Of a stretch of 64,000 bases of DNA, positions 1-64,000 are shown one piece after another. The translations under genes were made by a program, and so were the position numbers. The notes under the pieces were generated by a model. It saw only the letters and a list, made by a program, of their open reading frames with translations. It had not been told where the DNA came from and ran no database searches. The stretch comes from a virus. Lineage: Duplodnaviria; Caudoviricetes. Each line of letters opens with the position of its first letter. Position 1 is the first letter of the stretch. The stretch lies in the IMG/VR virus record IMGVR_UViG_2871846418_000001, positions 7,517 to 71,516 of that record; one strand, given 5' to 3'.

Positions 1-1557
1 GTGACGAATGCGACCGGCGATGATTGCAGGGATGAGTTGGTTTAACGCTGCCGCACTGATTTTGATGCCCTCGGCGGCCAGATCGGCTTTAACGTCATTG
101 GTGATCTCCGTGATGCTCATGCCTGCTGGCTTCAGCTCTTCAGTATCCGCCACCGGAGCGCCGCCCAATGTCTCGGGATACTTGAAGGATGTAGCCGAAT
201 GAAGCGGGGTTTTAGCAAAGGTCTTCTGCTCCACAACGGGGGCTACTGCGACCACCTGTCGTTCCCGCTCGATCCGTTCTTCATCAAGTTTCTTTTGGTT
301 GCTGATCCGCTGTTCGATCAGCAATTTCAAATGCTCGCTATCGTTTCCGACGAGCTGGTTGATATCGGCAAACAGGGATTTGAAAGCGGGAGCAATCGCA
401 TCGAACAGCTGTAAGTTCGCCTGGTATTTATCACAGATCTGATTGGCTTCGATCTTGGCGCGCGCTAACTCGTCATTGGCTGCGCTCTGTAAGGAGGTCA
501 GTGTTTTCTTTCCCTTGATCGCTGTAACAAAATCAGCCGAGATGGCTGGCAGACGTACGGCGCCAAGTTGGGCGTTCAAGGTGTTGATATGCTCATTCAG
601 CGCTTTCTTGGCGCCAGTGACGATTTCGGCGCGTATTTCATCTTTACGCGATTTGACCAGCCGGGTGAGCTCAAGACGTTTGGTACGCATTGCCTCACGT
701 AATGTATCGATTGTGCGAAACAGTTCATCAATCTGTACCGTTTGAGACAGGGCCTGACCTTTAATGAGGTCGAGTTCATTCTCGGCTTTGTCGCAGAATT
801 TCACGGTTTCCTCGGCATCGGCGAAGTCCTGATCCGTTACGAGGTTTGTATTGATGGACTCGATAAATGCCAGTGCCTGCCCTTGATATACGGTCAGGTT
901 CGACTGTTTTACAGCACCTTCGATTTCAACCATTAGCGCCGGCAATCGTGCTATCGCTTTGCCTTGTGGCGCTTCTTTGGTCTCGCGGGGTTTGAAGTTC
1001 TCCAGATCCTGCCTGAACTGCTGCCACCCAGCGACTAACGCCTCTACTCGTCCCGGTACTGGGGTGTATTCCATGGATACGAATTTTTCTTCGGTGCCGT
1101 CGGAACACACGAAAATGACACGATCTGCACCACTGACCAGTAACTGCTGTTCCAGCTGCCAGTAATATTCTGGCGCTAATTCCTTTTGACGGACTGCTTC
1201 AGCCAGGTTGGCATTCCACATTTTGTGTTCGAAAAGCGTGTCCTCCATCATGGTCATACCATCGAATGACGCCAATAAGTCGCCATCAACGGCCGTGGCC
1301 GGATAGAGCTCATCGCCGATCATATGCTCAACGATGATGCGGGCGGCGGCTTCTTGCTGGTGGCCTTTATCGAAGAGGTTGGTTTGCACCCAGTCACTGA
1401 TTTCACGTTCGGAACCAGTGGCTTTCATGCTCAGCAGTTCATCCCGACGCATTTTGCTGGATGTGGCCATCATTACAGGTGCTTCGCTGGCGGTGAAGTG
1501 TTTGGCACGCAGCGCGTGCCATTCAGCAGAACCCTGCTGTACGTTAATGATTTGCAT
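1..1557 (-). CDS. YqaJ-like viral recombination exonuclease with long coiled-coil C-terminus (partial, runs off window)
   Basis: Not in ORF track; hand translation from ATG 1557: MQIINVQQGSAEWHALRAKHFTASEAP...ASFDG...FEHK...YYWQLEQQLLVSG, open to base 1; overlaps bet stop. Confidence 0.88.
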   Translation of the reverse strand, partial: MQIINVQQGSAEWHALRAKHFTASEAPVMMATSSKMRRDELLSMKATGSEREISDWVQTNLFDKGHQQEAAARIIVEHMIGDELYPATAVDGDLLASFDGMTMMEDTLFEHKMWNANLAEAVRQKELAPEYYWQLEQQLLVSGADRVIFVCSDGTEEKFVSMEYTPVPGRVEALVAGWQQFRQDLENFKPRETKEAPQGKAIARLPALMVEIEGAVKQSNLTVYQGQALAFIESINTNLVTDQDFADAEETVKFCDKAENELDLIKGQALSQTVQIDELFRTIDTLREAMRTKRLELTRLVKSRKDEIRAEIVTGAKKALNEHINTLNAQLGAVRLPAISADFVTAIKGKKTLTSLQSAANDELARAKIEANQICDKYQANLQLFDAIAPAFKSLFADINQLVGNDSEHLKLLIEQRISNQKKLDEERIERERQVVAVAPVVEQKTFAKTPLHSATSFKYPETLGGAPVADTEELKPAGMSITEITNDVKADLAAEGIKISAAALNQLIPAIIAGRIRH

Positions 1558-2383
1558 CGATAGGCTCCAGTCTGCGGATTACGTCTTTTTGATCTTCGGA
1601 GAGGGTGAATTTGGTGCTGACCGTGGCGATCACTGCATCAGCTTTCTTGCTGCCGGACTCAATCATCCTTTGCCAACCAGGCAGATTTGCACTGAACTTA
1701 TCTGCTGGGTAATGTGGCAGCGTCAACGGCGCCTGGGTTTCTTTGTGGGGCGTCACATCCTTGGCGTCGTTGATATCCAGTGTTTTTCCCTCCATTTCTT
1801 CTGCCGTGGGTTGTTGGCCGATTTCGGGCCATGCTTTGCGCAGCGCCTGCGCTTCCGCGCATTTCGCTAACTGGCCGTAAGGGCGTTTTTTCCACATGGC
1901 ATTGGGGGCTGAATTATCACGACCGGCGGTCGCGTAGTTTTCCAGCCAATACTCTTTGGCACTGAACTCGACGATCTTGCCATCGGGCATGCGCTTACAG
2001 ACTGTGTATTTGCACCAGGCGGGGAAGGTGATCTCGACGCCGTTTAGCGTCTTTGTAATATCGTCGCCAAATTCAGGCTCATTTGCACCCGCATAGCTCC
2101 CTGAGCGGTCGGCCTGAATGCGATAAAGGCCGATGCCGGGCATCACTACGTCGCGCCATTCGTTTTTGCCTGATTGGGCATCTTTAACGCTCATCGGTAC
2201 CAAGTGAACCGGCTTCATCAGCGGATCCAACTGACGAGCGATGCAATAGCTGACAGCCATGACAACAGAGTCATCCCGCGCGCCGGGATAAATGGAGTTT
2301 TTCAGCGCGTTCCAGGTAGGCTCATCGATCCCCATGGCCGCGACAGATTGTGGCAAAGTGCCTGTTGTTACCATGTTGCTCAT
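1544..2383 (-). CDS. bet: Phage recombination protein Bet (single-strand annealing)
   Basis: LDPLMKPVHLVP, GIGLYRIQADRSG, WKKRPYGQLAKCAEAQALRKAWP motifs; next to exonuclease. Confidence 0.9.
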   Translation of the reverse strand: MSNMVTTGTLPQSVAAMGIDEPTWNALKNSIYPGARDDSVVMAVSYCIARQLDPLMKPVHLVPMSVKDAQSGKNEWRDVVMPGIGLYRIQADRSGSYAGANEPEFGDDITKTLNGVEITFPAWCKYTVCKRMPDGKIVEFSAKEYWLENYATAGRDNSAPNAMWKKRPYGQLAKCAEAQALRKAWPEIGQQPTAEEMEGKTLDINDAKDVTPHKETQAPLTLPHYPADKFSANLPGWQRMIESGSKKADAVIATVSTKFTLSEDQKDVIRRLEPIDANH

Positions 2384-2538
2384 TGGTCAGCCCTCACGGA
2401 GTTACGGATAGATAAGCGGAAAACGCTGAGAACGACGGCGCAGGCTTTCAACGAATGGCGGCGGTGTTTGAAATGGTGAATATTGTGGCTGCCGATCCGG
2501 TGTTGGTACTGGATCTGTTGGATAGGGTTATGGCTCAT
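2380..2538 (-). CDS. Small hypothetical phage protein (52 aa)
   Basis: GGAG RBS, MSHNPIQQIQYQHRIG..., TGA overlaps bet ATG. Confidence 0.55.
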   Translation of the reverse strand: MSHNPIQQIQYQHRIGSHNIHHFKHRRHSLKACAVVLSVFRLSIRNSVRADQ

Positions 2539-2683
2539 GGTATTCTCCGTGTTGATCGGGGGTGGTTCCCCGGTCAGCTAGCTGGTGGCCTTTGGTCATT
2601 GGCCAGTCCTTATGATTTGCGGTTTGGTCGCCGCATCTCGGGATAGCCCCGCTTGCGGGGCTTTTCTCGTTTATGGAGGAAAT

Positions 2684-3277
2684 ATGGCATTACCTAAAGA
2701 ACATTTAACTGAAAGAGCTATTTATTTAAGAAATGAATTTGAAAAATATTCCATAGAAGAGTTACACAATCTAACAAGTGAAGATTTTAAAATGTTAGGA
2801 ATGTATATTGAGACATATAACTTTATAGATTTCAATGTTCAAAGACTTTATCTTCTTTTAAAAGAAAAGGGCGTAATAATTACGGATAAAAAAGTCAAAG
2901 AGCACAATGCTCATATGCTAAGCAAACTTAAAGAAGTTGTTGATAAATTTTGTGATACTTCAGATGTTGATGTTGCATTGGCGATAATGCAGGAAATTGA
3001 ATTTAGAAAACCTTATCGGAATATCTATGCTCATTGGGCCGCAAAAAGAATCCCTAATGAAGATGCTATTGTATTTCTTTCAAGTGAACCAAGTGAGTAT
3101 CGAAAGAAATTTAAGTGTGAAATACCATTAGGTGGTAGTATCTTTGCAATTATGGATGTTGTTGACATGAAGTGGTTGGTTAATCATTTGCAAGATTTTG
3201 AGCGATGGATAGCAATAAAAATATCCGAGGTTTATAAAGAAATGCATGAAAATAAAAGTATCACTCCAAGTAATTGA
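2684..3277 (+). CDS. AT-rich moron, putative HEPN-like protein (197 aa)
   Basis: GGAGGA RBS before ATG 2684; opposite to early operon; RNIYAH fits the Rx4H motif. Confidence 0.6.
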   Translation: MALPKEHLTERAIYLRNEFEKYSIEELHNLTSEDFKMLGMYIETYNFIDFNVQRLYLLLKEKGVIITDKKVKEHNAHMLSKLKEVVDKFCDTSDVDVALAIMQEIEFRKPYRNIYAHWAAKRIPNEDAIVFLSSEPSEYRKKFKCEIPLGGSIFAIMDVVDMKWLVNHLQDFERWIAIKISEVYKEMHENKSITPSN

Positions 3278-3293
3278 AACAGGGATTTAGTTA

Positions 3294-3599
3294 TTAGTTA
3301 GTCATAAACTCCATCGCTCGTTCGGTTTTCGCGATCCGGGTGAGGATCTCGGTTTGCACCGAGCAAAGGTATTCCTCCATTCCAGGTGACTCTGTCAGTG
3401 CGACCAGAGGCCGCTTGTCCAGCCCCGCGATGTGACAGCGTTCCGCAATCAGTTTTTGGAACACCGATACCCGCAGGCTTTTACGCATACCCTCAACGCG
3501 CGCATCGAGCAGCGCTTTTTCATCAGGATCCGCCGCTAACGTGCGGTCATACTGTTCCAGCGTCTCCTCAACCATCCGCTGATAGTTGTATTCGTGCAT
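3294..3599 (-). CDS. Hypothetical phage protein
   Basis: 101-aa ORF with GGAGGT RBS in leftward operon. Confidence 0.7.
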   Translation of the reverse strand: MHEYNYQRMVEETLEQYDRTLAADPDEKALLDARVEGMRKSLRVSVFQKLIAERCHIAGLDKRPLVALTESPGMEEYLCSVQTEILTRIAKTERAMEFMTN

Positions 3600-3666
3600 T
3601 GCTTACCTCCGGTATCAGTGAACTTACTCATGCGCCAGCAGCCTGGCGCATGGTGAAAGTACGCTG

Positions 3667-3936
3667 TTATTCGTCATCCTTCTTTTCATTGATGCGCTGG
3701 AACGGGAAACGCTCGGTGTCCGCTTTGATATGGCGGTAGAAGTGGGAGCCAACGGAGTCCGCATCTTTGAACGCGGCAAAATCCTCTGCCGTTACATTGC
3801 TGTAGTGGTACAGCGCCGCCGGTTCGCCGCGGGACTTGAAGCGAATTGCCAAGGTATTGGTTGCCGCGTCGTGGCCGATGCTGTGGATCTGGGAAGAGTT
3901 AACAGGTGCCAGGTTGATATTGATTGTCATTGTCAT
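3667..3936 (-). CDS. KTSC domain protein
   Basis: PVNSSQIHSIGHD...LAIRF...YHYSNV...SVGSHFYRHIK pattern. Confidence 0.85.
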   Translation of the reverse strand: MTMTININLAPVNSSQIHSIGHDAATNTLAIRFKSRGEPAALYHYSNVTAEDFAAFKDADSVGSHFYRHIKADTERFPFQRINEKKDDE

Positions 3937-4124
3937 GGTGGTTTCCTTCGGTTGGTGAAAAATCCGGTGGCTGATGTAGGGGCAAAAAAAGCCCCGACGA
4001 GCGGGGCAAGAGGACTACACACAGCAAATAATTCATTCGGCTGTAGCCTGTTGTCGCGTGGACGCCCCGAAGGCACGCCAAGCCACATGCGAATGAATGC
4101 GCCCCATAGGGCGCGTGGTGGGAG

Positions 4125-4292
4125 TTAGTTGCTAACGCTGCACTGGTGTTTTTTGCTAAACACTCGCTTGGCCTGAATTATTTTTGAACCACTCAGCGTT
4201 TTGTAGAAAACCGCGCGGCAGTTGTTGCAAAACAGAACCTTCAGGCCGTGGCCATCAACACCCCATCCGACGTGCTCATTTATCGCTTTCAT
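4125..4292 (-). CDS. Small hypothetical protein with CxxC (55 aa)
   Basis: GGAG RBS, MKAINEHVGWG...FCNNC. Confidence 0.5.
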   Translation of the reverse strand: MKAINEHVGWGVDGHGLKVLFCNNCRAVFYKTLSGSKIIQAKRVFSKKHQCSVSN

Positions 4293-4398
4293 CGGGTAAC
4301 TCCAAATATGAAGAACGCCCAGAAAAGGGCGCAGATAATGACAACAGCTAACAACCATTTGCCTCTTATGCGCATGGGTAGCTCCTGGCTGAGTGGCC

Positions 4399-4887
4399 TT
4401 ATTTATGTGTCAGGGTGGAGAAAAAACTGATACAGATAGCCTTTGCTTTTTGGCACTGTTCAATGTTGAACCAGCCAAAGTGACACTCAGCGACGGGGAT
4501 TTGCATTTGGTCAGCAAGCCAACTGTATGCTCCATTCCGATCCATTGTTTCGAAGCGTTGAGGAACGGTCAGGCCAGATACCTTCAACTTGCGGTTAAAA
4601 AGCCGTTCGAAATATGGCTTACACTCTTTACGAGCTTTTCGAGTTGGCTCATCAGCCAGGGTTCCTAATGGGATGGCAGTAAAAGGATGAAGCCCAACGT
4701 AAGCGGCGCAGGAATCGCACAGGTAAACGTAAGGCCAATCACTAAACTCTCTGCCGCCGTATATTTCCGCGTGTCCGGCGACACGAACAGAACCAGAACA
4801 GAATCTGCAAATTGTCGGGGCGGGCAACGGATTTTTAACCCTGGCTGTTGCTGAGCGGCCCGGGTTATCAGGGGTTTTAATTTCCAT
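4399..4887 (-). CDS. DUF3268-like zinc-finger protein
   Basis: CRFC, YLCDSCAAYVGLHP..PLGTLAD, CHFGWF motifs. Confidence 0.75.
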   Translation of the reverse strand: MEIKTPDNPGRSATARVKNPLPAPTICRFCSGSVRVAGHAEIYGGREFSDWPYVYLCDSCAAYVGLHPFTAIPLGTLADEPTRKARKECKPYFERLFNRKLKVSGLTVPQRFETMDRNGAYSWLADQMQIPVAECHFGWFNIEQCQKAKAICISFFSTLTHK

Positions 4888-4953
4888 GGCAAAACCTTGA
4901 GGCGAAAAAAAAGCCGCAGCGTTAGCTACGGCTCTTAGTGTTAGGGAAGGGGC

Positions 4954-5217
4954 TTAGATGACGCCGCGGGGGATCCGGCTGCTACCGCGCATTTTCTGGC
5001 GACCGGCGGCGCTGATTTGCCCAGGCGCCAGAGGCTCGCTCTCAACAGTGCGGCGTTTGCGTGGCTTCGGTGGTGCTGGCATATCCGGCATCGTTTTACA
5101 GCGGGTGATCACCAACGTTGTTTTTTCGATGCGGTCGCTGCTGCGCTGGATTCGTTCTTGCAATTCACGAGCTCGGCGCAGCCGTGCTGATTTAGCTTTT
5201 GCTTTAATCATGGTCAT
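4954..5217 (-). CDS. N: Early antiterminator, N-like
   Basis: Arg-rich N-terminus (SARLRRARE), C-terminal GRQKMRGSSRIP resembling the end of lambda N; downstream of pL and boxA. Confidence 0.7.
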   Translation of the reverse strand: MTMIKAKAKSARLRRARELQERIQRSSDRIEKTTLVITRCKTMPDMPAPPKPRKRRTVESEPLAPGQISAAGRQKMRGSSRIPRGVI

Positions 5218-5308
5218 TGGTCAGTCCTTATTGTTGGTTTTTCTGGGATATTTAGGCACGCCCAGCCGTGCTATCCTTGCTGTCACCACAACAAGTAAGG
5301 ATACGGTT

Positions 5309-5590
5309 ATGAAAGAGAGATTCGAGGCTACTTGTCCGTTGTGCAACGACGATGGAAGCTATGTTTTCACGGATTCGGATAACTACAAGATTTATGAGTG
5401 TTCAGATTGCGGGGGATTTGAGATCAGCACTCACGCTGAGAAATTAGTTAGGGATATGCCCCAAGAACGTAGAGAGTTTTATTCATCACTCATTGCTGCT
5501 GCACCTGAAGGGCAGGTATTAGAAATATCATTCGAGGTTCTAACAACTGGGAACCGGGTTAATCATCGCTATATCAGTGTGCCTGAGTAG
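5309..5590 (+). CDS. Zn-ribbon hypothetical moron (93 aa)
   Basis: AAGGA RBS; CPLC and CSDC pairs; antisense to pL operon. Confidence 0.65.
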   Translation: MKERFEATCPLCNDDGSYVFTDSDNYKIYECSDCGGFEISTHAEKLVRDMPQERREFYSSLIAAAPEGQVLEISFEVLTTGNRVNHRYISVPE

Positions 5591-5756
5591 TCTTTCCTTC
5601 CTCAATGGTACGAATTGACAGCATCAAACCGTCTTGATTCATCCACTCATTTAACTGCTGGAAGACAAACGTAGGATGCTTTTCCAGCAGTTCCTTCAAC
5701 TGTTGTACTTCGTCTTCTGTCGGTTTCTGTCGCTCATCATTCATCTGTTTTCTCAT
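5574..5756 (-). CDS. Hypothetical protein
   Basis: 60-aa ORF in pL orientation. Confidence 0.4.
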   Translation of the reverse strand: MRKQMNDERQKPTEDEVQQLKELLEKHPTFVFQQLNEWMNQDGLMLSIRTIEEGKTTQAH

Positions 5757-5854
5757 TCAGTTAGTTTGATTTTTAATGATTAGGTAGCCTGCTTTTTTCC
5801 ACATCAGGCGAGGTGGTATCTTGGTGTTTCCACACAACCAAGAAGGTAGAAAAA

Positions 5855-6139
5855 ATGGCCGATTATGTTGCACGAGTTGAGCTTTTCGATGCGGATGGAG
5901 AAAATTATGAAACTCTTCATGAAAGAATGAAGTCGCTTGGCTTTAAGCGTGAAGTAACCTATTCAGATGGTTCGATTTACAACTTGCCAATCGGTACTTA
6001 TCACGGTAGTTCCAATAGTACGAGCGAAGCCTTGAGGGATGCCATAGGGAATATTGGTTCGCCTTTGTCCTCTAAAAAGCCAGCTGTCTTTGTAGCCAAA
6101 ATAGATGGTTGGGCTGCTTACTTGTATTCAACGTCCTGA
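5855..6139 (+). CDS. DUF2622/GhoS-like small protein
   Basis: MADYVARVELFDADGENYETLHERMKSLGF...YNLPIGTY pattern. Confidence 0.7.
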   Translation: MADYVARVELFDADGENYETLHERMKSLGFKREVTYSDGSIYNLPIGTYHGSSNSTSEALRDAIGNIGSPLSSKKPAVFVAKIDGWAAYLYSTS

Positions 6140-6376
6140 TAAGCATTCTCCGATACCATGAGGGGGCGGTGAGTAGCCTCCTTTTTCTAACAACAGAATT
6201 CTCTTAGCCGCATAGAGCAAGGCGCTCTCAACCATGGCAAAGCGTTCATTAGAATCCATTCGGTTAGTCGCAGATGCCATTAAAAATGTATCTTGATAAT
6301 TAGTACTACCATTAGTCACCGTTATGTCAAAACCGCCATCATCTCGCTTGGTAACAATTACTTTTTCGTTTCCCAT
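6128..6376 (-). CDS. Hypothetical protein, first gene of pL transcript
   Basis: 82-aa ORF with AAAGGG RBS. Confidence 0.55.
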   Translation of the reverse strand: MGNEKVIVTKRDDGGFDITVTNGSTNYQDTFLMASATNRMDSNERFAMVESALLYAAKRILLLEKGGYSPPPHGIGECLSGR

Positions 6377-6540
6377 CGTGTAACCCTTTCTTGTTTAGTG
6401 GCCTTAGTCCTGCCGCCCCGAAATGGCAGCGGCAGGGTAAATCCACTTCTGACAGAACAGGCTTAGTGATCGGCGGTCTATCATCCAGCCGAGTTGCACC
6501 GCGACGCGCACCTGGTGGCGCTTGTGTTGCTGTCGCTACC

Positions 6541-6555
6541 TGTTTGTTAAAGAGC
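6541..6555 (-). promoter_or_regulatory. boxA of nutL
   Basis: GCTCTTTAACAAACA on minus strand just after pL. Confidence 0.75.
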
Positions 6556-6576
6556 AATCCCGGTTGGGATGCTTTG

Positions 6577-6628
6577 AATGTAACTTTGGTTTCGGGTTTC
6601 GTCAAGCTGATTTTGACACTTTGGTTTC
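6577..6628 (-). promoter_or_regulatory. pL promoter with two OL operators
   Basis: TTGACG-17-TACATT; 14-bp sites GTAACTTTGGTTTC (6580-6593) and GACACTTTGGTTTC (6615-6628). Confidence 0.75.
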
Positions 6629-6688
6629 GGGCTGGAGGTTAAAAAAACCGACTAACGCCGGTTTTGACATATGGTGTTGTGTCCTGGC

Positions 6689-7309
6689 TTAGGAGCTACA
6701 GTCAGATTTCGTAAACTTATACGTTATGTCATCGTTAGGAAATTTATACGTATAAACAGAAATACCGCCAAACTTGGTAATTAGTACGTTTTGACATAGA
6801 GCCTTATTGAACGCGTCTCGAGCAATTTTAGCGATTTCAGGTTTCTTACCTTCATCTAGTTGAATGTCATTTACAACATATTCATAGTGGAGTTCATGTC
6901 CAGTTATGAACATATTGCTTAAAGTAGTGTATTCATCCAGCCTTTTTGGCAATCCCATCGATTTCTTGACTTTCTCAAGCTCTACAGGGGCATCTTCCCA
7001 AACTTTTGATGTTTGATATTTATCAGTTAGCATCTGCCCTAAAGGTTTTGCAATCACAGCTGCCATTCCAGCAACCACGAGGATTATTATTCTATATCCC
7101 CACTTTTTAATTAATTTGTTAGCTGAATTTTCTTCTGGCGCTTCTATCAAAGCTGCTTTGAATTGCTTCTCAGGTGATGCTGGGGTTGGATTTGACGTTG
7201 TCCATGGATTTTGCTCACCAATTTTTTTTGTCGAGTAGGTAGATGTTCCGCATGCCCTACAGAATTTGTCGTCAACTTCGACTTTGCCACCGCATTTATT
7301 GCAATACAT
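6689..7309 (-). CDS. Zn-ribbon single-TM membrane protein cotranscribed with cI
   Basis: MYCNKCG...FCRACG, one hydrophobic segment; ATG abuts cI stop. Confidence 0.75.
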   Translation of the reverse strand: MYCNKCGGKVEVDDKFCRACGTSTYSTKKIGEQNPWTTSNPTPASPEKQFKAALIEAPEENSANKLIKKWGYRIIILVVAGMAAVIAKPLGQMLTDKYQTSKVWEDAPVELEKVKKSMGLPKRLDEYTTLSNMFITGHELHYEYVVNDIQLDEGKKPEIAKIARDAFNKALCQNVLITKFGGISVYTYKFPNDDITYKFTKSDCSS

Positions 7310-7966
7310 TTATTTATTGCCCTCTCGCAGAATCCATTTCGCATCAACAACCACCCCAACAGGCATGTACTGCCCATCTATTTTAATCATTGAGTAGTTT
7401 TGGTTTAGCGGTCTGAGGTATCGATCACCGGCCTCTTCAACATACTTCCTGAAAAATATTTCTCGAGTTCCAGACTTCTTAAATATAACTAAATTACCAG
7501 AAGTGAGACTGTCAGTAGGATTAACGAGTATCATCATCCCTTCAGGAATCGTTAGTCCTATAGGAGAGGTCATGGCATCGGTTTCTACTTTCAACCAAAA
7601 TGCATCTTTACCTACGTTCAGAGTAGTTTCCAGCCATTTTTCAGCTTTTTCTTTGCCCCCCTCAATCTGCTGCAATACTGACTGCCAATTTAATACTGGG
7701 TGTCTATAGGGCGTGTATTGTGGCTCTGGATCAATATTAGAAGTGCGGCCTTCAATAGTTCCTTTACCCGTTTGAAGCCACTCGGGATCGCATCGCAAAG
7801 CTCGTGCAACATTGAAAAGGGTGTCGCCATTGAAATTTTTGGTCATGCCGAGTTCAGCCTTGCTTATTGCAACGCGTGAGACGCCAGCTTTCTTGGCTAA
7901 TTCTTCTTGAGACATTTGCAAATCAGCTCGCCGTTTACTGACTCGCTCGCCAAGGGTACTGGTCAT
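7310..7966 (-). CDS. cI: CI-like repressor (HTH + degenerate S24 domain)
   Basis: LGERVSKRRADLQMSQEELAKKAGVSRVAISKAE HTH; C-terminal S24-like fold; divergent from cro. Confidence 0.9.
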   Translation of the reverse strand: MTSTLGERVSKRRADLQMSQEELAKKAGVSRVAISKAELGMTKNFNGDTLFNVARALRCDPEWLQTGKGTIEGRTSNIDPEPQYTPYRHPVLNWQSVLQQIEGGKEKAEKWLETTLNVGKDAFWLKVETDAMTSPIGLTIPEGMMILVNPTDSLTSGNLVIFKKSGTREIFFRKYVEEAGDRYLRPLNQNYSMIKIDGQYMPVGVVVDAKWILREGNK

Positions 7967-7989
7967 CTTTTGCTCCAAACCTGAAATCA

Positions 7990-8065
7990 GACACCAAAGT
8001 AACATTAACCTTAGAAACTTTGTTTTCGTTGTGCTATTGATTGGTTTCGACACTTTAGTTACGCT
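7990..8065 (+). promoter_or_regulatory. OR operators and pR
   Basis: GACACCAAAGTAAC (7990), GAAACTTTGTTTTC (8014), GACACTTTAGTTAC (8049) match the OL motif; TTGATT-17-TACGCT at 8037-8065. Confidence 0.72.
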
Positions 8066-8081
8066 TGCCGTGGAGGTAACA

Positions 8082-8324
8082 ATGAGACTTTACGAAATTC
8101 TGAAAGAACAAATTGGTAGTAACGCAGAAATTGGGCGCCTATTCCCATCCAAAGGCAGGGCAAGAACTGGGCAAGCCGTGGGGAAATGGAGGGCTCAAGG
8201 AGTACCTGAAGACATAGCTCTGCTTTGTCACTTGTCACCAAAAATCCCATACACCTACAACCCTGCGGACTACGGCCGCAATCCTGAAAATTTAAGCCTG
8301 GTTCTGACCAAGCCGGCTTGTTAG
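8082..8324 (+). CDS. cro: Cro-like protein
   Basis: GGAGGT RBS; GSNAEIGR...GQAVGKW...GVP; position after pR. Confidence 0.75.
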   Translation: MRLYEILKEQIGSNAEIGRLFPSKGRARTGQAVGKWRAQGVPEDIALLCHLSPKIPYTYNPADYGRNPENLSLVLTKPAC

Positions 8325-8344
8325 CAGTACATAAGGACTGACCA

Positions 8345-8704
8345 ATGACCACAATTTACCAGCCAGACGACGGAACGGCAGGGGCCACGATAGCCTCAGG
8401 TGTCCGGAAGGAGCTTTTGGGGCGTAAGAAGGTAGGCAAGAACGGCCTGCCGTTCTCAGCTGTCCGTGAAGACCAGATCAAAACCCGTTGGACAGAAAGC
8501 GAAGCGGTGACGATCAAAAGCGCCGCCAGCGCGATGTCGTCAAATCCCGCCGTTGAAACCAACGTTGCCGCGATCCGGGGTTTCCTGGCTATGTTTGCCG
8601 AAGCGCCCGAAATGCTGGTGCACGTTCATAACGAACTGAAGGCCGCCGGCCTGCCAGTTCCCGAATGGCTTCCACTTCCACCCACCAAGGAGCTGTCGAA
8701 ATGA
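8345..8704 (+). CDS. Hypothetical regulator at the cII position
   Basis: 119-aa ORF directly after cro; function inferred from position only. Confidence 0.65.
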   Translation: MTTIYQPDDGTAGATIASGVRKELLGRKKVGKNGLPFSAVREDQIKTRWTESEAVTIKSAASAMSSNPAVETNVAAIRGFLAMFAEAPEMLVHVHNELKAAGLPVPEWLPLPPTKELSK

Positions 8705-8883
8705 GCCAGCAAACCACCACACAATCCGTAGAACTGATATCCAGCCTTGTAGGCAAGAAGTTGGGCATCGCTGGGCATGAGGCCCGGCGTTTGGCTATCA
8801 CAGGGACTCTGTCAGGGGTAACGCAGGCGTTTTATTCGCGGGAAAGTGACAAACATGGGGCCTCTGCTTCGAGGTCTGAGTAA
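8701..8883 (+). CDS. Hypothetical protein (60 aa)
   Basis: AAGGAG RBS; overlaps both neighbours. Confidence 0.6.
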   Translation: MSQQTTTQSVELISSLVGKKLGIAGHEARRLAITGTLSGVTQAFYSRESDKHGASASRSE

Positions 8884-9941
8884 TGGCAATCGTAAGAACC
8901 AACCGCCAGCGTGGATTCACCATGATCGACAATGCGGCTATCGGCAATAAAACGCTGAGCTGGGCGGCTGAAGGAATGCTGCACTACCTGCTGTCCAAAC
9001 CTGATGGCTGGTCAGTCAATCCGTCCCACCTGTGGCAGGAGAAGAAGGGCGTTCGCGGCTGTGGCCGTGATGCTGTTTACAAGCTGCTGAACGAACTGAT
9101 CCAGGTCGGTTTTATTCACCGATTCCAACTGCGCGACGCCAAGGGTGTGACCGATGGTTTCGATTATTTCGTTTATGACGTCCCGCAACCGCATCCTGAA
9201 ATTCAGGAAATGGATGAACCTCAAGCGCCGCAAGGCTTGGCTCCGAATCCTGAAAATCAGGAAACGGATAAACCACCGTATCCTGAAAATCCGTATCCTG
9301 AAATTCAGGGCATTAGTAAAGACGGATCTTTAGTAAATACTGATCTCTCTCTCTTAGGTGACGTTCAAAACTCAACCGGTAATGTGCCACCAACAAACCC
9401 ACACCTGAATGCCATTCTGAACAACCGCCCACCGGCGCCACAATCTGCACCGCAATTAGGTATGTTTCCGATGTCGCTCGACTGGGTGCCTGGTGACGAC
9501 TTTAAGCAGATCGCATTTCTGTCTGGCCTAACCGTGGCCAACTTCACCCCTGAGCTTCTGAACGAGTTCCGGATCTACTGGAAGCCAACGGGCCGGGTGT
9601 ATTACCACTCCCAATGGCAGCAAAAATTCATCAGTTCACTAAAACACGAGCAATTGCGAGGGCAGCGCTATGAGCGACCGCAACGTGCCGAAGCAGGTAA
9701 CTGCGGCGGCAATGCAGCAGATCGCTTCAAGCAGGGACTCGCCGCAATTCAGGCCGTACAAGAAAAATACGGCTACGGCGGCGGAGCGGGAAGCGATGCA
9801 GGGGATTGTCTTGACGGTGATTTTGCCCATGTATCCGATCCACTGGCCGGCATGGGTCAGCCGAATGAACACGACGGCGCTCATGGAGGCGTTTGGTTCG
9901 GAGCTGACGCGGGTACTGCTCCAGGAGACGATCAACCCTGA
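8883..9941 (+). CDS. Replication initiator (HTH N-terminus, DnaT-like C-terminal part)
   Basis: FTMIDN..LSWAAEGMLHYLLSKPDGW; internal iterons; FPMSLDWVP..EFRIYW. Confidence 0.85.
   Translation: MAIVRTNRQRGFTMIDNAAIGNKTLSWAAEGMLHYLLSKPDGWSVNPSHLWQEKKGVRGCGRDAVYKLLNELIQVGFIHRFQLRDAKGVTDGFDYFVYDVPQPHPEIQEMDEPQAPQGLAPNPENQETDKPPYPENPYPEIQGISKDGSLVNTDLSLLGDVQNSTGNVPPTNPHLNAILNNRPPAPQSAPQLGMFPMSLDWVPGDDFKQIAFLSGLTVANFTPELLNEFRIYWKPTGRVYYHSQWQQKFISSLKHEQLRGQRYERPQRAEAGNCGGNAADRFKQGLAAIQAVQEKYGYGGGAGSDAGDCLDGDFAHVSDPLAGMGQPNEHDGAHGGVWFGADAGTAPGDDQP
9189..9309 (+). repeat. Replication origin iterons
   Basis: Four copies of CCGnATCCTGAAAwT at 9189, 9243, 9276, 9291; three continue into a CCTGA-N3-TCAGG palindrome. 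Confidence 0.8.
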
Positions 9942-10425
9942 ACAACTGAACTATGCCATCAGGGCCGCGTCGGGACGAAAGTTTTATCCGTTCCCTACAC
10001 CACCGGACTGGCTGGCCATGGCGAAAGAGCTGTTCGACGCAAGACTGCCGACAGTGGACATCGTGATGGAGGAGTTTGACCGGTACAGCGCAAGGCGGGG
10101 CTATTTCGACAGCCCTGAAGCATTCCGATGGAAAGCGCCGATCCTGTACTGGATTGTCACCGATATGCGCAAGGCGATGCAGCAGTACAACCATGGCGTT
10201 GCTGAGCTGCGAAAAGTGGCAGAGAGGCTGCTTAGGCAGTGGGAAAAAAGACTACAGGACGGGGAGCGAATACCGGATCCAGTCATCAGGCTGGGGCATA
10301 CCGAAATACCGATAGGTGTTGGAAAAGAGCGGGGATTGACCACCCCCGATACAGAGCAAAAAGGCGCGGCAATGCTTCAGTCAATTCGGCTGAGGGTGGC
10401 GCAAGCAAAAATGAATAAGGACTGA
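9670..10425 (+). CDS. Replication protein P-like helicase loader
   Basis: LPTVDIVMEEF, WKAPILYWIVTDMR motifs; follows initiator. Confidence 0.75.
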   Translation: MSDRNVPKQVTAAAMQQIASSRDSPQFRPYKKNTATAAEREAMQGIVLTVILPMYPIHWPAWVSRMNTTALMEAFGSELTRVLLQETINPEQLNYAIRAASGRKFYPFPTPPDWLAMAKELFDARLPTVDIVMEEFDRYSARRGYFDSPEAFRWKAPILYWIVTDMRKAMQQYNHGVAELRKVAERLLRQWEKRLQDGERIPDPVIRLGHTEIPIGVGKERGLTTPDTEQKGAAMLQSIRLRVAQAKMNKD

Positions 10426-10428
10426 CCA

Positions 10429-11571
10429 ATGACTATTAGCATCAAAAACGCACTGATTTACCGCATGTCCCGCGACATTGACTTCTCAGGGATGGAAGAG
10501 AAGCTGGCCGCTTTTGCGTTCACGCCATGCGGCAGCCAGGACATGGCTAAAACCGGATGGGTAGCACCGATTGGTGATGCACTCGTACACACTGCCAACG
10601 GTCAGCATCTGCTGGTGGTCCAGCGTGAAGAGAAAATCCTTCCCCGAGAGGTAATTCAAACCGAGCTGAACAAGAAAGTCGCCAAACTTGAAGCTGAACA
10701 GCATCGGAGACTGAAAAAGTCAGAGAAAGATGCTCAGAAGGATGAAGTGCTGCACTGCCTGATTCCGAGAGCCTTCAGCAAATACCATAAGACACAGATC
10801 TGGATTAACGAAAGGGCCGGGTTAATTGTCGTTGACGCCGCCAGTGCCAAGCGCGCTGAAGATACGCTGGCGCTGCTGCGCAAGAGCCTGGGCTCGCTCC
10901 CGGTGGTACCGCTGACCATGGAAAACCCGATCGAACTGACCGTGACCGAGTGGGTACGCTCCGGGCAGCCGCCAGCGGGATTCATTCTGCAGGATGAGGC
11001 TGAGCTGAAAGCAGTGCTGGAAGAGGGCGGGATCATCCGTTGCAAGAAGCAGGAGCTGGTCGGCGATGAAATAGCGACGAACCTGCAGGCGGGTAAGTTG
11101 GTCACGAAGCTGGTGCTGAGTTGGCAGGATCGAATCGACTTCGCGCTGAGTGATGACGGCGCCCTGAAGAAACTGAGATTCAGCGATGCGCTGCTGGAAC
11201 AAAACGACGATATCGATCGGGAAGATTACGCCCAACGCTTTGACGCGGACTTTATTTTGCTGACCGGCGAGCTGGCTACGTTGATTACTAACCTGATCGC
11301 GGTGCTCGGCGGCGAGTCGAAAGTAACCCCGGAGAACAATGAATCAACGGTTACCGAGGATGAAGAGAGTCTGAGTGACGGACTCTATCCCGAAGCTGCG
11401 CGGTTTGTGCAGGCCAAGGGGCAGGCTTCGATTTCAGGCCTGCAACGTCAATTCCGTATCGGCTATAACCGCGCTGCGCGGCTGATAGAACAGATGGAGG
11501 CTGGTGGCGTACTGTCAGCGCCAGGTGTCGATGGCACACGGGCAGTGTTGATCACAGGGGCTGCGCAATGA
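10429..11571 (+). CDS. rdgC: RdgC with C-terminal FtsK-gamma-like domain
   Basis: [27 protein letters not shown]; C-terminal [25 protein letters not shown]. Confidence 0.92.
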
Positions 11572-11915
11572 TCCAAAAGCCCCAAGTCTCCGACAAGGAG
11601 CGTAATTGTATCAACGACGGGATCCGCAAAATGCGTAAGGCGGGCCGTTTTGATGATGCAAATACTCAGCTGAATAGGGTGATCGCTGCAGCCAGCGGTG
11701 CCGACTGGCATTCACTCCGCGATCTGGAAAAGTTGCTGGCTCAGATGTTCCCCGGAGAGGGGGATACCCAGACGGCGATTAGCGCGCGCCTACGGGAGAT
11801 CTCGCCGCTCGGACATGGGCTGGTGAAACAGGTCCGCACCGCGCATAACGACGAGTCCGGCAAAACCACCTGGTTTTATCGCCTTGTGCCTTCACGCTCG
11901 GAGGTACGCCTGTGA
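11568..11915 (+). CDS. Hypothetical phage protein
   Basis: 115-aa ORF coupled to both neighbours. Confidence 0.7.
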
Positions 11916-12577
11916 TCGACTTCTCAAACACGCCATACGTTGAGGCGTTGGCTGCTCTGAAGATGGCCCCGACGCACGAGCTGAAAGAAATTGGCGACCA
12001 GTGGTGCACGCCGGCCCCGTTGTTTTGGGGCATCAATGCGATGTTCGGGCCGCTTGTACTTGACCTCTTCAGTGATGGCGAAAACAGCAAATGTGCTGCG
12101 TTTTACACCGCAGAAGATAACGCTCTGGTGCAAAACTGGTCGGTGCGTTTATCAGAGCTAAACGGCGCCGCTTTTGCCAATCCTCCGTACAGCACGGCGA
12201 AGCAGCATGAAGGTGAATATATCACCGGCATGCGCCACATCATGCGCCATACCCATGAGATGCGTGAGCTCGGCGGACGCTATGTTTTCCTCATCAAGTC
12301 GGCGACCTCAGAAGTGTGGTGGCCGGAAGATGCAGATCATATTGCGTTCATTCGTGGCCGCATTGGATTTGATGTGCCGTCCTGGTACCGGCCGGCAGAT
12401 GCAAGGCAAGAGGCGACCAGCGCGGGCTTCGGCGCTGCTATAGCCATATTCGATAAGGCTTGGCGTGGTCCAGTTTCCAGTTATATCAGCCGTGATCAGC
12501 TAATGGCTCAGGGAGCGGCTTTCTTAGCGCAGATTCGCCTGGAGGCTGAGCGCCTGGCTGAAAGGAGTGTCGCATGA
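11912..12577 (+). CDS. Phage DNA N6-adenine methyltransferase
   Basis: DQWCTP, LDLF, NPPYS, IRGRIGF. Confidence 0.9.
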   Translation: MIDFSNTPYVEALAALKMAPTHELKEIGDQWCTPAPLFWGINAMFGPLVLDLFSDGENSKCAAFYTAEDNALVQNWSVRLSELNGAAFANPPYSTAKQHEGEYITGMRHIMRHTHEMRELGGRYVFLIKSATSEVWWPEDADHIAFIRGRIGFDVPSWYRPADARQEATSAGFGAAIAIFDKAWRGPVSSYISRDQLMAQGAAFLAQIRLEAERLAERSVA

Positions 12578-13221
12578 CAGCCGCGCCGCGAACTAAGTCC
12601 TGGAAAAAGCGTAAGACGGAGGCGTTGGGTGTTCTGCTACCTGGTGGCGGCATCAAGTACGCGACAGATCACGACAGGGACACGATGAAAGGGGTGCCAA
12701 TGGGCACTCCTATCGCCATGCGACCGATCGGCGACCGCCGGAACCTGAAGCATCACCGCAAATTCTGGAAGCTGCTGGAGTTGGGGTTCTCGTACTGGGA
12801 GCCGGATTGGACGTTCGTTAGCGATCCGGAGAAGTGGATCGCGCATGAGGTAGCGAAGACGCTGGCGGCGCAGGCTGGCGATCCGCTGCTTTATGACAAT
12901 ATCACCAAGCTGATTGCCGACAGTGTTCTACAGCGCGTAGCGGCTCAGCGCCAGCGCCGCTTTGACGCCGAAGCTGTGAAAACGACGGAGGCTTATCTCA
13001 ATCACGTCATGGTTAAAGCCGGCTTCTACGATCTGGCCGCCAATCCGGACGGCGGAACGTTAAAACAGCGCTGGAGCATAGCCTTTGTCAACATGAGCCA
13101 GGAGAAGTTCGACAAGGTTTATAGAGGTGTTGCCGGCGTAATCTGGAACGAGACGCTACAGCAACATTTTGCCGATGAGCATGAGATGGAACAGGCCGTT
13201 AATCGGTTGATGGAGTATTGA
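12574..13221 (+). CDS. DUF1367 family protein
   Basis: RNLKHHRKFWKLLELGFSYW, SIAFVNMSQEKF. Confidence 0.8.
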   Translation: MTAAPRTKSWKKRKTEALGVLLPGGGIKYATDHDRDTMKGVPMGTPIAMRPIGDRRNLKHHRKFWKLLELGFSYWEPDWTFVSDPEKWIAHEVAKTLAAQAGDPLLYDNITKLIADSVLQRVAAQRQRRFDAEAVKTTEAYLNHVMVKAGFYDLAANPDGGTLKQRWSIAFVNMSQEKFDKVYRGVAGVIWNETLQQHFADEHEMEQAVNRLMEY

Positions 13222-13539
13222 GTGCGAAAGTCACCAGCATTTAGGAGTAAGGCCCTGCGCGATTCGGCGCGGGGACAATGCTGTACGCTGCAGATCTCAG
13301 GCATATGTAATGGGAACCAGGAAACAACGGTTCTATGCCATCTTCCCTGCAGCACACACGGTATGGGATACAAGAGCGATGACTATTGGGCTGTGTTTGG
13401 ATGCTCAAGTTGTCACGATGTAATCGATGGACGTATACCATACGACTGGCGGCCAGGTGAGCTTCATGAAGTTTTATTCTATGCGTTGCATCGGACAATA
13501 AGCATATGGTTAGAATGTGATTTATTGAAAGTGCAATAA
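13222..13539 (+). CDS. DUF1364/YbcO-like putative nuclease
   Basis: ARGQCCTLQISGICNGNQETTVLCH...GCSSCHDVIDGR. Confidence 0.82.
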   Translation: MRKSPAFRSKALRDSARGQCCTLQISGICNGNQETTVLCHLPCSTHGMGYKSDDYWAVFGCSSCHDVIDGRIPYDWRPGELHEVLFYALHRTISIWLECDLLKVQ

Positions 13540-13679
13540 TGTTTTTTGTTATTATTTCATAGGTGATGAATCAAACCGGTTTATACGCAGAATGATAACT
13601 TGCACCTGGATTCTCAATTGAAACTGCAGTAACTAAAAGGTAATTTATCCTAAAAACACGCAAAGGATAGGGTGTTGGT

Positions 13680-14609
13680 ATGGATAATGAACAGCAGTTT
13701 TTCTGGGTTAACCACAGAAAAACTGAAAAGGTAGAAATTAGTGAAGGGTTCATTTGGGCCCCGAAAACGAAGGTTAATGGTCATAAAAACCAAACTTACT
13801 TAAACCTCACTGAGGTAAGACCTGGTGATCTAATATTTTCATATGCGAACCTTAAATTAGGGGCAGTGGGTAAAGCATTGTCTTCCGCATATGACTTCGA
13901 GAAACCTGATGAGTTTAGAGACTCAGATGAAGTTTGGTTAAGAGACGGCTGGCGGATTGACGTTCAATTTGAAAGGCTGCAAGCACCGATCAGGCCAAAG
14001 CAATTTATTGCACAAATTCAGCCTCTTTTGCCGAAAAAATACTCGCCACTTCAAAAAGACGGTAATGGTAACGAAAGTTGCTATCTGGCCAAATTAGATA
14101 ATGAACTAGGTGAATTATTACTGGAGCTCTGTGACAGGAAAGATTTGGTTTCAATTGACGACTTTACTGAGTTTGAGGAGATTGAGAAAGATATCCTTGA
14201 AATACTGAGTGCAAAAGAATTACCAGAAACAATGAAAGAAGCGCTTGTGAAAGCGCGTATAGGGCAAGGTTTTTTTAGACAGGAAGTTTTAAAACTTTAT
14301 CCGGCATGTCCTGTTACCGGTGTTACAATGCCACAGTTGCTAATAGCAAGTCATATAAAACCCTGGAGAGAGTGTAATAACAAAGAAAGGTTGGATCCCA
14401 ATAATGGAATTATGTTGGCTCCTCATGTTGATGCCTTATTTGATAAGGGATATATAAGCTTCACAAATGATGGGGTTTTAATAGTAAAGGCTGACCGAGA
14501 AGTGGTTAATGCTATGTCAATACTTGGACTTACTGATGTAGATAAAGTAACGATTTCAGAAAGTTCGCATGATTATTTAGATTGGCATAGAGCACACTAT
14601 AAATTTTGA
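13680..14609 (+). CDS. EVE/PUA-like + HNH endonuclease
   Basis: N-terminal FWVN..IWAP..VRPGDLIFSY; C-terminal RIGQGFFR..CPVTG..ASHIKPW..NNGIMLAPHVDALFD. Confidence 0.8.
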   Translation: MDNEQQFFWVNHRKTEKVEISEGFIWAPKTKVNGHKNQTYLNLTEVRPGDLIFSYANLKLGAVGKALSSAYDFEKPDEFRDSDEVWLRDGWRIDVQFERLQAPIRPKQFIAQIQPLLPKKYSPLQKDGNGNESCYLAKLDNELGELLLELCDRKDLVSIDDFTEFEEIEKDILEILSAKELPETMKEALVKARIGQGFFRQEVLKLYPACPVTGVTMPQLLIASHIKPWRECNNKERLDPNNGIMLAPHVDALFDKGYISFTNDGVLIVKADREVVNAMSILGLTDVDKVTISESSHDYLDWHRAHYKF

Positions 14610-14622
14610 GGTCTATATAGGA

Positions 14623-15261
14623 ATGGATAGGTTTGCAATTTTATTCGGTTCTGTCTCTAGAGGGACACATAACTCTAACAGTGATATCGACATATTGCTT
14701 TTGAATATAGATGAAAACCAAGCTTCACAATTTATTGATTTTTCAGCACTTCCTAAACTGGTTGTAAATTATGTTTGCTATAATTCAATCACGTTCAATA
14801 AATATTATTTGAATGGGAGTCTTTTCCTATTCCATGTATTTAATGAAGGAAAGCTAATATATGGGGATGCAAATGAATGGGAGAGAGTGACTAAAGGGTT
14901 TAAGGTTAAAAGAGAATTTGATTCAGAGATAGGAAGAGTTAGGCTTGATGCTTCTGTATATAGCGACATCAATTTGTTCTCCAATTATTACATGTCGGCA
15001 ATGGCGAATTTTTACCCGATAATTAAAAATTTCTGTATATTTAAATTGGCCAGTGATTCTATTTATGAGTTTGATAAAAATACATCACTTAAGATGGTGT
15101 GTAGGAATGCTGAGGAATACAAGAGATTAAGTGTGTTGAGAGGGTGTTATGACGTTTTTTATAGAGGTCTTTCCATAGATAATATCAGAGTGGATCCGGC
15201 TTCCAGAATTGCCGGAGATATATTAACCGAGGCGTTTGAGTTTGTGAGTGACTATGATTAA
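14623..15261 (+). CDS. Pol-beta-superfamily nucleotidyltransferase
   Basis: LFGSVSRG...SDIDILL motif. Confidence 0.82.
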   Translation: MDRFAILFGSVSRGTHNSNSDIDILLLNIDENQASQFIDFSALPKLVVNYVCYNSITFNKYYLNGSLFLFHVFNEGKLIYGDANEWERVTKGFKVKREFDSEIGRVRLDASVYSDINLFSNYYMSAMANFYPIIKNFCIFKLASDSIYEFDKNTSLKMVCRNAEEYKRLSVLRGCYDVFYRGLSIDNIRVDPASRIAGDILTEAFEFVSDYD

Positions 15262-15682
15262 TAATTCTATGTGCAGTGCTTTATCCGCGTTATATCATGA
15301 GCTGGATGGAAGTGATGAACCATTGAAGCATGCAAACGAAATGAAAAAAAGGTTTAAATGTATACTGGATGTATTAATTGAAAGTATTGCTAAGGAATTT
15401 TTAAATGACCGTTTTAACAACTTTGATGAGCTACGTAATAGAATGAGTGAGGTAAAAACATTTGATGGTAATCATGATGTTGTTAAAAAATTAAAAAAGG
15501 TTCTGAGGGGTTATTATATTATTTCGAGGTTGGGGTATACTGTTGATGATGATGAGTTATTGAATTTTTATAATAAAGAAATTTCCAGCCTTGTAATTTC
15601 GATTCTTTCTTTGCAGTGTAATGAGGAAAAACATAAAGTCCTTAAGAACTATTTGCTTTCAAGGAGTGATCATGACAAATGA
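15248..15682 (+). CDS. Hypothetical helical protein
   Basis: 144-aa AT-rich ORF overlapping both neighbours. Confidence 0.7.
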   Translation: MTMINNSMCSALSALYHELDGSDEPLKHANEMKKRFKCILDVLIESIAKEFLNDRFNNFDELRNRMSEVKTFDGNHDVVKKLKKVLRGYYIISRLGYTVDDDELLNFYNKEISSLVISILSLQCNEEKHKVLKNYLLSRSDHDK

Positions 15683-16127
15683 AAATAAAGACAGAAAAGA
15701 TGTGCTATTGAAGGCATGGGAGTTAACACAAAGTATTGCAAAAAATAACTCAGAGTCCGCCTGGAAAGTAAGGATGTGGGGTATTGCAATCTGGTCCGCT
15801 CTAGTATCTTATGCATACCAAAAAAACGAACCAGTGGTTGTTTTAATTGCTATATTTGTTCTTGCCCCTACTTTAATAATAGAATTGCTGATAAGGGTGA
15901 TTGAGTACAAAATGATAAAAAGGTCTCATGAAATTGAGAATTCTATTAATTGTATTCTATTAGAGGACGATTTCGTTCCTCCTGAAAATGGCATTAGAAT
16001 TGACATTTCGGAAACTAAATTAAGTGATTTGGTTAAATTGATTTCCATTAATAGATTGTTGATTTGGAGTCCTTACTTGGTGCTGTTTTCATTTGGATTA
16101 CTGATCTTGGTTAGTATGTTATTTTAA
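15672..16127 (+). CDS. 3-TM membrane protein (151 aa)
   Basis: AAGGAG RBS; three hydrophobic segments. Confidence 0.75.
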   Translation: MTNENKDRKDVLLKAWELTQSIAKNNSESAWKVRMWGIAIWSALVSYAYQKNEPVVVLIAIFVLAPTLIIELLIRVIEYKMIKRSHEIENSINCILLEDDFVPPENGIRIDISETKLSDLVKLISINRLLIWSPYLVLFSFGLLILVSMLF

Positions 16128-16167
16128 TTTTAATTTTAATTTTAATTTTAATTTTAATTTTAATTTT
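16121..16167. repeat. (ATTTTA)7 microsatellite
   Basis: Seven perfect hexamers plus a partial copy. Confidence 0.95.
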
Positions 16168-16289
16168 GAGATATTATTGTATTTTATAAGAAATGGGTAG
16201 ATGTGTTGATGGGATAATGAAAGGAGTGGTTTGTTGGAATCTTGTTTCCAAAGTTTAATCATTAAAATAAAAGAGGAGTAAGTGATAAG

Positions 16290-17150
16290 ATGGGATGTCA
16301 ATTATGGGTGTCTGATGTGACAGGGAAACGAAGAAATGGTACTGATTTCGAGTCATTGAAAAGTATCTTTATAGACTCAGTGACAGCAAAGGCGATTTGT
16401 GAACCTCTACATGCTTGCAGGTTAACAGATCATGCAGCTGATGTCAGAAGAGTTCTTATTGAATTAGACTTTGATAGTGCCGGTGTGATAGATGCTAACG
16501 AAAGGATCATTGGGTACATAAATAGAGATGAACTAAACGATGGGTTAATATCTGAACAAATCCAAGAAATAAAGGTTGGTTTATTAATTTCTGACTCAAC
16601 TCCAATAGCTGACATAGTTCACGAACTTAAGGAAAGAAAAACACTATTCGTAAATTACGGAAGTAACATATCATATATTATAACCAGAGCGGATTTAAAT
16701 AAACCACCTGTAAGGATATTCATTTTTGGGATGATATCTTTGCTTGAGATGCATTTGAACTTTTGGGTTTCGCATTTTTGTCCCGAAGAACATTGGGATA
16801 GATCTATACCGCCAGAACGTATCGCTTTTGCACACCAGAAATTGCAGGAAGCGAAGAAAAATAGTGAAAATACTGAGTTAACCCTTGTTAATTACTTACA
16901 GTTCTGTGATAAAAAAGAACTACTCAGAGATTCACCTGCTTTTATTAGTGAGCTAGCTGTATCGAAAAGTCAATTAAAAGACTATTTGCGCTGGGCTGAG
17001 GGGATCAGAAATGATATTGCGCATAGCCAAAACTCTATATTTACAAATATTGGGATAGAGAGGCTAAGCGATGTGATTATTTTTATTGAGAAGTTTTTGA
17101 ATCGGTCGGAAGACTATTTATCCTACTTGAAAAAAGTCGACGTAACATAG
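16290..17150 (+). CDS. CBS-pair + HEPN-like protein
   Basis: DFDSAGVIDANERIIGYINRDEL and IITRADL CBS-like; RNDIAH Rx4H motif. Confidence 0.72.
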   Translation: MGCQLWVSDVTGKRRNGTDFESLKSIFIDSVTAKAICEPLHACRLTDHAADVRRVLIELDFDSAGVIDANERIIGYINRDELNDGLISEQIQEIKVGLLISDSTPIADIVHELKERKTLFVNYGSNISYIITRADLNKPPVRIFIFGMISLLEMHLNFWVSHFCPEEHWDRSIPPERIAFAHQKLQEAKKNSENTELTLVNYLQFCDKKELLRDSPAFISELAVSKSQLKDYLRWAEGIRNDIAHSQNSIFTNIGIERLSDVIIFIEKFLNRSEDYLSYLKKVDVT

Positions 17151-17188
17151 TGATACATGTGATTTGAGTATTTATAAAGATATGTAGT

Positions 17189-17212
17189 AAAAAGGCCCAG
17201 TACGAACTGGGC
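17189..17212 (-). terminator. Intrinsic terminator closing the peptide array
   Basis: GCCCAGT-TCGT-ACTGGGC stem-loop then CTTTTT on minus strand. Confidence 0.85.
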
Positions 17213-17219
17213 ATTACGT

Positions 17220-17342
17220 TTATTTTCTATTGCCTGCAGGTGGTGGCGGTGGCGGAACTGGTTTTGAATAGTTTGTTGGTGGTGGCGGATTTTTGCCATC
17301 ATATGCCAATCCACTATTAATTGGTTTTGCTTTGTCGGACAT
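17220..17342 (-). CDS. Polyproline peptide 7 (40 aa)
   Basis: GGAGGT RBS; MSDKAKPINSGLAYDGKNPPPPTNYSKPVPPPPPPAGNRK. Confidence 0.85.
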   Translation of the reverse strand: MSDKAKPINSGLAYDGKNPPPPTNYSKPVPPPPPPAGNRK

Positions 17343-17366
17343 ATTTACCTCCAAGCTAAAGTATCA

Positions 17367-17492
17367 TCATTTTTTGTCTTTTGATGGGGGCGGCGGTGGC
17401 GGTGCTGGTTTCTTTGCCTTAATAGGTGGGGGCGGATTTCTGCCTTCAGCGCCAATAATTTGATTTAAAAACGGATCTGTTTTATTAGACAT
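17367..17492 (-). CDS. Polyproline peptide 6 (41 aa)
   Basis: GAGGT RBS; MSNKTDPFLNQIIGAEGRNPPPPIKAKKPAPPPPPPSKDKK. Confidence 0.85.
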   Translation of the reverse strand: MSNKTDPFLNQIIGAEGRNPPPPIKAKKPAPPPPPPSKDKK

Positions 17493-17525
17493 AATTGACC
17501 TCATAAATTATAAAAATATCCAGAC

Positions 17526-17663
17526 TCAGCTTTTCTTCGGTGAAGATGGAGGAGGCGGTGGTGGGGCTGGACGTGTTTGGTTGGATGTAGGAGGTGGGTT
17601 TACTCCATCGTTTAATGGCACCGTCTGACTTGGGTTGCGACTTGATATTGATTTATTGGACAT
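17526..17663 (-). CDS. Polyproline peptide 5 (45 aa)
   Basis: GAGGT RBS; MSNKSISSRNPSQTVPLNDGVNPPPTSNQTRPAPPPPPPSSPKKS. Confidence 0.85.
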   Translation of the reverse strand: MSNKSISSRNPSQTVPLNDGVNPPPTSNQTRPAPPPPPPSSPKKS

Positions 17664-17673
17664 AACGACCTCT

Positions 17674-17787
17674 TTATTTTTTATCTTTCGGGGACGGAGG
17701 CGGTGGGACCGGTTTTGACTGATTTAGTGGTGGCGGTGGATTTCGACCGTTAGTTTGCCAGTCTGGTCTTGATTTGTTATCAGGCAT
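17674..17787 (-). CDS. Polyproline peptide 4 (37 aa)
   Basis: AAGGAG RBS; MPDNKSRPDWQTNGRNPPPPLNQSKPVPPPPSPKDKK. Confidence 0.85.
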   Translation of the reverse strand: MPDNKSRPDWQTNGRNPPPPLNQSKPVPPPPSPKDKK

Positions 17788-17810
17788 ATTATCTCCTTGG
17801 TAAACAGTGT

Positions 17811-17945
17811 TTAGTTACCTTGTTTTTTTGGCGGCGGTGGCGGTGGTGCAGGCCGTACTTGGTTAGATGGAGGTGGCGGGTTTATTCCAAAATTGTCGCT
17901 TTTGACGTTATTTGGAACAACAAAAGTACGTTTTTCATCAGTCAT
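17811..17945 (-). CDS. Polyproline peptide 3 (44 aa)
   Basis: AAGGTG RBS; MTDEKRTFVVPNNVKSDNFGINPPPPSNQVRPAPPPPPPKKQGN. Confidence 0.85.
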   Translation of the reverse strand: MTDEKRTFVVPNNVKSDNFGINPPPPSNQVRPAPPPPPPKKQGN

Positions 17946-17958
17946 TGTGTCACCTTTA

Positions 17959-18093
17959 TTATTTTTTAGCCGGAGGGGGTGGTGGTGGTGCCGGCCTAAC
18001 TTTTGATGGGGGCGGCGACGGGTTTCGACCACCATTTGGTAATCCATCCCTTGAGGGGGTAATGAGTATTGGTTTTGAAGGGATATTCGGCAT
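17959..18093 (-). CDS. Polyproline peptide 2 (44 aa)
   Basis: GAGGAG RBS; MPNIPSKPILITPSRDGLPNGGRNPSPPPSKVRPAPPPPPPAKK. Confidence 0.85.
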   Translation of the reverse strand: MPNIPSKPILITPSRDGLPNGGRNPSPPPSKVRPAPPPPPPAKK

Positions 18094-18095
18094 TT

Positions 18096-18227
18096 CTACT
18101 CCTCAATAGGTTTTTTGGGTGGTGGTGGTGCAGGTGGAGGCGGTGGCCGACGCTGCTGTGGAGGTAACGGATTTTTACCCTTATCAATTTGTTGATACGG
18201 TGGTGGTGTCGGTGCTTTCCTCGACAT
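18096..18227 (-). CDS. Polyproline peptide 1 (43 aa)
   Basis: AGGAG RBS inside upstream gene; MSRKAPTPPPYQQIDKGKNPLPPQQRRPPPPPAPPPPKKPIEE. Confidence 0.82.
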   Translation of the reverse strand: MSRKAPTPPPYQQIDKGKNPLPPQQRRPPPPPAPPPPKKPIEE

Positions 18228-18828
18228 AATCTACTCCTGGAGTGTCTTGTAGGAACTCAACCCATTTAATATCAGAAATATTAAATATCATCAATTTGAC
18301 TGTTGGCATATCCTGATAGCCATCAGGCAGCACCCAGCTTGGATTCATTAAAACGAGGTGCCCCTTGGTTGGATCAGATGGCCATTCGGTCGGCCAGCCA
18401 AAGATTCTTCTCTCATCGTTCAAGTGTATAATTACAAAAGACTCATTACAGTTGAATGTGCCAAACCACTCGCAATGATAGGAAGTCTCTTTTGTGATTT
18501 TCAGCGTCCTAAGTATACTGTGAAGTCGATCATTGTTTGCAAATGTGCTAAATGTGAAACCGAAAATTACAGCAACAGCGTATGACCAAACGAGATGGAC
18601 GTTATTACTCCAAGCGCCAAAAGAATAGTATTTACCTAAGTAAATTAAAGTGAATTTTAATGCAGCCACTCCACCTTGAATAAATACAGTGAATATTAGA
18701 GCTTGGATAATTCGTTCAAATTGGGCTTGTTTCGGATACGAAGTAAAAGCATGGAAGATCCAAGCCGTAACAAACCCCGGAAGTAAATATTTTAGGATGT
18801 TGAATATTTCACTGCTAATTGATTCCAT
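18184..18828 (-). CDS. DUF6338-like membrane protein (3 TM + small beta domain)
   Basis: YLLPGF N-terminal motif, three hydrophobic helices, VIIHLNDERRIFGW...HLVL...IKWVEF. Confidence 0.8.
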   Translation of the reverse strand: MESISSEIFNILKYLLPGFVTAWIFHAFTSYPKQAQFERIIQALIFTVFIQGGVAALKFTLIYLGKYYSFGAWSNNVHLVWSYAVAVIFGFTFSTFANNDRLHSILRTLKITKETSYHCEWFGTFNCNESFVIIHLNDERRIFGWPTEWPSDPTKGHLVLMNPSWVLPDGYQDMPTVKLMIFNISDIKWVEFLQDTPGVDYVEESTDTTTVSTN

Positions 18829-18960
18829 TTGACAATCCTTGAGTCATAGCGGTCGCAGGAAGTCTTTTGTTTCATTTATGGCAATGCATGCAGTACGTGT
18901 TGCGTTTGATGCAATGAACTATACAATCGACTATGCACCATAATATCAGGACTGACCAAT

Positions 18961-19773
18961 ATGACCAACGCAATAGAACAACTCATAAAAATGCACGATC
19001 CGCGCTGTGTAAGCGCAGAGTCAATGAATGTAGGCCGTGGACGCGCTTCCCTGACCAGGGAGCAGATCCTCGGGGCATTAGCTGCAGTACAGCACCGGCA
19101 TTCAGTCGGCCTTGACCTGCTGATGTCCAAGTACCGCAACGATTATAAAGCGGAACAGCGGGTACGTGCAGCGATCAATGAATGGGTGCATCAACGACCA
19201 CATCCTGAACGCGCGACGGCAGCATGTCAGTTAGCCCTCAGTATCGCGCTTGAGCGAAACCTTCCAGCCCAGGTGGCGTACATTGCAGCACTACTTCGCC
19301 GATATGGCCCGCGAACAGCCCAAACGCGGAAAAATATTGAAGCGTTGCAATCCGAGATTAAAGCGCTGGAGAAACGGCGCAGCCAAGCACAGATCACCGA
19401 TATTGAATATCACGAGGTTGGCTTCGAAATTACCGATATAACCAAACGGATTGAGCGGGAGCGGGCAGCACTTCGAGCTTGGTCTGAACAACACGCCGCT
19501 ACAACCAATATATGCCCACGTTGCTCCGGTACCGGCCGCATGATTAGGCAGCATCCTATAGAGTGCGAAGAGTGTGGCGGTAAAGGCAAGATTCCGGCCA
19601 ATATGGAACATCTGCGTAAGTCCATGCGTATCATAGGGGCTGAGGTAGAGCCTGGTGAATGGGCAAGCCGTTATACCGAGTTGGTGAAACAGTGTATGGA
19701 TTGGATGTTCGTCGAAGAATCAAATGCGATTGGTGTACTATCAGATAGAATTGCTATGGAAAAAGGTGAGTAG
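18961..19773 (+). CDS. Q: Late antiterminator Q-like, zinc-finger type
   Basis: CPRCSGTG and CEECGGKG; upstream of pR' and lysis genes. Confidence 0.78.
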   Translation: MTNAIEQLIKMHDPRCVSAESMNVGRGRASLTREQILGALAAVQHRHSVGLDLLMSKYRNDYKAEQRVRAAINEWVHQRPHPERATAACQLALSIALERNLPAQVAYIAALLRRYGPRTAQTRKNIEALQSEIKALEKRRSQAQITDIEYHEVGFEITDITKRIERERAALRAWSEQHAATTNICPRCSGTGRMIRQHPIECEECGGKGKIPANMEHLRKSMRIIGAEVEPGEWASRYTELVKQCMDWMFVEESNAIGVLSDRIAMEKGE

Positions 19774-19776
19774 AAA

Positions 19777-20400
19777 ATGTTGAAAAGAACTCGCTCATTG
19801 TATGAAAACTGTATTAGGCCCGAACTGAACATTTATTCAGTCGGTATGCTTTTTATGTTCGCGATTTCTATGCTGCTGCTTCTTTTCGGCTTCTTGGGTG
19901 GAGCTGAATTCGTCGCCTTTATTATAGCAAGCGCTGTACTGGCTATAATAATTAAAATGCTGCCTGAGATTAGTGAGTTCTCTTTGGCCGGCAATACGGT
20001 TAAGTTGAAACAAAAATTGGATGAGGCGGAAGACTTAACTGAAAGTTTACGGAATCTTAAGCGAATTACCTTAAACACCATGATTGAGTTGATTATGAGA
20101 CATCCAGGGGGGTTCGGAAGCGTTTTTATAACTGATGAACGAATTCCAGACTTTATTGATTTCTATAGGCAGGTTGAAGGCACTGAGTTTGAGCGTGATT
20201 TAGCTGAAAAAATTAAAGAGCGTGCGCAAATTTTTGAAAGTGTACTGGAACGTGAAGTGAGTAATTATCATACACATGCGGCGGTAGATGAAGTGCACAG
20301 AAACGACTACCGAGAGAAATATGAAGAGGATAAATCGAATTTGAAGGTTATAAAATCGATTTTGGCTCGGTTGAAGGACCTATTGCCATCAGCAAACTAA
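19777..20400 (+). CDS. 2-TM membrane moron
   Basis: AT-rich 207-aa ORF, two N-terminal hydrophobic segments, coiled-coil. Confidence 0.7.
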   Translation: MLKRTRSLYENCIRPELNIYSVGMLFMFAISMLLLLFGFLGGAEFVAFIIASAVLAIIIKMLPEISEFSLAGNTVKLKQKLDEAEDLTESLRNLKRITLNTMIELIMRHPGGFGSVFITDERIPDFIDFYRQVEGTEFERDLAEKIKERAQIFESVLEREVSNYHTHAAVDEVHRNDYREKYEEDKSNLKVIKSILARLKDLLPSAN

Positions 20401-20454
20401 TGCGCTAAATTTCCGAAAGATGCCGGAGTATGCTTAAAGCTACTTCGGCTTTTT
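20383..20454 (+). promoter_or_regulatory. pR'-like late promoter 1 with leader terminator
   Basis: TTGCCA-17-TAAATT then hairpin (20422-20449) and T run. Confidence 0.78.
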
Positions 20455-20498
20455 ATTGGTCAGTCCAAAGCCTGCATGGTTCGCCCAGCAGGCTTTTT
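20418..20498 (+). ncRNA. Candidate pR'-leader sRNA antisense to a shared start-site motif
   Basis: ATTGGTCAGTCC (20455-20466) between two hairpins, exact complement of GGACTGACCAAT; 5' end estimated. Confidence 0.45.
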
Positions 20499-20526
20499 CT
20501 ATTCCCCCACGCAGGGGAGGTGGAGT

Positions 20527-20772
20527 ATGACAATGCAGGAGAAAGCAACCTTCGCGGCCTACCTCTCTTCGGGGTTCCTGGTGCTGGTCGGCAAGGTGGG
20601 TAAATGGTTTAACGACCTCACTCTCAATGACTGGGCGATCGTCATAGGTATCGCCATCGGTATCGCAACCTTCGCCGCCAACATCTATTTCCAGAATCGC
20701 CAGACGCGCGCCATTGAGCGGGCCTCTCGTGCCGGCGCCACGATCATCAATCCGGGACGTACCAACAAATGA
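20527..20772 (+). CDS. Holin
   Basis: 81 aa, two hydrophobic segments, basic C-terminus, Met-Thr-Met start; precedes endolysin. Confidence 0.82.
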   Translation: MTMQEKATFAAYLSSGFLVLVGKVGKWFNDLTLNDWAIVIGIAIGIATFAANIYFQNRQTRAIERASRAGATIINPGRTNK

Positions 20773-21317
20773 CGACTAAAAAGAAAATCGCCGCTACGGT
20801 CTGCTCTGTTTCAGTAATTATTGGGTTAGCCCTTAGCCAGGCAGATGACTTCACATCGGCAAACGGAAATCCTCTACGTTTTTCCAAGGCGGCAATGGAA
20901 GTGATGGGGAATGCGGAAGGCTGCCGCCGCGATCCGTATCTATGCCCCGCCAAAATCATCACACAGGGGATCGGCCATACCGGGAAAGGTGTTGCTGCCG
21001 TTAGTCAGGCCAGTGATCAGCAGATAGCGAAGTGGTTCGCCGAAGACCAACTGGCGGCGCAGAACTGCATTGAGGTTAATGTCGAACGTAAGCTGGGGAG
21101 GAAACTCTCTCAGGGGGTGTTCGATGGGATCGGGAGTTTTATTTTCAATGTGGGCTGTGGCCAGTTCACTCGCTCCACTATGTACCGCTACCTACTGGCC
21201 GAAGAGACCGTGGCCGCATGCGAGCAGCTGCCTCGCTGGATTTATGCTGGTAAAACGGTTCTTCCGGGGTTAGTCACGCGCCGCGAGAAAGAGAAGGCAC
21301 TCTGCCTAGCTCACTGA
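20769..21317 (+). CDS. SAR endolysin (lysozyme)
   Basis: N-terminal SAR segment; EGCRRDPY..TQGIGHT; GLVTRR. Confidence 0.9.
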   Translation: MTTKKKIAATVCSVSVIIGLALSQADDFTSANGNPLRFSKAAMEVMGNAEGCRRDPYLCPAKIITQGIGHTGKGVAAVSQASDQQIAKWFAEDQLAAQNCIEVNVERKLGRKLSQGVFDGIGSFIFNVGCGQFTRSTMYRYLLAEETVAACEQLPRWIYAGKTVLPGLVTRREKEKALCLAH

Positions 21318-21449
21318 AAACAGGCCCATTCAGGCCAAAATCATGCTGAATATCCCCAAGTCGGTAACGCTACGTGAAATCTGCGATCACGATGATTGTC
21401 GTTGCCCACGCATTTTTCATAGCAAACGGCTTTTAGCCTGGATCCCGAG

Positions 21450-21986
21450 ATGACCAACAAACTCTTGCTCACCATTGCCGGTGTCCTGCTGGCGGTGATC
21501 CTTGCGTTCTGCTGGGCTGCCACCCACTTCTACGGTGTATCCCTTGCGAAGGATAGGGAGCTAATCCAGACGAAAAACGAGCTGGATACAGCCACAGCCA
21601 TGAATGCCCAACAAGCATTCCAGTTCCAGCGCGCCAACGAGATATCAGCCGCCGCCAGCAGATACAACGTCACCATCTCAGCCAAGAGCGAGGAACGGCA
21701 AAATGAAACCCGCAATGACCTTAAAACTGAGGAGTGTGCTGATCGTTATATCCCTGACGCTACTGCTCAGCGCCTGTTCGCGTACACGAACGGTCTACGT
21801 GCCGACGCAATGCGCGATACCGGCAAACCTGACGGAGCCGCTTCTGGTTCCTCTACCGCCGGCAGACTGACATACCGCCAGGCGGTCCTTTGGATTGATC
21901 CGTTGCTCACTCTGTTGGATAGGGCGTACAACGATCGCGCATCAATCCGCAACCTCCCTCATCAGCAACCAGTCACTAAGGAATAA
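21450..21986 (+). CDS. Rz: i-spanin (Rz-like)
   Basis: N-terminal TM, helical periplasmic region, embedded lipoprotein ORF. Confidence 0.8.
   Translation: MTNKLLLTIAGVLLAVILAFCWAATHFYGVSLAKDRELIQTKNELDTATAMNAQQAFQFQRANEISAAASRYNVTISAKSEERQNETRNDLKTEECADRYIPDATAQRLFAYTNGLRADAMRDTGKPDGAASGSSTAGRLTYRQAVLWIDPLLTLLDRAYNDRASIRNLPHQQPVTKE
21703..21870 (+). CDS. Rz1: o-spanin lipoprotein (Rz1-like), embedded
   Basis: GAGGA RBS; lipobox LLSAC then Pro-rich chain. Confidence 0.72.
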   Translation: MKPAMTLKLRSVLIVISLTLLLSACSRTRTVYVPTQCAIPANLTEPLLVPLPPAD

Positions 21987-21988
21987 CT

Positions 21989-22201
21989 ATGACGACTACC
22001 AACCTCCAACCTCACCAGCAGCGAGTAGTGGACGAATTGAATGAACTGGAAGAGCGCCTCGAGAAGTTAAGTACCTTTATCGATGGCAGTATCTTCTGCG
22101 GACTTCCAGAGGAGGACCAACGGCTTCTTGAAGCACAGCGGCACATCATGTCGGCCTACGTTGAGGTACTGAAAAAGCGCGTAGAGCGGTTTGGAGCATA
22201 A
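21989..22201 (+). CDS. crAss001_48-like small coiled-coil protein
   Basis: PHQQRVVDELNEL...LLEAQRHIMSAYVEVLKKR. Confidence 0.7.
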   Translation: MTTTNLQPHQQRVVDELNELEERLEKLSTFIDGSIFCGLPEEDQRLLEAQRHIMSAYVEVLKKRVERFGA

Positions 22202-22269
22202 CCATCACAGAGCTCATCCCCAGGGTGGGCTCTCTAATGGTTAATGGAAGAGAGCAGTAAGCACATCAC

Positions 22270-23133
22270 ATGGCAAAGCATGACTGGAAAGCGCTGCAGG
22301 CTGAGTTCCTCAAGGAGAATGCAGCTACAGGGATTACAGCTCAGCAGTGGTGTGAGAACCGTGGACTGAACTATCAGTCTGCACGGAGGTACATCAAACC
22401 TCGTGCTGCGCAATCTGCGCAAAATAAAGCGCGCAACACTGCGCATAACGCGCAGCGCAATGAGAGTGCGCAAAACTGCGCAAAGGGAACTGGCTCGAGG
22501 GTTAACGACGAAAAAGTTTCGACAGACGAAAGCAACGAGACCGATACAGCTGCGGATCCTGCTGCGAAACCAAACTCCGGCAGGGATGGCGGCGGCAGAT
22601 TTACCGCTGGCAATAAAAACGCGGCCGGTAATCGTGGCAATCCGGCACCGGTCACCATGTTCACTCATCGGAACCAGGCAGCACGAAAACACTCTGCCTA
22701 TTCGATGTATCTCGATGCTGATGAGTTGTTTGAAGCGGTCGCAGACTCCGATCTACATGATGAACTGATCTTCACGCGCGCTCGCGCTCTGTCCGTTACC
22801 AAGACGATGAAGCAGATCATGGAGGATTTGCAGAACGCCGAGAGCGTGGAAACGCGTATTGAGCTGTACGACAAGTTTTTAAAAGCCGAGCAGGGCCTCG
22901 ACAGGAATATCGGACGTATTGAGTCGATAGAGCGAACGTTGAGCAGTTTGCGGCTGAACGACGTTAATGTTCCTCGTCTGAGTGAAGATACCCAACGAAT
23001 TATTGCGGCCACGGCCAAATTGAAAGCCGAGACGCAGAAGCTGACGGCAGAGAGCAAAGACGTTACGACGCCGTTGTCTGGCATCGTTAATGATATTCAG
23101 GGTATGAGTGACGACGGATTGATGTCCAAATGA
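22270..23133 (+). CDS. terS: Terminase small subunit
   Basis: MAKHDWKALQAEF HTH; GRFTAGNKNA; precedes terL. Confidence 0.85.
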   Translation: MAKHDWKALQAEFLKENAATGITAQQWCENRGLNYQSARRYIKPRAAQSAQNKARNTAHNAQRNESAQNCAKGTGSRVNDEKVSTDESNETDTAADPAAKPNSGRDGGGRFTAGNKNAAGNRGNPAPVTMFTHRNQAARKHSAYSMYLDADELFEAVADSDLHDELIFTRARALSVTKTMKQIMEDLQNAESVETRIELYDKFLKAEQGLDRNIGRIESIERTLSSLRLNDVNVPRLSEDTQRIIAATAKLKAETQKLTAESKDVTTPLSGIVNDIQGMSDDGLMSK

Positions 23134-24845
23134 CGACTCCACATTACGACGCCGCCACTGCTGATGATGCACTGAATGGGATGACTGCGGCACAACAGCG
23201 CTTGTTTATTACGACGAAGCTTTCCAATCCGTGGTGGAGGTTGAATAACCTCTACAAAATTGAGAACGAGAAGGGTGAACTGGTAACGTTTAGGTTGCGG
23301 CCGGCGCAGCGTGCGCTGTTCGAGTCGATGCATTACCGCAACATCATCCTCAAGGCTCGACAGCTTGGATTCTCGACGGCGATCGATATCTACCTTCTGG
23401 ATCAGGCGCTGTTCAATAAGAACCTGAAGTGCGGGATTATCGCGCAGGACAAATCAGCGGCCGGCGAGATATTCCGTACCAAGATTGCGATCCCCTTCGA
23501 TAACCTGCCAGGGTGGCTAAGAGCCGATTTCAAGATATCGGAACGCCGCAGCGGGGCGAACGGCGGTTACATTCTGTTTGCTCACGGCAGCAGCATTCAG
23601 GTCGCTACGTCGTTTCGCTCTGGTACCGTTCAACGCCTGCACATTTCTGAGCATGGGAAGATCTGCGCCAAGTATCCAGCCAAAGCCAAAGAGGTGCGCA
23701 CGGGTACGCTCAACGCCATTCACGACGGCTGTATCGCATTCATCGAAAGCACTGCGGAGGGCGTCGGCGGCGACTTCCACGAGATGAGCACTCGCTCGAT
23801 GGAACTGGGGCAGTCGGGAGTTGAACTGACCACTCAAGATTGGAAGTTTCATTTCTTCGCCTGGTGGCAGGATCCGAAGTATGTGGTGCAGGTTCCGGCT
23901 GCCGGTCTACGTCTCAGCAAATACCACAGGGAATATTTTTCAGGCGTTGAGCTGTCGATGCAGATCACGCTCAGCGCCGAGCAGCGCCAGTGGTATATCA
24001 ACAAAGAAATCGAGCAGCGCGACGAAATGAAACAGGAATTCCCCAGCACGCCGCTCGAGGCGTTCCTGACTTCTGGCCGCCGCGTATTCGATGCTATCAG
24101 CACGATGAAAGCGCAAGGCCACTGTACGCCGCCATTGCTGGTGTACGACATGGATCCGGTGACCGGCACCAAGACAAAAGCGCAGGGATTGCGAGGCGGT
24201 GAAACGAAAGAGCTCGTCCGTACTCTGCTGAATCACCTGCTGGTCTGGGAGCTTCCCGATCCGGAAGAGGACTATGCCATTGGCGCTGATATCGCGGAAG
24301 GGTTAGAGAACGGCGACCGATCATCGCTTGACGTCATTAAGAAGAGCAACGGTGAGCAGGTCGCACATTGGTTCGGCTACCTCGATGCAGAACTATTCGC
24401 GCAACTGCTGGCGCACGTCGGCAAATGGTACAACACCGCCTACATTGGGCCTGAGCGAAATAACCACGGCCATGCGGTGCTGCAGAAGCTGCGTGATATT
24501 TACCCGCTGCGCGCTATCTACGCAGAGCAGTATCTCGATCGTCAAGACGATGACGAAACACCAAAGCTCGGCTGGCTGACGACCAAGCAAAGCAAGCCTG
24601 TTATCACCGAAGGATTGAAGACCCTGTTACGCAACGGTGTCAGTGGTATCCGCTGGATCGGCACCGTCAATGAAGCGAACACCTACGTGTATGACCCCAA
24701 GGGCTCTATGGGCGCGCAAACTGGTTGTTTCGATGACCAGGTGATGAGCTATGCGATTGCTCAGGAAATGCGCGCGCGAATGCCGGCGCGCCCGAAGGTT
24801 ACACCTATCGACAGATCTAAACCAACACATTGGATGTCTCACTGA
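23130..24845 (+). CDS. terL: Terminase large subunit
   Basis: ILKARQLGFST, LHISE, ESTAEG, IGADIAEG, FDDQVMS. Confidence 0.93.
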   Translation: MTTPHYDAATADDALNGMTAAQQRLFITTKLSNPWWRLNNLYKIENEKGELVTFRLRPAQRALFESMHYRNIILKARQLGFSTAIDIYLLDQALFNKNLKCGIIAQDKSAAGEIFRTKIAIPFDNLPGWLRADFKISERRSGANGGYILFAHGSSIQVATSFRSGTVQRLHISEHGKICAKYPAKAKEVRTGTLNAIHDGCIAFIESTAEGVGGDFHEMSTRSMELGQSGVELTTQDWKFHFFAWWQDPKYVVQVPAAGLRLSKYHREYFSGVELSMQITLSAEQRQWYINKEIEQRDEMKQEFPSTPLEAFLTSGRRVFDAISTMKAQGHCTPPLLVYDMDPVTGTKTKAQGLRGGETKELVRTLLNHLLVWELPDPEEDYAIGADIAEGLENGDRSSLDVIKKSNGEQVAHWFGYLDAELFAQLLAHVGKWYNTAYIGPERNNHGHAVLQKLRDIYPLRAIYAEQYLDRQDDDETPKLGWLTTKQSKPVITEGLKTLLRNGVSGIRWIGTVNEANTYVYDPKGSMGAQTGCFDDQVMSYAIAQEMRARMPARPKVTPIDRSKPTHWMSH

Positions 24846-26971
24846 TGAATACAGCCATGATAGATGCTGAGGCTACCGCGCCGCAGCAAGACAACCGCGA
24901 TCGTTTTACGCAGCAGCAGCTGTTGGATATCTCGGCTGATATTGACTCGCAGCCTGAGTGGCGAACGACGGCTAATACAGCCTGCGCGTATTACGATGGT
25001 GACCAATTAGCACCTGAGCTGGTTTCTAAACTGAAGGAACGCGGCCAGCCCCTGACAATGCATAACCTTATCGCGCCAACGATTGATGGCGTGCTGGGCA
25101 TGGAGGCGAAGACAAGGACTGACCTTATGGTTATTGCCGACGATCCAAGCATGGAAATGGAGCAAATGGCGGAGGCGGTGAATGCTGAATATTCTGATGC
25201 CTGCCGGTTGAGCAATCTCAACAAAGCCCGCTCTGATGCCTATGCCGAGCAGATAAAGGCGGGATTAAGCTGGGTTGAGGTACGCCGTAACAGCGATCCA
25301 TTTGGGGCAAAATATAAGGTCGGTACAGTTCACCGTAATGAGGTCTTTTGGGACTGGTTCAGTCGGGAAGCTGACCTAAGCGATTGTCGTTGGCTGATGC
25401 GCAAGCGCTGGATGGATGTGGACGAGGTGAAAAGTTCTTTCCCTGGCCATGCAGAGATCATTGATTACTCAGTGCGCGATTGGAAAGGGTTTGTCGAAAC
25501 CGATCTGGCAGAGGGGGATGAATCTAACCTGATCAACGGTTATGAGGAATATAACTCTTACAGTCGCGATCAGGCTGAGTGGATAACGTCAAACCGAAAG
25601 CGAGTGATGTTGCAGGTTATCTATTACCGTACTTATCAGCAGTTGCCAGTGATGGAACTTTCGAATGGACGCGTTATTCAGTACGACAAGAACAACGTGA
25701 TGCATGCGGTGGCGCTTGCTACCGGCCGTGTTGCGGTAACAATGGCTCGCGTGAGCCGGATCCGTGAAGCGTGGTTTGTTGGTCCGCACTTCATTACCGA
25801 TCGTCCGTGCTCTGCACCACAAGGCATGTTTCCGTTGATCCCGTTCTGGGGGTATCGCAAAGATAAAACCGGCGCGCCGTATGGTTTAGCCTGTCGTGCA
25901 ATCCCCGCTCAAGACGAAGTTAACTTCCGTCGGATAAAGCTAACCTGGCTGCTGCAGGCTAAGAGGGTGATCAAGGACGCCGACGCTACCAACATGACGG
26001 ATAAACAGCTGGCGGAAGAGCTGGAGCGGCCAGATGGTGTGGTGAACCTCAATCCTGACCGTAAGAACAAGAAAACCGTCGCCGAAGCGTTGACCGTTCA
26101 GCAGGATTTTCAGGTGGCTCAGCAGCAATTTCAGGTGATGCAGGAGTCCATGAAGTTGATTCAGGACGGGATGGGGGTGTATTCCGCATTTCTGGGGCAA
26201 GACTCCAATGCATCGAGCGGTATTGCCATCAGTAACCTGGTGGAGCAAGGCGCCACGACGCTGGCAGAAATTAACGACAATTACCAATTCGCCTGCCAAC
26301 AGGTCGGCCAATTGCTGCTGTCCTACCTGCTGGAGGATTTGAGCCGCCGGCGGAATTACACGGTCGTCATCAATCGGGAGGACAAGCGCCGCCGCAAAGA
26401 GGTCATGCTAAACGTCGTTGAGGCGGAGGGGGCAATGAATAATGATGTCTCGCGTCTGCGTGCGCATATTGCATTGGCTCCAATCCAGCAGACACCCGCT
26501 TATAAGTCACAGCTGGCCGAGCGTATGGCACAGGTTATCACCGGGTTGCCGCCTGAGGTGCAGGCCGCTGTTCTTGATATGTGGGTTGAGCTGCTGGATG
26601 TGCCGAATAAGCAGGAGTTTATCGAGCGGATCCGCAGTGCACTGGGGACACCGAAGGCGCCGGACGAGATGACGCCGGAGGAGCAACAAGCGGCACAGCA
26701 GGAACAGCAGATGCAGCAAGCCCAGCAGGAGCTTGCAATGCGAGAGATTGCCGGGAAAGTGGCCAAACTGGAGGCAGAGAGCAAGCGGATTGCGGCTCAG
26801 GCAGAGCGTGACCAAGCATTAGCCAACGGGCAGCGTTTCAATGATGCTCATACACAAGCGCAGACTGGCCAGATCCTGCAACAGATGGAGAACGTATCGG
26901 CTGAAATCAATGCCTTGAATGAGCAAATGCTGCAGACTATTCAAGGGCAAATTGACGCGATTCCTGTATGA
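24845..26971 (+). CDS. Portal protein
   Basis: About 708 aa after terL; YYDGDQ, NLIAPTIDGVLG; Q-rich C-terminal barrel. Confidence 0.9.
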   Translation: MNTAMIDAEATAPQQDNRDRFTQQQLLDISADIDSQPEWRTTANTACAYYDGDQLAPELVSKLKERGQPLTMHNLIAPTIDGVLGMEAKTRTDLMVIADDPSMEMEQMAEAVNAEYSDACRLSNLNKARSDAYAEQIKAGLSWVEVRRNSDPFGAKYKVGTVHRNEVFWDWFSREADLSDCRWLMRKRWMDVDEVKSSFPGHAEIIDYSVRDWKGFVETDLAEGDESNLINGYEEYNSYSRDQAEWITSNRKRVMLQVIYYRTYQQLPVMELSNGRVIQYDKNNVMHAVALATGRVAVTMARVSRIREAWFVGPHFITDRPCSAPQGMFPLIPFWGYRKDKTGAPYGLACRAIPAQDEVNFRRIKLTWLLQAKRVIKDADATNMTDKQLAEELERPDGVVNLNPDRKNKKTVAEALTVQQDFQVAQQQFQVMQESMKLIQDGMGVYSAFLGQDSNASSGIAISNLVEQGATTLAEINDNYQFACQQVGQLLLSYLLEDLSRRRNYTVVINREDKRRRKEVMLNVVEAEGAMNNDVSRLRAHIALAPIQQTPAYKSQLAERMAQVITGLPPEVQAAVLDMWVELLDVPNKQEFIERIRSALGTPKAPDEMTPEEQQAAQQEQQMQQAQQELAMREIAGKVAKLEAESKRIAAQAERDQALANGQRFNDAHTQAQTGQILQQMENVSAEINALNEQMLQTIQGQIDAIPV

Positions 26972-26996
26972 TATTTGTAGCATACAGGAGGATGTC

Positions 26997-27806
26997 ATGG
27001 CGTTAATGTACCACTACTGCTCACCGCAAACATTTCTACAAATCATGGAAAAAAATCATCTTTGGCTATCTTCTATGAAAAATATGAACGATTTTTCTGA
27101 AGGCCTATGGGTTAAGGATGCGTTTCATAAGGCTGTTACCGAATTAAGGAAGTTATATGGGCATGAGTGGGGTTGCCAAGTGCATGATAATTTCATTGGT
27201 AACTATATGCCAAGATATATCTGCTGTTTCTCAAAGGATGGAGATTCACTAAGTCAATGGCGAGCGTATGCCCAGGATGGAGAAGGCATTGCCATTGGTA
27301 TAGATGATCGTGAACTTAGCATTAATAAACACTCATTAACTCCGAATTTAGAACCTTTAAAAAGCTTAGCTGTAGAGGATGTTAAGTACATGAGTGAAAG
27401 CGAAATTATAGAGGATATCATACGGTTTTCTAAAGATTTGAATAAAAAAACACCATCAAAAAATGACGCATATTTGGTTGCGAAATATGCTATTGATAAT
27501 TCGATAATAGTAAAAAACCCTGCTTTTAAAGAGGAGAAAGAGCGAAGGGTGATCTTTTCATATGCACCTAGCATTGGTTATATTACAAGTGATGGTAGAA
27601 GCAGCAATCCTTTAGGTGAAATAAAATTTAGAATTTCTAATGGATATCTTACGAATCACTTTGAATACAACATCCCTTTAACAGCCATAAAAGAAATAGT
27701 GTTGGGCCCAAAAAATAAGTTTTCACAATATGATATTGATTTGTTTTTGATGGCAAATGCAAGATATGATGTTAATGTAAAACGCTCATCCGCCACCTAC
27801 CGATAA
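26997..27806 (+). CDS. DUF2971 family moron
   Basis: YHYCS, MNDFSEG, CCFS..DSLSQWRAYAQDGEG, KNPAFKEEKERR, EIVLGP. Confidence 0.82.
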   Translation: MALMYHYCSPQTFLQIMEKNHLWLSSMKNMNDFSEGLWVKDAFHKAVTELRKLYGHEWGCQVHDNFIGNYMPRYICCFSKDGDSLSQWRAYAQDGEGIAIGIDDRELSINKHSLTPNLEPLKSLAVEDVKYMSESEIIEDIIRFSKDLNKKTPSKNDAYLVAKYAIDNSIIVKNPAFKEEKERRVIFSYAPSIGYITSDGRSSNPLGEIKFRISNGYLTNHFEYNIPLTAIKEIVLGPKNKFSQYDIDLFLMANARYDVNVKRSSATYR

Positions 27807-27811
27807 AACAG

Positions 27812-27882
27812 TTGCATCAGAACTTTTGATGCGCTAGATTTCCGAATGATACACAGCCTCGCCCTAAAAAGCGGGGCTTTTT
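27812..27882 (+). promoter_or_regulatory. pR'-like late promoter 2 with terminator
   Basis: TTGCAT-17-TAGATT, TGCGC before -10, then AGCCTCGC..GCGGGGCTTTTT. Confidence 0.7.
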
Positions 27883-28055
27883 TATTTCCATCGGTCAAGG
27901 TCAGTGTTGTTGTGTTTTTCCTTTGAGTGTTTGCCCGCCTTGTGCGGGCATTTTTGTTTGTGCCGCTAAGCACTTTGTTAGCAGAGCGCTTATTCGCACG
28001 GGCAGCGATACGCCTTTCCGGTTCGGATCTATCCGACAAATAGACATGCAGGAGT

Positions 28056-29090
28056 TTGAACGTGGACATCGATAATTTAACGGGTAATGAGACAGCAGAG
28101 GAAATTGAAGCACTGCTGGATAGTATGGGTGAGGTGGAGATTTCAGACGCACCCGTGGTTCCTGCCGGTGCTGAAAAGCCTGGAATGCAGACTGCCGCGA
28201 CTGTTGAACAGATTAAAACGGGCGAGACTGAAGTCACACCGACGCCGGGTGAAACTGTTGAGCAGATCGGAGCTGGCACTGCAACTACTGAAGAGCTGCC
28301 GAAAGGTATCGCTACTCAGGACGGCAAACACGTCATTCCCTATGCCGTGTTGGAAGCTGCGCGAGCTGAGAGCCGTCGTAATGCTGAAAGCCAGCAACGC
28401 GCGAGTATTGAACTGGAACAAACCAAGCGCCAGCTTCAGATGCTTACGCAGCAGGTTAACCAAGCGGGATTGACCCCAGCGAAATTACCTGAAGAATCAC
28501 AAATCACTCCCGAACAACTGGCTAAGATTCGTGATGAATTCCCGGATCTGTCCGGCGTGTTCGAAACCTTGGTGCAGAAAATTGATTATCTGCAAAAGGC
28601 GAATCCGGGTGCGCAGACTGCACCGGTTGAATCAACAGGTAATCCGGTTACTGATGCGCTGAAGGCCACCCCTGAACTTGAAGGATGGCAGTCAGCGGAT
28701 CCAGATCGTTTTAGCCTGGCTGTTCATCTCGATGAGAAGTTGCAAGCCGACCCTGCATGGAAAGACAAGCCGTTAACTGAGCGATTCAACGAAGTGGTTA
28801 AGCGCACCAAGGCGGCTTATGGTGAGAGCGTTGAGGCGCCTCAAACTCCTGCCACCGTTCAAGTTGCACAGCCTACCGCTGAAGAGCTCCAAAAATTGGC
28901 AGATGACAAATTAGCCGCGGCTAAAGCTTCTGCCGCAATCCCGACATCACCGTCTGATCTGGGTTCGCCGAGTACGCATCAACCTACGCTATTGGAGCAA
29001 GCCGCTGGCGCTGATCATCAGCAGTTGACGGCAATGTTCTCCGGCATGAGCGAGGCGCAAATCGACGCGCTGTTAGAGCAGTCGCTCTGA
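28056..29090 (+). CDS. Capsid scaffolding protein
   Basis: Acidic, coiled-coil, DGKHVIPY motif; between portal and capsid. Confidence 0.8.
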   Translation: MNVDIDNLTGNETAEEIEALLDSMGEVEISDAPVVPAGAEKPGMQTAATVEQIKTGETEVTPTPGETVEQIGAGTATTEELPKGIATQDGKHVIPYAVLEAARAESRRNAESQQRASIELEQTKRQLQMLTQQVNQAGLTPAKLPEESQITPEQLAKIRDEFPDLSGVFETLVQKIDYLQKANPGAQTAPVESTGNPVTDALKATPELEGWQSADPDRFSLAVHLDEKLQADPAWKDKPLTERFNEVVKRTKAAYGESVEAPQTPATVQVAQPTAEELQKLADDKLAAAKASAAIPTSPSDLGSPSTHQPTLLEQAAGADHQQLTAMFSGMSEAQIDALLEQSL

Positions 29091-29154
29091 CCTGACGGTC
29101 AATATCATTTATCTATAGCCCGCCTCGTGCGGGTTTTTCTTTTGGGAGTTATCC

Positions 29155-30378
29155 ATGACCACCATTACCTCTGCCCAGGCGAATAAGCTCCAGCAGGTCG
29201 CGCTGTTTACTGCAGCGAACCGCAACCGCTCATTCGTGAACGTGCTGACTGAACAGCAGGAAGCGCCGAAGGCCGTAAACCCGGACAAGAAAGGCACCCT
29301 GCAAACCAGCTTTACTGCGCCTGTCGTCCGCATTACCGATCTGCAAAAACAGAAGGGTGATGAAGTTGATATGCAGATCGTCCATAAGCTGAGCAAACGC
29401 CCGACCATGGGTGATGAAAAGCTGGCTGGCCGTGGTGAAAACCTCGGGTTCGCCGACTTTTCATTGAAGATTAACCAAGGGCGTCACCTGGTGGATGCCG
29501 GCGGCAAGATGTCGCAGCAGCGTTTCAAGCACAACCTGAACAAAACGGCGCGTGTCTTGCTGGGTACCTACTTCAACGACCTGCAGGATCAGTGTGCGAC
29601 AGTCCATCTGGCGGGCGCTCGCGGCGACTTCATCGCTGATGACACCATTCTGCCACTGGCAGGGCATGGCGAGTTCGGCAAGATCATGATCAACGACGTG
29701 ATGCCACCGACGTATGACCGCCATTTCTACGCCGGTGATGCGACGTCGTTCGAGCAACTGGATGCCGCAGATCTGTTCAGTCTGGGCACTGTCGATAACA
29801 TCGCGCTGTTCCTGGACGAAATGGCGCACCCATTGCAACCGGTCAAAATGTCCAAGGACGAATTGAAGGATGAAGACCCGTACTTTGTTCTCTATGTCAC
29901 CCCGCGTCAGTGGAACGACTGGTATACCTCAACGTCTGGCAAAGACTGGCAGGCAATGATGGTACGAGCGGTGAACCGTTCGAAAGGCTTCGATCATCCG
30001 CTGTTTAAAGGTGAATGCGCGATGTGGCGCAACATCCTGATCCGTAAATACTCCGGTATGCCGATCCGCTTTAACACAGGTTCGACCGTTGCTGTATCAA
30101 ACAACGACAATGTGGCCAGCGTTTCCAACAAAACAGCCGGTACCACCATTGACCGCGCACTGTTGCTGGGCGGTCAGGCGCTGGGTAATGCCTACGGTAC
30201 CGGTGAAGCCGGTGGCCACTTCGGTTATCACGAAGAAAAAGTTGACCATGGCAATGGCGCTGAAATCTCTGTGAGCTGGATTAACGGCCTGAAGAAAATC
30301 CGTTTCCAGCAGAAAGACGGTCGCGTTAACGACCACGGCATCATGGTGGTGGACTCAGCTATCACGCTGGGCCGTTAA
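29155..30378 (+). CDS. Major capsid protein (N4-gp56/DUF4043 type)
   Basis: PVVRITDLQKQKGD, HPLFKGE; size and position. Confidence 0.88.
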   Translation: MTTITSAQANKLQQVALFTAANRNRSFVNVLTEQQEAPKAVNPDKKGTLQTSFTAPVVRITDLQKQKGDEVDMQIVHKLSKRPTMGDEKLAGRGENLGFADFSLKINQGRHLVDAGGKMSQQRFKHNLNKTARVLLGTYFNDLQDQCATVHLAGARGDFIADDTILPLAGHGEFGKIMINDVMPPTYDRHFYAGDATSFEQLDAADLFSLGTVDNIALFLDEMAHPLQPVKMSKDELKDEDPYFVLYVTPRQWNDWYTSTSGKDWQAMMVRAVNRSKGFDHPLFKGECAMWRNILIRKYSGMPIRFNTGSTVAVSNNDNVASVSNKTAGTTIDRALLLGGQALGNAYGTGEAGGHFGYHEEKVDHGNGAEISVSWINGLKKIRFQQKDGRVNDHGIMVVDSAITLGR

Positions 30379-30423
30379 TTCAACAAGCAGGCTTCGGCCT
30401 GCTTTTTTGTGGAGAAGAAAACT

Positions 30424-30807
30424 ATGGCAACGATTATCGCGCCATCTATGCGAGACGCTGTTTATCAGGGCCCGCAAGGCAACCTGTCTATTGCAGAAGG
30501 TCAGATCATTTTGTCGGCAGCAAAGGCTGGTGATGTTGTAGAGCTACTGGAAATGCCGATCGGTATGCGCATCTACTCACTCGATATTGTCAGTGAAGCT
30601 TTGGGTGCCGGCGTCACGGTAGCGATTAAGTCCGGCGCAACCACGCTGGTAGCTGCTGGCAGTCATGCTGCAGCAGTAGCGAAAGTGGTACCGATTGTGC
30701 CGTACAGCACAGTCACCAGTGGCGAGAAGATTACCGCAACGCTTTCTGGCGGTGATGCCGCCGGTCGCCTGATGGTTAATGTTAAATATGTAGCGACCGG
30801 CTACTGA
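30424..30807 (+). CDS. Capsid decoration/cement protein
   Basis: Beta-rich 127 aa after capsid gene; positional inference. Confidence 0.65.
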   Translation: MATIIAPSMRDAVYQGPQGNLSIAEGQIILSAAKAGDVVELLEMPIGMRIYSLDIVSEALGAGVTVAIKSGATTLVAAGSHAAAVAKVVPIVPYSTVTSGEKITATLSGGDAAGRLMVNVKYVATGY

Positions 30808-30871
30808 TCCGCCAATTCCCGTAACCCCAAGAGGCTCGCCAAGTGCGAGCCTTTTTTATTGGAGTACTCCA

Positions 30872-31321
30872 ATGACCCAAACAATTGCAGTTGCCTATAT
30901 TGGCCCAAAAGACAAAAAGCGCGACACGATCACTGGCAGCCGACTGGTGTTCCCGCGCTTTACCCCTGTAGATGTTGAATCAGCTATTGCACATCGGTTG
31001 CTTGATTACCCGACGGTATTCGTAAAAGCGGATTTCCTCGAAAGCGTGATGCAAGCGAAGGCCAACGCCGCAGAAAATCAGGCAGAGGCTGATCGTCTGG
31101 AGCAGGCGCGTTTAGCCGCATTGGCAGCACAAAACAGTTTCGTCGTGAAAATTGGCAATGATGAGGTCGATCTCGCCAAGCTCACCGCCGTGCAGTTGGC
31201 CACGTTGATTGAGGCTGAAGAGTTGGAACTGAAACAGGATCCGCAGGAGAAGGTTGGTGATTTCCGCATCCGTATTCGTGATGCAATTAACGCTAAGCAG
31301 GCTGGCGGAGATAGCGAGTAA
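30872..31321 (+). CDS. Virion-module hypothetical protein
   Basis: 149-aa ORF with GGAG RBS. Confidence 0.7.
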   Translation: MTQTIAVAYIGPKDKKRDTITGSRLVFPRFTPVDVESAIAHRLLDYPTVFVKADFLESVMQAKANAAENQAEADRLEQARLAALAAQNSFVVKIGNDEVDLAKLTAVQLATLIEAEELELKQDPQEKVGDFRIRIRDAINAKQAGGDSE

Positions 31322-31917
31322 TGGCATCGCTTAACGTATTTCTGCCTGCGATCCGGTGTCACATCAACGGGCCGCTGGAAATCATGATGCGGCAGTCAGT
31401 GCTTGAGTCGGCTATCGCGTTTTGCCGTGAATCACTGTTCTGCCGTGAGGAGTTGACATTGGCAGCCGCAGCGCCGGGAACGACGTATGCGCTCATTGAC
31501 AGCCCACTGGTGAAATGCGTTAAGCGTCTGCGTGTTATCGATCTCTCCGAACAACTGAGACGACTTGATGAGACAGGCACTGTCCTCGTGGCGGGAATTG
31601 ATTTCAATGTCATTTCCGCAAACCACATCACTTTTGTTCGTCCGTTCGAAAAGGTTGCTGTCCTGTTCGCTATTGAGCCGCGCCGCAGTGTAACTGAGGT
31701 GCCTGATGTCCTCGCCGACGACTACATGGATGTTATTACCGCCGGCGCACTGAATGACCTGTACATGATGCCAGGTAAACCGTGGTCGGATCCGAACCGG
31801 GCGGGCTACTTTAATGCCCAGTTTATCGAGGGCTATCGCCGCGCATTCCGTGACGCTCTGGAAAATTCACCGATCACCACTTTTTATAACCCCATCCGTA
31901 AGCACGAGTTCTACTAA
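31321..31917 (+). CDS. Head-tail adaptor-like protein
   Basis: AIAFCRES, MMPGKPWSDP; position. Confidence 0.65.
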   Translation: MASLNVFLPAIRCHINGPLEIMMRQSVLESAIAFCRESLFCREELTLAAAAPGTTYALIDSPLVKCVKRLRVIDLSEQLRRLDETGTVLVAGIDFNVISANHITFVRPFEKVAVLFAIEPRRSVTEVPDVLADDYMDVITAGALNDLYMMPGKPWSDPNRAGYFNAQFIEGYRRAFRDALENSPITTFYNPIRKHEFY

Positions 31918-32570
31918 TGCAAAAGGTTGCCGAGATTATCGGGCGCGTTAACACGCAGCTCGTGGATGTCGCATGGTTGCGCTGGCCCAAGGCGGAGCTC
32001 CTTGATTATTACAACGACGCGATCCGCGCCGTGATTATTGTTCGTCCGGATGCAGGAGAAAGCTCCGAGCTCCTGACGTGTGTAGAAGGTACTAAACAGC
32101 AATTGCCTGTGGGAGCTAATCGACTATTAGATATTACTCGGGTGGCGGGTGGCCGTGTGATCCGTCCGGTACCTCGCGAGGCTCTGGATACGCAATTCCC
32201 TGATTGGCATTTCAGCACGGGAACAATAGAGGGGTACTGCTACGACGAACAAACGCCCCGAACTTACTATGTATTCCCCGGCACTGCGGCAGGCGTGCAG
32301 CTCGACGCCGTGGTTTCTCGTATTCCCGTTTCAATCACGCTGGCAGCACTGGACGAAGCGCTGGTGTCTCTGGATGAGCTTTACACCAACCCGATCATCG
32401 AATGGATTTTGTACCGCTGTTACAGCAAGGACTCACAAAACGGTGCCAATTCGCAGTTAGCCCAACAGCATTACCAGGCATTTAACGATCAGCTCGGGGT
32501 TAAAACACAAGCCGAAATGGCCGTAGGCAACAAAAAACGCGAGCAATATAACGGGAGCACTCAAGTATGA
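31917..32570 (+). CDS. Adaptor protein (DUF6682-like)
   Basis: RWPKAELLDYYNDA, ILYRCYSKD. Confidence 0.7.
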   Translation: MQKVAEIIGRVNTQLVDVAWLRWPKAELLDYYNDAIRAVIIVRPDAGESSELLTCVEGTKQQLPVGANRLLDITRVAGGRVIRPVPREALDTQFPDWHFSTGTIEGYCYDEQTPRTYYVFPGTAAGVQLDAVVSRIPVSITLAALDEALVSLDELYTNPIIEWILYRCYSKDSQNGANSQLAQQHYQAFNDQLGVKTQAEMAVGNKKREQYNGSTQV

Positions 32571-35104
32571 GCCTACTGGTATCCGGCACATTAGTTGACC
32601 CGGCAGGTAAGCCGATCCCGAAAGCCGACATTGTGCTCACGTCGGTATCAACAAGCTTTGTGGTTCTGAGTGGCTTCTCAACACGCCAGCCAACGGACGA
32701 CAGTGCAGCGTATTCATTCCTGCTTGAGCCTGGCAATTACGCTGTCAGCGTTTCGAAAGAGGGCGCCAACTTTTATTACGGCGCCATTACTATCACCAAC
32801 ACCACAGTACCCAGTTCGCTCAACCAACTGCTGAAGCAGAACATCATGGAGGCGGAGATTTCGCCAGAATATGTTCCCTATTTCCAGCAGATCCAAAAAG
32901 AAGTAAATGATTCAGAGGCCAGGTCGAAAGCGAATGCTGACGCAGCAGGTCAGTCTGCAGTGGAGCTGAAACAAACAGTCAAAGAATTTGCGTCGGACGA
33001 GCTTGCCAACAGCGCGATCGCTACGGGATTTATTGCCAACGGTGAGCTCTTCTCAATTCGTGTGGGGGACAACAGTTATTGGTCGTTGGAATACCAGAAT
33101 CAAAGCGGAGTAGCGATCCCCACCGGACAATGGGTGCCAAATGGGGCTGCGATCCAGACGTTAGAGCAGTCACTGTTTGATATGAAACTGGCGATGATCC
33201 AAATGCAACGCCTTACGTCATACATGCGCCAGTACACGTCGAGCCAATACCATTGGTCTGTCGAGGGGGCTGGCGGCCCGTCAGAAACGGCACTCGCGCT
33301 AGATAATGATTTTGGCCTGTGGCTTGCAGGATTGCCGGCTGCGGTACAGGAGTATTTGGAATACATCGTTCCCAAGTCACTGGCGAACCGTTATCAAGGC
33401 CTGCAGTACGCCATTGTGGCTAAGAACGGCCGCGATGGTTTGTTGACCATAAATGACAACGGCGATATTCGCTTGGTAGGCATGGATGACATCCTACAGG
33501 ATCGGCTGGATGTGATTTGTTCAACCACGTTCTCGCGCCGTGTCGTAGGTTTTCAGTTTGTCATTTTCACCTCTGACATGAAGACGGCGATCTTTGCGAT
33601 TGATGATGACGGAGGGGTGCACATCCCCGGAGTGAAAGGTGCACTGCAAGATAACCTCGGCGAATCGTTAGCAAAGGTGGCGCCCTTAAATGGCGTACCT
33701 GCAGCGTGGTGGGGGGATCAGGTTGTCTGGTCAGAGCGCCCGGTACGCACAGCGCAGAAGCTAACTGATAAAGCGATGGTGTTGAGTTATAAGCCAGGTG
33801 GCGAAGCTAGCGCGGGTGATGGAGTTATGTATATCCCCTCAATTCGCGAAATGCCTATCGACGCAGCAGAAATCCATGGTGGTGGTTCTACCGGTCAATC
33901 GCTTAATACCCCTTTTGACGGTAACGGTGCGAACATCGTAAACCGAAACCCACTGTATCGCGGGCGCATTCTGGCGGGGGCCAACGGTCGCCCAGAAGGA
34001 GGAGGAATGAATCCGGTCAGCGAAACCGATCTCACCAACCTCAATGATATGTGGTATCCAGCATATCGGCAGGGCAACGTCCTGCCGATGTATAACAAAC
34101 TGCTCGATGCCAATCCCGGCAACCAGGTGTTTATTCACGCTCCGTTTGCAGCAGGCGGCCGTTCATTCGCCCAAATTAGTAAGGGCACCATACCATATCA
34201 AAACGGTATTGATTTTGTACGATTTGCGAAAGCGGTAGCCGATGGCGTGGGCAAGCCCTACGTTTTCAAATTTCTGACTTTAGAACATGGTGAAACCGAT
34301 AACGACAATGGTGATAATCCCAACCCGGGTGATTATCTCGCAAAGATGGACCATTATTTTGCGGGCCTGCAAATTGACTTTAAGGGCATCACTGCCCAGG
34401 AGGAAAACTTTACAGTTGTAATCGGTCAGGTCGGCAGCCGAATTAACAGCAAATCACAACCAGTTGATGAGCAAGGTAATCCGGTCGGCCCCCCTGTCAT
34501 TGTGCAACCATACTCAATAGCCGCCACAGATCAGCTGACATATGTTCGCAAGAATCCCGCGTCAGCAATTATGTATGGGCCCAAATATCCGCTTAATTGG
34601 AAACACAGTGACGGGACGTTGAGTCATTTGAATGCTGTCGGTAAAGTCCTGCAAGGCGTTTATGCCGCACAGGCAACCTACTGGCAGTTGTACGATCCGG
34701 TCAAAAAGGGAACGTGGACTGATACGCGTGTGCGGTCAATTTCGCTCGATGGGGTAATTCTGGATTTAGTCTATGACTTACCGTATCCACCTGTTGTGAT
34801 TGATACAACTAGCATCGCCGATTGCCCAGGTAAAGGTTTTTCTCTCGAAAACAAATCGGCGGAAGTGATCGCTGTTGAAATTGTCGAGCAAAACAAACTC
34901 CGGATCACTTTCGATAAAGCGCCGGCGGCGGATGACTACTTGCTAATCGGTTTCACCAATACAGCACCACATTCAAATGGCAGCGTTTATCCACTTGTTT
35001 GTGTTCGTGATTCTTCCCCTGTAACCGAAACTATCAACAATGTCGTTTATCCCATTTACAACTGGGCGAGCCTCGATCGCCTGCCGCTTACAGGAGCCTT
35101 TTGA
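32567..35104 (+). CDS. Tail fibre/spike with SGNH-type esterase domain
   Basis: N-terminal SGTLVDPAGKPI tail-fibre domain; TGQSL, HGETD, D..SHLN esterase-like blocks. Confidence 0.8.
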   Translation: MSLLVSGTLVDPAGKPIPKADIVLTSVSTSFVVLSGFSTRQPTDDSAAYSFLLEPGNYAVSVSKEGANFYYGAITITNTTVPSSLNQLLKQNIMEAEISPEYVPYFQQIQKEVNDSEARSKANADAAGQSAVELKQTVKEFASDELANSAIATGFIANGELFSIRVGDNSYWSLEYQNQSGVAIPTGQWVPNGAAIQTLEQSLFDMKLAMIQMQRLTSYMRQYTSSQYHWSVEGAGGPSETALALDNDFGLWLAGLPAAVQEYLEYIVPKSLANRYQGLQYAIVAKNGRDGLLTINDNGDIRLVGMDDILQDRLDVICSTTFSRRVVGFQFVIFTSDMKTAIFAIDDDGGVHIPGVKGALQDNLGESLAKVAPLNGVPAAWWGDQVVWSERPVRTAQKLTDKAMVLSYKPGGEASAGDGVMYIPSIREMPIDAAEIHGGGSTGQSLNTPFDGNGANIVNRNPLYRGRILAGANGRPEGGGMNPVSETDLTNLNDMWYPAYRQGNVLPMYNKLLDANPGNQVFIHAPFAAGGRSFAQISKGTIPYQNGIDFVRFAKAVADGVGKPYVFKFLTLEHGETDNDNGDNPNPGDYLAKMDHYFAGLQIDFKGITAQEENFTVVIGQVGSRINSKSQPVDEQGNPVGPPVIVQPYSIAATDQLTYVRKNPASAIMYGPKYPLNWKHSDGTLSHLNAVGKVLQGVYAAQATYWQLYDPVKKGTWTDTRVRSISLDGVILDLVYDLPYPPVVIDTTSIADCPGKGFSLENKSAEVIAVEIVEQNKLRITFDKAPAADDYLLIGFTNTAPHSNGSVYPLVCVRDSSPVTETINNVVYPIYNWASLDRLPLTGAF

Positions 35105-36003
35105 TGTTAGCTACTAATACTGGGAAAGCTTATAACGGGTTTCGTCCCGCATTGGACATGACTAATTCAATACTGGAGCCGAAGGTTCTGTTTAACGCTT
35201 ATAAAGCGCGTGTTATTGCCGATGGCGGTTACATTCCTGATGAAGCCGGGTGCCTTGGGCGTTTCGATTTCTTGATGGGTAGTGGTATGTACGAGCATGC
35301 GGTGACATGTTCCGTGCCTGCTTACGGCCTGAAGGTTGATGCCAAAGGGGATGTGCAAACTGTTTACAGCTTAATCAGTCAGGCTGCCGATTTAATTGCC
35401 GTACAGCAAGGTGCTGGCGATACGATTAAATATGATGCTGCGACACAATCCGTCTCGGTTCGCGTCACGTCCGCTGGTGGATGGTACCTGAAGAGCCGGG
35501 AGAACTTACGGATCCAAAAGGGCCGCACATACATGATTGCTGGACGTCTCAGCGATTCCTATAACGCGGATAACCTTGGCCTGACGGTAGGTATCAGCTT
35601 ATCAAATTTACCCTTGGCTTATCTGCGTACAATGATTACCAACGGGCAAGCGACTACCGAATCATGGCGTTATGGATCGCGCGACAGTGCATGGACTGGC
35701 TCCGCTGCTGGTGGAGCAGTGAATGCGGCGACCATCACTTATGCTGATTATGTTCCCTCTGCCGCCCTGTTCCGTGTCGATCAAGGTGTCATATCTGGAT
35801 ATACACGCGGAAGGTTAGAGAAGGAGGGGCAAGCCGTTACTGGCAAATTAGCCGACCTTGTCAGCTTTACTGCGCCGATTATTGTCGGTGCCGCGATGGC
35901 GGGTGGAACCGTGGGGGCGTGCTTCGGCACAATGAAGGACATTATCTTCCTGCACACTGCAGAAGAGGCGGATGCTGTTCAGGCCTCGCGCTTGGGCATG
36001 TGA
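35101..36003 (+). CDS. Tail-fibre-associated beta-rich protein
   Basis: YKARVIADGG motif; coupled to tail fibre. Confidence 0.65.
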   Translation: MMLATNTGKAYNGFRPALDMTNSILEPKVLFNAYKARVIADGGYIPDEAGCLGRFDFLMGSGMYEHAVTCSVPAYGLKVDAKGDVQTVYSLISQAADLIAVQQGAGDTIKYDAATQSVSVRVTSAGGWYLKSRENLRIQKGRTYMIAGRLSDSYNADNLGLTVGISLSNLPLAYLRTMITNGQATTESWRYGSRDSAWTGSAAGGAVNAATITYADYVPSAALFRVDQGVISGYTRGRLEKEGQAVTGKLADLVSFTAPIIVGAAMAGGTVGACFGTMKDIIFLHTAEEADAVQASRLGM

Positions 36004-36004
36004 T

Positions 36005-36078
36005 TTGTATCGAGCAGTGAAATGCGCTAAATTCCCCAAAGATGCCGACCTATGCTTAACAGCAGGGTCGGTTTTTTT
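36005..36078 (+). promoter_or_regulatory. pR'-like late promoter 3 with terminator
   Basis: TTGTAT-17-TAAATT, TGCGC, then GCCGACC..GGTCGGTTTTTTT. Confidence 0.72.
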
Positions 36079-36101
36079 ATTCCATCAATCTGTGACCCCA
36101 T

Positions 36102-37727
36102 ATGCCTGATATTGACATCACAACTATGGGCGGCGAGATGCCGCGCATGGTCGCACACCTGTTGCCACAATCCTCTGCGACGATCGCCAATAACTGCCAC
36201 TTTCGCCATGGCGTGATCACTCCGAATAACGTTGATGCCAAGCAAGCTAAGGTATTTAGCATTACGCCTGGCACTATCTTCAACTATCACGATGACATTT
36301 GGTTTGCCTGGAATGGCATCGTTGATGCGATCCGCAGTCCGGTCGCCAATGATGATTATGACCGGGTGTACTTTACCGACGGTACATATCCGAAGGTGAC
36401 CAGTAACCGTATTGCGACACAGGGACAAGGCAACTATCCGTCGGCGCATTTCCGTTTGGGCATTCCTGCGCCAGAACATGCGATTGTGATTGGGGGCGTC
36501 ACGCCGCCGGCAGACCCGGGCGAAGATGATCCGACGGATGACGAAAGTCGGTTCTATGTTGAAACCTATGTGACTGAATACGGTGAAGAGGGGCCGCCGG
36601 GGCCAGCGTCAGCAGAGGTCACTATTGTTTACCCGGGTAGTTCGGTTGCTTTACAGCTACAACCGCCGGGCACCCAAAACAGCAACATCACGCGGCGTCG
36701 CATTTATCGTTCTGCAACCAGCGACAGCACGGCTGATTTTCTGTTGGTGGCTGAGTTGGAGATTGCCATCGGTTCCTATGACGATTCATTGTCTGGTGCT
36801 GAGCTAAGCGCGGCGCTTGAAACCTACGACTACATGATGCCGCCGGAAGGTATGATCGGTTTGTGTGCAATGAAAAACGGCATCTGCGCCGGGTTTAAAG
36901 GCAACGAGGTAATGTTCTCTGAAGCCTATCTGCCGTATGCCTGGAAGCCAACTAACCGGCAGACCACCATGAACAAGATTGTCGCCATCGCACCAGTCGG
37001 TACTTCGCTGGTAGTCGGTACTGAAGGCGATCCGTATTTGTTCAGTGGCATCACGCCATCAAACATCAGTAGCACAGAGCCGAGCATCACACTTGCCTGC
37101 GTCTCACGACGATCAATGGTGGCTATGGACGGGTTTGCTATTTACGCTTCACCGAACGGTATTGTCACTGTGGACGCATCAGGTAATGCGCTGGTGGCCA
37201 CTGAGAAAATCATTGAACAAAAGCAGTGGCGGAAGATGTTTAACCCTTCATCGATTCGCGCCTGGCGGATTGAGAACGAATATCTGGCGCTATACGACAC
37301 GGCCGACGGCACTGCGGGTTTTATCTTCAATCCCCAAATGATGGATATCCGGCACATAACAGCCTCGTTCGATGCCGGCTTTAACGATGAGAAGAGCGAC
37401 ACGCTTTACATCGTGAAAGGTACCCAGCTTTATACTCTGCAGGGTGGTGATGTGTCAGTTAGCATGCGCTGGCGCTCGAAAATGTTTCTGGCACCTTACG
37501 ACACCTCTTTTTCTTGTTTGCGCGTCATGAGCGATCAGTTGTTCTTCGTCGGTATCAACATCATTGTCGATGGCGCGCTGGTGATTACTTTGCCGCCGGG
37601 TACAATGCGGGAAAACATGCTTAAGTTGCCGCCTATATCTGGTCGAAAGTGGATGATCGAAACGTGGGGGCGGGGACAGGTTGACCGGATCACGCTATCC
37701 ACCTCAATGATGGAGATGCCCGCGTGA
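36102..37727 (+). CDS. Tail tube/nozzle protein
   Basis: 541-aa beta-rich ORF, FSEAYLPYAW; position. Confidence 0.7.
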   Translation: MPDIDITTMGGEMPRMVAHLLPQSSATIANNCHFRHGVITPNNVDAKQAKVFSITPGTIFNYHDDIWFAWNGIVDAIRSPVANDDYDRVYFTDGTYPKVTSNRIATQGQGNYPSAHFRLGIPAPEHAIVIGGVTPPADPGEDDPTDDESRFYVETYVTEYGEEGPPGPASAEVTIVYPGSSVALQLQPPGTQNSNITRRRIYRSATSDSTADFLLVAELEIAIGSYDDSLSGAELSAALETYDYMMPPEGMIGLCAMKNGICAGFKGNEVMFSEAYLPYAWKPTNRQTTMNKIVAIAPVGTSLVVGTEGDPYLFSGITPSNISSTEPSITLACVSRRSMVAMDGFAIYASPNGIVTVDASGNALVATEKIIEQKQWRKMFNPSSIRAWRIENEYLALYDTADGTAGFIFNPQMMDIRHITASFDAGFNDEKSDTLYIVKGTQLYTLQGGDVSVSMRWRSKMFLAPYDTSFSCLRVMSDQLFFVGINIIVDGALVITLPPGTMRENMLKLPPISGRKWMIETWGRGQVDRITLSTSMMEMPA

Positions 37728-38992
37728 GTAACAAAGGAAAATTCCGTTCAGGTACAGATCTGCCGACGGTTGCAGAGAACATTCAGACATTGACCGGACA
37801 GCGCGGGGATGGCCTTGATCGTGCGGTGACAGTGCGTGATTTGGCGCGACTCGGCTTCTCGACCAAGAAAGCAGGTAACGGTGGAGTATCTTTGATCCCC
37901 GGATGGACGCCGCCGCCCGATTGGGGTGGGCCGGGTGCAAACAAACCGACGCAGTTCCCCACAAAACCTACCGGCTTCACGGCGTATGGCGCATTTTCAT
38001 TTATCGCGTTGGTGTGGGATATGCCGAAGTACGGCGGCCACTCGCTAACGGAAATCTACCGCAATAGCGCCGATAACCTGGCTGATGCAGTAATTGTGGG
38101 AACCGAAGCCGCAGGCGTATTCAGTGATCCGCAAAACACCGGTACGCCGGGTGCCTATTACTGGATCCGCCATGTTAACGCCAACGGCGTGCCGGGGCCG
38201 TTCAATGACACCGCCGGCACGTTTGCGAAAACGGATCCGGATGCCGCACAAAACCTGATTGCTGACCGTGTTATTGCCGGTATTGAGATGATCACACCGT
38301 TGCTGCGTTCTGCGCGAATTGAGAATGGCCGGTTCAAGGTGGACGAGAACGGCAATATGACAGCCATCAACGCCAGCATGAACTTTATGACGGCCAATGG
38401 CGGGTGGTTCTATGACGTGTACGCCGAGCGGGCCACATTCAGGAACTGCCAGATACTGGAAGACTGTGATGTCCGCGGCACTATCTACGCCAATAAGCTC
38501 GTTGGCGATGTGTATAACACTCAGTCTGGGGGAATTTTCATGCCGCCATTGAATCAACCAGGCCAGTATGGATTCACTTGGGCTAGCCAAGCCGGCGATC
38601 ATGTTATCTGGAACATCGCTGGTGAGGATTTTGATCGCGTGATGGATACGAACGTGACCATCGAGGCAGGCAGTTCTGATAGGCAATACCTCACCCTGAT
38701 TATGCGTAGCCCCGGAAAAGACGATATTCAGATCGCCTATAAAGATACCGGGAACAATGGTGAAAATGGCAATCTAAACTACCAACTTCAAGGTATTAAT
38801 CTACCCGCTGTAGGCCGTGATAAATATCAACAGTTAATTTTGAATATTCGAGAAAACCGCACTGGGTCAGTTGTAATTTTTACGCCAGTCATCAGCGGTG
38901 GCGCTGGAACAGGTTCCCCTGAGGTGAGGGCAAAACCGGTAATTGGCGTCTATAAATCAGGGCGCCAGATAGCCACGAGCGGCCCACAATGA
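37724..38992 (+). CDS. Tail tip/host-specificity protein
   Basis: FN3-like YYWIRHVN, then GRFKVDENGN..GTIYANKLVGDV J-like segment. Confidence 0.72.
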   Translation: MSNKGKFRSGTDLPTVAENIQTLTGQRGDGLDRAVTVRDLARLGFSTKKAGNGGVSLIPGWTPPPDWGGPGANKPTQFPTKPTGFTAYGAFSFIALVWDMPKYGGHSLTEIYRNSADNLADAVIVGTEAAGVFSDPQNTGTPGAYYWIRHVNANGVPGPFNDTAGTFAKTDPDAAQNLIADRVIAGIEMITPLLRSARIENGRFKVDENGNMTAINASMNFMTANGGWFYDVYAERATFRNCQILEDCDVRGTIYANKLVGDVYNTQSGGIFMPPLNQPGQYGFTWASQAGDHVIWNIAGEDFDRVMDTNVTIEAGSSDRQYLTLIMRSPGKDDIQIAYKDTGNNGENGNLNYQLQGINLPAVGRDKYQQLILNIRENRTGSVVIFTPVISGGAGTGSPEVRAKPVIGVYKSGRQIATSGPQ

Positions 38993-39357
38993 CAGCACTT
39001 GAAGAAAAAGTGCTGGCCCTTGCCAGGTGCAGCGCCGACAAAAATCTGTTAACCGATATCCAAGACGCCTGCCGTAAAAAGCAGGCGTTTTGCTTTGGTG
39101 CTGATGATGCGCGGATTGTCTTGCGTCCGCGCATGAAAGACGGCGTGCCATATGTGGTGGTGTGGCTTGGCGTGAGCACGGCGACCGATGGCTTACTGCG
39201 ATATACGCCGCGCGTTCAAGAGTTGACACGAATGATCGGCGGCAGGTGGGCTGAGTTTTATACAGACAGAAAAGGGTTCATCAGGGTGGCAAGGCGGCTC
39301 GGTTTTGTGCGGCTTCCTGATGAAGATGGGTTAATGAAATTCCGGATCCCGGTGTGA
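38989..39357 (+). CDS. Hypothetical late protein
   Basis: 122-aa coupled ORF. Confidence 0.7.
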   Translation: MTALEEKVLALARCSADKNLLTDIQDACRKKQAFCFGADDARIVLRPRMKDGVPYVVVWLGVSTATDGLLRYTPRVQELTRMIGGRWAEFYTDRKGFIRVARRLGFVRLPDEDGLMKFRIPV

Positions 39358-39364
39358 GGGTTGT

Positions 39365-40036
39365 ATGGGTAAAGGCGGCAGTAACGAAATTAAAGAAACA
39401 GAGAACGAAAAGGCGGCTGCGCAAGTGGCGGCGCAGCAATGGGATCTCTATCAAAACGAACTTCGGCCCTATGAAAACCTGTTCATGGATAAAGTGGATG
39501 CGCTGAACAACGAACAAAAATATTCCGATATTGCCAATGCTACCAACCTTGGCTATCAGTCAGAGTTTGGCAAGGCGCGGCAGGATACGGCAACACAGTT
39601 GGCGGCCGGTGGCGTGGATCCGAGCAGCGGTAAATTTCAGGGCACGCTCGATAATATTACTTCTGACCAGGTTGTCGGCCAGATCGATACAACCAACCGC
39701 GCGCAGAGTACCCAGGCAGATAAATACGTTGCCGGTTTGCAGGATGTGGTTGCAATGGGCGCGGGGCAAAAGGCTGATGCCATGGCCGGTTTCAACAGCA
39801 TAGCCAACAGCAGCATGCAGAAAGCTCAATCGGATGCTCAGCGTTCAATGGGCAATCGGCAGGCAACGGCAGGGCTGGCTGGTGCGCTAGGAGGTGCTGC
39901 TGTTCGTACCTACGGTCTGAGAGATGCGGCACCTTCAGTCGGTTCAGGATCCAACGGCGTGTTTGGCGGCGGCAGTAGCAGCGGTGGTCAATTCGGTGTG
40001 TCAAACACGCCTTTCGGCAAAACAACCTTCAAATAA
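39365..40036 (+). CDS. Putative internal virion/ejection protein
   Basis: Ala/Gln/Gly-rich helical protein; position. Confidence 0.65.
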   Translation: MGKGGSNEIKETENEKAAAQVAAQQWDLYQNELRPYENLFMDKVDALNNEQKYSDIANATNLGYQSEFGKARQDTATQLAAGGVDPSSGKFQGTLDNITSDQVVGQIDTTNRAQSTQADKYVAGLQDVVAMGAGQKADAMAGFNSIANSSMQKAQSDAQRSMGNRQATAGLAGALGGAAVRTYGLRDAAPSVGSGSNGVFGGGSSSGGQFGVSNTPFGKTTFK

Positions 40037-40048
40037 TGGGAGCCTTAT

Positions 40049-40435
40049 ATGGGACAGGCTGCGGATACGTATGCTCGATTGATACGGGAGCAATATGCGG
40101 ATTGGCAAAACCGTTTTTACCCTAAACAGAAAGAATTGATGGGGCTGGCAACCAGCGGGCAACTGATGAATGACCAACTGGCGCGCGCTGATGCGAATAC
40201 TCAGCAGACATTGAGGACTGCTCAGGTAGGCCAGCAGAACCAAATGGCGCGTTACGGCGTGGCTCAAACCCAAACGGCCGGAGACAACAGCCTGGGATTG
40301 CGTTCGGCGTTGGCAACGGCCGGCGCCAAAAACGGGATCCGCGAAGGTGAAGCGGATCGGCAAATGAATATCCTGACGGGGGGCAGCGCCAGCCTTCGCC
40401 AGCAAATGAATATCGGCGGTGGAGGAGGTAGCTAA
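40049..40435 (+). CDS. Putative internal virion protein
   Basis: 128-aa Gln-rich ORF. Confidence 0.65.
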   Translation: MGQAADTYARLIREQYADWQNRFYPKQKELMGLATSGQLMNDQLARADANTQQTLRTAQVGQQNQMARYGVAQTQTAGDNSLGLRSALATAGAKNGIREGEADRQMNILTGGSASLRQQMNIGGGGGS

Positions 40436-40866
40436 TGGGGTATGGGCTGATTGATATCGCGAACCAGACACGGCAGCAGGCACTTCAGGGCTTTGGTGAA
40501 GCGTCCTCACGTGAAACCTATCGTGAGGTGGCTAACCAGCAGCTGAAGGATGCTGAGCAGCAAATGAAGATGCAGATGACGGGAACTGGCGCTGGCATGG
40601 GACTGGCGATGGGATCCGGTAGCTCATTGCTTGGCGGTGGTGCGGGTACTGCCGCAGGTTCAGCGGCTGGCGCTGGCGCTGCGGGAGCCGCAGGCGCGGC
40701 AGCCGGAACAGCCGCCGCCGGTACCGCTGCAGCAGGAACAGCAACGGGTGTTGCCGCCGGCGCAGGTACTGCGGCAACGACGGGCGCGACAGCTGGCTCT
40801 TGGGGCGGTCCCATCGGGATGGGGATTGGCGCTGCGGTCGGCCTGCTGGCAAGCCAACTTTTCTAA
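40435..40866 (+). CDS. Gly/Ala-rich putative ejection protein
   Basis: Long G/A/T-rich segment, GPIGMGIGAAVG hydrophobic end. Confidence 0.65.
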   Translation: MGYGLIDIANQTRQQALQGFGEASSRETYREVANQQLKDAEQQMKMQMTGTGAGMGLAMGSGSSLLGGGAGTAAGSAAGAGAAGAAGAAAGTAAAGTAAAGTATGVAAGAGTAATTGATAGSWGGPIGMGIGAAVGLLASQLF

Positions 40867-40875
40867 GGGGTGGAT

Positions 40876-42207
40876 ATGGGTGTTCAAGGTTTAGCTGATG
40901 GCTTCCTGGCTGGCTTCAATACTGCTGATGCGGCTATCTCTCGTAATAAAGAAATGCAGCAGCGTGATGCTGCCCTTCAGCAACAAATAAAGGACTCTGA
41001 TCGCAATTACAGTTTACGGGAAGCCGACTTCAATTATGGCAAAGAGCGTGACCAGCGAGAATTTAAGTACAAGCAAGAGCGCGATCAGGTGGGTGATAAG
41101 CAATGGGGTCTACGCCATGCTCTCGATCAGCAGCAAGTCGGTATCAGTCGCGCAGGGTTGGGGCTTCGTGCGCAGGAGCTCGGCATGCGGCAGAAAGAGT
41201 ACAACTACCGTCTGATGCAGGAGCAACGCAACCAGCGCCTGCAGAATGAAATGCCGGTGGTGCAGACGCTTTACAAACAGCTGGAGGAAACCGGCAAATT
41301 TGACCCGCAACTCTACTCGCAGATCTCTACGGACAACCCGCTGAATCCGGGGCGCTTCTTTGGACAGGATGCCATCAACAACGTGATGGAAGTGAACCGC
41401 GTTATGCCGAAGGTACTCGCCGGCGAGATGAACTACAACGATCCGAAGGTCATCAAGCTGATGAATACGGTGTTGTCGCCTCATATTCAGCGCGGTATTG
41501 GTGAGGTTGACCCACAGACTGGCAAGAAGATTGTCAGTAAGGAGCTGGGACATATTGGCGTAAGTGAGGATGGTAAATTCATCATTCCTGGTCTGAAGGT
41601 CAAATATGACGATGGCACCACCGCTGAGAAACCGATGACTGAACTAGGCTCTGCTGACGAACGCGACAACCAAATTGCCCATATGCCAGTAGCTCGATTC
41701 ATGGACGAGATCCGCGGCTACGGTCAGATGGTTGGTCAGATTAACCAGCCTGACCGAGCGGCATTCCTCAATAACATGGTCAACCCACCGGATAAAACAG
41801 CCACCCGTGAAGAGGCGAAAGGACTCCGTAGGGATTTGCTGGATGTGGGCAAGGCGCGTGCTAGAGCACTGTCTGAAGCGATGGATAAGGATGCAATAGC
41901 TGGGATCAATGCTCAGTATGATCTGTTACAGAATCAGGTGCTGGAAAATTACGGGCAGCCTGGCAAGACTGCCGATTCCTTTGAGGATTTTGCGAACGAA
42001 TATCAAAAAGAAAACGGAGCTCCCCCTGATCCTAAGAATGGTCAAGATATTCAGTTCTATCAGCAGTGGAAAGCTCTTAAGCAGAGTGGTTCAGTAGCTC
42101 AGTCCTTTGCAAAGGATCAGCCACTGGCCTCAGCATCGCGACAAGTGGCTGATAGCCACACCGCCCAACAATTGCGTGAGTTCCGAAGGCTGTCGCAGAC
42201 GAATTGA
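40876..42207 (+). CDS. Putative DNA-transfer/ejection protein
   Basis: GLADGFLAGF N-terminus, coiled-coil. Confidence 0.68.
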   Translation: MGVQGLADGFLAGFNTADAAISRNKEMQQRDAALQQQIKDSDRNYSLREADFNYGKERDQREFKYKQERDQVGDKQWGLRHALDQQQVGISRAGLGLRAQELGMRQKEYNYRLMQEQRNQRLQNEMPVVQTLYKQLEETGKFDPQLYSQISTDNPLNPGRFFGQDAINNVMEVNRVMPKVLAGEMNYNDPKVIKLMNTVLSPHIQRGIGEVDPQTGKKIVSKELGHIGVSEDGKFIIPGLKVKYDDGTTAEKPMTELGSADERDNQIAHMPVARFMDEIRGYGQMVGQINQPDRAAFLNNMVNPPDKTATREEAKGLRRDLLDVGKARARALSEAMDKDAIAGINAQYDLLQNQVLENYGQPGKTADSFEDFANEYQKENGAPPDPKNGQDIQFYQQWKALKQSGSVAQSFAKDQPLASASRQVADSHTAQQLREFRRLSQTN

Positions 42208-42244
42208 CAAACATCCCGGTAAAATATACTGTATGTATGTACAG
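42204..42244 (+). promoter_or_regulatory. LexA-repressed promoter
   Basis: TTGACA-17-TACTGT overlapped by SOS box CTGTATGTATGTACAG (42229-42244). Confidence 0.85.
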
Positions 42245-42295
42245 TAAAATTAGAAAATTGAATTAATTCAATGCGTGTCACATGCAGGAGGTGCT

Positions 42296-42457
42296 ATGAC
42301 ACTGGGCGATGAGGATATTTTAGCCAGCGTGGCGGCGCTGCTGGAGTTACTGACACACTGCGATGAGGATACGAAAATAGAGACGATACAAACTACAGCT
42401 CTGCTAGGATGGCACTTGTTGAGAGGTTTGAATAACAGAGATGTATCGTTAAAATAA
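42296..42457 (+). CDS. 53-aa LexA-boxed protein, candidate antirepressor
   Basis: AGGAGG RBS; directly under the LexA-box promoter. Confidence 0.65.
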   Translation: MTLGDEDILASVAALLELLTHCDEDTKIETIQTTALLGWHLLRGLNNRDVSLK

Positions 42458-42481
42458 TGGGGGGTACCCCATTATTTATCA

Positions 42482-43684
42482 TTAAGTGCATGAGCAAAGC
42501 TTATTGGTAGTCATCCATTTTCCATTCGCGACAATGAATTTTATTGGTGTCTTTTTGTTATTTCTATTGGTATTGCATATAGTGCAGTGTTTATTCTGCA
42601 ATAAAGAGACATATTCCTTGCAAGGTCTGCTATTCGATTTTGAATCGCTTCTTACAAATATATTATCATTCCCTATGTGATTGTCTAGCTGAATATATGT
42701 ATTTATATTGTGTTCGGATCCATGATGGGGGGCTGTAATAATTGAGTTTGGTTGTATGAAACTTAGCGATTGTTTAAATGTGAAATTTGAATCTGCGGAA
42801 AATAAGACGCCGCAATCTGATTTGTCATCAGGGGAATAAAAAACTAAACTTTCTACATTTGCTTTTGTCAGCGATAAGTAACATAAGGCAGTGATATCCT
42901 TTTGATATGCTAATATTTCTACTGAATTAACGGGGTGTAAGTAATCTTCACCGCCTTCAGCTTGGTATTCTGAGTATTCAAACCATCGAACTTTTGAATT
43001 TGCTTCGTATGCTAGAGCTGCCAATTCTAAAATGTTAGCTGCAGACTCAATCGCTGCTTTAAAGATCCTTTCAATGTCTTTTCTGTTTTTCATTCTTTTA
43101 GGAACGATGAATGGAATGCGTGAATTAACTTCTTTTGCGTTGGAAAGGGTATTGATTGCAGACTTTATTTTGTCTAGGTGTTCTTTCCTTCTTGAAATAT
43201 CTGTATCATTTTCTTTTTTTGTTTTTTTATCTCTGTTGTTTGCTTCTGGTTTTTTGTCTAAATCATGATCATTGTTTGAACTATGCTTGCTGTAATAATC
43301 CCCTATATCCTGTAATGTAGTTGTATCTGAAATTTCCATTTCTGAACTGTAATCTATAATGTTTTTATATAATTCAAATAGGAAGGGGATCGATTCTTCG
43401 ATTAAGTCATCCAATCTATGGCTCCAACTTCCTGGCAGCCATAGTTCTTTACTTGACCTTTTAGATCTATAATAACCTAACAAACCGTTGACATGATCCG
43501 CATCACAATGCGTACAAATTATTATATCAACCTCTTTCTCTCCAGTATTAGTGAATAATAGATTCGGGAATTTATCTTTACTTTTTCCACCATCAACTAA
43601 TATTTTATTTTCGTTCCTTCGGAGAAAGAATGCATCACCACATCCCACTCCAATTGCAATAAATTCATCTGATATCATTTGCAT
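42482..43684 (-). CDS. MBL-fold (ComEC/Rec2-like) hydrolase moron
   Basis: VGCGDAF, LVDGG, THCDADH, HHGS; AT-rich; reverse orientation. Confidence 0.85.
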   Translation of the reverse strand: MQMISDEFIAIGVGCGDAFFLRRNENKILVDGGKSKDKFPNLLFTNTGEKEVDIIICTHCDADHVNGLLGYYRSKRSSKELWLPGSWSHRLDDLIEESIPFLFELYKNIIDYSSEMEISDTTTLQDIGDYYSKHSSNNDHDLDKKPEANNRDKKTKKENDTDISRRKEHLDKIKSAINTLSNAKEVNSRIPFIVPKRMKNRKDIERIFKAAIESAANILELAALAYEANSKVRWFEYSEYQAEGGEDYLHPVNSVEILAYQKDITALCYLSLTKANVESLVFYSPDDKSDCGVLFSADSNFTFKQSLSFIQPNSIITAPHHGSEHNINTYIQLDNHIGNDNIFVRSDSKSNSRPCKEYVSLLQNKHCTICNTNRNNKKTPIKFIVANGKWMTTNKLCSCT

Positions 43685-43750
43685 GCTACCTTGATTGCTT
43701 TTGTTATTAGTTCATCATAATCAATAATAAATAACATTATCAATTAAAAA

Positions 43751-43823
43751 TTAACAGACGGCATCTTTTGCGCTAAATTACCCAATGATGCCAAGCCTCG
43801 CTCTAACCAGCGGGGCTTTTTTT
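43751..43823 (+). promoter_or_regulatory. pR'-like late promoter 4 with terminator
   Basis: TTAACA-17-TAAATT, TGCGC, then AAGCCTCGC..GCGGGGCTTTTTT. Confidence 0.72.
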
Positions 43824-43846
43824 ATGCCTAAAATCTGGAGCCCAAA

Positions 43847-46800
43847 ATGGCCTACGATCCGCAACAACAGCGACCTGAAGAGCAAGCATTAAACAACAAC
43901 CGTGAATCGCTGAACATCCGTCAGCCAGGTGAGACTGGTAGTACTGGCTTCAACTGGGAGCAGGTGCGTAAAGCGCGGGAGGCCGCCGGCCGAAAATCAG
44001 TGAGCCCTGAGACAGATTACACGCTTAAGGATGCAGCAGTTGGGGTGGCCTCTGCGATCCCTTCGATAATCCACAATATTGGTGAGTTCGGCACTGCATC
44101 GTTAAACAGCACTGAACAGTTGATTCAAAATGACGATCTTGCTGATATGGATCCAGTATCGCGTAACGCGATTCTGCAATCACGCGGTACTGCGCAAGCA
44201 TTTAAATCAATCGGAGGTATCGCAGGAAAAATCGCTGATAAAGTCAATGAAAATTATAGTGATGGGGCTAAAGCAGCTACCCAGACCCCTATTATAAAAG
44301 ATGACGGTAAAGGCGGTATTGCACTTGGAGAGGGGGCTTTCAACTCTGATGTCTGGTTGTCAAAAGCGGTACCGACTCTTGCGGAGCTTTTTGCTACCGG
44401 CGGCGTAGCGAAACTAGGTGCAGCATCTGCGGCTAAAGTTGCCGAAGATATGGCATTTAAAAGCCTTAGTAGAAAGCTTCCAGAGGAACAGGCGCGATCC
44501 ATAGCGCAAGCTGCCGCTCAGCAGGCGGCTGAACGGGCACAACGGAATATCTTCATAGGAACCTCCGCCGCAACCGCTCAAGGTGGAGGTGGTGTTAACT
44601 TGCGTCAGCAAGTTAACCAAATCCCATTCAATGATCTGATTGGCAGCAAAACATTCCAGGATGAATTCAACCGTATTGATTTGAATCCAGAAAATAACAA
44701 GTTAAGTGACACTCAAAAATTAACTCTGGCAAGAGAGTCTGTAGCCAATCAGATGAGTGCAACTATGGTAACAGATCCGAGAATGTTGGCAGTTAATCTG
44801 GCGGCATCGACATTCGGTGACCATACATTGATGAAGTTGATTACTGGCAAGGCAGCCGCGAAGACTATAGGTTCAGGGGCGCTACTTGGAGCATCTGCGG
44901 AAGGTGGGACCGAGTTTGCACAAGGGGCCAGCCAGCGTTATTTGCAAAACCAAGAGTTATCGAATACTGCTGGGCAGCGAATTGATCCAATGAAGGATGT
45001 TTTATCATCGGGATTTGAAGGCGCGGCACTGGGGGCAGGGATCGGTGCTGGTGCGGGCGCTATTGGCGGTTTTCGTGGCAGCCGGTCAGCACATGAACAG
45101 CAGGGGGCTGAGAAACAAAATCAACCAGCTAATGCTGAAAATGCCACCGGGGAGCAGCAGCCGGTCAGCGGCAATAATCCAGATGTAATGCCAGAACAAC
45201 CGGCACCGGCAGCACCTGGTCAGTTTGCCTCTGAAGAGGTTGCCGGCGCCGCGTCAACGCGTGCTGATGAGTTCAGAGACATTCCCGCATACCTGCGCCA
45301 AGACCCGCGAATCCAAGGCTTCGCCGAGGATAACGATGTGCAGCGTGCGCTGGCGGAACAACAGCCATCGCCGACGGCGGACGAATTAATCCAGCAGCAA
45401 ATGGAGTCGGGCGATCAGGGATATTCCCCGGATGAGCTCGCAGCTCAAGATCGCGCGGACCAAGTTCGCGAGGCATTGATGCCGCGACTGCCAGCCCCGG
45501 GTAAAACATCCGTCATCGCCATGCCTGGTGAAGTGGCAAATGTGAATGCTGACGAAGCACAGGTTGGCACTGGGCCACAGTTCCGCGCGGGGGAGCAAGT
45601 TCGTGGCCAGCAGTACATTCCACGCGAGGTGGATCCACGGGTAAACGAAGTTGGCCGCGCATCGCAGACCTATGACGGCGAGACGATTCCTGGCAATGCG
45701 ATCACCGACAAGAACATCATTTTCGCTGATGGGCCAGTACCCAATACTGACGAGGTGCAGGCCGGAGCAACGCCAGCATTCACCCGGGGTGAAACGCGCG
45801 ACCAGCGTAACCTGCGTGAATACTCCGAGGGCATCGGTGCCAATAGTCAGCCTCAGGGATTGCCGGACAATCGACAGCGCGCTGGTGGTGTTCCCATTGA
45901 TGCGCAGACTGAGGCTTACGCCAAGGGTGAGTCAGTCGGTGAACTCCGGTTCTTTGGTGATAAACCATTCGCTACATTACGAATGGCGCAGGCATCCCGT
46001 TCAGGGAAAACCCCAGGAGCCAAGTTTGAAGCGGTTGAGGGAGGGTATGCGATACGCATGCCGGTAGAGAAAGCGCCGGTCGTAGAGCCACAGGCTACAG
46101 AAAGCGGCCTCACTAAAGATGAGTCTGCTGAGCTGATACAGAGATTGCTGGCTGATGATCGAGCAGGCGGCCATGTCATGGATATTTTCAGGGCCGCGCA
46201 TGGAACACCAGATGAGCGACGTATGCATGGTGCTACGTATCGCCCAATGCTTAACGAGCTGCGCGCCAAAAAACCACACTGGCGCGGTGGCGCTGAATTT
46301 GGCCGGGAAGATGATGCTCACGGGGCCACTCGCCACCAGGACGAGATCAACGACTTCGGGCAGGAAATCAAAGGGGCTGCTAAGCACAAGTGGGGGAAAT
46401 TCTCGGAAGCAATGGAGCGCGAGGCCACGGACGAACAGTATCGAACTGAACCTCTGTCCAAGCTGTTCCCGCAACCTGATTACAACAAGATGTCTGCTGG
46501 TGGGATCAGCCACGATAAGCTGGCGATGATCTCTATCTTGCGCGCGCAGATCCCGCCGACCAAACCGAAGCGTTTACTACAGCGCTGGGTCGAATCTGCG
46601 CAGGTGATGAAAGGCCTCTCTGCGGATCTGCTCGAAGGGCGGGTCAGCGTTTCTGATGTCCGTGAGCAAATGCGCGCCAGCAGTAATTTGCGGGGGATGT
46701 TGGACACGCACGACTTCATCTCTTCCCTCCCTCCCGAGCAAATGGCTACAGCCTCGAAATATCGTATCCGTCAGTCGAAATATTCAATGTACGCCGGCAA

Positions 46801-49800
46801 GCAGTACCCAGCTCCGGGGAAGCTGATCTACGAACTGGAGACTGCGAAAGGTAAGACTGTTAGTGGTGTGTCCGATGCTGACAAAGACAAATTTATGGGT
46901 AAGGCGCGAGCCTACGTTGAGCAGGAAAGCGGCAGCTCGTCGGTGCCGAAGCAAACCAATTTTGGCATTTTCCTCGATCGGAAGAAGCGTGATGTTTTCA
47001 TCGGTTACAAAGGTGCCAGTGGCATCGCCAGAGTAAAGGAAGGGTTCAAGGATGCTCGTAAGGCCCGCGATTTTATCAATGAACACCGCGATGAACTGGA
47101 AGGTTTGGTGGCCCAGCAACGAGAGCAGGCGCGTACTGAGCAACGTCGGGATACGAATGCTCCGCGTAATGGGGTTGCGCGCCGTTCATCGGACGTTACC
47201 ACTGAGCAATTTGATAAAGAGTTTGGCTTCCGTGGCGTTCAGTTCGGCAATTACGTTGAGTCGGGGCGGCGCCAGGCAGAACTGAATGATGCCTTTGACA
47301 GCCTGCAGGACATGGCCGAGATCATCGGCGTGCCACCAAAGGCCCTTTCGCTGAATGGTGAGTTGGGCCTTGCATTCGGTGCTCGCGGGCGTGGCGGCTC
47401 GAATGCGGCCAAGGCGCATTATGAGCCGGGGGAGGTTGTGATTAACCTGAACAAGAACAATGGCGCCGGATCCCTGGCTCATGAGTGGTTCCACGCTCTG
47501 GACAACTATTTCGGCCAGGCGGATGTCGGTGGTGGGCGAGGTGATAATTATGCGACAGTTCGCCGCCGGCAGACCATGAAGTTTAAAGACGGCAAGATGG
47601 TGCCGGCTGATTTCCCTGTGCGTCAAGAAGTCTGGGATGCCTGGAAAGGGGTGATGAAAGCCGTCGGCGACAGCGGTATGGTTGCGCGTGCGCAGAAGCT
47701 GGACGAGCTGCGCAGTAAGCCATATTGGGCTACCAACCTTGAAATGGCTGCCCGTTCGTATGAGCGTTATATCCTCGATCGCGCAGAAGCCAAAGGTATC
47801 CGGAACGACTATCTGGTCAACCTTAAGAAAGCCGATGAGCACGGCAATCCATCAACGTATGCATATCCGACGGAGACAGAGCTGAATAATGGCGTTCGTG
47901 ATGCCTTTGACACCCTCTTCAAAACGCTGAAAACCAAGCCTACAGATCGCGGTGTGGCCTTCTACTCGAAAGATGGCCTCGACATTGGCGGTGGCAATGT
48001 CCTTTCTGAAGGCAACTTTGATGTGTCTGGGGCGAAGCCCGAAAAGGGAATGGGGGACCGACAGGCGCAGCACATCGCTGACCAATGGGTCCGCCGCTAC
48101 AATGGCGCAGCAAAAATCAAAGTTCAGGTGGTTCAAACCCAGGCCGACGCCGCTACGATGATGCCGAATGGCATTCCTAAGGAGTTCGGTACCGTGCACG
48201 CCATTTATCAGCCGGAGCTTAGCCGCGTGATTGTGGTTGCCGATAACATTGCGAACGGAAAGCAGCTTCGTGCCAAGCTGCGCCACGAGGTTTTGGCGCA
48301 CCACGGCTTGGCATCAGTGATCGGTGATGTGGAGTATGACCGCATTCTGAGAGTGTTACACCAAACGCGCGACAGTTCGAATGGGGAGATCCAAGACGTC
48401 TGGAAGCAGGTGAAAAAGTCCTACGGCAACGAGTCAGCTGAAGTACAGGCCAACGAGTTCCTGGCCCATATGGCCGAACGCTCGGAACTGACAGGGTTCG
48501 GAGCTGCTTGGGATCGCGTCATCATCGCGATCACCAATGCCCTCCGCAAGCTAGGATTTTTCAATCCGGGTGATATCTCACATGCAGAGATCCGCAATAT
48601 CTTGCGTTCCATTGCCGGCCGGTTCAAGCGTACTGCCATGTATGAAGGGGAGCAGCCAGGGAGCAGGGAGTTCAACAACACATTTAGTCGAACTGATGCG
48701 TTGTACTCGGCATCGAGTCGCAAGGATCCGTTCAAACCAGACAGCTACGATGCGAAGAAGTTTGCTGCTGAAGTTGAAGACATTGCTGGAATGGATAATG
48801 CGCCGCGCGGCATGGTGCGATTGGGGGATACCCCAGCGGTTTATCAGGCTCTTGGGGCGCGTAATCTTGAAATGGTGATGCCTGCATCGGTCGTGCATAA
48901 GGCAACAGATCCGATGGTTCGCGCGCACCAGGTTAGGTTGGAGGATATGCAGCGGTTGCCCGAATTGATCGCCGATCCTGTTGCGGTAATGCGCTCTGCG
49001 ACCGAGGGGGATGCTCTGGTGGCCTTAGTTGAAGCGAAAGATGCTTACGGCAGTCCTGTTATTGCGGCGATTCACCTTAATGGGAAGGGCGCTGGTTTTG
49101 CCGAGATCAATAAGATTGCCAGCGTATACGGGAAGGAGAATAACACTGCTCTGCAGCGTCAGCTGGATAACAACTTGCTGTATCTGAACAATGAAAAAGC
49201 CGCTAAGTGGCTTCATGCAGTCGGGCTCCAATTGCCCGAGGCGAACACCCTTAACGGCTCTGATAAAAATATACTCTTTCCAGAGGACATCCGCAAGAAC
49301 ACGGCGCTCTACTCCCGCAGCGGTGGTGCCACGATGGATGAAATTACCAACCAGAAAATGGGGTTCAACGTCGAAAAAGGGAAACTGGATAAGGCGAAAG
49401 ACTTCTATGGAATGGTCCGATCGAAGGATAAGAGCGAGCTGAAAGCCTGGCTGCAGGATGTGGGCCGGAAGCTCAACACCAAAACCTTCGATGGCATGGC
49501 GCCGCTTAAGTACGCGGAAGACGCGGCTGGTAAATCAGATGCCCGATCATCCGCTTATATTGGCGCGCGCATGGCAGCAGGCGCTGGCTCAGTTACTGCG
49601 GCAACGCTGGAGCATGGCCTGCCAAAATACAACAAAGCAGAAGGGGTTGTTGAACGGCAGGCAGGTACCGGAAAAGAAGATGCGCTGATGGGGATTCTCG
49701 ACGCACTGGGTAATCATCGCGAAAACTTCCTCAAGTGGATCGCCGGCCACCGTTCTGAGCGCTTGATGGCGGAGGGTAAGGAAAACAACTTCACGGCAGA

Positions 49801-51913
49801 AGAAATCGCGTACATGAAGGGCTTGAACAAGGGGCATGAGGCGCTATTTGAGGCTCAGAAGAAGAAATATGATGCCTTCATCAAGTCGATTCTGGATCTG
49901 CAGCAGGACATGGGGTTAATTGATCCGGAAAGTCGCGCCAATTGGGAAAGCGCTTGGTATCTGCCGTATTATCGCGAGGCGGAAAATGGTGAGGTGAAAG
50001 GTCCCTGGAGTACCCGGGGCATCGCCAACCAAAGTAGCACCGTCCGTAAGCTGAAGGGTAGTGAGCTGACGATCAAAGATCCGATTGAGAACCTGTTCAA
50101 CTATGTAGCCAAGTCAGTGGATGCATCGATGAAGAATGAGGCTATGCGGCGTGCTGTGATTAACCTGGTTGACACCAACATGCTGGAGGTTATCGAGTCA
50201 CCGAATAAAATGGACTTCGAACGGATCGGCAAGGATGTCGTGAAGGTCTTTACCGATGGCAAAGAGCAGCTGGTGCAGATCAACGACCCTGAGCTTTATC
50301 GTGCATTCACCATGATCGACCTTGAACGCAGCAACTCTGCATTTATGAAGGCGGCACGACAGGCGAAGAAGGTGCTGACGATTGGCACAACCAGCATGCC
50401 GGACTTCATCATCCGAAATTTCCTGCGTGACTCCCTCCATTCGTGGGCTATCAATAAAGACGGGTTTAAGGCCGGTATAGACTCCCTGAAGGGGTTCAAA
50501 AAGGCGCTTAAAACCGATGACAGCCTGATCGATATGATGTTTGCCGGCGCCACGTTTGGCGGTGGATATTCCAACGTTTATGACCCAGCTTCGACTGCGC
50601 GCTCAATCCGTGGCGTCTTGCGTCGTAAAGGGTATACCGACAGTCAGATCAAAGAGTTCGAGTTGTCCATTGTGCGAAACGGCAAAGAGGTGATGGACAA
50701 GCTGGGAACAGGGCTGGAGAAGTATCGCCACCTTAGCGAATCGGCGGAGAATGCCAACCGACTGGCCACTTATGAGGCTGCAATTAAAGCGGGTAAGGGT
50801 AAGGCGCAGGCGGCATTTGAATCGCGTGATCTGATGGACTTCAGCATGATGGGAGCCAGCAAGATCATGATTAATCTTAGTGACATGCTGCCGTTCTTTA
50901 ACGCGCGCATGCAGGGGCTGAGTAAGCTGGGCAGGGCGATTAAAGAGGATCCGAAGTCAGTTCTTAAACGTGGCGGCATGATCACCGCTGCTTCTCTGGC
51001 ACTACTGGCACTTAACTGGGACGACAAACGTTATGAGGAATTGCCAGACTGGGATAAAGACACCTATTGGCATGCCTGGTTGCCCGGCGGTATTCACATC
51101 CGTTTGCCGAAGCCGTTCGAAATTGGACTGATGTTCGGTACGTTGCCGGAGCGGTTTATTCGAACTTTGGGTGGGCAGGACAGCCCAGGCAAATTTGGCA
51201 AGCTGGTGGCCCACAACTTCATGGAGACAATGGCCTTTAACCCAATCCCACAGGTAGCAATGCCGATCGCTGAAGCGTATGTTAATTATGACTTCTTCAA
51301 AGGTGGGCCGATCGAGAACATGGCGGACAGTAACCTGATTGCGGGGGCCAGATATAACGACCAGACCAGCCTGTTAATGCGTGAAATCGGTGGGGCTACA
51401 AATCTGTCACCGAAGATGCTGGATCACATCATTCAGGGGTACACCGGCAGCCTGGGCGCATATGTCATGGGGGCGACTAATATCATGATGCGTGGCATGC
51501 AGGATAATGGTGAAACCGCGTCTATGCGACTGGATGAAATGCCGGTGATTAAATCACTGTTGCGTGGTTATGGTGACGACCCGGCGAAGTCCACTCAGTT
51601 CAGTGAAGACTTCTACCGGATGATGACGCAGGTGAACCAGATCAACAGTACTATCAATTCTTACCGGAAGCAGGGGAGAATTGAAGATGCTCAAGAGTTG
51701 CAGGCGGCAAACAGGGATAAGTTGTCACAACGGAAAGGGTTAACGGCGACGCAGACAGAGCTCCGCCAGTTGAATAACCGGATTGAGCTGGTGCGCATTG
51801 ATCGTATTCTGACGGCAGAGCAGAAGAGGGAAAGGATTGACCGCTTTATGGCTCAGCGCAATAAGCTGGTACAGCAGGCTGTTGAGAGGGTAAATCCGTA
51901 CTTTAACAAATGA
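43847..51913 (+). CDS. Giant internal virion polyvalent protein (LPD1-, zincin-, MuF-C- and LPD38-like regions)
   Basis: 2688 aa; GAGSLAHEWFHALD, RHEVLAHHG, LPELIADPVAV, IRLPKPFEIG. Confidence 0.85.
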   Translation: MAYDPQQQRPEEQALNNNRESLNIRQPGETGSTGFNWEQVRKAREAAGRKSVSPETDYTLKDAAVGVASAIPSIIHNIGEFGTASLNSTEQLIQNDDLADMDPVSRNAILQSRGTAQAFKSIGGIAGKIADKVNENYSDGAKAATQTPIIKDDGKGGIALGEGAFNSDVWLSKAVPTLAELFATGGVAKLGAASAAKVAEDMAFKSLSRKLPEEQARSIAQAAAQQAAERAQRNIFIGTSAATAQGGGGVNLRQQVNQIPFNDLIGSKTFQDEFNRIDLNPENNKLSDTQKLTLARESVANQMSATMVTDPRMLAVNLAASTFGDHTLMKLITGKAAAKTIGSGALLGASAEGGTEFAQGASQRYLQNQELSNTAGQRIDPMKDVLSSGFEGAALGAGIGAGAGAIGGFRGSRSAHEQQGAEKQNQPANAENATGEQQPVSGNNPDVMPEQPAPAAPGQFASEEVAGAASTRADEFRDIPAYLRQDPRIQGFAEDNDVQRALAEQQPSPTADELIQQQMESGDQGYSPDELAAQDRADQVREALMPRLPAPGKTSVIAMPGEVANVNADEAQVGTGPQFRAGEQVRGQQYIPREVDPRVNEVGRASQTYDGETIPGNAITDKNIIFADGPVPNTDEVQAGATPAFTRGETRDQRNLREYSEGIGANSQPQGLPDNRQRAGGVPIDAQTEAYAKGESVGELRFFGDKPFATLRMAQASRSGKTPGAKFEAVEGGYAIRMPVEKAPVVEPQATESGLTKDESAELIQRLLADDRAGGHVMDIFRAAHGTPDERRMHGATYRPMLNELRAKKPHWRGGAEFGREDDAHGATRHQDEINDFGQEIKGAAKHKWGKFSEAMEREATDEQYRTEPLSKLFPQPDYNKMSAGGISHDKLAMISILRAQIPPTKPKRLLQRWVESAQVMKGLSADLLEGRVSVSDVREQMRASSNLRGMLDTHDFISSLPPEQMATASKYRIRQSKYSMYAGKQYPAPGKLIYELETAKGKTVSGVSDADKDKFMGKARAYVEQESGSSSVPKQTNFGIFLDRKKRDVFIGYKGASGIARVKEGFKDARKARDFINEHRDELEGLVAQQREQARTEQRRDTNAPRNGVARRSSDVTTEQFDKEFGFRGVQFGNYVESGRRQAELNDAFDSLQDMAEIIGVPPKALSLNGELGLAFGARGRGGSNAAKAHYEPGEVVINLNKNNGAGSLAHEWFHALDNYFGQADVGGGRGDNYATVRRRQTMKFKDGKMVPADFPVRQEVWDAWKGVMKAVGDSGMVARAQKLDELRSKPYWATNLEMAARSYERYILDRAEAKGIRNDYLVNLKKADEHGNPSTYAYPTETELNNGVRDAFDTLFKTLKTKPTDRGVAFYSKDGLDIGGGNVLSEGNFDVSGAKPEKGMGDRQAQHIADQWVRRYNGAAKIKVQVVQTQADAATMMPNGIPKEFGTVHAIYQPELSRVIVVADNIANGKQLRAKLRHEVLAHHGLASVIGDVEYDRILRVLHQTRDSSNGEIQDVWKQVKKSYGNESAEVQANEFLAHMAERSELTGFGAAWDRVIIAITNALRKLGFFNPGDISHAEIRNILRSIAGRFKRTAMYEGEQPGSREFNNTFSRTDALYSASSRKDPFKPDSYDAKKFAAEVEDIAGMDNAPRGMVRLGDTPAVYQALGARNLEMVMPASVVHKATDPMVRAHQVRLEDMQRLPELIADPVAVMRSATEGDALVALVEAKDAYGSPVIAAIHLNGKGAGFAEINKIASVYGKENNTALQRQLDNNLLYLNNEKAAKWLHAVGLQLPEANTLNGSDKNILFPEDIRKNTALYSRSGGATMDEITNQKMGFNVEKGKLDKAKDFYGMVRSKDKSELKAWLQDVGRKLNTKTFDGMAPLKYAEDAAGKSDARSSAYIGARMAAGAGSVTAATLEHGLPKYNKAEGVVERQAGTGKEDALMGILDALGNHRENFLKWIAGHRSERLMAEGKENNFTAEEIAYMKGLNKGHEALFEAQKKKYDAFIKSILDLQQDMGLIDPESRANWESAWYLPYYREAENGEVKGPWSTRGIANQSSTVRKLKGSELTIKDPIENLFNYVAKSVDASMKNEAMRRAVINLVDTNMLEVIESPNKMDFERIGKDVVKVFTDGKEQLVQINDPELYRAFTMIDLERSNSAFMKAARQAKKVLTIGTTSMPDFIIRNFLRDSLHSWAINKDGFKAGIDSLKGFKKALKTDDSLIDMMFAGATFGGGYSNVYDPASTARSIRGVLRRKGYTDSQIKEFELSIVRNGKEVMDKLGTGLEKYRHLSESAENANRLATYEAAIKAGKGKAQAAFESRDLMDFSMMGASKIMINLSDMLPFFNARMQGLSKLGRAIKEDPKSVLKRGGMITAASLALLALNWDDKRYEELPDWDKDTYWHAWLPGGIHIRLPKPFEIGLMFGTLPERFIRTLGGQDSPGKFGKLVAHNFMETMAFNPIPQVAMPIAEAYVNYDFFKGGPIENMADSNLIAGARYNDQTSLLMREIGGATNLSPKMLDHIIQGYTGSLGAYVMGATNIMMRGMQDNGETASMRLDEMPVIKSLLRGYGDDPAKSTQFSEDFYRMMTQVNQINSTINSYRKQGRIEDAQELQAANRDKLSQRKGLTATQTELRQLNNRIELVRIDRILTAEQKRERIDRFMAQRNKLVQQAVERVNPYFNK

Positions 51914-52050
51914 AGCTCATTGTTAATTGGGATGATCACCGACACTCAGCACTATTTTTGATGAAGTTTTTCATAAAAATTAGTTATACTAAGAAGCTTC
52001 CCTCTTACTTCATTCGAAACTATGAAAATTATTGCTGCGGAGTGAGCATT

Positions 52051-52914
52051 TTGACTGAGCTGTCTCAATGGATATTAGGGGTCGCAGCTTCAGCTGGGAC
52101 CCTAGGTTTTATTGCATACATGATGCGGTCTACTCTGGGCCGCTTTTTCACAAAATCAGTTGAATATCAGTTCGATAAGAAATTTGAAAAATTTAAGGCT
52201 GGTATCAGAAGTAACGAAAAAGAGTTAGAGCAAATCAGATCTTTCTTGGTTTTAGCTCGAAGAGAACGTGACTCGACGCTTCAGTTTAAGCGTTTTGAGG
52301 CAGCAGAAGCTCTTATGCGTTTACGCCAAGCACTTTATGAATTAAAAATGCTTGTGGAGTATTTAAGTTTTCTTAATATTGATGAGGTTATGAAAAATGG
52401 CGATGATCCAAAAATCACTGCCTTCATTAATGCTTTAATCATACCAATCAATATTGATGGAAAGCTTAAGGCATATAGTGAAATAGACAAAACCTTACCT
52501 GAGCTATATCTAAGTGAATGTTCTAAAAAAACATTCGAAATATACAAAGGCATCATTTTAAATGCTGTGGCTACAATGAAAATTCTTAGCATTCCTTTAA
52601 GGAATAAACCAGATTTAATTAAAAGAGACAGTCTCGTTAAAAAGATAATTGAAGCCGTACCATCGTCAAAAGGTGGTTTTGAAAAGTATGGTGATAGTTA
52701 CGCATTCTATTGGCTGGATTATTTTTACTCAGAAACATTGAACGAACTTCGCAATGAATTACTGGGTGCTGCTAATATGACCAGTGATACAGAAGCAGCT
52801 ACACGCCTGGTTGTGGACTCTTTCCGTGCACAGACAGAGCTTCGTTCATCTCTGCAACAGTATGGGCTTTCAGAAGCATTACTTAAATCAGATGCCAATG
52901 TTGAGGTAGGTTAA
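52051..52914 (+). CDS. AT-rich moron, N-terminal TM + coiled-coil
   Basis: GGAG RBS before TTG 52051 (start uncertain). Confidence 0.68.
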   Translation: MTELSQWILGVAASAGTLGFIAYMMRSTLGRFFTKSVEYQFDKKFEKFKAGIRSNEKELEQIRSFLVLARRERDSTLQFKRFEAAEALMRLRQALYELKMLVEYLSFLNIDEVMKNGDDPKITAFINALIIPINIDGKLKAYSEIDKTLPELYLSECSKKTFEIYKGIILNAVATMKILSIPLRNKPDLIKRDSLVKKIIEAVPSSKGGFEKYGDSYAFYWLDYFYSETLNELRNELLGAANMTSDTEAATRLVVDSFRAQTELRSSLQQYGLSEALLKSDANVEVG

Positions 52915-52948
52915 ATACATTTTAACCATTTTTATAGGCTATTTACTC

Positions 52949-53161
52949 TCATTTTAGTGATTGATGGATAGCCGCAAAGATGAACAGGACAACAAAAAAG
53001 CCAACGATACCAAGGATTACGCTGGTATCGCTGTCCAGATCCATACGACCCTTGCCTGCAAGCATGTAGGCAGCGATGAGGAAGGGGATGCAGAACGCCG
53101 GGTGTATCATCACCATAACGGCGGCAAGAATTAGGCATATAGTGAAGGCGGTTGAGGTCAT
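52949..53161 (-). CDS. Small hydrophobic membrane protein (70 aa)
   Basis: Two to three hydrophobic segments. Confidence 0.6.
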   Translation of the reverse strand: MTSTAFTICLILAAVMVMIHPAFCIPFLIAAYMLAGKGRMDLDSDTSVILGIVGFFVVLFIFAAIHQSLK

Positions 53162-53314
53162 TTTTGCTTCCGAATTATCCACGAATATAAACGAAACATC
53201 AGGTAACTATATGATCTTTAAGGGCTTGCATGGGGCGTGTTGTGCTGTTTTATGGGGCTGAAAAATCATATATTTAATTGATTTAAAAGGATAATTTTTA
53301 TATTTGACGGCTTT

Positions 53315-53338
53315 AGGAATCGTATTCGGTCTTTTTTT
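53315..53338 (+). other. att core, duplicated 3' end of sdsR/ryeB sRNA
   Basis: AGGAATCGTATTCGGTCTTTTTTT matches my recollection of the SdsR terminator 3' arm; flanked by ATGGGGC x2 and TGTCCGAA x3 arm-like repeats. Confidence 0.78.
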
Positions 53339-53416
53339 GGGTTGTTGATTTTAAAGGATTTATTTTCGTTTGTCCGAAAATGTCCGAAATATGTCCGAAT
53401 TTTGATATTCGGTCTT

Positions 53417-54050
53417 TTACAGCATCACGTACTCTTTCCCCCTCGTTTTGAGATATTTCAGCGTCATCATTTCCGTTGTATGTCCCAGCAGCTTTTGAGC
53501 AAATGCCTTGTCGTTCTGCTTTTCGTACAGGCGGCCGGACAGGCTTCGGATCTCGTGGAACGTCGGCGGGCTTTCCTGAAATTCCAAACCTGATGCTTTC
53601 CGCGCGGCGACAAATTTTTTCGTTAGCCCGTCGGGATGGATCGAACCATCTGGGCTATTTTTCCTGATGCCGGCGCTGATCATGAAGTCTGTCGTGCTGA
53701 CCAATCGGCATCGGTCAATAACGGTGCCAAGCCGCAGGCCCATACATTTCAGTTCAAGATCAAGGGGGAGGGAGAGCAAAGCCCCCGTCTTGCCTTGTTC
53801 AACCTGCAGGCGTCCGTCAACGATATGGCTAAAGCGCATTTGTGTCAGATCCTCGCGGCGCTGGCCGGAGACCAAAGCGAGATCCATCGCCAGGCAGAAC
53901 CAAGGCGGCATTGTTTCCGCGGCCTCTCGAATCGGCCCGTATTGAGCCAGTTCCAGGCGCTCGCGCTTCACCACGACTTTTGCGGCGCGGGTAGGCGTTA
54001 CGGGATTGTTTTCAATATGACCTTCAACAATCGCTTCACGGAAGATATTT
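53417..54050 (-). pseudogene. int: Tyrosine integrase, N-terminally truncated
   Basis: SGQRRED, HEIRSL, LLGH, Y present; integrase-like sequence stops near IFREA at about 54050. Confidence 0.88.
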
Positions 54051-54244
54051 ACGAACTGCAGCGCTTGGGACGCTCTCCCGAAAGCATCGCGCTGATGCTC
54101 CGCATGCCACTCGATAGGGTGCTGCACATTCTGAAGCCCCTAACGGCCGTACGCTGCGAGATACAGAAAAGCGTGGCAAGTGGGTTACCACCACGTGAAA
54201 AAGACGTCATGCGCCGTCTGGCGGCCGAATCGAGGGCATAAGCC

Positions 54245-54490
54245 ATGGCCGGGCAATCGGACTATCTACCGCCCGGCCTGCCATTTAATCGAGGCGCATG
54301 GACGCAGGAACAACGCGATTTAGAGCAGTTCGGCCTGCGCGCCTGCGGCCTGGTTCGCGATCTGTTCGCGAGGAAGATCACCCGCCCCACGGTGCTGGTG
54401 GCGATTGAAGAGGCGCCGGAGCAATACCGGGAACATTTCAGAGCACGCCTGAATTACTGGCGTGATCGCAAAGAGGGGAAGGGGCTGTGA
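54245..54490 (+). CDS. Hypothetical phage protein
   Basis: MAGQSDYLPPGLP...FRARLNYWR. Confidence 0.65.
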   Translation: MAGQSDYLPPGLPFNRGAWTQEQRDLEQFGLRACGLVRDLFARKITRPTVLVAIEEAPEQYREHFRARLNYWRDRKEGKGL

Positions 54491-54725
54491 GATCTTTGAA
54501 CGATTGGGTAATCTTCAACTAGTGGGCTCTTTAGTAAATCACTTCAAATAATAGCAGCAAAATAACTTACTGAAATTATTATTACGATTAGCATTATTTG
54601 GTGTGGCGTATGTTTATAAAAACAGTATTGTAGTGATTCATGACTTTAACTTAATATTATCATTGGAGATGTTTGATTTTTTAGGCGTAGACTTGTCGGT
54701 TTTTATCTTGACGAAAGGGACTGAA

Positions 54726-56219
54726 ATGAAAAGAAATATCCAAGAAATACAAATTTCAAATTTAAAATTAGACTTGGAAAATGTTAGATTTGGTCAGGAT
54801 ACGGCTAGTAGTCAACATGAAGCCATAGCATTAATGATGAGCTCAGATATTGAAGCAAGAAAAATACTAAAGCTGGCTGAGCACATTTCTACTTATGGAC
54901 TCGATCCGACGGAGTTACAGCTTGTTTATCAAGATGTCGATAAAAAATATATTGTAATAGAAGGAAACAGAAGATTAACCGCACTTAAGTTGATTTTTAC
55001 TCCAGATGCTTGCCCTATTGACAAAATGGTGAGGGATTTTAGGAAGGTGCATGAGAATACTAACCTAGACTCAATAAGTAGTATTGATTGTGGCGTTGTT
55101 AATTCTCGTGAAGATGGCGCAATCTGGTTGGAACTAAAACATACAGGCGAAAATGGAGGTGTTGGTCGCGTAGGTTGGAAAGGTGATATCATCGATGATT
55201 ATAGAGCTCGACAAGGAACATCTGAATCTGTAGGTCGTCAAATCAGGCAGTTTGTCAACGATAACGAAGAGTTCACAGATGAAGTAAAAGATGGCGTAAA
55301 TCAAATCCCTGTTACTTCACTGAGTCGATTGTTCTCTAGCAAGCCTGGCCAAGATGCATTCCAATTGAAAATAGTTAGTAAAAAGCTAACACCAATGGTT
55401 GATATTAATTTTATTGTCCCAGCTCTTGAATATGCCATTTGCCTTTTTGTTCAAGATGGTATGAACGTTGACGATATTTATAACGACCAGGATAGAAAAG
55501 ACTTCATATCAAGAATACCAGAGAATATATTACCTCTTTCACTAAAAGAGAAGGCCGACAAATCTGGAGCTGGAGCTGGAGCTGGAGCTGGAGCTGGAGC
55601 TGGAGCTGGAGCTGGAGCTGGAGCTGGAGCTGGAGCTGATGCCGAAGCTGGAGCTGGTGCCGAAGCTGGAGCTGGTGCCGAAGCTGGAGCTGGTGCCGGA
55701 GTTGGTGGTTTAGATGGCGAGAAGGATGAACCCAAGGTGCGCCCGCGTCCGCCGAGTACAGCGAGAAAATACTTAATTAACTATCCGCTGAGCATTAGTC
55801 AACCAAGAGTGAATGAAATATACAGAGACTTAAAATCTAGGTTGCTAGTGGATAAAGTTCCAAATTCTGCTGCTATTGTTTTTCGAGTTTTTCTTGAACT
55901 GAGTTGTAATCATTATATAAGTTCACAAATGATATCCGGCTCGCCAGTGTTGAGGAGTGATAACAAGAAGGAGTTGAGTCTGGCTGACTCAAATCTTTCA
56001 TTGAAAATACAAAGTGTTGCCATGGACCTAGAATCGAAAGGGATCTGGGGAAAAGGACAATCAAGAGCCATTTGCAAGAGAGCCGCTGGCAGGGATACTT
56101 TGGGGTCAGTAGATCACTTTAATGAATTTGTTCACAGTACGACCAGTTCACCAATCCCGTCGGAACTTAAGGTGGTAGCTGAAGATTACAAGCCACTGAT
56201 TGTGGCGATTTGGGCATAG
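54726..56219 (+). CDS. ParB/Srx-like N-terminal domain protein with Gly-Ala linker and helical C-terminal domain
   Basis: LDLENVRF, YIVIEGNRRLTALK; C-terminal FRVFLELS..FNEFVH. Confidence 0.78.
   Translation: MKRNIQEIQISNLKLDLENVRFGQDTASSQHEAIALMMSSDIEARKILKLAEHISTYGLDPTELQLVYQDVDKKYIVIEGNRRLTALKLIFTPDACPIDKMVRDFRKVHENTNLDSISSIDCGVVNSREDGAIWLELKHTGENGGVGRVGWKGDIIDDYRARQGTSESVGRQIRQFVNDNEEFTDEVKDGVNQIPVTSLSRLFSSKPGQDAFQLKIVSKKLTPMVDINFIVPALEYAICLFVQDGMNVDDIYNDQDRKDFISRIPENILPLSLKEKADKSGAGAGAGAGAGAGAGAGAGAGAGADAEAGAGAEAGAGAEAGAGAGVGGLDGEKDEPKVRPRPPSTARKYLINYPLSISQPRVNEIYRDLKSRLLVDKVPNSAAIVFRVFLELSCNHYISSQMISGSPVLRSDNKKELSLADSNLSLKIQSVAMDLESKGIWGKGQSRAICKRAAGRDTLGSVDHFNEFVHSTTSSPIPSELKVVAEDYKPLIVAIWA
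55566..55694 (+). repeat. In-frame (GGAGCT)12 plus (GCCGAAGCTGGAGCTGGT)3
   Basis: Counted directly; encodes (GA)12-D-(AEAGAG)3. Confidence 0.95.
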
Positions 56220-56282
56220 GTCGGAGATGGCCAACTGGCATTTTTTGTGTTCTAATAGCGTTAAAGTCGAAAGTTCAGGGAG

Positions 56283-57179
56283 ATGCCAGTGGCTGGAAAA
56301 GAGTTCTTCACTCCGTTAAGATATCCTGGTGGTAAGGGGAAGTTTTCTAAATTTATCAAGGACATAATAAAAAGGAACAATCTCCTTGATGGTCACTATG
56401 TGGAGCCATATGCAGGTGGTGCAGGGGTGGCTTTAGAGTTATTATGCACTGAATATGTGTCTACTATCCATATCAACGATGCTGACCCAGCTATATATTC
56501 CTTTTGGGTATCTGTATTGGATCATACAGATGATCTATGCCAGATGATTCGTGCTGTGAGTGTAAACATAGATAGTTGGTATAAACAAAAAGAAATTATT
56601 TCCTCAACTGAAAAACATAGCGTCCTAGAGGTTGGTTTTGCTGCATTCTTTTTAAATAGAGTGAATAGATCTGGTATATTAAAAGCTGGTGTTATCGGCG
56701 GGAAAAAGCAATTGGGAAAATGGAAGTTAGATGCTAGATATAATAAAGAAGATTTGATAAAAAGAATAAAAAAGATCTCCTCTTTTCGAGATAGGATTAA
56801 GGTCTACAACTTAGACGCAGTTGAGTTATTAACGAAAATCGTACCTGATTTGCCTAGCAATTGCTTGATATATCTAGATCCACCATACTATGTAAACGGT
56901 GCGGGATTATATCGTAATTTTTATACGCACAATGATCACGTTGAAATTTGTGATGTATTATCAAATGTTAATCATCCTTGGATTGTTTCATACGATAACG
57001 TTTCTGAAATAAAAAATATTTATCAAGGTTACAAACAAGATGAGTATTTTCTCAGTTATACTGCCCAAGTCAAGAAGAAAGGATCGGAGGTAATGATTTA
57101 CGGGCCAGGTCTTGTTGGTACAAAGTTCGAAAGCAATGTAGAGAATCATAATTTAGACGTTGCTGATATTGACGCATAA
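56283..57179 (+). CDS. D12-class DNA adenine methyltransferase
   Basis: PLRYPGGK, EPYAGGAG, YLDPPYY. Confidence 0.92.
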   Translation: MPVAGKEFFTPLRYPGGKGKFSKFIKDIIKRNNLLDGHYVEPYAGGAGVALELLCTEYVSTIHINDADPAIYSFWVSVLDHTDDLCQMIRAVSVNIDSWYKQKEIISSTEKHSVLEVGFAAFFLNRVNRSGILKAGVIGGKKQLGKWKLDARYNKEDLIKRIKKISSFRDRIKVYNLDAVELLTKIVPDLPSNCLIYLDPPYYVNGAGLYRNFYTHNDHVEICDVLSNVNHPWIVSYDNVSEIKNIYQGYKQDEYFLSYTAQVKKKGSEVMIYGPGLVGTKFESNVENHNLDVADIDA

Positions 57180-57308
57180 CTAAAAATTTTTATATATCAA
57201 GCTTTGTGCTTACAGCATGGGTTGGTAAATCACACAACGACAAATACTGTCTGAATATATAGTAATTTGATTAAATATTGGTGAGTTTCAATAAACAGAG
57301 ATAATTAC

Positions 57309-57500
57309 TTGATTGATATTTCAGATGTTTTTTATGATTTGCCCTACTCTGGAAGAGTAGTTCTTACCTGCGATAATGGCACTATAACTAGTGCTCGGGT
57401 CGTGAAGGAAAACGAGCATATAGCATCAATTAACGCGTTGATTGATTTGGTAAAATCCGCAGGTTATTCGGTTGTAAGGCCTGATGGAAACGCACTATAA
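57309..57500 (+). CDS. Hypothetical phage protein
   Basis: 63-aa ORF before DUF1367. Confidence 0.5.
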   Translation: MIDISDVFYDLPYSGRVVLTCDNGTITSARVVKENEHIASINALIDLVKSAGYSVVRPDGNAL

Positions 57501-57570
57501 TTAACGGGCTGGACTGAACACCCAGCCCGTTCGAATTCTGAGCAACTGCTGCGCTACTGGAGAACATTCA

Positions 57571-58164
57571 ATGGCGCAGTATTCGTACATCAAAGCAGCA
57601 GGTGATTTGCTGGTACCCGCAACTCGGGATGCCAGGGATTTTCTGCGATCCAAAAAAGTCGGCTCTGTTTTATACGTCGATTTCAAACAGGCAAGAAACC
57701 CGGCATTTCACCGCAAATTGTTCTCGTTGCTGAATCTAGGCTTCGACTACTGGCAGCCGACCGGTGGCGCCATATCCACCGCAGACAAAGCGCTTGTGAA
57801 TGGGTATGTAAAATTCCTCGCCTATTACGCCGGCGGCGAAGATGTATTGCAGGCCGCTGCCGATGAATATCTTGCGGATATAGCAGAAAAGCGAGCCGGG
57901 AATATCAGCGCCGCAAAGTCATTCGAAGCTTTCCGGGCATGGGTAGCTATTCAGGCGGGCTTCTACACCAAATACGTCATGCCTGACGGAACCACTCGTA
58001 ATGAGCCAAAGTCGAGCTCGTTCGCAAAAATGGACGACATCGAATTCGGCGAATTTTATAAAGCCATCCTTGATGTGCTCTGGAACTACATCCTGTTTCG
58101 CACTTTCCCCGATCAAAAGCCTGCAGAAAACGCTGCCACCCAGCTGATGGGGTACACGTCATGA
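57571..58164 (+). CDS. DUF1367 family protein
   Basis: ARNPAFHRKLFSLLNLGFDYWQP, SFAKMDD. Confidence 0.85.
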   Translation: MAQYSYIKAAGDLLVPATRDARDFLRSKKVGSVLYVDFKQARNPAFHRKLFSLLNLGFDYWQPTGGAISTADKALVNGYVKFLAYYAGGEDVLQAAADEYLADIAEKRAGNISAAKSFEAFRAWVAIQAGFYTKYVMPDGTTRNEPKSSSFAKMDDIEFGEFYKAILDVLWNYILFRTFPDQKPAENAATQLMGYTS

Positions 58165-58445
58165 GCAAATTAACCAAAGAGGCTCTAGATCGAGAATGCC
58201 AGGTGCGGATCCCCGGCATCTGCAATTTAAACCCAGAAACAACCGTCGCCGCACATTACCGGCTGGCCGGAACCTGCGGCACGGCAATAAAGCCAGATGA
58301 CACGCAGGCCGCGTGGGCCTGCAGCGCCTGCCACGATGAAGTAGACCGACGCACGCGCCTTATCGACGCCAACGACGCCCGACTGATGCACGCCGAAGGC
58401 GTCATGCGCACGCAAGAAATATTGAGAAAGGAAGGGAAGTTATGA
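58161..58445 (+). CDS. DUF1364 family protein
   Basis: CQVRIPGICN..ETTVAAH..ACSACHDEVDRR. Confidence 0.85.
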   Translation: MSKLTKEALDRECQVRIPGICNLNPETTVAAHYRLAGTCGTAIKPDDTQAAWACSACHDEVDRRTRLIDANDARLMHAEGVMRTQEILRKEGKL

Positions 58446-58768
58446 AATTGGACATGTACGAAGTGCTATCCCGTTGGGGCGTGTGGGCGCGAGAAAGTAG
58501 TGGCATTGACTATTCGCCAATCGCTGCAGGCTTCAAGGGACTACTACCTCATCCATCCAATGGTAAACTGTCCTGCTGCGATGACGATGATTTGAAGATA
58601 GACGGATGTGTAGCTAAGCTGAAGAAATATAATCCGGATGAGTATGATCTTATCGTGATGCATCATATATATGGTTTGTCATTACGTAAAATAGCTAAAA
58701 AACTTAAATGTTCAGACGGAACGATTCGTAATAATATGCGAACTACCGAAGGATTAGGAAGACATTAA
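58442..58768 (+). pseudogene. Q: Antitermination Q family protein, probably C-terminally truncated
   Basis: LSRWGVWA, YSPIAAGFKGLLP, SLRKIA..CSDGTIR; ends abruptly in AT-rich DNA. Confidence 0.72.
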
Positions 58769-58869
58769 CTTTTATGAGTAACTTTTTAAATGAAATTGTT
58801 TTGAATTTTTAGGTTTCGTCACTTAATATTACTTTTATCTTAAATTCATGATGATTACACAAGGATATT

Positions 58870-59235
58870 ATGATTATGAAAATAATTAACATAGATAGAA
58901 ATATTAGTAGTGTTGAGAAGGGGATGGGAGATCGTTATTTAGTGCTTGACCAGAAGCCCTCTTATGATTGGATTCAGTTCTTTGAACAAGCTCACAAGGA
59001 ATATTTTTCAATGTCCAAAAGGCGAGCGAAAATTGAAGGGCAATACCTTGTTGTTAATTGTCCGCTAGATGAAATACAGAATCAAATTAATCAATTACAA
59101 GAGCAGCTCGCTACGGCCACGAGGGATTATAATGCGTATGTGGTTCAGCAAAATCAGGACTTTAAAGCACAAGAGGCGGCATTAAAACAGAAGAAAAACG
59201 ACGCTGAAGATATCTTTAAGAACTTAGATTTTTGA
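58870..59235 (+). CDS. Hypothetical moron
   Basis: AAGGA RBS; followed by AACCGCC-TAC-GGGCGGTTTTT terminator. Confidence 0.7.
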   Translation: MIMKIINIDRNISSVEKGMGDRYLVLDQKPSYDWIQFFEQAHKEYFSMSKRRAKIEGQYLVVNCPLDEIQNQINQLQEQLATATRDYNAYVVQQNQDFKAQEAALKQKKNDAEDIFKNLDF

Positions 59236-59531
59236 AAGAAACCGCCTACGGGCGGTTTTTAATGCCCAACACAGAGCATCTATCCAGGTGCTGCGTTATG
59301 CGCAAGAAAATGCTACGAAGAACAAAGTGATTAGCATGATTAGATTGGAATTTTATCCTGTAACGATGAATTAGCCTTCCGGTGTTGACTGAGTGAAAAT
59401 GAGTATCGATATTAATAAATGAAAAATAATTAACATTGCCAAGTAAATTTTTTTAAAATGTTGAAATGATAGACGTGCTGGATTTTTTCAAATGATAAGG
59501 TACAGTAGATTTTTTGATTCTCGTGAGGAAG

Positions 59532-59942
59532 ATGATGCAAACAGATCTAGAATACTTACGTAATATGCTTAACGTCTTTATTGAGTCCAACGAACCTTTA
59601 ATTGCAGCGACTGATATTGATAATGCAGGTTATGAAATTTCAAGTGAAAAAGGTTTATTCCACTATTACCAGCTAATTGAAAGAGGGTTTATAAGTAATC
59701 ACTGTCTTGAAACTGGGAACCCAAAGTCATTAGGATTGGTTATAAGCTCGGATACTGTTACTTCGTGGCCTGCTAACGTGCGATTGACTACAGCAGGGCA
59801 AGAGTTTGCTGAAACACTCCAGCATAAAGATGTTTTTGAAAAGTTGAAACAAATCAGCGATCAACCTTTATCTGTGATTAAAGAGGTAGGGCTAGATCTT
59901 CTCAAAGCATATACTAAGAAGAAGTTTGGGCTTGGTGACTAA
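59532..59942 (+). CDS. DUF2513-like protein
   Basis: DLEYLRNML...RLTTAGQEFAETL. Confidence 0.65.
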   Translation: MMQTDLEYLRNMLNVFIESNEPLIAATDIDNAGYEISSEKGLFHYYQLIERGFISNHCLETGNPKSLGLVISSDTVTSWPANVRLTTAGQEFAETLQHKDVFEKLKQISDQPLSVIKEVGLDLLKAYTKKKFGLGD

Positions 59943-60030
59943 CTACCTCTAATTTAGTGGTAAATAATAAAATAAAGTTACCGGAACTACCCGGCTCGCT
60001 GTGGGGTAGAGGCTGGTGGCTTTTTTTATG

Positions 60031-61057
60031 GAGAACGCTATGTCACAACCGGAAGAAAGATGCCTCGAGCGCGATTACTGTGCCGGTCAACTTTCACTCC
60101 GCGACCTGGCAGAGATATACGGCATCAGTGAAGGGGCAATCAGAAAGCACGCTAAAAAGCATGGCTGGGTACGCAAAGGAAAGAGCGGTACGCAAAAAGG
60201 TACGCAGGTACGCAAAAGCGGTACGCAAAAAGGAAAGGTGCGTACCAATCCCAAAGTCAATATAGAAGCAGTCGCCCCGGATAATGACATCAATCCTTAT
60301 GTCTATTATGGGAATGACGACACACCGGGGCTAGAGCCGCGCAAATACGGGCTCAACTATATGCAGTGCCGTTTCGTGAATGAGTACCTCATCGATCTGA
60401 ACAGGACGGCGGCGTACAAACGAGCGGGCGGGAAGAGCGAAGGCAACACGGCCTATGTCAGCGCTAGCCGCATGTATAGAAACGCTAAGGTGAGCAGGGC
60501 AATCAGCGACGCGCTGGCTGCTCGCGAGCGTCGCACCCAGATAACGCAGGATGCTGTCCTTAAAATGTGGTGGGACATCGCCACGGCCGACGTCAACCAG
60601 ATCACTGAGTACCGCCGGTTATGCTGTCGTTATTGTTGGGGCTCCGGCCACCATTATCAGTGGATGGACGCTGTGGAGCACGAGGAGTCGGCGGTTAAGG
60701 CTAAAGCCGCGAAAAAGCCTGAGCCATCCGACAGAGGTGGTTACGGCTTTGATGTGATGCTGGACCTAATCCTGAATGCCCTCGCTGCAATGGTGCTGGC
60801 GTTGGCCGCGCGCACTTCCACGACTCCCGAGATTTGACCGGCGCCGCCCGGCGGCTTTTCGCTGGCATTAAGGAGGGTAAGTTCGGAATTGAAGTGATCA
60901 CCCGCAATCAGGATGACGCGCTGAAGATGGTAGCGCAGCACCTGGGCATGGTGAAAAACAAGAGCTCAGTGGCCCGGACGGTGGTCCGGTGAAAACGGAA
61001 AGCGTTAATATGACGCCGGAAGAAGCTGCAGAGGCCTATCGCAAGCTGATGGGGTGA
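60031..61057 (+). pseudogene. terS: Terminase small subunit, frameshifted
   Basis: RFVNEYLIDLNRTAAYKRAG; continuation PNPECPRCNG lies in another frame after about 60765. Confidence 0.8.
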
Positions 61058-61114
61058 TTGAGTAGGCGCAACATCAAAGGAGCGCCTAATAGGTACTACT
61101 AATGAGTGAGAATA

Positions 61115-61369
61115 TTATTCAGCTTCAAACTCAGCAATTAACTCTTCGACCTTACTTCTGTGTTGTGGATGTCCGGATAGGAATTCTTCTAGAGAGTACG
61201 TTGAGAAACTTTCTTCCCATTCCATATGAGATACCGGCGTCGAAGTGCCTTCCCTTACTTGATATGTACCATCTTCCAAGCGATCCAAAAAAGTATACTG
61301 CTCATTATCTCTACCGGTGACCTTATAGCTAATTTGCTTGCTACTCATATTGTCAATCTCCGTAACCAT
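61115..61369 (-). CDS. Hypothetical protein inserted between terS and terL
   Basis: 84-aa acidic ORF, reverse orientation. Confidence 0.6.
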   Translation of the reverse strand: MVTEIDNMSSKQISYKVTGRDNEQYTFLDRLEDGTYQVREGTSTPVSHMEWEESFSTYSLEEFLSGHPQHRSKVEELIAEFEAE

Positions 61370-61433
61370 ATGAATTATAAGGTTGTGATTATAACATTTT
61401 TTTGATTCATGGAAATGAAATAAGGCTTATTTT

Positions 61434-62450
61434 ATGCCGATCCCATTCCCGTTCGACTTCAAAAATCCGGATTACACTCAGGTGTTCGAATGGCGGATGG
61501 AGCGCCTGCAGCGCATCAGGACTAATCCTGAATCACTCCCAATCATGAAGGCTTTTTATAAAGACAACCCGGCCCAGTTCCTCATTGATTGGGGAATGAC
61601 GGTTGACCCGCGCAACGTCGAGCGCGGCTTGCCGGCGCGCATCCCATTTCTGCTGTTCCCAAAGCAGGAGGAGTGGATCCAGTGGTTTGTAGAGCACTGG
61701 CGAGCTTCAAAACCCGGCATCACGGAGAAAACCCGCGACATGGGCATGTCGTGGCTGACGGTGGGGATGGCGTCGTCGCTCTGTCTGTTTAACCGGGGCG
61801 TCTTCGCTGGGTTCGGCTCTCGTAAAGAAGAATACGTCGATAAAATCGGCTCACCGAAGTCGCTGTTTGACAAGGCTCGCAACTTTATTGGTTTGCTGCC
61901 GGTGGAGTTTCGCGGCAGCTGGAGTGCTAAACAGCACGCGCCACACATGCGCATCCTGTTCCCGGAAACCGAATCAGCAATGACCGGTGAGGCCGGCGAC
62001 GGCATTGGGCGTGGTGACCGCACCAGTTTCTACATCGTGGACGAATCCGCGTTCCTGGAGCGGCCTTATCTGGTTGATGCGTCGCTGTCTGCCACCACCA
62101 ATTGCCGGCAGGACATTTCAACGCCGAACGGCATGGACAACTCCTTCGCTGAGCGCCGTCATAGCGGCAAGAACGACGTGTTTACGTTCCACTGGCGTGA
62201 TGCCCCTCGCAAAGACCAGGCTTGGTATGACAAGCAGGTAGAGGAACTCGACGCGGTCACCGTGGCACAAGAAATCGACATCAACTACAGCGCATCCATC
62301 GAGGGCGTGCTGATCCCGTCTGCATGGGTGCAGGCGGCGATCGACGCTCACATCGCGCCAACGGGCGTGCGCATGGGGGCGTTGGATGTTGCCGATGAGG
62401 GCAACATCCAGCGCTTTTACGTCCCGTCACGGTTTCCTCCTGGAGGATAA
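61434..62450 (+). pseudogene. terL: Terminase large subunit, truncated
   Basis: [24 protein letters not shown]; breaks right after GALDVADEG. Confidence 0.85.
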
Positions 62451-62659
62451 CCTCGTAGCTTTTTGATGAGGCTGTCGCCGAGCCAACAAATGATACAAAA
62501 TATTGCTATTGTCGATAAAATGGCAAAGACGCGCTGAGTTATCGTGTCGAAGCTAAAGAAAAAATAGATACACAATAGAAACCCAATTCCCCCGATTAAC
62601 TGATAGAAAAATTCAAAGAAAAAAGAGAGTATGCGGATATGGATGCTGTCTTTTCTCAT
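62417..62659 (-). CDS. 2-TM membrane protein
   Basis: Two hydrophobic segments; overlaps upstream gene stop. Confidence 0.65.
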
Positions 62660-63309
62660 TTCATTTTTTCCTCAATATTTTGCAGCAATCTATTAAACTC
62701 TGCATCCCCTTGGTTTTTACGTACAGCCAAAGCTTCTATGAATGGATCAACATAGGGTTGAACTAAAAAGTATATAAAGTCCAAATTCCCGGCACTTCTA
62801 AGCTTGTAATAAACCGCACTATGCATACGTTCGAGGCCGATTGATTTGTATATGCTTCGCTCTATCATTCCGCCAGCCATCAGCGTGAAGCTTGTAGCTA
62901 CGCCTGTACCTCGAGTAATCATGGCCGCACCGCCTGCTGATATGATGCTATTCACTATCCTAGATGAAATCAGGGAGGTAGTAAGCATTCGGCCGGCGGA
63001 TGCGGAGCCTACGCCCCTAAATATTTTGTCTTGCGTCTCTTGTGGGATGTGCGCGGTGAATGCATCGATGATGATTTTAGTCGTTCTGATAACTTGATGA
63101 TGGTTCAATAAACCGGACTTCATTGCCCGCATCATGCGAATGCGTTCGTCTTCCATCTTGCGACGATTGCTTGTGTCAAAAATACCCAGAGCTAGATAGC
63201 CAAAATCAACAGGCACAGACATTGCACCGTCAAGCAGCCCCACAACTGTTTCTGGGGAGATAATGACTTTTACTATCCGTTCCACTATCTCTGTGTTGTT
63301 CACTTTCAT
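62656..63309 (-). CDS. Hypothetical protein with Gly/Ala-rich hydrophobic region
   Basis: 217-aa ORF with GAGG RBS. Confidence 0.72.
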   Translation of the reverse strand: MKVNNTEIVERIVKVIISPETVVGLLDGAMSVPVDFGYLALGIFDTSNRRKMEDERIRMMRAMKSGLLNHHQVIRTTKIIIDAFTAHIPQETQDKIFRGVGSASAGRMLTTSLISSRIVNSIISAGGAAMITRGTGVATSFTLMAGGMIERSIYKSIGLERMHSAVYYKLRSAGNLDFIYFLVQPYVDPFIEALAVRKNQGDAEFNRLLQNIEEKMK

Positions 63310-63592
63310 CCCTCGAGTTTTTTATGGTTGTAACATAACGGACGTGGGGAGATGTTTCAATGCTTGCCAGTGTGGTCGCCAGAGCGAAAATCACACTTTT
63401 GGATCTGGCGATTACATCCCAACCTGACCTCTATCCTTATTCCCCATCCGCACATATCGCTAATTTAGCCGCACCAAAAGTCATTACGTCATTTATGGCG
63501 CTGATAAGCTCCGGTCATTGCTCCCATCACCGGTTAAATGAGAGTGGCATTATGGGGAATATCAAGGCATTAGGCGTTATAAAAGGAAACCC

Positions 63593-64000
63593 GTGTTGAA
63601 CGATCGGTTGAGCCAGTTGAAGAGGGCGCTGCCCGGTTATCTCGAGGCGTGGCGTGAGGGCGCTTTACCCTCTGACTGGGGGCAGGTGGCTAATCCTGAA
63701 GTGGTTGCCGCCCTGTTGGCGGAGTGGGAGACGCTGAGCGAATTGGCGTCGCTGTTCGAAACCGCGACTGAAACCCCAACCGATCCCGCCGCGTTTTGGC
63801 AGGCGCGCGCCGAGCTGATGGCACAGCGCAATCGTGAGCTCAGTGCCCACCTGGCGACGCCAATCCGTTTGCCCGGCGCACGGGTAGCCTTCTTTGGCTA
63901 TGTGAAAACGGCGGTGATGGACGCCAGGCAGGTGAAGGCGGCAATTCGCGATGCCGGTTTTACCATTGCGGGCGACAGCCAAAATGAGAACACGGCTTAA
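63593..64000 (+). CDS. Ead/Ea22-like protein
   Basis: ANPEVVAALLAE, PIRLP, AIRDAGF motifs; AAGGA RBS. Confidence 0.65.
   Translation: MLNDRLSQLKRALPGYLEAWREGALPSDWGQVANPEVVAALLAEWETLSELASLFETATETPTDPAAFWQARAELMAQRNRELSAHLATPIRLPGARVAFFGYVKTAVMDARQVKAAIRDAGFTIAGDSQNENTA

Follow-up and report, generated by a model that had tools for sequence, protein, structure and literature searches.

A start cassette shared by early genes

The DNA analysed here (the window, 64 kb) is a lambdoid provirus of a type known from Pectobacterium, Brenneria, Serratia and Yersinia. Some of its early genes have a common start cassette, (UA)AGGACUGACCAAUG, in which the Shine-Dalgarno sequence AGGA is followed by a fixed 7-base spacer and AUG. 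The cassette is carried by the N-like, 119-aa, RdgC-FtsK-gamma, Q-like antiterminator and RecT recombinase genes and by a mini-ORF (Table 1). With up to 2 mismatches allowed, the tag AGGACTGACCAAT has 7 matches in the window, 4 exact and 3 with one mismatch. In 100 dinucleotide-preserving shuffles of the window, 1.2 matches were expected, the maximum was 5 and none reached 7. No further copy was found in the 7.5 kb of the provirus record lying beyond the window.

An earlier note on this DNA had listed six tag sites. All are present, each sense-oriented over a start codon, and the extended strings that it quoted were found exactly so: ATAAGGACTGACCAATGAC occurs three times in the window, Q has AGGACTGACCAAT-ATG, the recombinase gene AGGGCTGACCAATG and the 23-codon ORF ATAAGGACTGGCCAATGACC. 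Among the six sense copies, the ATG lies 11 bases from the tag's first base, or 13 at Q. The seventh copy is in reverse orientation, without an ATG, and was absent from the earlier list. The mini-ORF tag precedes the RecT start by 216 bases; at this relative place, relatives show a decayed tag copy without ATG.

Profile comparisons settled some of the gene names proposed earlier. The name rdgC was borne out by Pfam (RdgC with an FtsK-gamma domain), and Q by matches to TIGR02642 (7.1e-86) and PHROG 127 "Q-like" (4.7e-13). The name "bet" is only approximate, the product being a RecT-family annealing protein. Finally, "N" and "cII" had been given from position only: neither the 87-aa nor the 119-aa product matched any family in Pfam, PHROG or TIGR-type profile comparisons. 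The 87-aa N-like protein has an arginine-rich N-terminus and is encoded by the first gene of the leftward operon; the 119-aa gene is the second of the rightward early operon.

Table 1. Features of the start cassette and of the late-promoter leader in the window.
Feature	Position	Strand	13-base match	Remarks
RecT-family annealing gene start tag	2381..2394	-	2382-2394, one mismatch	variant AGGGCTGACCAATG; gene 1544-2383
Mini-ORF start tag	2594..2613	-	2598-2610, one mismatch	variant ATAAGGACTGGCCAATGACC; 23-codon ORF
N-like gene start tag	5213..5231	-	5216-5228, exact	ATAAGGACTGACCAATGAC; 87-aa gene 4954-5217
119-aa gene start tag	8331..8349	+	8334-8346, exact	gene 8345-8704
RdgC plus FtsK-gamma gene start tag	10415..10433	+	10418-10430, exact	gene 10429-11571
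Q-like antiterminator gene start tag	18948..18963	+	18948-18960, exact	AGGACTGACCAAT then ATG; gene 18961-19773
Late promoter, sigma-70-like	20383..20411	+		TTGCCA-17-TAAATT consensus match
Predicted leader RNA, ~82 nt	20418..20500	+		from folding and relatives
Hairpin 1 of leader	20422-20449	+		then U5 at 20450-20454
Seed of leader RNA	20455..20467	+	20455-20467 (-), one mismatch	AUUGGUCAGUCCA, between two terminator hairpins
Hairpin 2 of leader	20468-20495	+		then U5 at 20496-20500
Second promoter, AAAGAT and hairpin-1-plus-U7 module	36028..36081	+		without seed or second terminator

A predicted late-promoter leader with a seed complementary to the tag

The reverse copy lies in the predicted leader of the late promoter, downstream of the Q-like gene and ahead of the holin gene (about 20528-20772). 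The order Q, late promoter (by consensus match), holin is identical in 43 of 46 related loci. In relatives, the promoter TTG and GCTAAATT keep a fixed spacing around a variable spacer. AAAGAT, conserved immediately downstream, may act as a pause element like that of lambda.

The seed is the reverse complement of the tag at 12 of 13 positions, giving 14-15 pairs when the flanking U.G and U-A are counted. The 88-nt leader is predicted to fold into two hairpins around an almost unpaired seed (-36.3 kcal/mol, z = -5.35), as well as which none of 200 shuffles folded; in the consensus fold the seed is unpaired. The seed was also matched against 21,322 windows of 36 nt from both strands of the 64 kb. 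Apart from its own antisense site, a trivial match, its top six partners were the six tagged starts, with duplexes of -23.3 to -24.2 kcal/mol, the next partner reaching -19.2 (mean -8.0, sd 2.7).

The phage RNAs sar, OOP and aQ are transcribed opposite their single target, whatever the acting type under which they are tabulated. A cis-encoded antisense RNA of this type was rejected here, nothing tagged lying opposite the seed; the tagged starts are 1.5 to 18 kb away. Rfam gave no match at gathering score over the whole window and none near gathering in 20300-20600, and the leader RNA was not found among the isolated phages of the phage collection. RNA-library contigs that align to the window come from a related mosaic prophage, possibly with DNA among them; one of the contigs, a 270-nt X3 contig, starts at 20416, a weak hint of a transcript.

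Restriction to phage DNA and conservation in relatives

The earlier note had called for a motif count in phage versus host. In five whole host genomes, all exact tag copies (29/29) fall in prophage, no more than 25 kb from the RNA locus, with none outside prophage; the reversed pattern, used as control in the same genomes, has 0 copies. Only 2 of 401 genomes sampled from the order hold at least 3 tag copies.

Conservation, also called for earlier, was assayed in 46 related proviruses found via Q (54-87% identical), and the tag proved to be kept in register at gene starts. Allowing one mismatch, these loci and the window hold 171 copies: 146 on an in-register ATG, 20 antisense in the RNA and 5 others. 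Thus 146 of 151 non-RNA copies are in register (140 of 145 in the 46 relatives alone). The copies spread over at least 10 unrelated protein families, including Q (40 loci), RdgC (34) and the ~120-aa gene (31), and their upstream flanks vary freely among loci. In the window and 5 further proviruses they are confined to the early region.

A leader RNA with a complementary seed is present in 43 of the 46 loci, the seed being single in 17 of them and duplicated in 26. The alignment of 21 distinct leader sequences has 99.3% of cells paired and 7 of 21 pairs changed on both sides, a covariation level attained in 0 of 500 shuffles. In two proviruses with a Q only 32% identical (G406 and G408), the promoter and hairpin 1 are of another kind; yet their leaders again hold GUCAGUCC plus a UGGUC loop, and G406 has 7 sense tag copies.

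Most variants of tag or seed preserve pairing through G.U. This applies to the tag changes A4G (the A-to-G of the RecT tag likewise still allows a G.U pair), C10U, A1G and A8G, and to C-to-U changes in the seeds of L015, L027 and L051. One pair is broken by G7A in the tag (L038, L039, L044) and by some seed variants. The excess of G.U-compatible variants is, by our estimate, not significant after allowing for transition bias. No true compensatory covariation was found between tag and seed, because both are nearly invariant. In L042 and L043, with 3 tags each, the seeds are degenerate and give at most 9 contiguous pairs, although that of L043 still forms 13 of 14 pairs with one mismatch. L050 has tags and no leader RNA within the locus. 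These three loci, and the provirus G407 described below, run counter to the pairing proposed in the next section.

Proposed regulation of the tagged genes

Since the leader carries the complement of the tag, one small RNA probably controls all tagged genes. We propose, with a probability of roughly 0.6, that this late-promoter leader prevents initiation at the N-like, 119-aa, RdgC, Q-like and RecT genes by pairing with their Shine-Dalgarno sequences and AUG codons. From the register of the cassette, its phage restriction, the complementary seed with its surrounding structure, and their joint conservation, all seen by comparing sequences, we infer that a seed-bearing RNA is made, that it pairs in vivo and that this pairing represses translation. 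The single-regulator translational regulon suggested by the earlier note, which allowed for an RNA or a protein, has gained strong support from sequence and comparison, with a candidate RNA present in 43 of 46 relatives and also, in recognisable form, in proviruses with a Q of 32% identity; its regulatory action is our reading of these comparisons.

In the proposed mechanism, transcription from the late promoter just 3' of the Q-like gene would yield a leader made of a hairpin and U-run, the seed AUUGGUCAGUCC(U/A), and a second terminator hairpin and U-run. The seed would pair over 13-15 bases with the Shine-Dalgarno and AUG of each tagged mRNA, keeping the 30S subunit from binding, so that one RNA would repress the whole tagged set in trans, Q included. 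Lying ahead of the seed, some 40 nt into the transcript, hairpin 1 and its U-run resemble a strong terminator; most transcripts in a lysogen may therefore lack the seed. A seed-bearing RNA would require read-through of hairpin 1, by leak or by Q-modified polymerase. Q would thus decide whether the RNA's own transcript terminates, which would create a feedback between Q and the RNA. Two timings, mutually compatible, can be envisaged. In the lysogen, an RNA of ~82 nt ending at hairpin 2 may damp leaky translation of N and Q. After Q action, abundant seed on the late-mRNA leader may shut off early translation, with negative feedback on Q.

If the pairing is real, the RNA long known as a by-product of the lambdoid late promoter would be the master translational regulator of the early programme in this phage family. 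A single seed would govern the N-like gene, Q, recombination and other early genes through their common cassette, and would form a feedback circuit with the antiterminator on which termination of the RNA itself depends. This would be a compact, portable post-transcriptional switch, a natural phage-internal sRNA regulon with a tag that looks engineered.

Alternatively, as the earlier note also suggested, the tag might mainly be a linker offering microhomology for swaps of gene modules by RecT or host recombination, the antisense copy being incidental. The phage does encode a RecT-family protein. Moreover, homology with the related prophage of the RNA-library contigs starts exactly at 5212 (N-like tag) and 18949 (Q tag), and another piece starts at 20402, in the late promoter. 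Immediately upstream of the Q tag, the 46 loci fall into several unrelated groups while tag and Q are unchanged, and one provirus (G407, CheckV 100% complete) with 2 exact tags and 1 variant, no RNA and no anti-core seemingly imported tagged genes without the RNA. However, breakpoints coincide with tags in only 2 of 11 cases, about what mosaicism at gene boundaries would give with an estimated 6 of 40 boundaries tagged, and 13 bases are short for recombination by annealing proteins. A linker needs neither a fixed ATG register (146/151) nor a single gene-relative orientation, and it leaves unexplained why 43 of 46 loci, and a second backbone as well, keep an exact complement single-stranded between two terminators. 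We consider this explanation improbable.

Slightly less probable still is that the tag is the site of a translation-acting protein, such as a RegA-like phage repressor or host CsrA, or simply an optimised start region that has spread from gene to gene; on either view the complement in the leader would be fortuitous, or a decoy that serves no purpose. CsrA recognises GGA motifs, and the tag has AAGGA at the usual Shine-Dalgarno distance. A protein partner stays compatible with the data, but no candidate protein was identified. Positions of the tag beyond AGGA cannot pair with the 3' tail of 16S rRNA, and for this reason an optimal site fails to explain their invariance. Nor is the complement a coincidence: by our estimate, chance would supply about 0.008 exact 12-base complements in 64 kb, yet it is kept in more than 40 diverged loci.

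Lastly, the antisense stretch could belong to the Q-antitermination or termination machinery, as a Q-utilisation site or the spacer of tandem terminators, its match to the tag being fortuitous. It does lie in the promoter-proximal region where Q engages polymerase, and the flanking hairpins and promoter are co-conserved with it. The other copies of the promoter-hairpin module, which serve as an internal control, make this very improbable. In the second module of the window, whose stem has compensatory changes, and in further copies, including L037 12904-12985, the spacer is unrelated or the second terminator is missing, and thus the module functions without a seed. No repeated sites complementary to these spacers exist, whereas the seed spacer matches 6-8 gene starts per genome. 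Besides, G406 and G408 retain the anti-core despite their different promoter and hairpin 1.

Comparison with known phage RNAs and start-associated sequences

A literature search found no published description of a tag combined with a leader RNA. The nearest known systems are the late-promoter sRNA StxS and the start-associated sequences (SAS) of Cluster K mycobacteriophages.

StxS, the short PR'-tR' RNA of Stx phages, is described as binding Hfq and as acting on the ribosome-binding site of stx1B, which it represses (PMC7547250, Sy, Lan and Tree 2020). It is a late-promoter RNA that arises just after Q, is ended by a terminator that Q overrides, and pairs at a ribosome-binding site (PMC7547250), features that the RNA proposed here would share. 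According to the same account, StxS arises by processing of a 258-nt transcript and acts on a single phage target and on host rpoS (PMC7547250). In contrast, the RNA predicted here is ~82-105 nt, with its seed between two terminators, and it would target 4-8 early phage genes with one cassette, Q among them; the five host genomes have no full-tag site outside prophage. Its two hairpins with U-runs, putative terminators, are supported by covariation. The duplex energy predicted here is about -24 kcal/mol, compared with the -11.6 given for StxS (PMC7547250). Homology with StxS was rejected, there being no sequence or Rfam relationship.

The c4 RNA of P1/P7, sar of P22, lambda OOP and aQ are likewise presented as short phage RNAs that restrain lytic or anti-repressor functions by pairing with mRNAs of the phage, in the case of c4 and sar around the ribosome-binding site (PMC12197685). 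c4 acts on repeats inside its own operon, whereas the RNA proposed here would act at 1.5-18 kb, through a repeated cassette, on several transcripts of both early operons. sRNAs lying between dual terminators are reported from the E. coli rrn loci, that is, from a host ribosomal operon and not a phage late leader, and the available account describes no repeated target cassette (PMC8144298).

The SAS of Cluster K mycobacteriophages are described as 13-base asymmetric repeats with a Shine-Dalgarno core, in a single orientation a few bases before ATG, found only at non-structural genes of unrelated families and without copies in the host genome (PMC3203893, Pope et al. 2011). As reported there, they are conserved beyond the needs of rRNA pairing, and a lone reverse copy lies off gene starts (PMC3203893). 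The tag has all of these traits in common with the SAS. They differ from the tag in sequence, host phylum and phage type, number 11-19 copies per genome compared with 4-8 here, and often have ESAS inverted repeats alongside (PMC3203893). The tag was rejected as a member of the SAS, since their consensus GGGATAGGAGCCC is unmatched and shares only the GGA core with AGGACTGACCAAT.

Unexplained since 2011, the SAS were still said to have no known function in 2024 and 2025 (PMC11373665, PMC12699233). Their authors allowed for an RNA or a protein regulator, which also suits the protein-site reading of our tag (PMC3203893); the available parts of the three texts put forward no specific RNA regulator (PMC3203893, PMC11373665, PMC12699233). 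It is possible, though doubtful, that temperate phages evolved one start cassette with one anti-cassette RNA on more than one occasion as a general design, which would also explain the Cluster K SAS; the enterobacterial RNA would in addition close a loop with Q. If true, this would give a testable hypothesis for the mycobacteriophage repeats and a rule for annotation: for any start-associated repeat, seek its single reverse copy. In the right half of phage Anaya that was scanned (record 30000-60835), there are 15 sense SAS copies, and the lone reverse copy is at record 59870-59882, in an intergenic stretch of 385 bases. As CCUCCUAUCC on the transcribed strand, it occupies the loop of a GCGCGG/CCGCGC hairpin. 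The hairpin loop is retained in 6 of 8 sampled Cluster K phages.

A tag over the starts of early genes

The 13-base tag AGGACTGACCAAT, which covers the Shine-Dalgarno and ATG of several early genes, occurs seven times in the window at up to two mismatches. Only 1.2 copies were expected, and seven were reached in 0 of 100 dinucleotide-preserving shuffles. The six copies claimed in the earlier note were found at their coordinates with their extended strings, and each indeed lies in sense orientation over a start codon. In these copies the ATG is 11 bases past the first base of the motif, or 13 at the Q-like gene. The remaining 7.5 kb of the 71.5-kb provirus record, outside the window, contained no further copy.

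The gene names proposed in the earlier note fared differently. The product of the gene called rdgC matches RdgC in Pfam. The label bet was right as to function (single-strand annealing) and wrong as to family, the protein belonging to the RecT family. The gene called N has the position and the arginine-rich N-terminus of N, but its 87-aa product has no family match. The gene called Q is better termed Q-like, on the basis of its TIGR02642 and PHROG 127 matches and its site just ahead of the promoter-terminator module and holin. The 87-aa, 119-aa and 83-aa proteins matched nothing in PHROG, Pfam or NCBIfam, and the 144-aa protein gave only a sub-threshold NCBIfam match (E 0.004, 15.8 bits versus a cut-off of 300). 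The layout is lambdoid, since a CI-like repressor, replication genes and a holin are in place. When the early region was compared with isolated phages at the nucleotide level, only a 412-base methylase-like match (76%) was returned; with no close sequenced phage, annotated relatives were unusable for this region.

Features of the early and late-promoter regions in the window.
Feature	Position	Strand	Evidence or remark
RecT-family single-strand annealing protein	1544-2383		Family matches
87-aa gene, N-like by position	4954-5217		Arginine-rich N-terminus; no family
CI-like repressor	7310-8053
119-aa gene	8345-8704		No family match
RdgC + FtsK-gamma domain	10429-11571		Pfam 3.2e-109 and 3e-23
Q-like gene	18961-19773		TIGR02642 7.1e-86; PHROG 127 'anti-termination protein Q-like' 4.7e-13
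Promoter-like site TTGCCA-17-TAAATT	20383-20411	+	About 44 bases upstream of seed
Hairpin 1, then U5	20422-20449	+
Seed	20455-20467	+
Hairpin 2, then U5	20468-20495	+
Ribosome site of holin gene	3' of hairpin 2 + U5	+

Two other features of the region were recorded. A 207-aa ORF is inserted after the Q-like gene and ahead of the late promoter (19777-20400); it matches PHROG 8083, of unknown function, and no Pfam or NCBIfam family. In relatives the promoter is 90 to 800 bases past Q, so this slot is variable. A low-GC block at 14000-18000 (0.34-0.38; surroundings about 0.52), whose GC skew is strongly positive, sits in the early right operon, between replication/nin-type genes and Q, and probably consists of imported cargo genes.

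Conservation and phage specificity of the tag

Searching IMG/VR with the Q-like protein yielded 46 loci with Q proteins 54-87% identical. Together with the window they contain 171 tag copies at up to one mismatch, 146 of which lie on an ATG in register (offset 11, n = 135; 13, n = 6; 12, n = 5). The rest comprise 20 antisense copies in the leader and 5 others, mostly decayed. The Q start carries the tag, or a variant with a different ATG distance, in 46/46 loci. Tagged ORFs belong to at least ten unrelated families: Q (40 loci), RdgC (34), a protein of about 120 aa (31), one of 141-155 aa (12), one of 83 aa (9), N-like (6), RecT (5) and three small groups. The 12 bases 5' of the tag vary freely among genes and loci.

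Motif counts in phage and host were compared in five whole host genomes, those behind loci L062, L058, L055, L054 and L060 (hosts: Pectobacterium betavasculorum, Yersinia similis, Serratia quinivorans, Brenneria corticis and Brenneria alni). Every one of the 29 exact copies falls on the contig of the leader RNA locus, no more than 25 kb away from it, and the reversed-pattern control gave none. In each of five more proviruses the 9-base core of the tag occurs 4-8 times, always in one block of about 10-22 kb spanning the early region and the RNA. Among 401 sampled genomes of the order, only two contain three or more tag copies, the centre genome and G354; single copies occur in 16, fewer than the roughly 59 with reversed-control matches. 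The promoter-plus-seed pattern was detected in nine species among species-representative genomes, from Brenneria, Pectobacterium, Serratia and Yersinia, and the leader RNA was found in none of the isolated phages of the phage collection. The tag is real, conserved and phage-specific. As to G354, its three clustered tags (C26:668440-670603), two of them with the 455-base spacing seen in L020-L027, probably mark a further member of the prophage family.

A predicted leader RNA carrying the complement of the tag

The seventh copy in the window, which the earlier note did not list, runs the opposite way and lacks an ATG. Its + strand, ATTGGTCAGTCCA, is the reverse complement of the tag at 12/13 positions. 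This stretch, hereafter the seed, lies in the predicted leader RNA of the late promoter, downstream of the Q-like gene. The fold of the 88-nt leader stretch is unusually stable (-36.3 kcal/mol, z = -5.35; 0/200 shuffles as stable) and leaves the seed essentially unpaired. No Rfam family matched.

The leader RNA is present downstream of Q in 43/46 loci, with a single seed, ATTGGTCAGTCCT, in 17 and a duplicated seed, ATTGGTCAGTTCC-GGTCAGTCCT, in 26. The 44 leader copies, window included, represent 21 distinct sequences. Their alignment supports both hairpins, with 99.3% of cells paired and 7/21 pairs changing on both sides, of which three in hairpin 2 may partly reflect a one-base deletion in the alignment. 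These values were reached by 0/500 shuffles, and slid controls fell to 25-56% paired.

Pairing was predicted by a coarse duplex scan in which a 21-nt seed stretch was compared with 21,322 windows of 36 nt, drawn from the two strands of the 64-kb sequence. Apart from the trivial match of the seed to its own antisense, the six best partners were the six tagged starts, at -23.3 to -24.2 kcal/mol; the next best partner was at -19.2, against a mean of -8.0 (sd 2.7). The ungapped scan gave 13-15 contiguous pairs at the six sites, and the predicted duplex spans the Shine-Dalgarno GGA at these sites and the AUG at five of six. Covariation between seed and tag was looked for across the related loci; no compensatory change was found, both elements being almost invariant. 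Variants of either mostly keep G.U pairs, within what transition bias could give.

Transcript contigs and mosaic joints

Among public RNA-library runs, none contained this prophage. A related mosaic prophage is present as contigs in X1, X2, X3 and X5, from which depth, ends and strand are not readable, so that stretches lacking a contig are uninformative; DNA or induced phage may be the source of the 10-20 kb contigs in X1 and X2. In X3, a 270-nt contig starts at 20416, at most 2 bases off the start predicted from the promoter, and runs through both hairpins into the holin gene. This is a weak hint of a leader transcript.

Homology between the window and the related prophage begins exactly at 5212 and 18949, both at tags, and at 20402, at the late promoter. 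Thus conserved elements coincide with mosaic joints. The earlier note had offered microhomology for module exchange as an alternative role for the tag. Joints at two tags fit such a recombination linker, as do the variable flanks upstream of tags and the presence of RecT in the phage. However, a linker needs neither ATG register nor a constant orientation, and it offers no explanation for the conserved complement. We consider this role unlikely as the primary one; recombination may be a secondary consequence of the tag.

Probable antisense occlusion of early gene starts

The best-supported reading, to which we assign a probability of roughly 0.6, is that the late-promoter leader RNA would occlude, by antisense pairing, the initiation region of all tagged mRNAs. 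The earlier note had proposed one translational regulon. That proposal now has a concrete RNA candidate, conserved and phage-specific, with regulation itself predicted from sequence. Tag and RNA together would combine a late-leader sRNA with antisense control of translation, directed at a start cassette shared by several genes. A protein operator or an optimised initiation region at the tag appears unlikely, as an operator has no candidate protein and the complement is explained by neither.

Occlusion could keep leaky translation of N and Q in check in lysogens, or it could shut off early translation once triggered by Q, which would feed back negatively on Q. It is possible that both timings apply, since they are mutually compatible. 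Since hairpin 1 and its U-run resemble a terminator and precede the seed, seed-bearing RNA would require leak or a Q-modified polymerase. A precedent comes from E. coli rrn operons, where, according to the available excerpt of PMC8144298, read-through yields an RNA between dual terminators. The weak points of antisense occlusion are the position of hairpin 1, the invariance of tag and seed, and exceptions such as the provirus G407.

Exceptions to the tag-RNA association

A covariance model of the leader RNA detected diverged homologues at a greater distance from Q in L042 and L043. The seeds of these two are degenerate, their longest contiguous pairing with the tag being no more than 9, or 13/14 with one mismatch in L043, and the three tags kept in each locus show no matching change. 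In L050, where Q is truncated, tags are present and no RNA was found in the 20.8 kb examined. For tag-bearing proviruses not in the Q set, the RNA is canonical in G410 and of a variant form in G406 and G408; G409 amounts to a 35% fragment. CheckV rates G407 as 100% complete; it carries two exact tags and one variant, with no RNA and no anti-core. The link between tag and RNA is strong, though not absolute; exceptions are expected in mosaic phages.

A second backbone and additional promoter-hairpin modules

In G406 and G408, promoter and hairpin 1 differ in sequence from those of the window, and the Q-like protein is only 32% identical. Their leader nevertheless keeps the same plan: first a hairpin followed by U6, next GCAUCUGUCAGUCC(C/U), next a small hairpin whose loop includes (U)UGGUC, and after it a terminator and the holin. 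G406 has seven sense core copies on gene starts and one opposite copy, within the leader RNA. With the rest of the module replaced and the anti-core still there, the anti-core persists across backbones. In G408 (L337) there are two leader RNAs in tandem, spaced by about 250 bases, at about 5668-5773 and 5919-5977 (record coordinates 25668-25773 and 25919-25977). Both carry the anti-core GUCAGUCCU as well as a UUGGUC(A/G) hairpin loop; a lysis-gene ribosome site follows only the second.

The module of promoter, AAAGAT and hairpin 1 plus U-run occurs at least twice in many of these phages. Extra modules, such as those at 36028-36081 in the window and 12904-12985 in L037 and several types among 80 listed matches (of 108) in IMG/VR, have unrelated spacers or lack the second terminator. 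In the complete records G411 and G412 and in the window, these spacers have no repeated complementary sites, whereas with the seed spacer 6-8 gene starts are found in each genome. The Q module itself can thus do without the antisense stretch. That it is simply part of the Q machinery would account for its place in the leader, but is contradicted by these control modules and is very improbable. Extra-module spacers were also considered as regulators of a second regulon, and rejected for want of repeated targets.

The 36028-36081 module lies within the structural-gene region and has a hairpin with U7 and compensatory stem changes, suggesting that Q-dependent transcription may enter the late genes at a second point. 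Four promoter-hairpin modules of this kind occur in G412.

Comparison with known systems

A search of the accessible literature returned no description of the tag or the leader RNA. In the available text of PMC7547250, StxS is a leader RNA able to bind Hfq and to repress at a ribosome site, and its sequence joins the late mRNA once Q acts. A 2025 review of phage small RNAs lists OOP, aQ, sar, c4, StxS, PreS, 24B_1, VpdS, DicF and others; none in the list, as far as the accessible portion goes, is a late-leader RNA directed against a repeated start cassette on several early genes (PMC12197685). The Pas sRNA preprint, in its available part, deals with other E. coli RNAs, not with this leader RNA.

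The closest formal analogue of the tag, judging from the excerpt of PMC3203893, is the start-associated sequence (SAS) of Cluster K mycobacteriophages: 13 bases, 3-7 bases ahead of the ATG, in one orientation, at non-structural genes only and absent from the host. Its role was still ill-defined in 2024 and 2025, according to excerpts of PMC11373665 and PMC12699233. In the right half of phage Anaya (JF704106, record 30000-60835) we found 15 sense SAS copies and one reverse copy, at record 59870-59882 (L348 29871-29883) in the 385-base gap between gp96 and gp97. Its + strand, CCUCCUAUCC, forms the loop of a GCGCGG/CCGCGC hairpin. The surrounding stretch is structured (z = -3.99) and matches 138 mycobacteriophage records. 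In eight aligned Cluster K phages the loop is identical in six, and 9/43 predicted pairs change on both sides. No clean covariation of loop and SAS was seen among the Cluster K phages compared: in Amohnition the loop is changed to CCUCCUUCCCC, although its 17 SAS (counted at up to two mismatches) stay canonical. The Anaya intergenic hairpin may be an anti-SAS RNA, which we offer as a lead rather than a finding.

What the first reader, a model, noticed from the sequence alone, without database searches (positions are those of the whole stretch)
17189..18828. Operon of one membrane protein and seven tandem polyproline peptide genes: candidate new system
Seen: after the 214-aa DUF6338-like gene come seven co-oriented 37-45 aa ORFs (18096-18227, 17959-18093, 17811-17945, 17674-17787, 17526-17663, 17367-17492, 17220-17342). 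Each has its own Shine-Dalgarno, ATG and stop, gaps are 2-33 nt, and one terminator follows the last. All share G-x-N-P-x-P-[PT]-x(3-4)-[RK]-P-[AVP]-polyPro and a Lys-rich tail, with 13-21 aa unrelated N-termini. Pro codons are mixed (CCA/CCG/CCT/CCC), which argues for protein-level selection rather than DNA slippage. Peptide 1 starts 44 nt inside the membrane gene. The cassette sits in an AT-rich accessory hotspot next to defence-like genes. Inference: a receptor/effector plus a diversified peptide library. The constant part could dock on the membrane protein while the variable N-termini act as baits, sensors or specificity tags, or the peptides could be labile antitoxins. No modifying enzyme, transporter or signal peptide is visible. 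I know of no described system with this layout.
Basis: partly seen in the sequence, partly recalled or inferred. Interest (0 to 1): 0.96.

Follow-up and report, generated by a model that had tools for sequence, protein, structure and literature searches.

The report
Membrane protein with seven polyproline microproteins
A prophage carries one small membrane protein gene followed by seven tiny proline-rich protein genes; this is the largest version seen here of a widespread two-part gene cassette whose function nobody has tested.

Summary
One minus-strand unit (promoter-like site 18967-18940, terminator 17212-17195) encodes a 214-aa DUF6338 protein and seven 37-45 aa proline-rich ORFs, each with its own Shine-Dalgarno sequence and ATG.

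It is not a one-off. Of 43 DUF6338 loci with sequence downstream, 39 (script), or 42 counting four read by eye, carry at least one similar small ORF directly after the gene on the same strand. These come from several phyla. No other neighbour is conserved.

The first peptide evolves under dN/dS 0.03-0.09, like DUF6338 itself. Related strains differ only by synonymous changes, one Val-to-Ala change and in-frame proline insertions.

DUF6338 is predicted to have three membrane helices plus an Sm-like barrel. Natural DUF6338-peptide fusions exist. In a fold of one fusion the polyproline tail scores pLDDT 81-84, against 56-60 for the linker.

A 2023 Pseudomonas stutzeri proteomics paper detected three proline-rich small proteins in a DUF6338 operon but called them unconserved. 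This scan has noted the cassette before in at least 11 other genomes.

My reading is that the microproteins dock on the Sm-like domain. The biological role (defence, exclusion or toxin-antitoxin-like) is untested. Seven copies is the highest count seen here.

The parts
18940..18967 (-). Promoter-like site (TGGTCA-16-TATTAT, with TG before the -10) upstream of the DUF6338 gene, in the divergent intergenic region shared with the Q-like gene
   Evidence: This is a consensus match only: 6 sites were found in the region against 4.6 +/- 2.0 in shuffles.
18184..18828 (-). DUF6338 membrane protein, 214 aa: three predicted TM helices (2-28, 36-64, 75-99), a cytoplasmic Sm-like beta-barrel (about 113-197) and a disordered tail (196-214)
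   Evidence: Pfam PF19865, E 7.4e-14. AF2 model with pLDDT 81.3. Sm/LSm fold matches: Foldseek E 4.5e-4, TMt 0.71; VIA Z 9.1, rmsd 1.9 over 65 residues. 297 homologues found.
18096..18227 (-). Peptide 1 (43 aa), overlapping the DUF6338 3' end by 44 nt. Class A: N-terminal M-S-R-K-x-P-x-P-P-P motif, then NP..PP, then [RK]P-polyPro
   Evidence: Orthologues in 24 other loci are aligned in A2. dN/dS is 0.03-0.09 among enterobacterial orthologues.
17959..18093 (-). Peptide 2 (44 aa). Its N-terminal part resembles the middle (I-P-P-S-R-D-G..G-G-K-N-P) of single class-A peptides in other loci
17811..17945 (-). Peptide 3 (44 aa)
   Evidence: Variants in other runs: one synonymous change and one Val-to-Ala change.
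17674..17787 (-). Peptide 4 (37 aa). Four other runs carry a 6-nt in-frame insertion that adds two prolines
17526..17663 (-). Peptide 5 (45 aa). One other run carries a 3-nt in-frame insertion that adds one proline
17367..17492 (-). Peptide 6 (41 aa; alternative ATG at 17504 gives 45 aa)
17220..17342 (-). Peptide 7 (40 aa). Class B (..Y-x-x-D-G-K-N-P-P-P-P..), the counterpart of the upstream peptide of other enterobacterial loci and of the last peptide of L013 and L014
17189..17212 (-). Intrinsic-terminator-like hairpin (7 pairs, 5 of them GC) plus a T run, 8 nt after the last stop

Best explanation
The locus is one lysogen-type transcription unit on the strand opposite to the prophage's own operons. 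It is an expanded member of a widespread, self-contained cassette made of a DUF6338 inner-membrane protein plus small, basic, disordered, proline-rich microproteins. SHOWN: the genes are there and are linked in nearly all DUF6338 loci. The peptide genes are under purifying selection. No third gene is conserved beside them. DUF6338 is predicted to have three TM helices plus an Sm-like barrel. Natural fusions of DUF6338 to the peptide exist. INFERRED (about 50%): the microproteins are translated. They bind, through their C-terminal [RK]-P-x-polyPro segment as a polyproline-II helix, to the Trp-rich loop face (G-W-P-x-E-W-P-S-x-P-x-x-G-H, W121, W165) of the cytoplasmic Sm-like domain. There they act as stoichiometric subunits or regulators of a probably ring-shaped membrane assembly. 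Class-A peptides carry three Pro motifs and could bridge neighbouring protomers. The six extra paralogues here carry two. SPECULATIVE (about 25%): the cassette serves the prophage or host in genetic conflict (exclusion, abortive infection or addiction), with the membrane protein as effector and the peptides setting its state.
For: Linkage: 39 of 43 loci with downstream sequence by script, 42 of 43 adding four read by eye. In an even sample of 400 genomes of one class, 15 had DUF6338 over the cut-off; 12 of those 15 had the ORF by script and 14 of 15 including those read by eye. The loci include Planctomycetota, Rhodothermales, Sphingorhabdus, Psychrobacter, Pseudomonas and Enterobacterales and a Paludisphaera plasmid whose RefSeq annotation lacks the peptide.
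Motif specificity: all six-frame motif hits but one lie beside DUF6338.
Selection: peptide 1 has dN 0.02-0.20 with saturated dS, giving dN/dS 0.03-0.09; DUF6338 gives 0.04-0.09 in the same pairs. In four other runs the seven-gene array is kept, with 5 synonymous and 1 conservative change in the peptide genes and only 3- and 6-nt insertions that add prolines.
Translation in a relative: PMC10433244 reports 44-114 PSMs for three proline-rich small proteins in a DUF6338 operon (passages and section 19 read).
Fold: Sm/LSm matches.
Fusions: among the 150 best representatives, P0136 (248 aa, exact sequence on 9 contigs) and P0132 (259 aa) carry the NPPP..[RK]P-polyPro peptide as a C-terminal tail.
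Docking proxy: the AF2 model of P0136 gives pLDDT 81-84 for residues 231-248 (the polyPro end) against 56-60 for residues 201-230.
Co-variation hint: the two sampled loci whose DUF6338 lacks the W-P-x-E-W-P loop (L034, L035) also lack a canonical polyPro run in the downstream ORF.
Autonomy and mobility: no conserved third gene. Neighbours are heterogeneous: lambda P, NinB, NinG, methylases, housekeeping genes. 18 IMG/VR loci carry the cassette. Here it sits in an AT-rich block (GC 33-43% against 52-57% in the flanks), next to HNH, nucleotidyltransferase and weakly Abi-like genes and just upstream of a Q-like gene.
Against: No binding test could be run. The pLDDT rise in the fusion tail is an indirect proxy: I could not see coordinates or contacts. 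The alignment covers the tail with only about three sequences, and a rigid polyPro helix might score well on its own. Oligomerisation is inferred only from the Sm fold. No RNA or protein data exist for this locus. I could not see the P. stutzeri peptide sequences (they are in supplements), so homology with those peptides is inferred from layout. The PADLOC search gave only a weak N-terminal match (E 0.0087, 14.3 bits). No match was found in 50,697 sequenced phages. In many non-enterobacterial genomes the neighbours are housekeeping genes, so a conflict role is not indicated by context everywhere. The co-variation hint rests on two related loci.
Confidence: 0.5

Rival explanations
1. Toxin-antitoxin or abortive-infection switch read out through translation. 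The DUF6338 protein is a membrane-damaging toxin. The polyproline peptides are labile antitoxins whose synthesis depends strongly on EF-P and on overall translation capacity. When a phage or stress impairs translation, the peptides run out and the membrane protein fires. Seven genes raise the antitoxin dose.
For: Each peptide has runs of 4-7 consecutive prolines; from general knowledge, such runs need EF-P. The first peptide is translationally coupled to DUF6338 by a 44-nt overlap. The cassette has a patchy, mobile distribution. It sits in a prophage accessory block beside defence-like genes. It is a two-part cassette with no other partner.
Against: Natural covalent fusions of 'toxin' and 'antitoxin' fit poorly with a labile, separately degraded antitoxin. 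In P. stutzeri the peptides were abundant under both conditions tested, and nothing is known of their turnover. There is no toxicity data. There is no significant hit to known defence or TA models.
Confidence: 0.17
2. The small ORFs act in cis as ribosome-stalling elements. Polyproline pauses tune translation or mRNA stability of the operon, and the peptides themselves have no function.
For: The polyPro runs are strong pause sites (general knowledge). In 12 of 45 loci a peptide ORF ends 14-17 nt before the DUF6338 start codon, a position where a paused ribosome could affect initiation.
Against: The near-universal position is downstream of DUF6338, not upstream. Purifying selection covers the whole of peptide 1, including its N-terminal motif, which lies far from the stall site. 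The peptides accumulate in P. stutzeri. Natural fusions place the segment at the end of the protein itself.
Confidence: 0.07
3. The peptides are exported proline-rich antimicrobial peptides or bacteriocin-like products, and DUF6338 is their immunity or export protein.
For: The P. stutzeri paper raises an antimicrobial role for proline-rich small proteins and says DUF6338 occurs in biosynthetic gene clusters. Tandem diversified peptide genes are typical of bacteriocin loci (general knowledge).
Against: There is no signal or leader sequence, and no transporter, protease or modifying enzyme in the operon or conserved nearby. The peptides have long Pro runs and Lys-rich ends, not the Arg-rich P-R-P pattern that I recall for ribosome-targeting proline-rich peptides. 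Fusion to the predicted cytoplasmic C-terminus of the membrane protein argues for action inside the cell.
Confidence: 0.06
4. The small ORFs are young de novo or non-functional ORFs made by repeat expansion, as was suggested for P. stutzeri.
For: The paper states they are not conserved beyond P. stutzeri. The sequence is of low complexity.
Against: The ORFs are conserved across phyla next to DUF6338. dN/dS is 0.03-0.09. Proline codons are mixed and the paralogues are 57-70% identical in DNA. Only in-frame indels are seen.
Confidence: 0.02

Closest known systems
DUF6338 operon of Pseudomonas (Stutzerimonas) stutzeri ATCC 14405 with three novel proline-rich small proteins (Anal Chem 2023, PMC10433244; passages and section 19 read, supplements not seen)
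   Same: A DUF6338 gene followed by several proline-rich ORFs of under 50 aa in one predicted operon. The small proteins were detected by digest-free mass spectrometry. Function is unknown.
   Different: Three peptides there, seven here. That locus is chromosomal; this one is in a lambdoid prophage accessory block. The paper calls the peptides unconserved and possibly de novo, whereas the data here show a family linked to DUF6338 across phyla. I could not compare sequences, because they are in supplementary tables.
Sm / LSm / Hfq fold proteins
   Same: The predicted C-terminal domain (about 113-197) superposes on archaeal and eukaryotic Sm proteins (Z 9.1, rmsd 1.9 over 65 residues; Foldseek TMt about 0.7). 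Those proteins form hexameric or heptameric rings.
   Different: Sequence identity is only 8-22%. This domain is anchored to the membrane by three TM helices. There is no evidence for RNA binding. The partner is a peptide, not RNA. Ring formation was not tested.
Polyproline-II readers (SH3, WW, GYF, EVH1, profilin); recalled, not tested
   Same: Small modules that grip Pro-rich ligands with conserved aromatic residues. The [RK]-x-x-P-x-x-P pattern of the peptides resembles a class I SH3 ligand. The Sm-like domain has nearly invariant Trp residues.
   Different: No sequence or fold match to these families was obtained. Binding is an inference.
MscS-type mechanosensitive channels (three TM helices plus a beta domain, heptamer); recalled
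   Same: The overall plan: a few TM helices followed by a small cytoplasmic beta-barrel domain that could oligomerise.
   Different: Pfam gave only DUF6338. No MscS chain appeared among the 50 listed structural matches. MscS has no peptide partner.
Small-protein regulators of membrane proteins and two-gene toxin-antitoxin or abortive-infection modules; recalled classes
   Same: A tiny protein is encoded next to, and translationally coupled with, a membrane protein. The cassette is mobile and patchily distributed.
   Different: Known small regulators are mostly single hydrophobic helices. These peptides are hydrophilic, disordered and polyproline-rich, and occur in up to seven copies. No toxicity or defence has been shown.

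Membership tests
Pfam DUF6338 (PF19865) | Score over the curated gathering cut-off across most of the model | tested here: met
   52.2 bits against a cut-off of 26.5, E 7.4e-14, residues 12-196 on model positions 12-203 of 205.
DUF6338 + proline-rich microprotein cassette (P. stutzeri type) | One or more proline-rich ORFs of under about 65 aa directly after (or before) the DUF6338 gene on the same strand | tested here: met
   seven ORFs, the first overlapping the gene by 44 nt. The same layout occurs in 39-42 of 43 loci.
DUF6338 + proline-rich microprotein cassette (P. stutzeri type) | The small proteins are made (mass spectrometry or Ribo-seq) | not testable with these tools
   No RNA holder was listed for this DNA. 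The only support is by analogy and from selection.
Sm/LSm fold | N-terminal helix plus a strongly bent five-stranded barrel that superposes on Sm proteins | tested here: met
   Predicted model only; helix 120-127 and strands 130-194; Z 9.1 to 6ppv_A; Foldseek probability 1.0, E 4.5e-4.
Sm/LSm fold | Ring oligomer of six or seven subunits | not testable with these tools
MscS-like channels | Match to the MS_channel family or its structures | tested here: inconclusive
   No Pfam hit other than DUF6338 at E <= 0.01. MscS was not among the listed structural matches, which does not exclude it.
Known anti-phage defence systems (PADLOC-DB 2.0) | Significant match of a component to a defence-system model | tested here: not met
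   the best match is PDC-M48A at E 0.0087, 14.3 bits, N-terminal residues 4-50 only.
Toxin-antitoxin / abortive infection module | Toxicity of one partner that is neutralised by the other | not tested
   Needs expression experiments.
Proline-rich antimicrobial peptides / bacteriocins | Leader or signal sequence, export or modification genes, Arg-rich P-R-P motifs (definition recalled) | tested here: not met
   The peptide sequences show no hydrophobic leader. No transporter or enzyme is in the operon or conserved nearby.
Phage families (PHROGs) | Match of the membrane protein or the peptides to a phage protein family | tested here: not met
   no family for the 214-aa protein or for peptides 2 and 5. 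tblastn against 50,697 phage records found nothing.

The most novel reading that the evidence does not exclude
DUF6338 is a membrane-anchored, ring-forming Sm-like 'polyproline reader', and the microproteins are its dedicated ligands. This would be a prokaryotic polyproline-recognition module. Because the ligands are among the hardest sequences for a ribosome to make, the cassette could couple the cell's translation or EF-P status to a membrane effector. That would give a new logic for abortive infection or prophage addiction. The seven diversified ligands of this prophage would then tune the threshold or resist phage counter-measures.
Probability: 0.15. Interest if true: 0.85.

Novelty: new variant of a known kind. 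Interest (0 to 1): 0.66.

Why it matters
An entire family of microproteins is missing from genome annotation. It is tied to a Pfam domain of unknown function with at least 1,478 representative clusters, is spread over many phyla and is frequent on prophages. If the peptides do dock on the Sm-like domain, this would be a bacterial membrane protein built to read polyproline ligands. That would give DUF6338 a first functional handle. The only publication treats such peptides as strain-specific de novo genes, and the comparative data here reverse that view. The seven-gene array offers a natural series of ligands for binding and genetic tests. The family also bears on why bacteria keep EF-P-dependent sequences.

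Tried and rejected
Near-identical DNA in sequenced phages, complete E. coli genomes and plasmids: no match.

tblastn of the membrane protein against phages: no match.

PHROGs: nothing for the membrane protein or the two peptides tried.

PADLOC: only a weak partial hit.

Fused forms longer than 375 aa: one hit, joined to a transposase domain, which is probably a gene-calling artefact. Among the 120 closest homologues none has a Pro-rich tail. Fusions appeared only in the wider representative search.

A conserved third gene: none.

BFVD structure search: only uncharacterised viral proteins.

ESM Atlas: DUF6338 clusters only.

Literature: the search 'DUF6338' found 1 paper and 'PF19865' found 0. 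Three combined searches on polyproline, small proteins, prophage, Sm-like and anti-phage found nothing on this cassette. So 'function not in print' rests on these five searches of the held library only.

RNA evidence: no RNA holder was listed. The RNA runs offered were polyA or single-cell libraries carrying the species label of one DNA holder, and I did not lay them.

Programmed frameshifting to fuse peptide 1 to DUF6338: considered and set aside. The overlap is not conserved (some loci have a gap) and no test was run.

False positives in my own tally: the script also listed three GC-rich ORFs far from the gene (one in L038, two in L043). I do not count these as family members.

Near-duplicate loci (L014/L015, L018/L019, L002/L020; L031, L032 and L033 repeat L008, L002 and L010) mean that the number of independent lineages is lower than the locus counts.
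Full report
WHAT IS THERE. The window is part of an IMG/VR provirus record of 71.5 kb with lambdoid organisation. Between an AT-rich accessory block and a Q-like antiterminator gene lies a minus-strand unit. The block holds an HNH nuclease gene (13680-14609), a nucleotidyltransferase gene (14623-15261), two small ORFs and a CBS-like/Abi-like gene (16290-17150). The Q-like gene is at 18961-19773 (phrog_127), followed by holin (20476) and lysozyme (20769) genes. GC is 33-43% in this block against 52-57% in the flanks.

Each small ORF has a Shine-Dalgarno sequence and an ATG. The gaps are 2-33 nt, and the first ORF overlaps the large gene by 44 nt. A promoter-like site (18967-18940) and a terminator-like hairpin (17212-17195) bracket the unit.

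The seven products align on G-x-N-P-P-P-P, then 3-4 residues, then [RK]-P-x-polyPro, then a Lys-rich end. Proline makes up 94 of 294 residues and is encoded by all four codons. The paralogues share only 57-70% DNA identity.

IT IS A MEMBER OF A WIDESPREAD CASSETTE. The 214-aa protein belongs to Pfam DUF6338. A word-based search found 297 homologues, mostly Enterobacterales but also MAGs of other phyla. I collected:
- 11 loci from species genomes;
- 18 loci from IMG/VR;
- 14 further loci from an even sample of 400 genomes of one class, in which 15 genomes had DUF6338 over the cut-off;
- one plasmid locus.

Of the 45 loci including the window, two end at the gene (L012, L016). In the other 43, a script found a proline-rich small ORF directly after the gene on the same strand in 39. 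Reading the three frames by eye adds L030, L044 and L046. L035 remains doubtful. In the even sample the figures are 12 of 15 by script and 14 of 15 with the by-eye additions.

The loci come from Planctomycetota, Rhodothermales, Sphingorhabdus, Psychrobacter, Denitrificimonas, Pseudomonas and Enterobacter. In the RefSeq-annotated Paludisphaera plasmid the peptide ORF (L059:3692-3841) overlaps the end of the DUF6338 gene and is not annotated.

A six-frame scan for the core motif over 422 kb found it only beside DUF6338, with one exception. It found none in 11 loci that have only sub-threshold Pfam matches. All-against-all comparison of neighbouring ORFs found no other gene shared across the diverse loci. 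Pfam scans of 90 neighbours (of 121 listed) gave a mixed bag: lambda P, NinB, NinG, DUF1367, methylases and housekeeping enzymes. The cassette is therefore self-contained.

COPY NUMBER AND PEPTIDE CLASSES. The usual state is one downstream peptide. Twelve enterobacterial or viral loci have one upstream plus one downstream. L029 has two downstream, L014 and L015 three, L013 four, and the window seven, the most seen here.

The first downstream peptide (class A) carries three conserved Pro motifs: M-x-[RK]-K-x-[PS]-x-P-P-P, then G-x-N-P-P-P, then [RK]-P-polyPro (alignment of 25). In the window, peptide 1 keeps the N-terminal motif. Peptide 2 resembles the middle part of single class-A peptides elsewhere. 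Peptide 7 matches the 'Y-x-x-D-G-x-N-P' class, which is upstream in L002-type loci and last in L013 and L014. So the array grew by duplication and division of labour among recognisable classes, not by free diversification.

THE PEPTIDE GENES ARE UNDER SELECTION. Among seven enterobacterial orthologues of peptide 1, synonymous sites are saturated while dN is 0.02-0.20. Where it can be measured, dN/dS is 0.03-0.09, the same as for the first 200 codons of DUF6338 (0.04-0.09). Upstream peptides evolve faster (0.17-0.20 in the two measurable pairs).

Contigs of four other runs from four studies hold the whole array. The peptide genes differ by five synonymous changes, one Val-to-Ala change, and two in-frame insertions that add one and two prolines. 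These strains are close relatives, so this is modest but consistent support.

Translation of such peptides has been shown once. In P. stutzeri, three novel proline-rich proteins of under 50 aa, in a predicted operon with a DUF6338 gene, gave 44-114 spectra each by digest-free MS (PMC10433244; I read the matching passages and section 19; the sequences are in supplements I could not open). That paper says the peptides are not conserved beyond P. stutzeri and may be new genes. The comparative data here argue otherwise.

THE MEMBRANE PROTEIN. An AF2 model built on 40 homologues (pLDDT 81, pTM 0.60) has three long helices (2-28, 36-64, 75-99), two short helices and a five- to six-stranded barrel (130-194). 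The last 19 residues are disordered. Positive charges after helix 3 put the barrel in the cytoplasm (inference).

The barrel matches Sm/LSm proteins: Foldseek E 4.5e-4, TMt 0.71; VIA-align Z 9.1, rmsd 1.9 Å over 65 residues, with Hfq at about Z 7. Nearly invariant residues across a wide alignment include W121, R141, G144, W149, P150, G156, W165 and E192 in the barrel, plus the L-L-P-G-F and Q-F-E-R..A-L-I-F-T motifs in the membrane part.

HOW PEPTIDE AND PROTEIN MAY WORK TOGETHER. A profile search of 1.84 billion representatives found 1,478 family members at E <= 0.001. Among the 150 best, P0136 (248 aa) and P0132 (259 aa) carry the peptide (N-P-P-P..[RK]-P-polyPro..K-K) as an in-frame C-terminal tail. 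P0129 carries a weaker version. P0136 was seen letter for letter on nine contigs, so it is not a single sequencing error. Such fusions indicate that both parts act together and on the same side of the membrane.

The body scores 94-98, the linker (201-230) scores 56-60, and the polyPro end (231-248) rises to 81-84. This fits a docked tail. However, I could not inspect contacts, and a rigid proline helix may score well by itself.

The two sampled loci whose DUF6338 lacks the G-W-P-x-E-W-P-S loop (L034, L035) are also those whose downstream ORF lacks a canonical polyPro run. This hint rests on few lineages.

I therefore favour (about 50%) a model in which the peptides' C-terminal polyproline-II segment lies on the Trp-rich face of the Sm-like domain. 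Multivalent class-A peptides would bridge protomers of a ring.

BIOLOGICAL ROLE. This part is open. The evidence comes from the cassette's distribution. It is present in 15 of 400 sampled genomes. It occurs on proviruses and on a plasmid beside an S8 peptidase, an ATPase and an integrase. Here it sits in a low-GC block of defence-like genes on the strand opposite to the phage operons. All this points to an accessory, conflict-related function: exclusion, abortive infection or addiction.

Against this, no known defence model matches. No sequenced phage in the collection carries it. Many non-enterobacterial copies sit among housekeeping genes.

RIVAL READINGS.
- A labile-antitoxin or EF-P-dependent sensor. 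It is attractive, but fits poorly with covalent fusions.
- Cis-acting stalling ORFs. This is contradicted by the downstream position, by selection over the whole peptide, by the MS detection and by the fusions.
- Exported antimicrobial peptides. There is no leader or export gene, and the fusion is to a cytoplasmic end.
- Non-functional de novo ORFs. This is contradicted by the conservation.

NOVELTY AND VERDICT. The layout is in print once, without function and without recognition of its conservation. Five literature searches found nothing further. This scan has already noted the cassette in at least 11 other genomes, with the same general conclusions. Notes on this same window propose the Sm-like reader and the EF-P idea.

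What this window adds:
- the largest array seen so far (seven);
- evidence that its members fall into recognisable classes;
- population data showing in-frame proline gain;
- natural fusions with a confidently placed polyPro tail.

I rate it as a new variant of a known but uncharacterised kind. It is of real interest because a whole microprotein family and a DUF would gain a testable function.

Noticed in passing
window 14623-16127: Three overlapping AT-rich genes: a nucleotidyltransferase (Polbeta/NTP_transf_2; PADLOC PDC-M05A/PDC-S09-like, E 2e-7), a 144-aa protein with no family, and a 168-aa membrane protein (weak PDC-M50A, E 0.003). This is a candidate defence module beside the cassette.
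   Followed up: partly
window 16290-17150: A 286-aa protein with a weak CBS match (E 0.0013, below the cut-off) and a weak match to phrog_2158 'abortive infection resistance protein' (E 0.0019). It converges on the end of the peptide array.
   Followed up: partly
window 13680-14609: An HNH_2 nuclease (Pfam E 3.9e-13; PADLOC HNH model E 1.9e-25) at the start of the low-GC block.
   Followed up: partly
window 18961-19773: A Q-like antiterminator (phrog_17382 E 6e-22, phrog_127 E 5e-13) with a CXXCXGXG zinc-finger-like segment (DnaJ central domain, E 6.7e-5, below the cut-off). It is transcribed divergently from the cassette, so the two promoters share about 130 bp.
   Followed up: no
window 17547 and 17698: Related strains carry 3-nt and 6-nt insertions inside the polyPro runs of peptides 5 and 4, each adding prolines. 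The window's peptide 4 is the short allele, since all four laid runs have the longer one. Polyproline length seems to vary by codon slippage while staying in frame.
   Followed up: yes
L002, L017-L024, L026-L028 (about 4850-4985 in each): In 12 loci a peptide gene sits 14-17 nt upstream of the DUF6338 start. Its class (Y-x-x-D-G-x-N-P) is the same as that of the last peptide of the downstream arrays (window peptide 7; L013, L014). This suggests the cassette has been circularly permuted or rebuilt by tandem duplication and loss.
   Followed up: partly
L059:3692-3841 (Paludisphaera borealis plasmid NZ_CP019084.1): The polyproline ORF overlapping the end of the annotated DUF6338 gene is missing from the RefSeq annotation. 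The cassette lies after an ATP-binding protein and an S8 peptidase, and before an integrase.
   Followed up: partly
control genomes: The DUF6338 model also scores over its cut-off in Haloferax volcanii, so the family reaches archaea. I did not look at whether a polyproline ORF accompanies it there.
   Followed up: no
P0121 (467 aa): A DUF6338 match joined to a transposase domain (PF00872) in one ENA protein. This is probably an insertion or a gene-calling artefact.
   Followed up: no

What the first reader, a model, noticed from the sequence alone, without database searches (positions are those of the whole stretch)
20418..20498. pR' leader carries an exact antisense seed to that motif: candidate multi-target phage sRNA
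Seen: ATTGGTCAGTCC (20455-20466) is the 12-nt complement of GGACTGACCAAT and lies unpaired between a hairpin (20422-20449) and a second terminator (20467-20498). Known: terminated pR' transcripts in Stx phages give rise to a regulatory sRNA (StxS). Inference: an RNA of about 80 nt could block ribosome loading on N, the cII-position gene, rdgC, bet and Q. It would either reinforce lysogeny or, if made only on read-through of the first terminator, give late negative feedback.
Basis: partly seen in the sequence, partly recalled or inferred. Interest (0 to 1): 0.82.

Follow-up and report, generated by a model that had tools for sequence, protein, structure and literature searches.

The report
Late-leader RNA complementary to early start sites
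A prophage carries, just after its late promoter and between two terminators, a 12-base stretch that is the exact mirror of a motif sitting on the ribosome-binding site of about six of its early genes, which suggests one small phage RNA can switch off a whole set of early genes.

Summary
ATTGGTCAGTCC (20455-20466) lies between hairpin+U5 (20422-20454) and hairpin+U5 (20470-20498) and is the exact complement of GGACTGACCAAT. That motif sits in a fixed register (stop-GGACTGACCA-ATG) on the start sites of six early genes: an N-like gene, the cII-position gene, rdgC, recT, a micro-ORF and the Q-like gene.

Upstream is a sigma-70 promoter (TTGCCA-17-TAAATT) plus an invariant AAAGAT. The whole unit is conserved in 29 distinct leaders from Serratia, Yersinia, Pectobacterium, Brenneria and Symbiopectobacterium prophages whose Q-like proteins are only 54-87% identical. 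The seed is invariant apart from changes that keep G-U pairing, and two diverged leaders.

In five host genomes, 27 of 30 exact motif copies lie inside the prophage. The six start sites are the best predicted duplex partners in the window. There is no Rfam family, no isolated phage and no paper.

Best reading (0.55): a leader-derived anti-start-site RNA that represses the tagged early genes. No transcript or repression has been shown.

Cluster K mycobacteriophages show a parallel layout: many start-associated sequences plus one reverse copy in the region where late transcription starts.

The parts
18949..18960 (+). Start-associated motif GGACTGACCAAT directly before the ATG of the Q-like gene
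   Evidence: kept with 0-2 changes in 46 of 58 related IMG/VR loci
18961..19773 (+). Q-like gene (270 aa; phrog_127 'anti-termination protein Q-like' E 4.7e-13; TIGR02642 E 7e-86)
   Evidence: no PDB sequence match; AF2 model pLDDT 52
19777..20400 (+). 207-aa gene of unknown function (phrog_8083) between the Q-like gene and the leader; absent in relatives where the leader starts about 60 nt after the Q-like gene
20383..20411 (+). Late promoter: -35 TTGCCA, 17-nt spacer ending in conserved GCGC, -10 TAAATT
   Evidence: 9 of 12 consensus matches; conserved in 25 of 25 aligned leaders and in the distant clade
20416..20421 (+). Invariant AAAGAT at the predicted transcription start (about 20417-20419); candidate sigma-dependent pause element
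   Evidence: invariant in 25 of 25 leaders; AAAAAT in 2 of the 26 leaders; the likeness to the lambda pR' pause element is recalled, not tested
20422..20454 (+). Hairpin 1 plus U5: first intrinsic terminator (T1)
   Evidence: compensatory changes at 2 pairs (L025)
20455..20466 (+). Seed ATTGGTCAGTCC, exact complement of the start-associated motif
   Evidence: present in 16 of 29 distinct leaders, the G-U compatible ATTGGTCAGTTC in 10, ATTGGTTAGTCC in 1, diverged in 2
20470..20498 (+). Hairpin 2 plus U5: second intrinsic terminator (T2), the possible 3' end of an ~80-nt RNA
   Evidence: a whole base pair is deleted in several relatives and the inner part is replaced in L010/L185 while the stem is kept
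20499..20772 (+). Third small hairpin holding the holin ribosome-binding site, then holin (20527-20772)
20769..21317 (+). Endolysin (Phage_lysozyme)
10419..10430 (+). Motif at the start of rdgC-FtsK-gamma gene (10429-11571)
   Evidence: duplex -24.0 kcal/mol
8335..8346 (+). Motif at the start of the 119-aa gene in the cII position (8345-8704)
5216..5227 (-). Motif at the start of the 87-aa arginine-rich gene in the N position (4954-5217)
   Evidence: no family hit
2598..2609 (-). 1-mismatch motif (GGACTGGCCAAT) at the start of a 23-codon micro-ORF
   Evidence: 6-8-codon equivalents in relatives
2382..2393 (-). 1-mismatch motif (GGGCTGACCAAT) at the start of the RecT-family gene (1544-2383)

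Best explanation
**What it is.** The element is the leader of the first late promoter of a lambdoid prophage of the Serratia/Yersinia/Pectobacterium group. The parts in order are: promoter (20383-20411), start near 20417-20419, terminator T1, a 12-nt single-stranded seed, terminator T2.

**Proposed mechanism (inferred).** RNA that passes T1 carries the seed. That RNA is either an ~80-nt molecule ending at T2 or the 5' leader of the antiterminated late mRNA. The seed pairs over 12-15 bp with the start-associated motif. The motif spans the Shine-Dalgarno-like (TAA)GGA, the spacer and the AU of the AUG on the mRNAs of the N-like, cII-position, rdgC, recT and Q-like genes. Pairing blocks 30S binding.

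**Proposed consequences (inferred).** In a lysogen this would silence leaky early transcripts and set a threshold for Q. Late in infection the abundant leader would shut off early-gene translation.

**Shown here:** the sequence, the fold, the conservation, the fact that the motif is specific to the phage, and the predicted duplexes.

**Not shown:** the transcript, read-through of T1, pairing in vivo, the sign of the effect, and any role of Hfq.
For: 1. Exact 12-nt complementarity to 4 exact and 2 near-exact start sites, against 0.21 copies expected by chance.
2. All six sense copies share one register with the ATG, and 5 of 6 abut the stop codon of the gene before.
3. Across six phages, 41 of the 43 motif copies with up to 1 mismatch outside the leader have an in-register ATG. 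Each phage has exactly one leader copy without an ATG.
4. The six start sites give duplex energies of -23.3 to -24.6 kcal/mol. The next best site in the window gives -19.3, and the window mean is -7.6 with sd 2.7.
5. The seed is conserved as strongly as the promoter and the stems in 25 leaders, while the 2-4 nt after it and the loop of hairpin 1 vary. The consensus fold leaves it unpaired.
6. The seed changes seen keep pairing through G-U. C11>U occurs in 10 of 29 distinct leaders. C7>U occurs in L189, whose six motif copies outside the leader all keep G at position 6.
7. Seed and motif occur together. Of 58 loci encoding a relative of the Q-like protein, 45 have both, 11 have neither, and 2 have only one. 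The distant clade keeps the promoter and AAAGAT but has an ordinary GGAGG site and no seed.
8. The motif belongs to the phage: 27 of 30 exact copies in five host genomes lie in the prophage early region.
9. The window has four late-promoter cassettes. The third and fourth have a single terminator, and only the first has a spacer with antisense matches of 12 nt or more elsewhere. T2 and the seed are therefore an addition that termination control alone does not need.
10. Precedent: terminated pR' transcripts make the sRNA StxS (PMC7547250, abstract in the listing).
11. Possible convergent case in cluster K mycobacteriophage Adephagia. The one reverse copy of the start-associated sequence lies in the apical loop of a strong hairpin (z -6.67) in the gap between genes 92 and 93. 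Late transcription is reported to start in that gap (PMC11373665, passage).
Against: - No RNA evidence. Runs X1-X3 hold a relative only as contigs of 270 nt to 20.9 kb, which cannot show ends or strand, and X19 had no reads.
- T1 looks strong (11 bp, U5-6), so seed-bearing short RNA may be rare.
- Motif variants at start sites are not cleanly wobble-biased. A3>G, C4>T, A7>G and C9>T are compatible with pairing. G6>A, G6>C, A10>C and T12>A break pairing against an unchanged seed.
- The two diverged leaders (L010, L185) do not fit their own Q start sites better than the canonical seed would (my reading).
- L206 has the motif but a leader without a seed. L154 has the seed but a Q start site 3 changes from the motif.
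- The co-occurrence is largely one clade split, not many independent events.
- In the cluster K parallel, DarthP and Ekdilam changed two loop bases while DarthP's start-associated sequences did not change; Ekdilam's were not examined.
Confidence: 0.55

Rival explanations
1. Pairing in cis only. On early rightward transcripts that run from pR through the Q-like gene into the leader, the seed folds back on the Q start site 0.9-1.5 kb upstream and limits Q translation. The other motif copies would serve another purpose.
For: The Q-like gene and the seed are always on the same strand, 0.9-1.5 kb apart in most relatives. The Q start site keeps the motif with up to 2 changes in 46 of 58 loci, although the sequence before it differs.
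Against: The same motif sits on genes of the opposite (leftward) operon and on genes 10-18 kb away, which cannot pair in cis. The exact 12-mer is kept at those sites too.
Confidence: 0.13
2. The 12-mer is a double-stranded DNA site for a phage or host protein, so orientation is irrelevant and the leader copy is simply one more site.
For: As DNA, the window already uses both orientations: 3 plus-strand and 4 minus-strand copies. No RNA has been shown.
Against: 41 of 43 non-leader copies are in fixed register with an ATG and on the coding strand, which a DNA site does not require. The seed variants are C>T changes that keep RNA G-U pairing but would alter a DNA site. The leader copy sits exactly between two terminators.
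Confidence: 0.1
3. Reverse logic. Abundant early mRNAs carrying the motif pair with the nascent leader and change termination at T2 or the stability of the late leader, so that early transcripts license late expression.
For: The seed ends 2-4 nt before the 5' arm of T2, so a bound partner lies next to the terminator.
Against: Complementarity does not extend into the T2 arm, because the sequence before the motif varies among genes. A Q-like antiterminator already explains read-through.
Confidence: 0.07
4. No pairing function. The motif is a shared gene-boundary or strong start sequence spread by recombination among mosaic phages. The leader copy is an inverted relic, or is constrained only as the spacer and U-rich tail of tandem terminators.
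For: The motif marks joints where the gene before it differs among relatives. The phage encodes RecT. ATT of the seed continues the U-tract of T1.
Against: A relic would decay, yet the seed is among the most conserved leader positions across Q-like proteins of 54-87% identity. The third and fourth cassettes of the same phage work with one terminator and no such spacer. The chance of an exact reverse 12-mer in 64 kb is about 0.004 (my arithmetic).
Confidence: 0.07
5. The seed RNA acts mainly on host mRNAs, as StxS does, and the match to phage start sites is secondary.
For: Precedent of StxS acting on a host mRNA (recalled from PMC7547250; only its abstract was seen here). sRNA seeds need only 7-8 nt.
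Against: Exact 12-mers in five host genomes are at chance level outside the prophage: 3 of 30. The phage start sites are the outstanding partners.
Confidence: 0.05

Closest known systems
StxS, the sRNA made from terminated pR' transcripts of Shiga-toxin phages (PMC7547250)
   Same: Arises from a late promoter that lies between a Q gene and the late genes and is stopped by a nearby terminator; proposed to act by base pairing.
   Different: No sequence relation: the 111-nt leader query (20395-20505) found no match in 5,426 complete E. coli genomes and there is no Rfam hit. Its seed is not matched to a repeated start-site motif of its own phage. Here two tandem terminators flank the seed.
c4 antisense RNA of phages P1 and P7 (Rfam C4 family; review PMC12197685, passage)
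   Same: A phage RNA acting in trans through short complementary stretches around a ribosome-binding site of a phage gene, blocking translation.
   Different: c4 controls one operon (ant) and is an immunity function. Here 6-9 genes in two divergent operons share one identical target. No Rfam hit at gathering score.
Start-associated sequences (SAS) of cluster K mycobacteriophages (PMC3203893; PMC11373665)
   Same: An asymmetric 12-13-nt motif on the start sites of many non-structural genes, often overlapping the stop codon of the gene before, absent from the host, plus a single reverse copy that is not at a gene start (passages). In Adephagia that copy lies in the region where late transcription starts.
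   Different: Unrelated sequence (GGGATAGGAGCCC), host and phage type. There the motif ends 3-9 bp before the start codon, whereas here its last two bases overlap the ATG. Its function is stated as unknown in the 2011, 2024 and 2025 papers. Loop and SAS do not covary in DarthP.
Lambda pR'-qut-tR' with Q antitermination and the 6S RNA (recalled)
   Same: Q-position gene, sigma-70 promoter, a -10-like element at the start of the transcript, terminator, then the lysis genes.
   Different: The Q-like protein is TIGR02642/phrog_127 with no sequence match to solved Q structures. The terminator lies about 35 nt from the start. The cassette occurs four times in the late region.
T4 RegA translational repressor (recalled)
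   Same: One factor represses many early mRNAs by occupying their start sites; the closest functional analogue.
   Different: RegA is a protein; here the proposed factor is an RNA and the targets share an identical 12-mer.

Membership tests
Q-dependent late promoter leader (lambdoid pR'/qut type) | Lies between the antiterminator gene and the lysis genes | tested here: met
   Q-like gene 18961-19773, holin 20527-20772, endolysin 20769-21317
Q-dependent late promoter leader (lambdoid pR'/qut type) | Sigma-70 promoter conserved among relatives | tested here: met
   TTGACC/TTGCCA-17-TAAATT in 25 of 25 leaders and in the distant clade L194
Q-dependent late promoter leader (lambdoid pR'/qut type) | -10-like pause element in the initial transcribed region | tested here: inconclusive
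   AAAGAT invariant in 25 of 25 and AA(A/T)GAT in all four cassettes. Pausing was not tested; the likeness to lambda is recalled.
Q-dependent late promoter leader (lambdoid pR'/qut type) | Intrinsic terminator downstream | tested here: met
   Two hairpins each followed by a U-run; z -4.05; pairs kept through compensatory change. The simple scan did not list them.
Q-dependent late promoter leader (lambdoid pR'/qut type) | Antiterminator homologous to a characterised Q | tested here: inconclusive
   phrog_127 label, E 4.7e-13; TIGR02642, function unknown; no PDB match below E 0.06; AF2 pLDDT 52
Trans-acting base-pairing sRNA (Hfq type) | Discrete transcript with defined ends | not testable with these tools
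   Only assembled contigs of RNA libraries were available
Trans-acting base-pairing sRNA (Hfq type) | Conserved single-stranded seed complementary to target start sites | tested here: met
Trans-acting base-pairing sRNA (Hfq type) | Rho-independent terminator with U-tail and an internal U-rich stretch | tested here: met
   U5-8 after T2 and UUUUU(U)AUU before the seed. Hfq binding itself was not tested.
Trans-acting base-pairing sRNA (Hfq type) | Seed-target covariation | tested here: inconclusive
   Seed variants are G-U compatible, but target variants are mixed
StxS family | Sequence or structure homology to StxS of Stx phages | tested here: not met
   The 111-nt leader query (20395-20505) found no match in E. 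coli genomes. StxS itself was not fetched or compared.
C4 antisense RNA (Rfam) | Match to the covariance model | tested here: not met
   No family at gathering score in the window; no C4 hit at E up to 10 in 20300-20600
Cluster K start-associated sequences | Motif GGGATAGGAGCCC | tested here: not met
   The motif here is GGACTGACCAAT: same kind of element, not homologous

The most novel reading that the evidence does not exclude
Start-associated motifs are address labels. A temperate phage tags a chosen set of early genes with one identical ribosome-binding-site sequence and encodes its complement once, in the leader of the late transcript. A single RNA, short and terminated in the lysogen and leader-embedded late in infection, then gates the whole early programme. 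The same design appears to have arisen independently in cluster K mycobacteriophages. That would explain their start-associated sequences, whose function has been unknown since 2011.
Probability: 0.3. Interest if true: 0.9.

Novelty: new variant of a known kind. Interest (0 to 1): 0.78.

Why it matters
- It would be a phage regulon defined by a shared start-site sequence read by one phage RNA, not by promoters or protein repressors. This would be a new layer in the lysis-lysogeny and early-late switches of lambdoid phages.
- It gives a directly testable hypothesis for start-associated sequences in mycobacteriophages, which the 2024 and 2025 papers I read in passages still call undefined.
- Because relatives share the motif, a resident prophage's RNA could also silence incoming heteroimmune relatives. 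That would be an exclusion mechanism.
- The 12-mer and seed pair could serve as a compact orthogonal translational switch.

Tried and rejected
- **16S rRNA pairing.** I tested whether the motif is a translational enhancer that pairs with 16S rRNA beyond the Shine-Dalgarno sequence. The best duplex with the Serratia 16S rRNA was -13.0 kcal/mol, against a mean of -15.1 for 40 shuffles. The longest exact complement was 5 nt. Rejected.
- **Other cassette spacers.** I checked the spacers of late cassettes 2-4 for antisense targets. I found only 10-12-nt, mostly A/T-rich matches. Nothing there.
- **Fold of the Q-like protein.** The AF2 model from 9 sequences had pLDDT 51.9. That is too poor to search, so no fold search was run.
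- **RNA evidence.** Runs X1 and X2 hold a relative as contigs of 10.8 and 20.9 kb. X3 holds a 270-nt contig whose first aligned base is 20416, which is suggestive only, because contigs cannot show starts. X19 gave no reads.
- **Survey of one genome per species.** 28 of 401 genomes in the order hold TTTTTATTGGTCAGT. By my count of the table, the reversed control pattern hit about 10 genomes, so the survey says little.
- **Wobble bias among target variants.** No clean signal.
- **svsR** (PMC12803456, section 10 read) lies at the 3' end of cI and is unrelated. For the Pas sRNA preprint I saw only the outline and abstract.
- **Named phage records.** Megablast of 18900-21400, blastn of the leader, and tblastn of the Q-like protein found nothing related. 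The only hits were a 41-nt hit in a Limnohabitans phage and a 27%-identical Pasteurella phage protein.
- **Print search.** The four 12-mer strings appear in 5 papers, all unrelated primers or adapters judging by their titles. Supplements were closed, so sRNA catalogues of Yersinia, Serratia or Pectobacterium that sit in supplements could hold this RNA unseen.
Full report
**1. The observation**

The window is part of a 71.5-kb IMG/VR provirus record.
- Hairpin 1 at 20422-20449, then T5.
- ATTGGTCAGTCC at 20455-20466, then AAA.
- Hairpin 2 at 20470-20493, then T5 ending at 20498.
- A third small hairpin that holds the holin ribosome-binding site.

GGACTGACCAAT with up to one mismatch occurs 7 times in 64 kb. 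The expectation is 0.21, and none of 100 shuffles reached 7. All seven copies lie in the first 20.5 kb.

Six copies are on the coding strand of a gene, in one register. The last two bases of the motif are the AT of the ATG; at the Q-like gene the ATG follows directly. In five of the six, the stop codon of the preceding gene abuts the motif (TAA/TGA-GGACTGACCA-ATG). TAAGGA can pair with the 3' end of 16S rRNA, which reads ...CCUCCUUA in the Serratia 16S fetched. The 12-mer therefore covers the Shine-Dalgarno sequence, the spacer and the start. The seventh copy, the finding itself, is on the opposite strand, and no ATG follows it.

**2. The genes**

The layout is lambdoid:
- Repressor at 7310-8053 (-), and a small Cro-position gene at 8031-8324 (+).
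- A 119-aa gene in the cII position (motif).
- O-like and P-like replication genes.
- rdgC fused to an FtsK-gamma domain (motif).
- NinB.
- A Q-like gene at 18961-19773 (motif).
- A 207-aa unknown gene, then the leader, holin and endolysin.

Leftward:
- An 87-aa arginine-rich gene in the N position (motif). It has no family hit, so 'N' is an inference.
- A 23-codon micro-ORF (1-mismatch motif).
- RecT (1-mismatch motif).

The Q-like protein matches phrog_127, labelled 'anti-termination protein Q-like' (E 4.7e-13), and TIGR02642, a family of unknown function (E 7e-86). It has no sequence match to solved structures, and its AF2 model was too poor to use. 'Q' is therefore a label resting on position and one PHROG name.

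**3. The leader is a conserved unit**

Relatives of the Q-like protein were found in Serratia, Brenneria, Yersinia, Pectobacterium and Symbiopectobacterium genomes at 54-83% identity. They were also found in 58 IMG/VR loci at 41-87% identity.

Eight of the first 10 genome loci carry TTTTTTATTGGTCAGTCC 0.1-0.5 kb after the gene; one of these has a G-U compatible change. A scan of IMG/VR for the 16-mer gave 33 stretches. Eighteen are this leader and 15 are unrelated contexts.

An alignment of 25 distinct leaders shows:
- A -35 (TTGACC or TTGCCA), a 17-nt spacer whose last bases, ACGCGC, are conserved, and a -10 TAAATT.
- A variable 4-5 nt, then an invariant AAAGAT.
- Hairpin 1, U5-7, the seed, 2-4 variable bases, hairpin 2, and U4-8.

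RNAalifold on 26 leaders predicts both hairpins and leaves the seed open. Hairpin 1 has two pairs with compensatory change. Hairpin 2 loses a whole pair or swaps its inner part while keeping the stem.

Among 29 distinct first-cassette leaders the seed reads:
- ATTGGTCAGTCC in 16.
- ATTGGTCAGTTC in 10. All ten carry a second partial seed (most often CGGTCAGTCC) directly behind the first.
- ATTGGTTAGTCC in 1.
- Diverged in 2 (ATGGGTCAGTGT, ACGGGTCAGTGT).

The core GGTCAGT is present in 28 of 29.

**4. The promoter assignment**

The simple scan found TTGCCA-17-TAAATT at 20383-20411, but promoter-like hits in the region are at chance level (8 found, 7.6 expected). The weight therefore lies on conservation.

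The same -35/-10/AAAGAT core follows the Q-like gene even in a clade with only 41-43% identical proteins (L194). It also recurs three more times in this window, at 27831, 36024 and 43770. Each copy lies ahead of a block of late genes and is followed by a hairpin and a U-run.

A promoter that is immediately terminated, repeated at the heads of late gene blocks, and always associated with this protein family fits control by antitermination. The resemblance of AAAGAT to the sigma-dependent pause element of lambda pR' is from memory and was not tested.

**5. Is the motif the phage's own?**

In five host genomes of 4.4-5.3 Mb there are 30 exact copies, and 27 of them lie inside the prophage early region.

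In the six phages read in full over that region there are 49 copies with up to 1 mismatch. Six are the leader copies, one per phage. Of the other 43, 41 have an in-register ATG. The tagged genes are partly orthologous (N-like, cII-position, rdgC, recT, Q-like, a 155-aa gene, an 86-aa gene, micro-ORFs) and partly different. The sequence before the motif differs among them. No copy lies in the late genes of the window.

**6. Pairing**

With the segment 20449-20470 as probe, the six start sites give -23.3 to -24.6 kcal/mol. The next best site in either strand of the window gives -19.3, and the mean is -7.6 with sd 2.7. The duplex covers the Shine-Dalgarno sequence through the AU of the AUG.

In the 81-nt RNA, the central UCAGU of the seed is unpaired with probability of at least 0.99. 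A 3-bp helix (UGG/CCA) is predicted in this window. It needs the A at 20467, and most relatives have a T at that position.

**7. Tests that could have contradicted the idea**

- *Co-occurrence.* Among 58 IMG/VR loci, 45 have both the motif at the Q start (up to 2 changes) and a seed downstream. Eleven have neither, one has the motif only (L206, whose Q-like frame is cut to 155 aa), and one has the seed only (L154, whose Q start is 3 changes from the motif). Ten of the 11 'neither' loci are one clade, so this is about one evolutionary event.
- *Seed variation.* C11>U and C7>U both face a G in the target, and pairing survives as G-U. L189, with C7>U, has four exact motifs, one A7>G variant and one T12>G variant, all with G at position 6. 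This fits RNA pairing and not a DNA site, but it amounts to two events.
- *Target variation.* It is mixed. A3>G, C4>T, A7>G and C9>T keep pairing. G6>A, G6>C, A10>C and T12>A do not. There is no clean wobble bias.
- *The diverged leaders (L010, L185).* They do not fit their own Q start better than the canonical seed would.
- *16S rRNA pairing beyond the Shine-Dalgarno sequence.* Not above shuffles.
- *Other cassette spacers.* None has multi-copy antisense matches.

**8. Expression**

One search found three small RNA-library runs that hold a close relative. Laid on 20200-20800, they give contigs of 10.8 and 20.9 kb in X1 and X2. X3 gives a 270-nt contig whose first aligned base is 20416 and which runs through both terminators into the holin gene. 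Contigs cannot show starts, ends or strand, and long contigs may be DNA. This is a hint at most.

**9. Mechanism**

The most likely reading is a base-pairing RNA carrying the seed that occludes the tagged start sites. Two non-exclusive forms are possible:
- **A short RNA ending at T2.** If the late promoter is constitutive, as stated for pR' in the StxS paper's abstract, this RNA would be made in the lysogen. It would silence leaky early transcripts and set a threshold for the Q-like protein.
- **The 5' leader of antiterminated late mRNA.** This would turn early translation down once late transcription is on.

The architecture favours an RNA with its own 3' end: hairpin, U-rich stretch, seed, terminator with U-tail. 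That this is the usual build of Hfq-binding sRNAs is recalled. T2 and the seed are also absent from the third and fourth cassettes. Against the short form, T1 looks efficient.

**10. A parallel found in passing**

Pope et al. 2011 (PMC3203893, passages) described 13-nt start-associated sequences at the starts of 11-19 non-structural genes of cluster K mycobacteriophages. [quoted passage not shown] Papers of 2024 and 2025 still call the role unknown.

- In Adephagia I found 16 forward copies and one reverse copy, at record 58682-58694, in the 432-nt gap between genes 92 and 93.
- On the transcribed strand the reverse copy forms the 10-nt apical loop (CCUCCUAUCC) of a strong hairpin (181 nt, -94.9 kcal/mol, z -6.67).
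- The 2024 paper states that late transcription appears to start between genes 92 and 93.
- The hairpin region matches in 131 phage records.
- In 7 of 9 aligned phages the loop is CCTCCTATCCCC. In DarthP and Ekdilam it is CCTCCTTCCCCT, although DarthP's start-associated sequences are unchanged. There is thus no covariation there.

Two unrelated phage groups therefore share three features: tagged early start sites, one complement, and a position in or near the late leader. This raises my odds for the general idea, but it proves nothing about this window.

**11. Known or new**

- No Rfam family matches.
- No isolated phage in the collection holds the leader or a close Q-like gene.
- No E. coli genome holds the leader.
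- The motif strings appear in no relevant paper.
- The phage-sRNA review I searched by terms lists nothing like it.
- Supplements were closed, so an unnamed entry in an sRNA catalogue cannot be excluded.

The ingredients are known: sRNAs from terminated late transcripts, and antisense occlusion of ribosome-binding sites. The combination of one seed matched to a repeated, identical start-site tag on a set of the phage's own early genes is, as far as I could search, undescribed.

**Verdict**
- Novelty: a new variant of a known kind.
- Interest: 0.78.

Noticed in passing
window 20383-20498, 27812-27960, 36005-36080, 43751-43825: There are four copies of a late-promoter cassette (GCGCTA(A/G)ATT, 4 nt, AA(A/T)GAT, hairpin, U-run). 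Each lies ahead of a block of late genes. Relatives have at least a second copy about 7-9 kb after the first. Repeated Q-type promoter-terminator units inside a late region are unusual for lambdoid phages.
   Followed up: partly
L211 38683-38695 (Adephagia record 58682-58694): The single reverse-oriented start-associated sequence of cluster K phage Adephagia forms the apical loop of a strong, conserved hairpin in the gap between genes 92 and 93, where late transcription is reported to start. The loop and the start-associated sequences do not covary in DarthP.
   Followed up: partly
window 20474-20489; loci L050-L141: The 16-mer GCATGGTTCGCCCAGC inside terminator 2 also occurs in 69 unrelated IMG/VR loci. 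46 of those copies are flanked by G+C arms and a T-run. This is a widely shared terminator-loop sequence of unknown meaning.
   Followed up: partly
loci L008, L049, L055 and 21 more of L049-L141: Yersinia-type leaders carry two seeds in tandem, ATTGGTCAGTTC followed by (C/T)(G/A)GTCAGT(C/T)C, then TGACTAC, which can fold back on the second seed.
   Followed up: partly
window 27881-27925: The spacer between the two terminators of the second cassette contains GGTCAAGGTCAGTGTTG. It shares 11 nt with the diverged seed of L010/L185 and includes the 7-nt anti-motif core GGTCAGT.
   Followed up: partly
window 2530-2609 (-): A 23-codon micro-ORF carries the motif, and its stop overlaps the start region of a 52-aa ORF. 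Relatives have 6-8-codon micro-ORFs with the motif in the same region ahead of recT.
   Followed up: partly
window 10429-11571: RdgC (PF04381, E 3e-109) is fused to a C-terminal FtsK-gamma DNA-binding domain (PF09397, E 3e-23).
   Followed up: no
window 43847-51913: An open reading frame of 2688 aa lies directly after the fourth late-promoter cassette.
   Followed up: no
window 18184-18828 (-): A DUF6338 gene lies on the opposite strand just before the Q-like gene; it may be a moron.
   Followed up: no
L206 5315-5400: One relative has the promoter and AAAGAT followed by a single different terminator and no seed. Its Q-like frame is cut to 155 aa, although motif copies remain in the record.
   Followed up: partly
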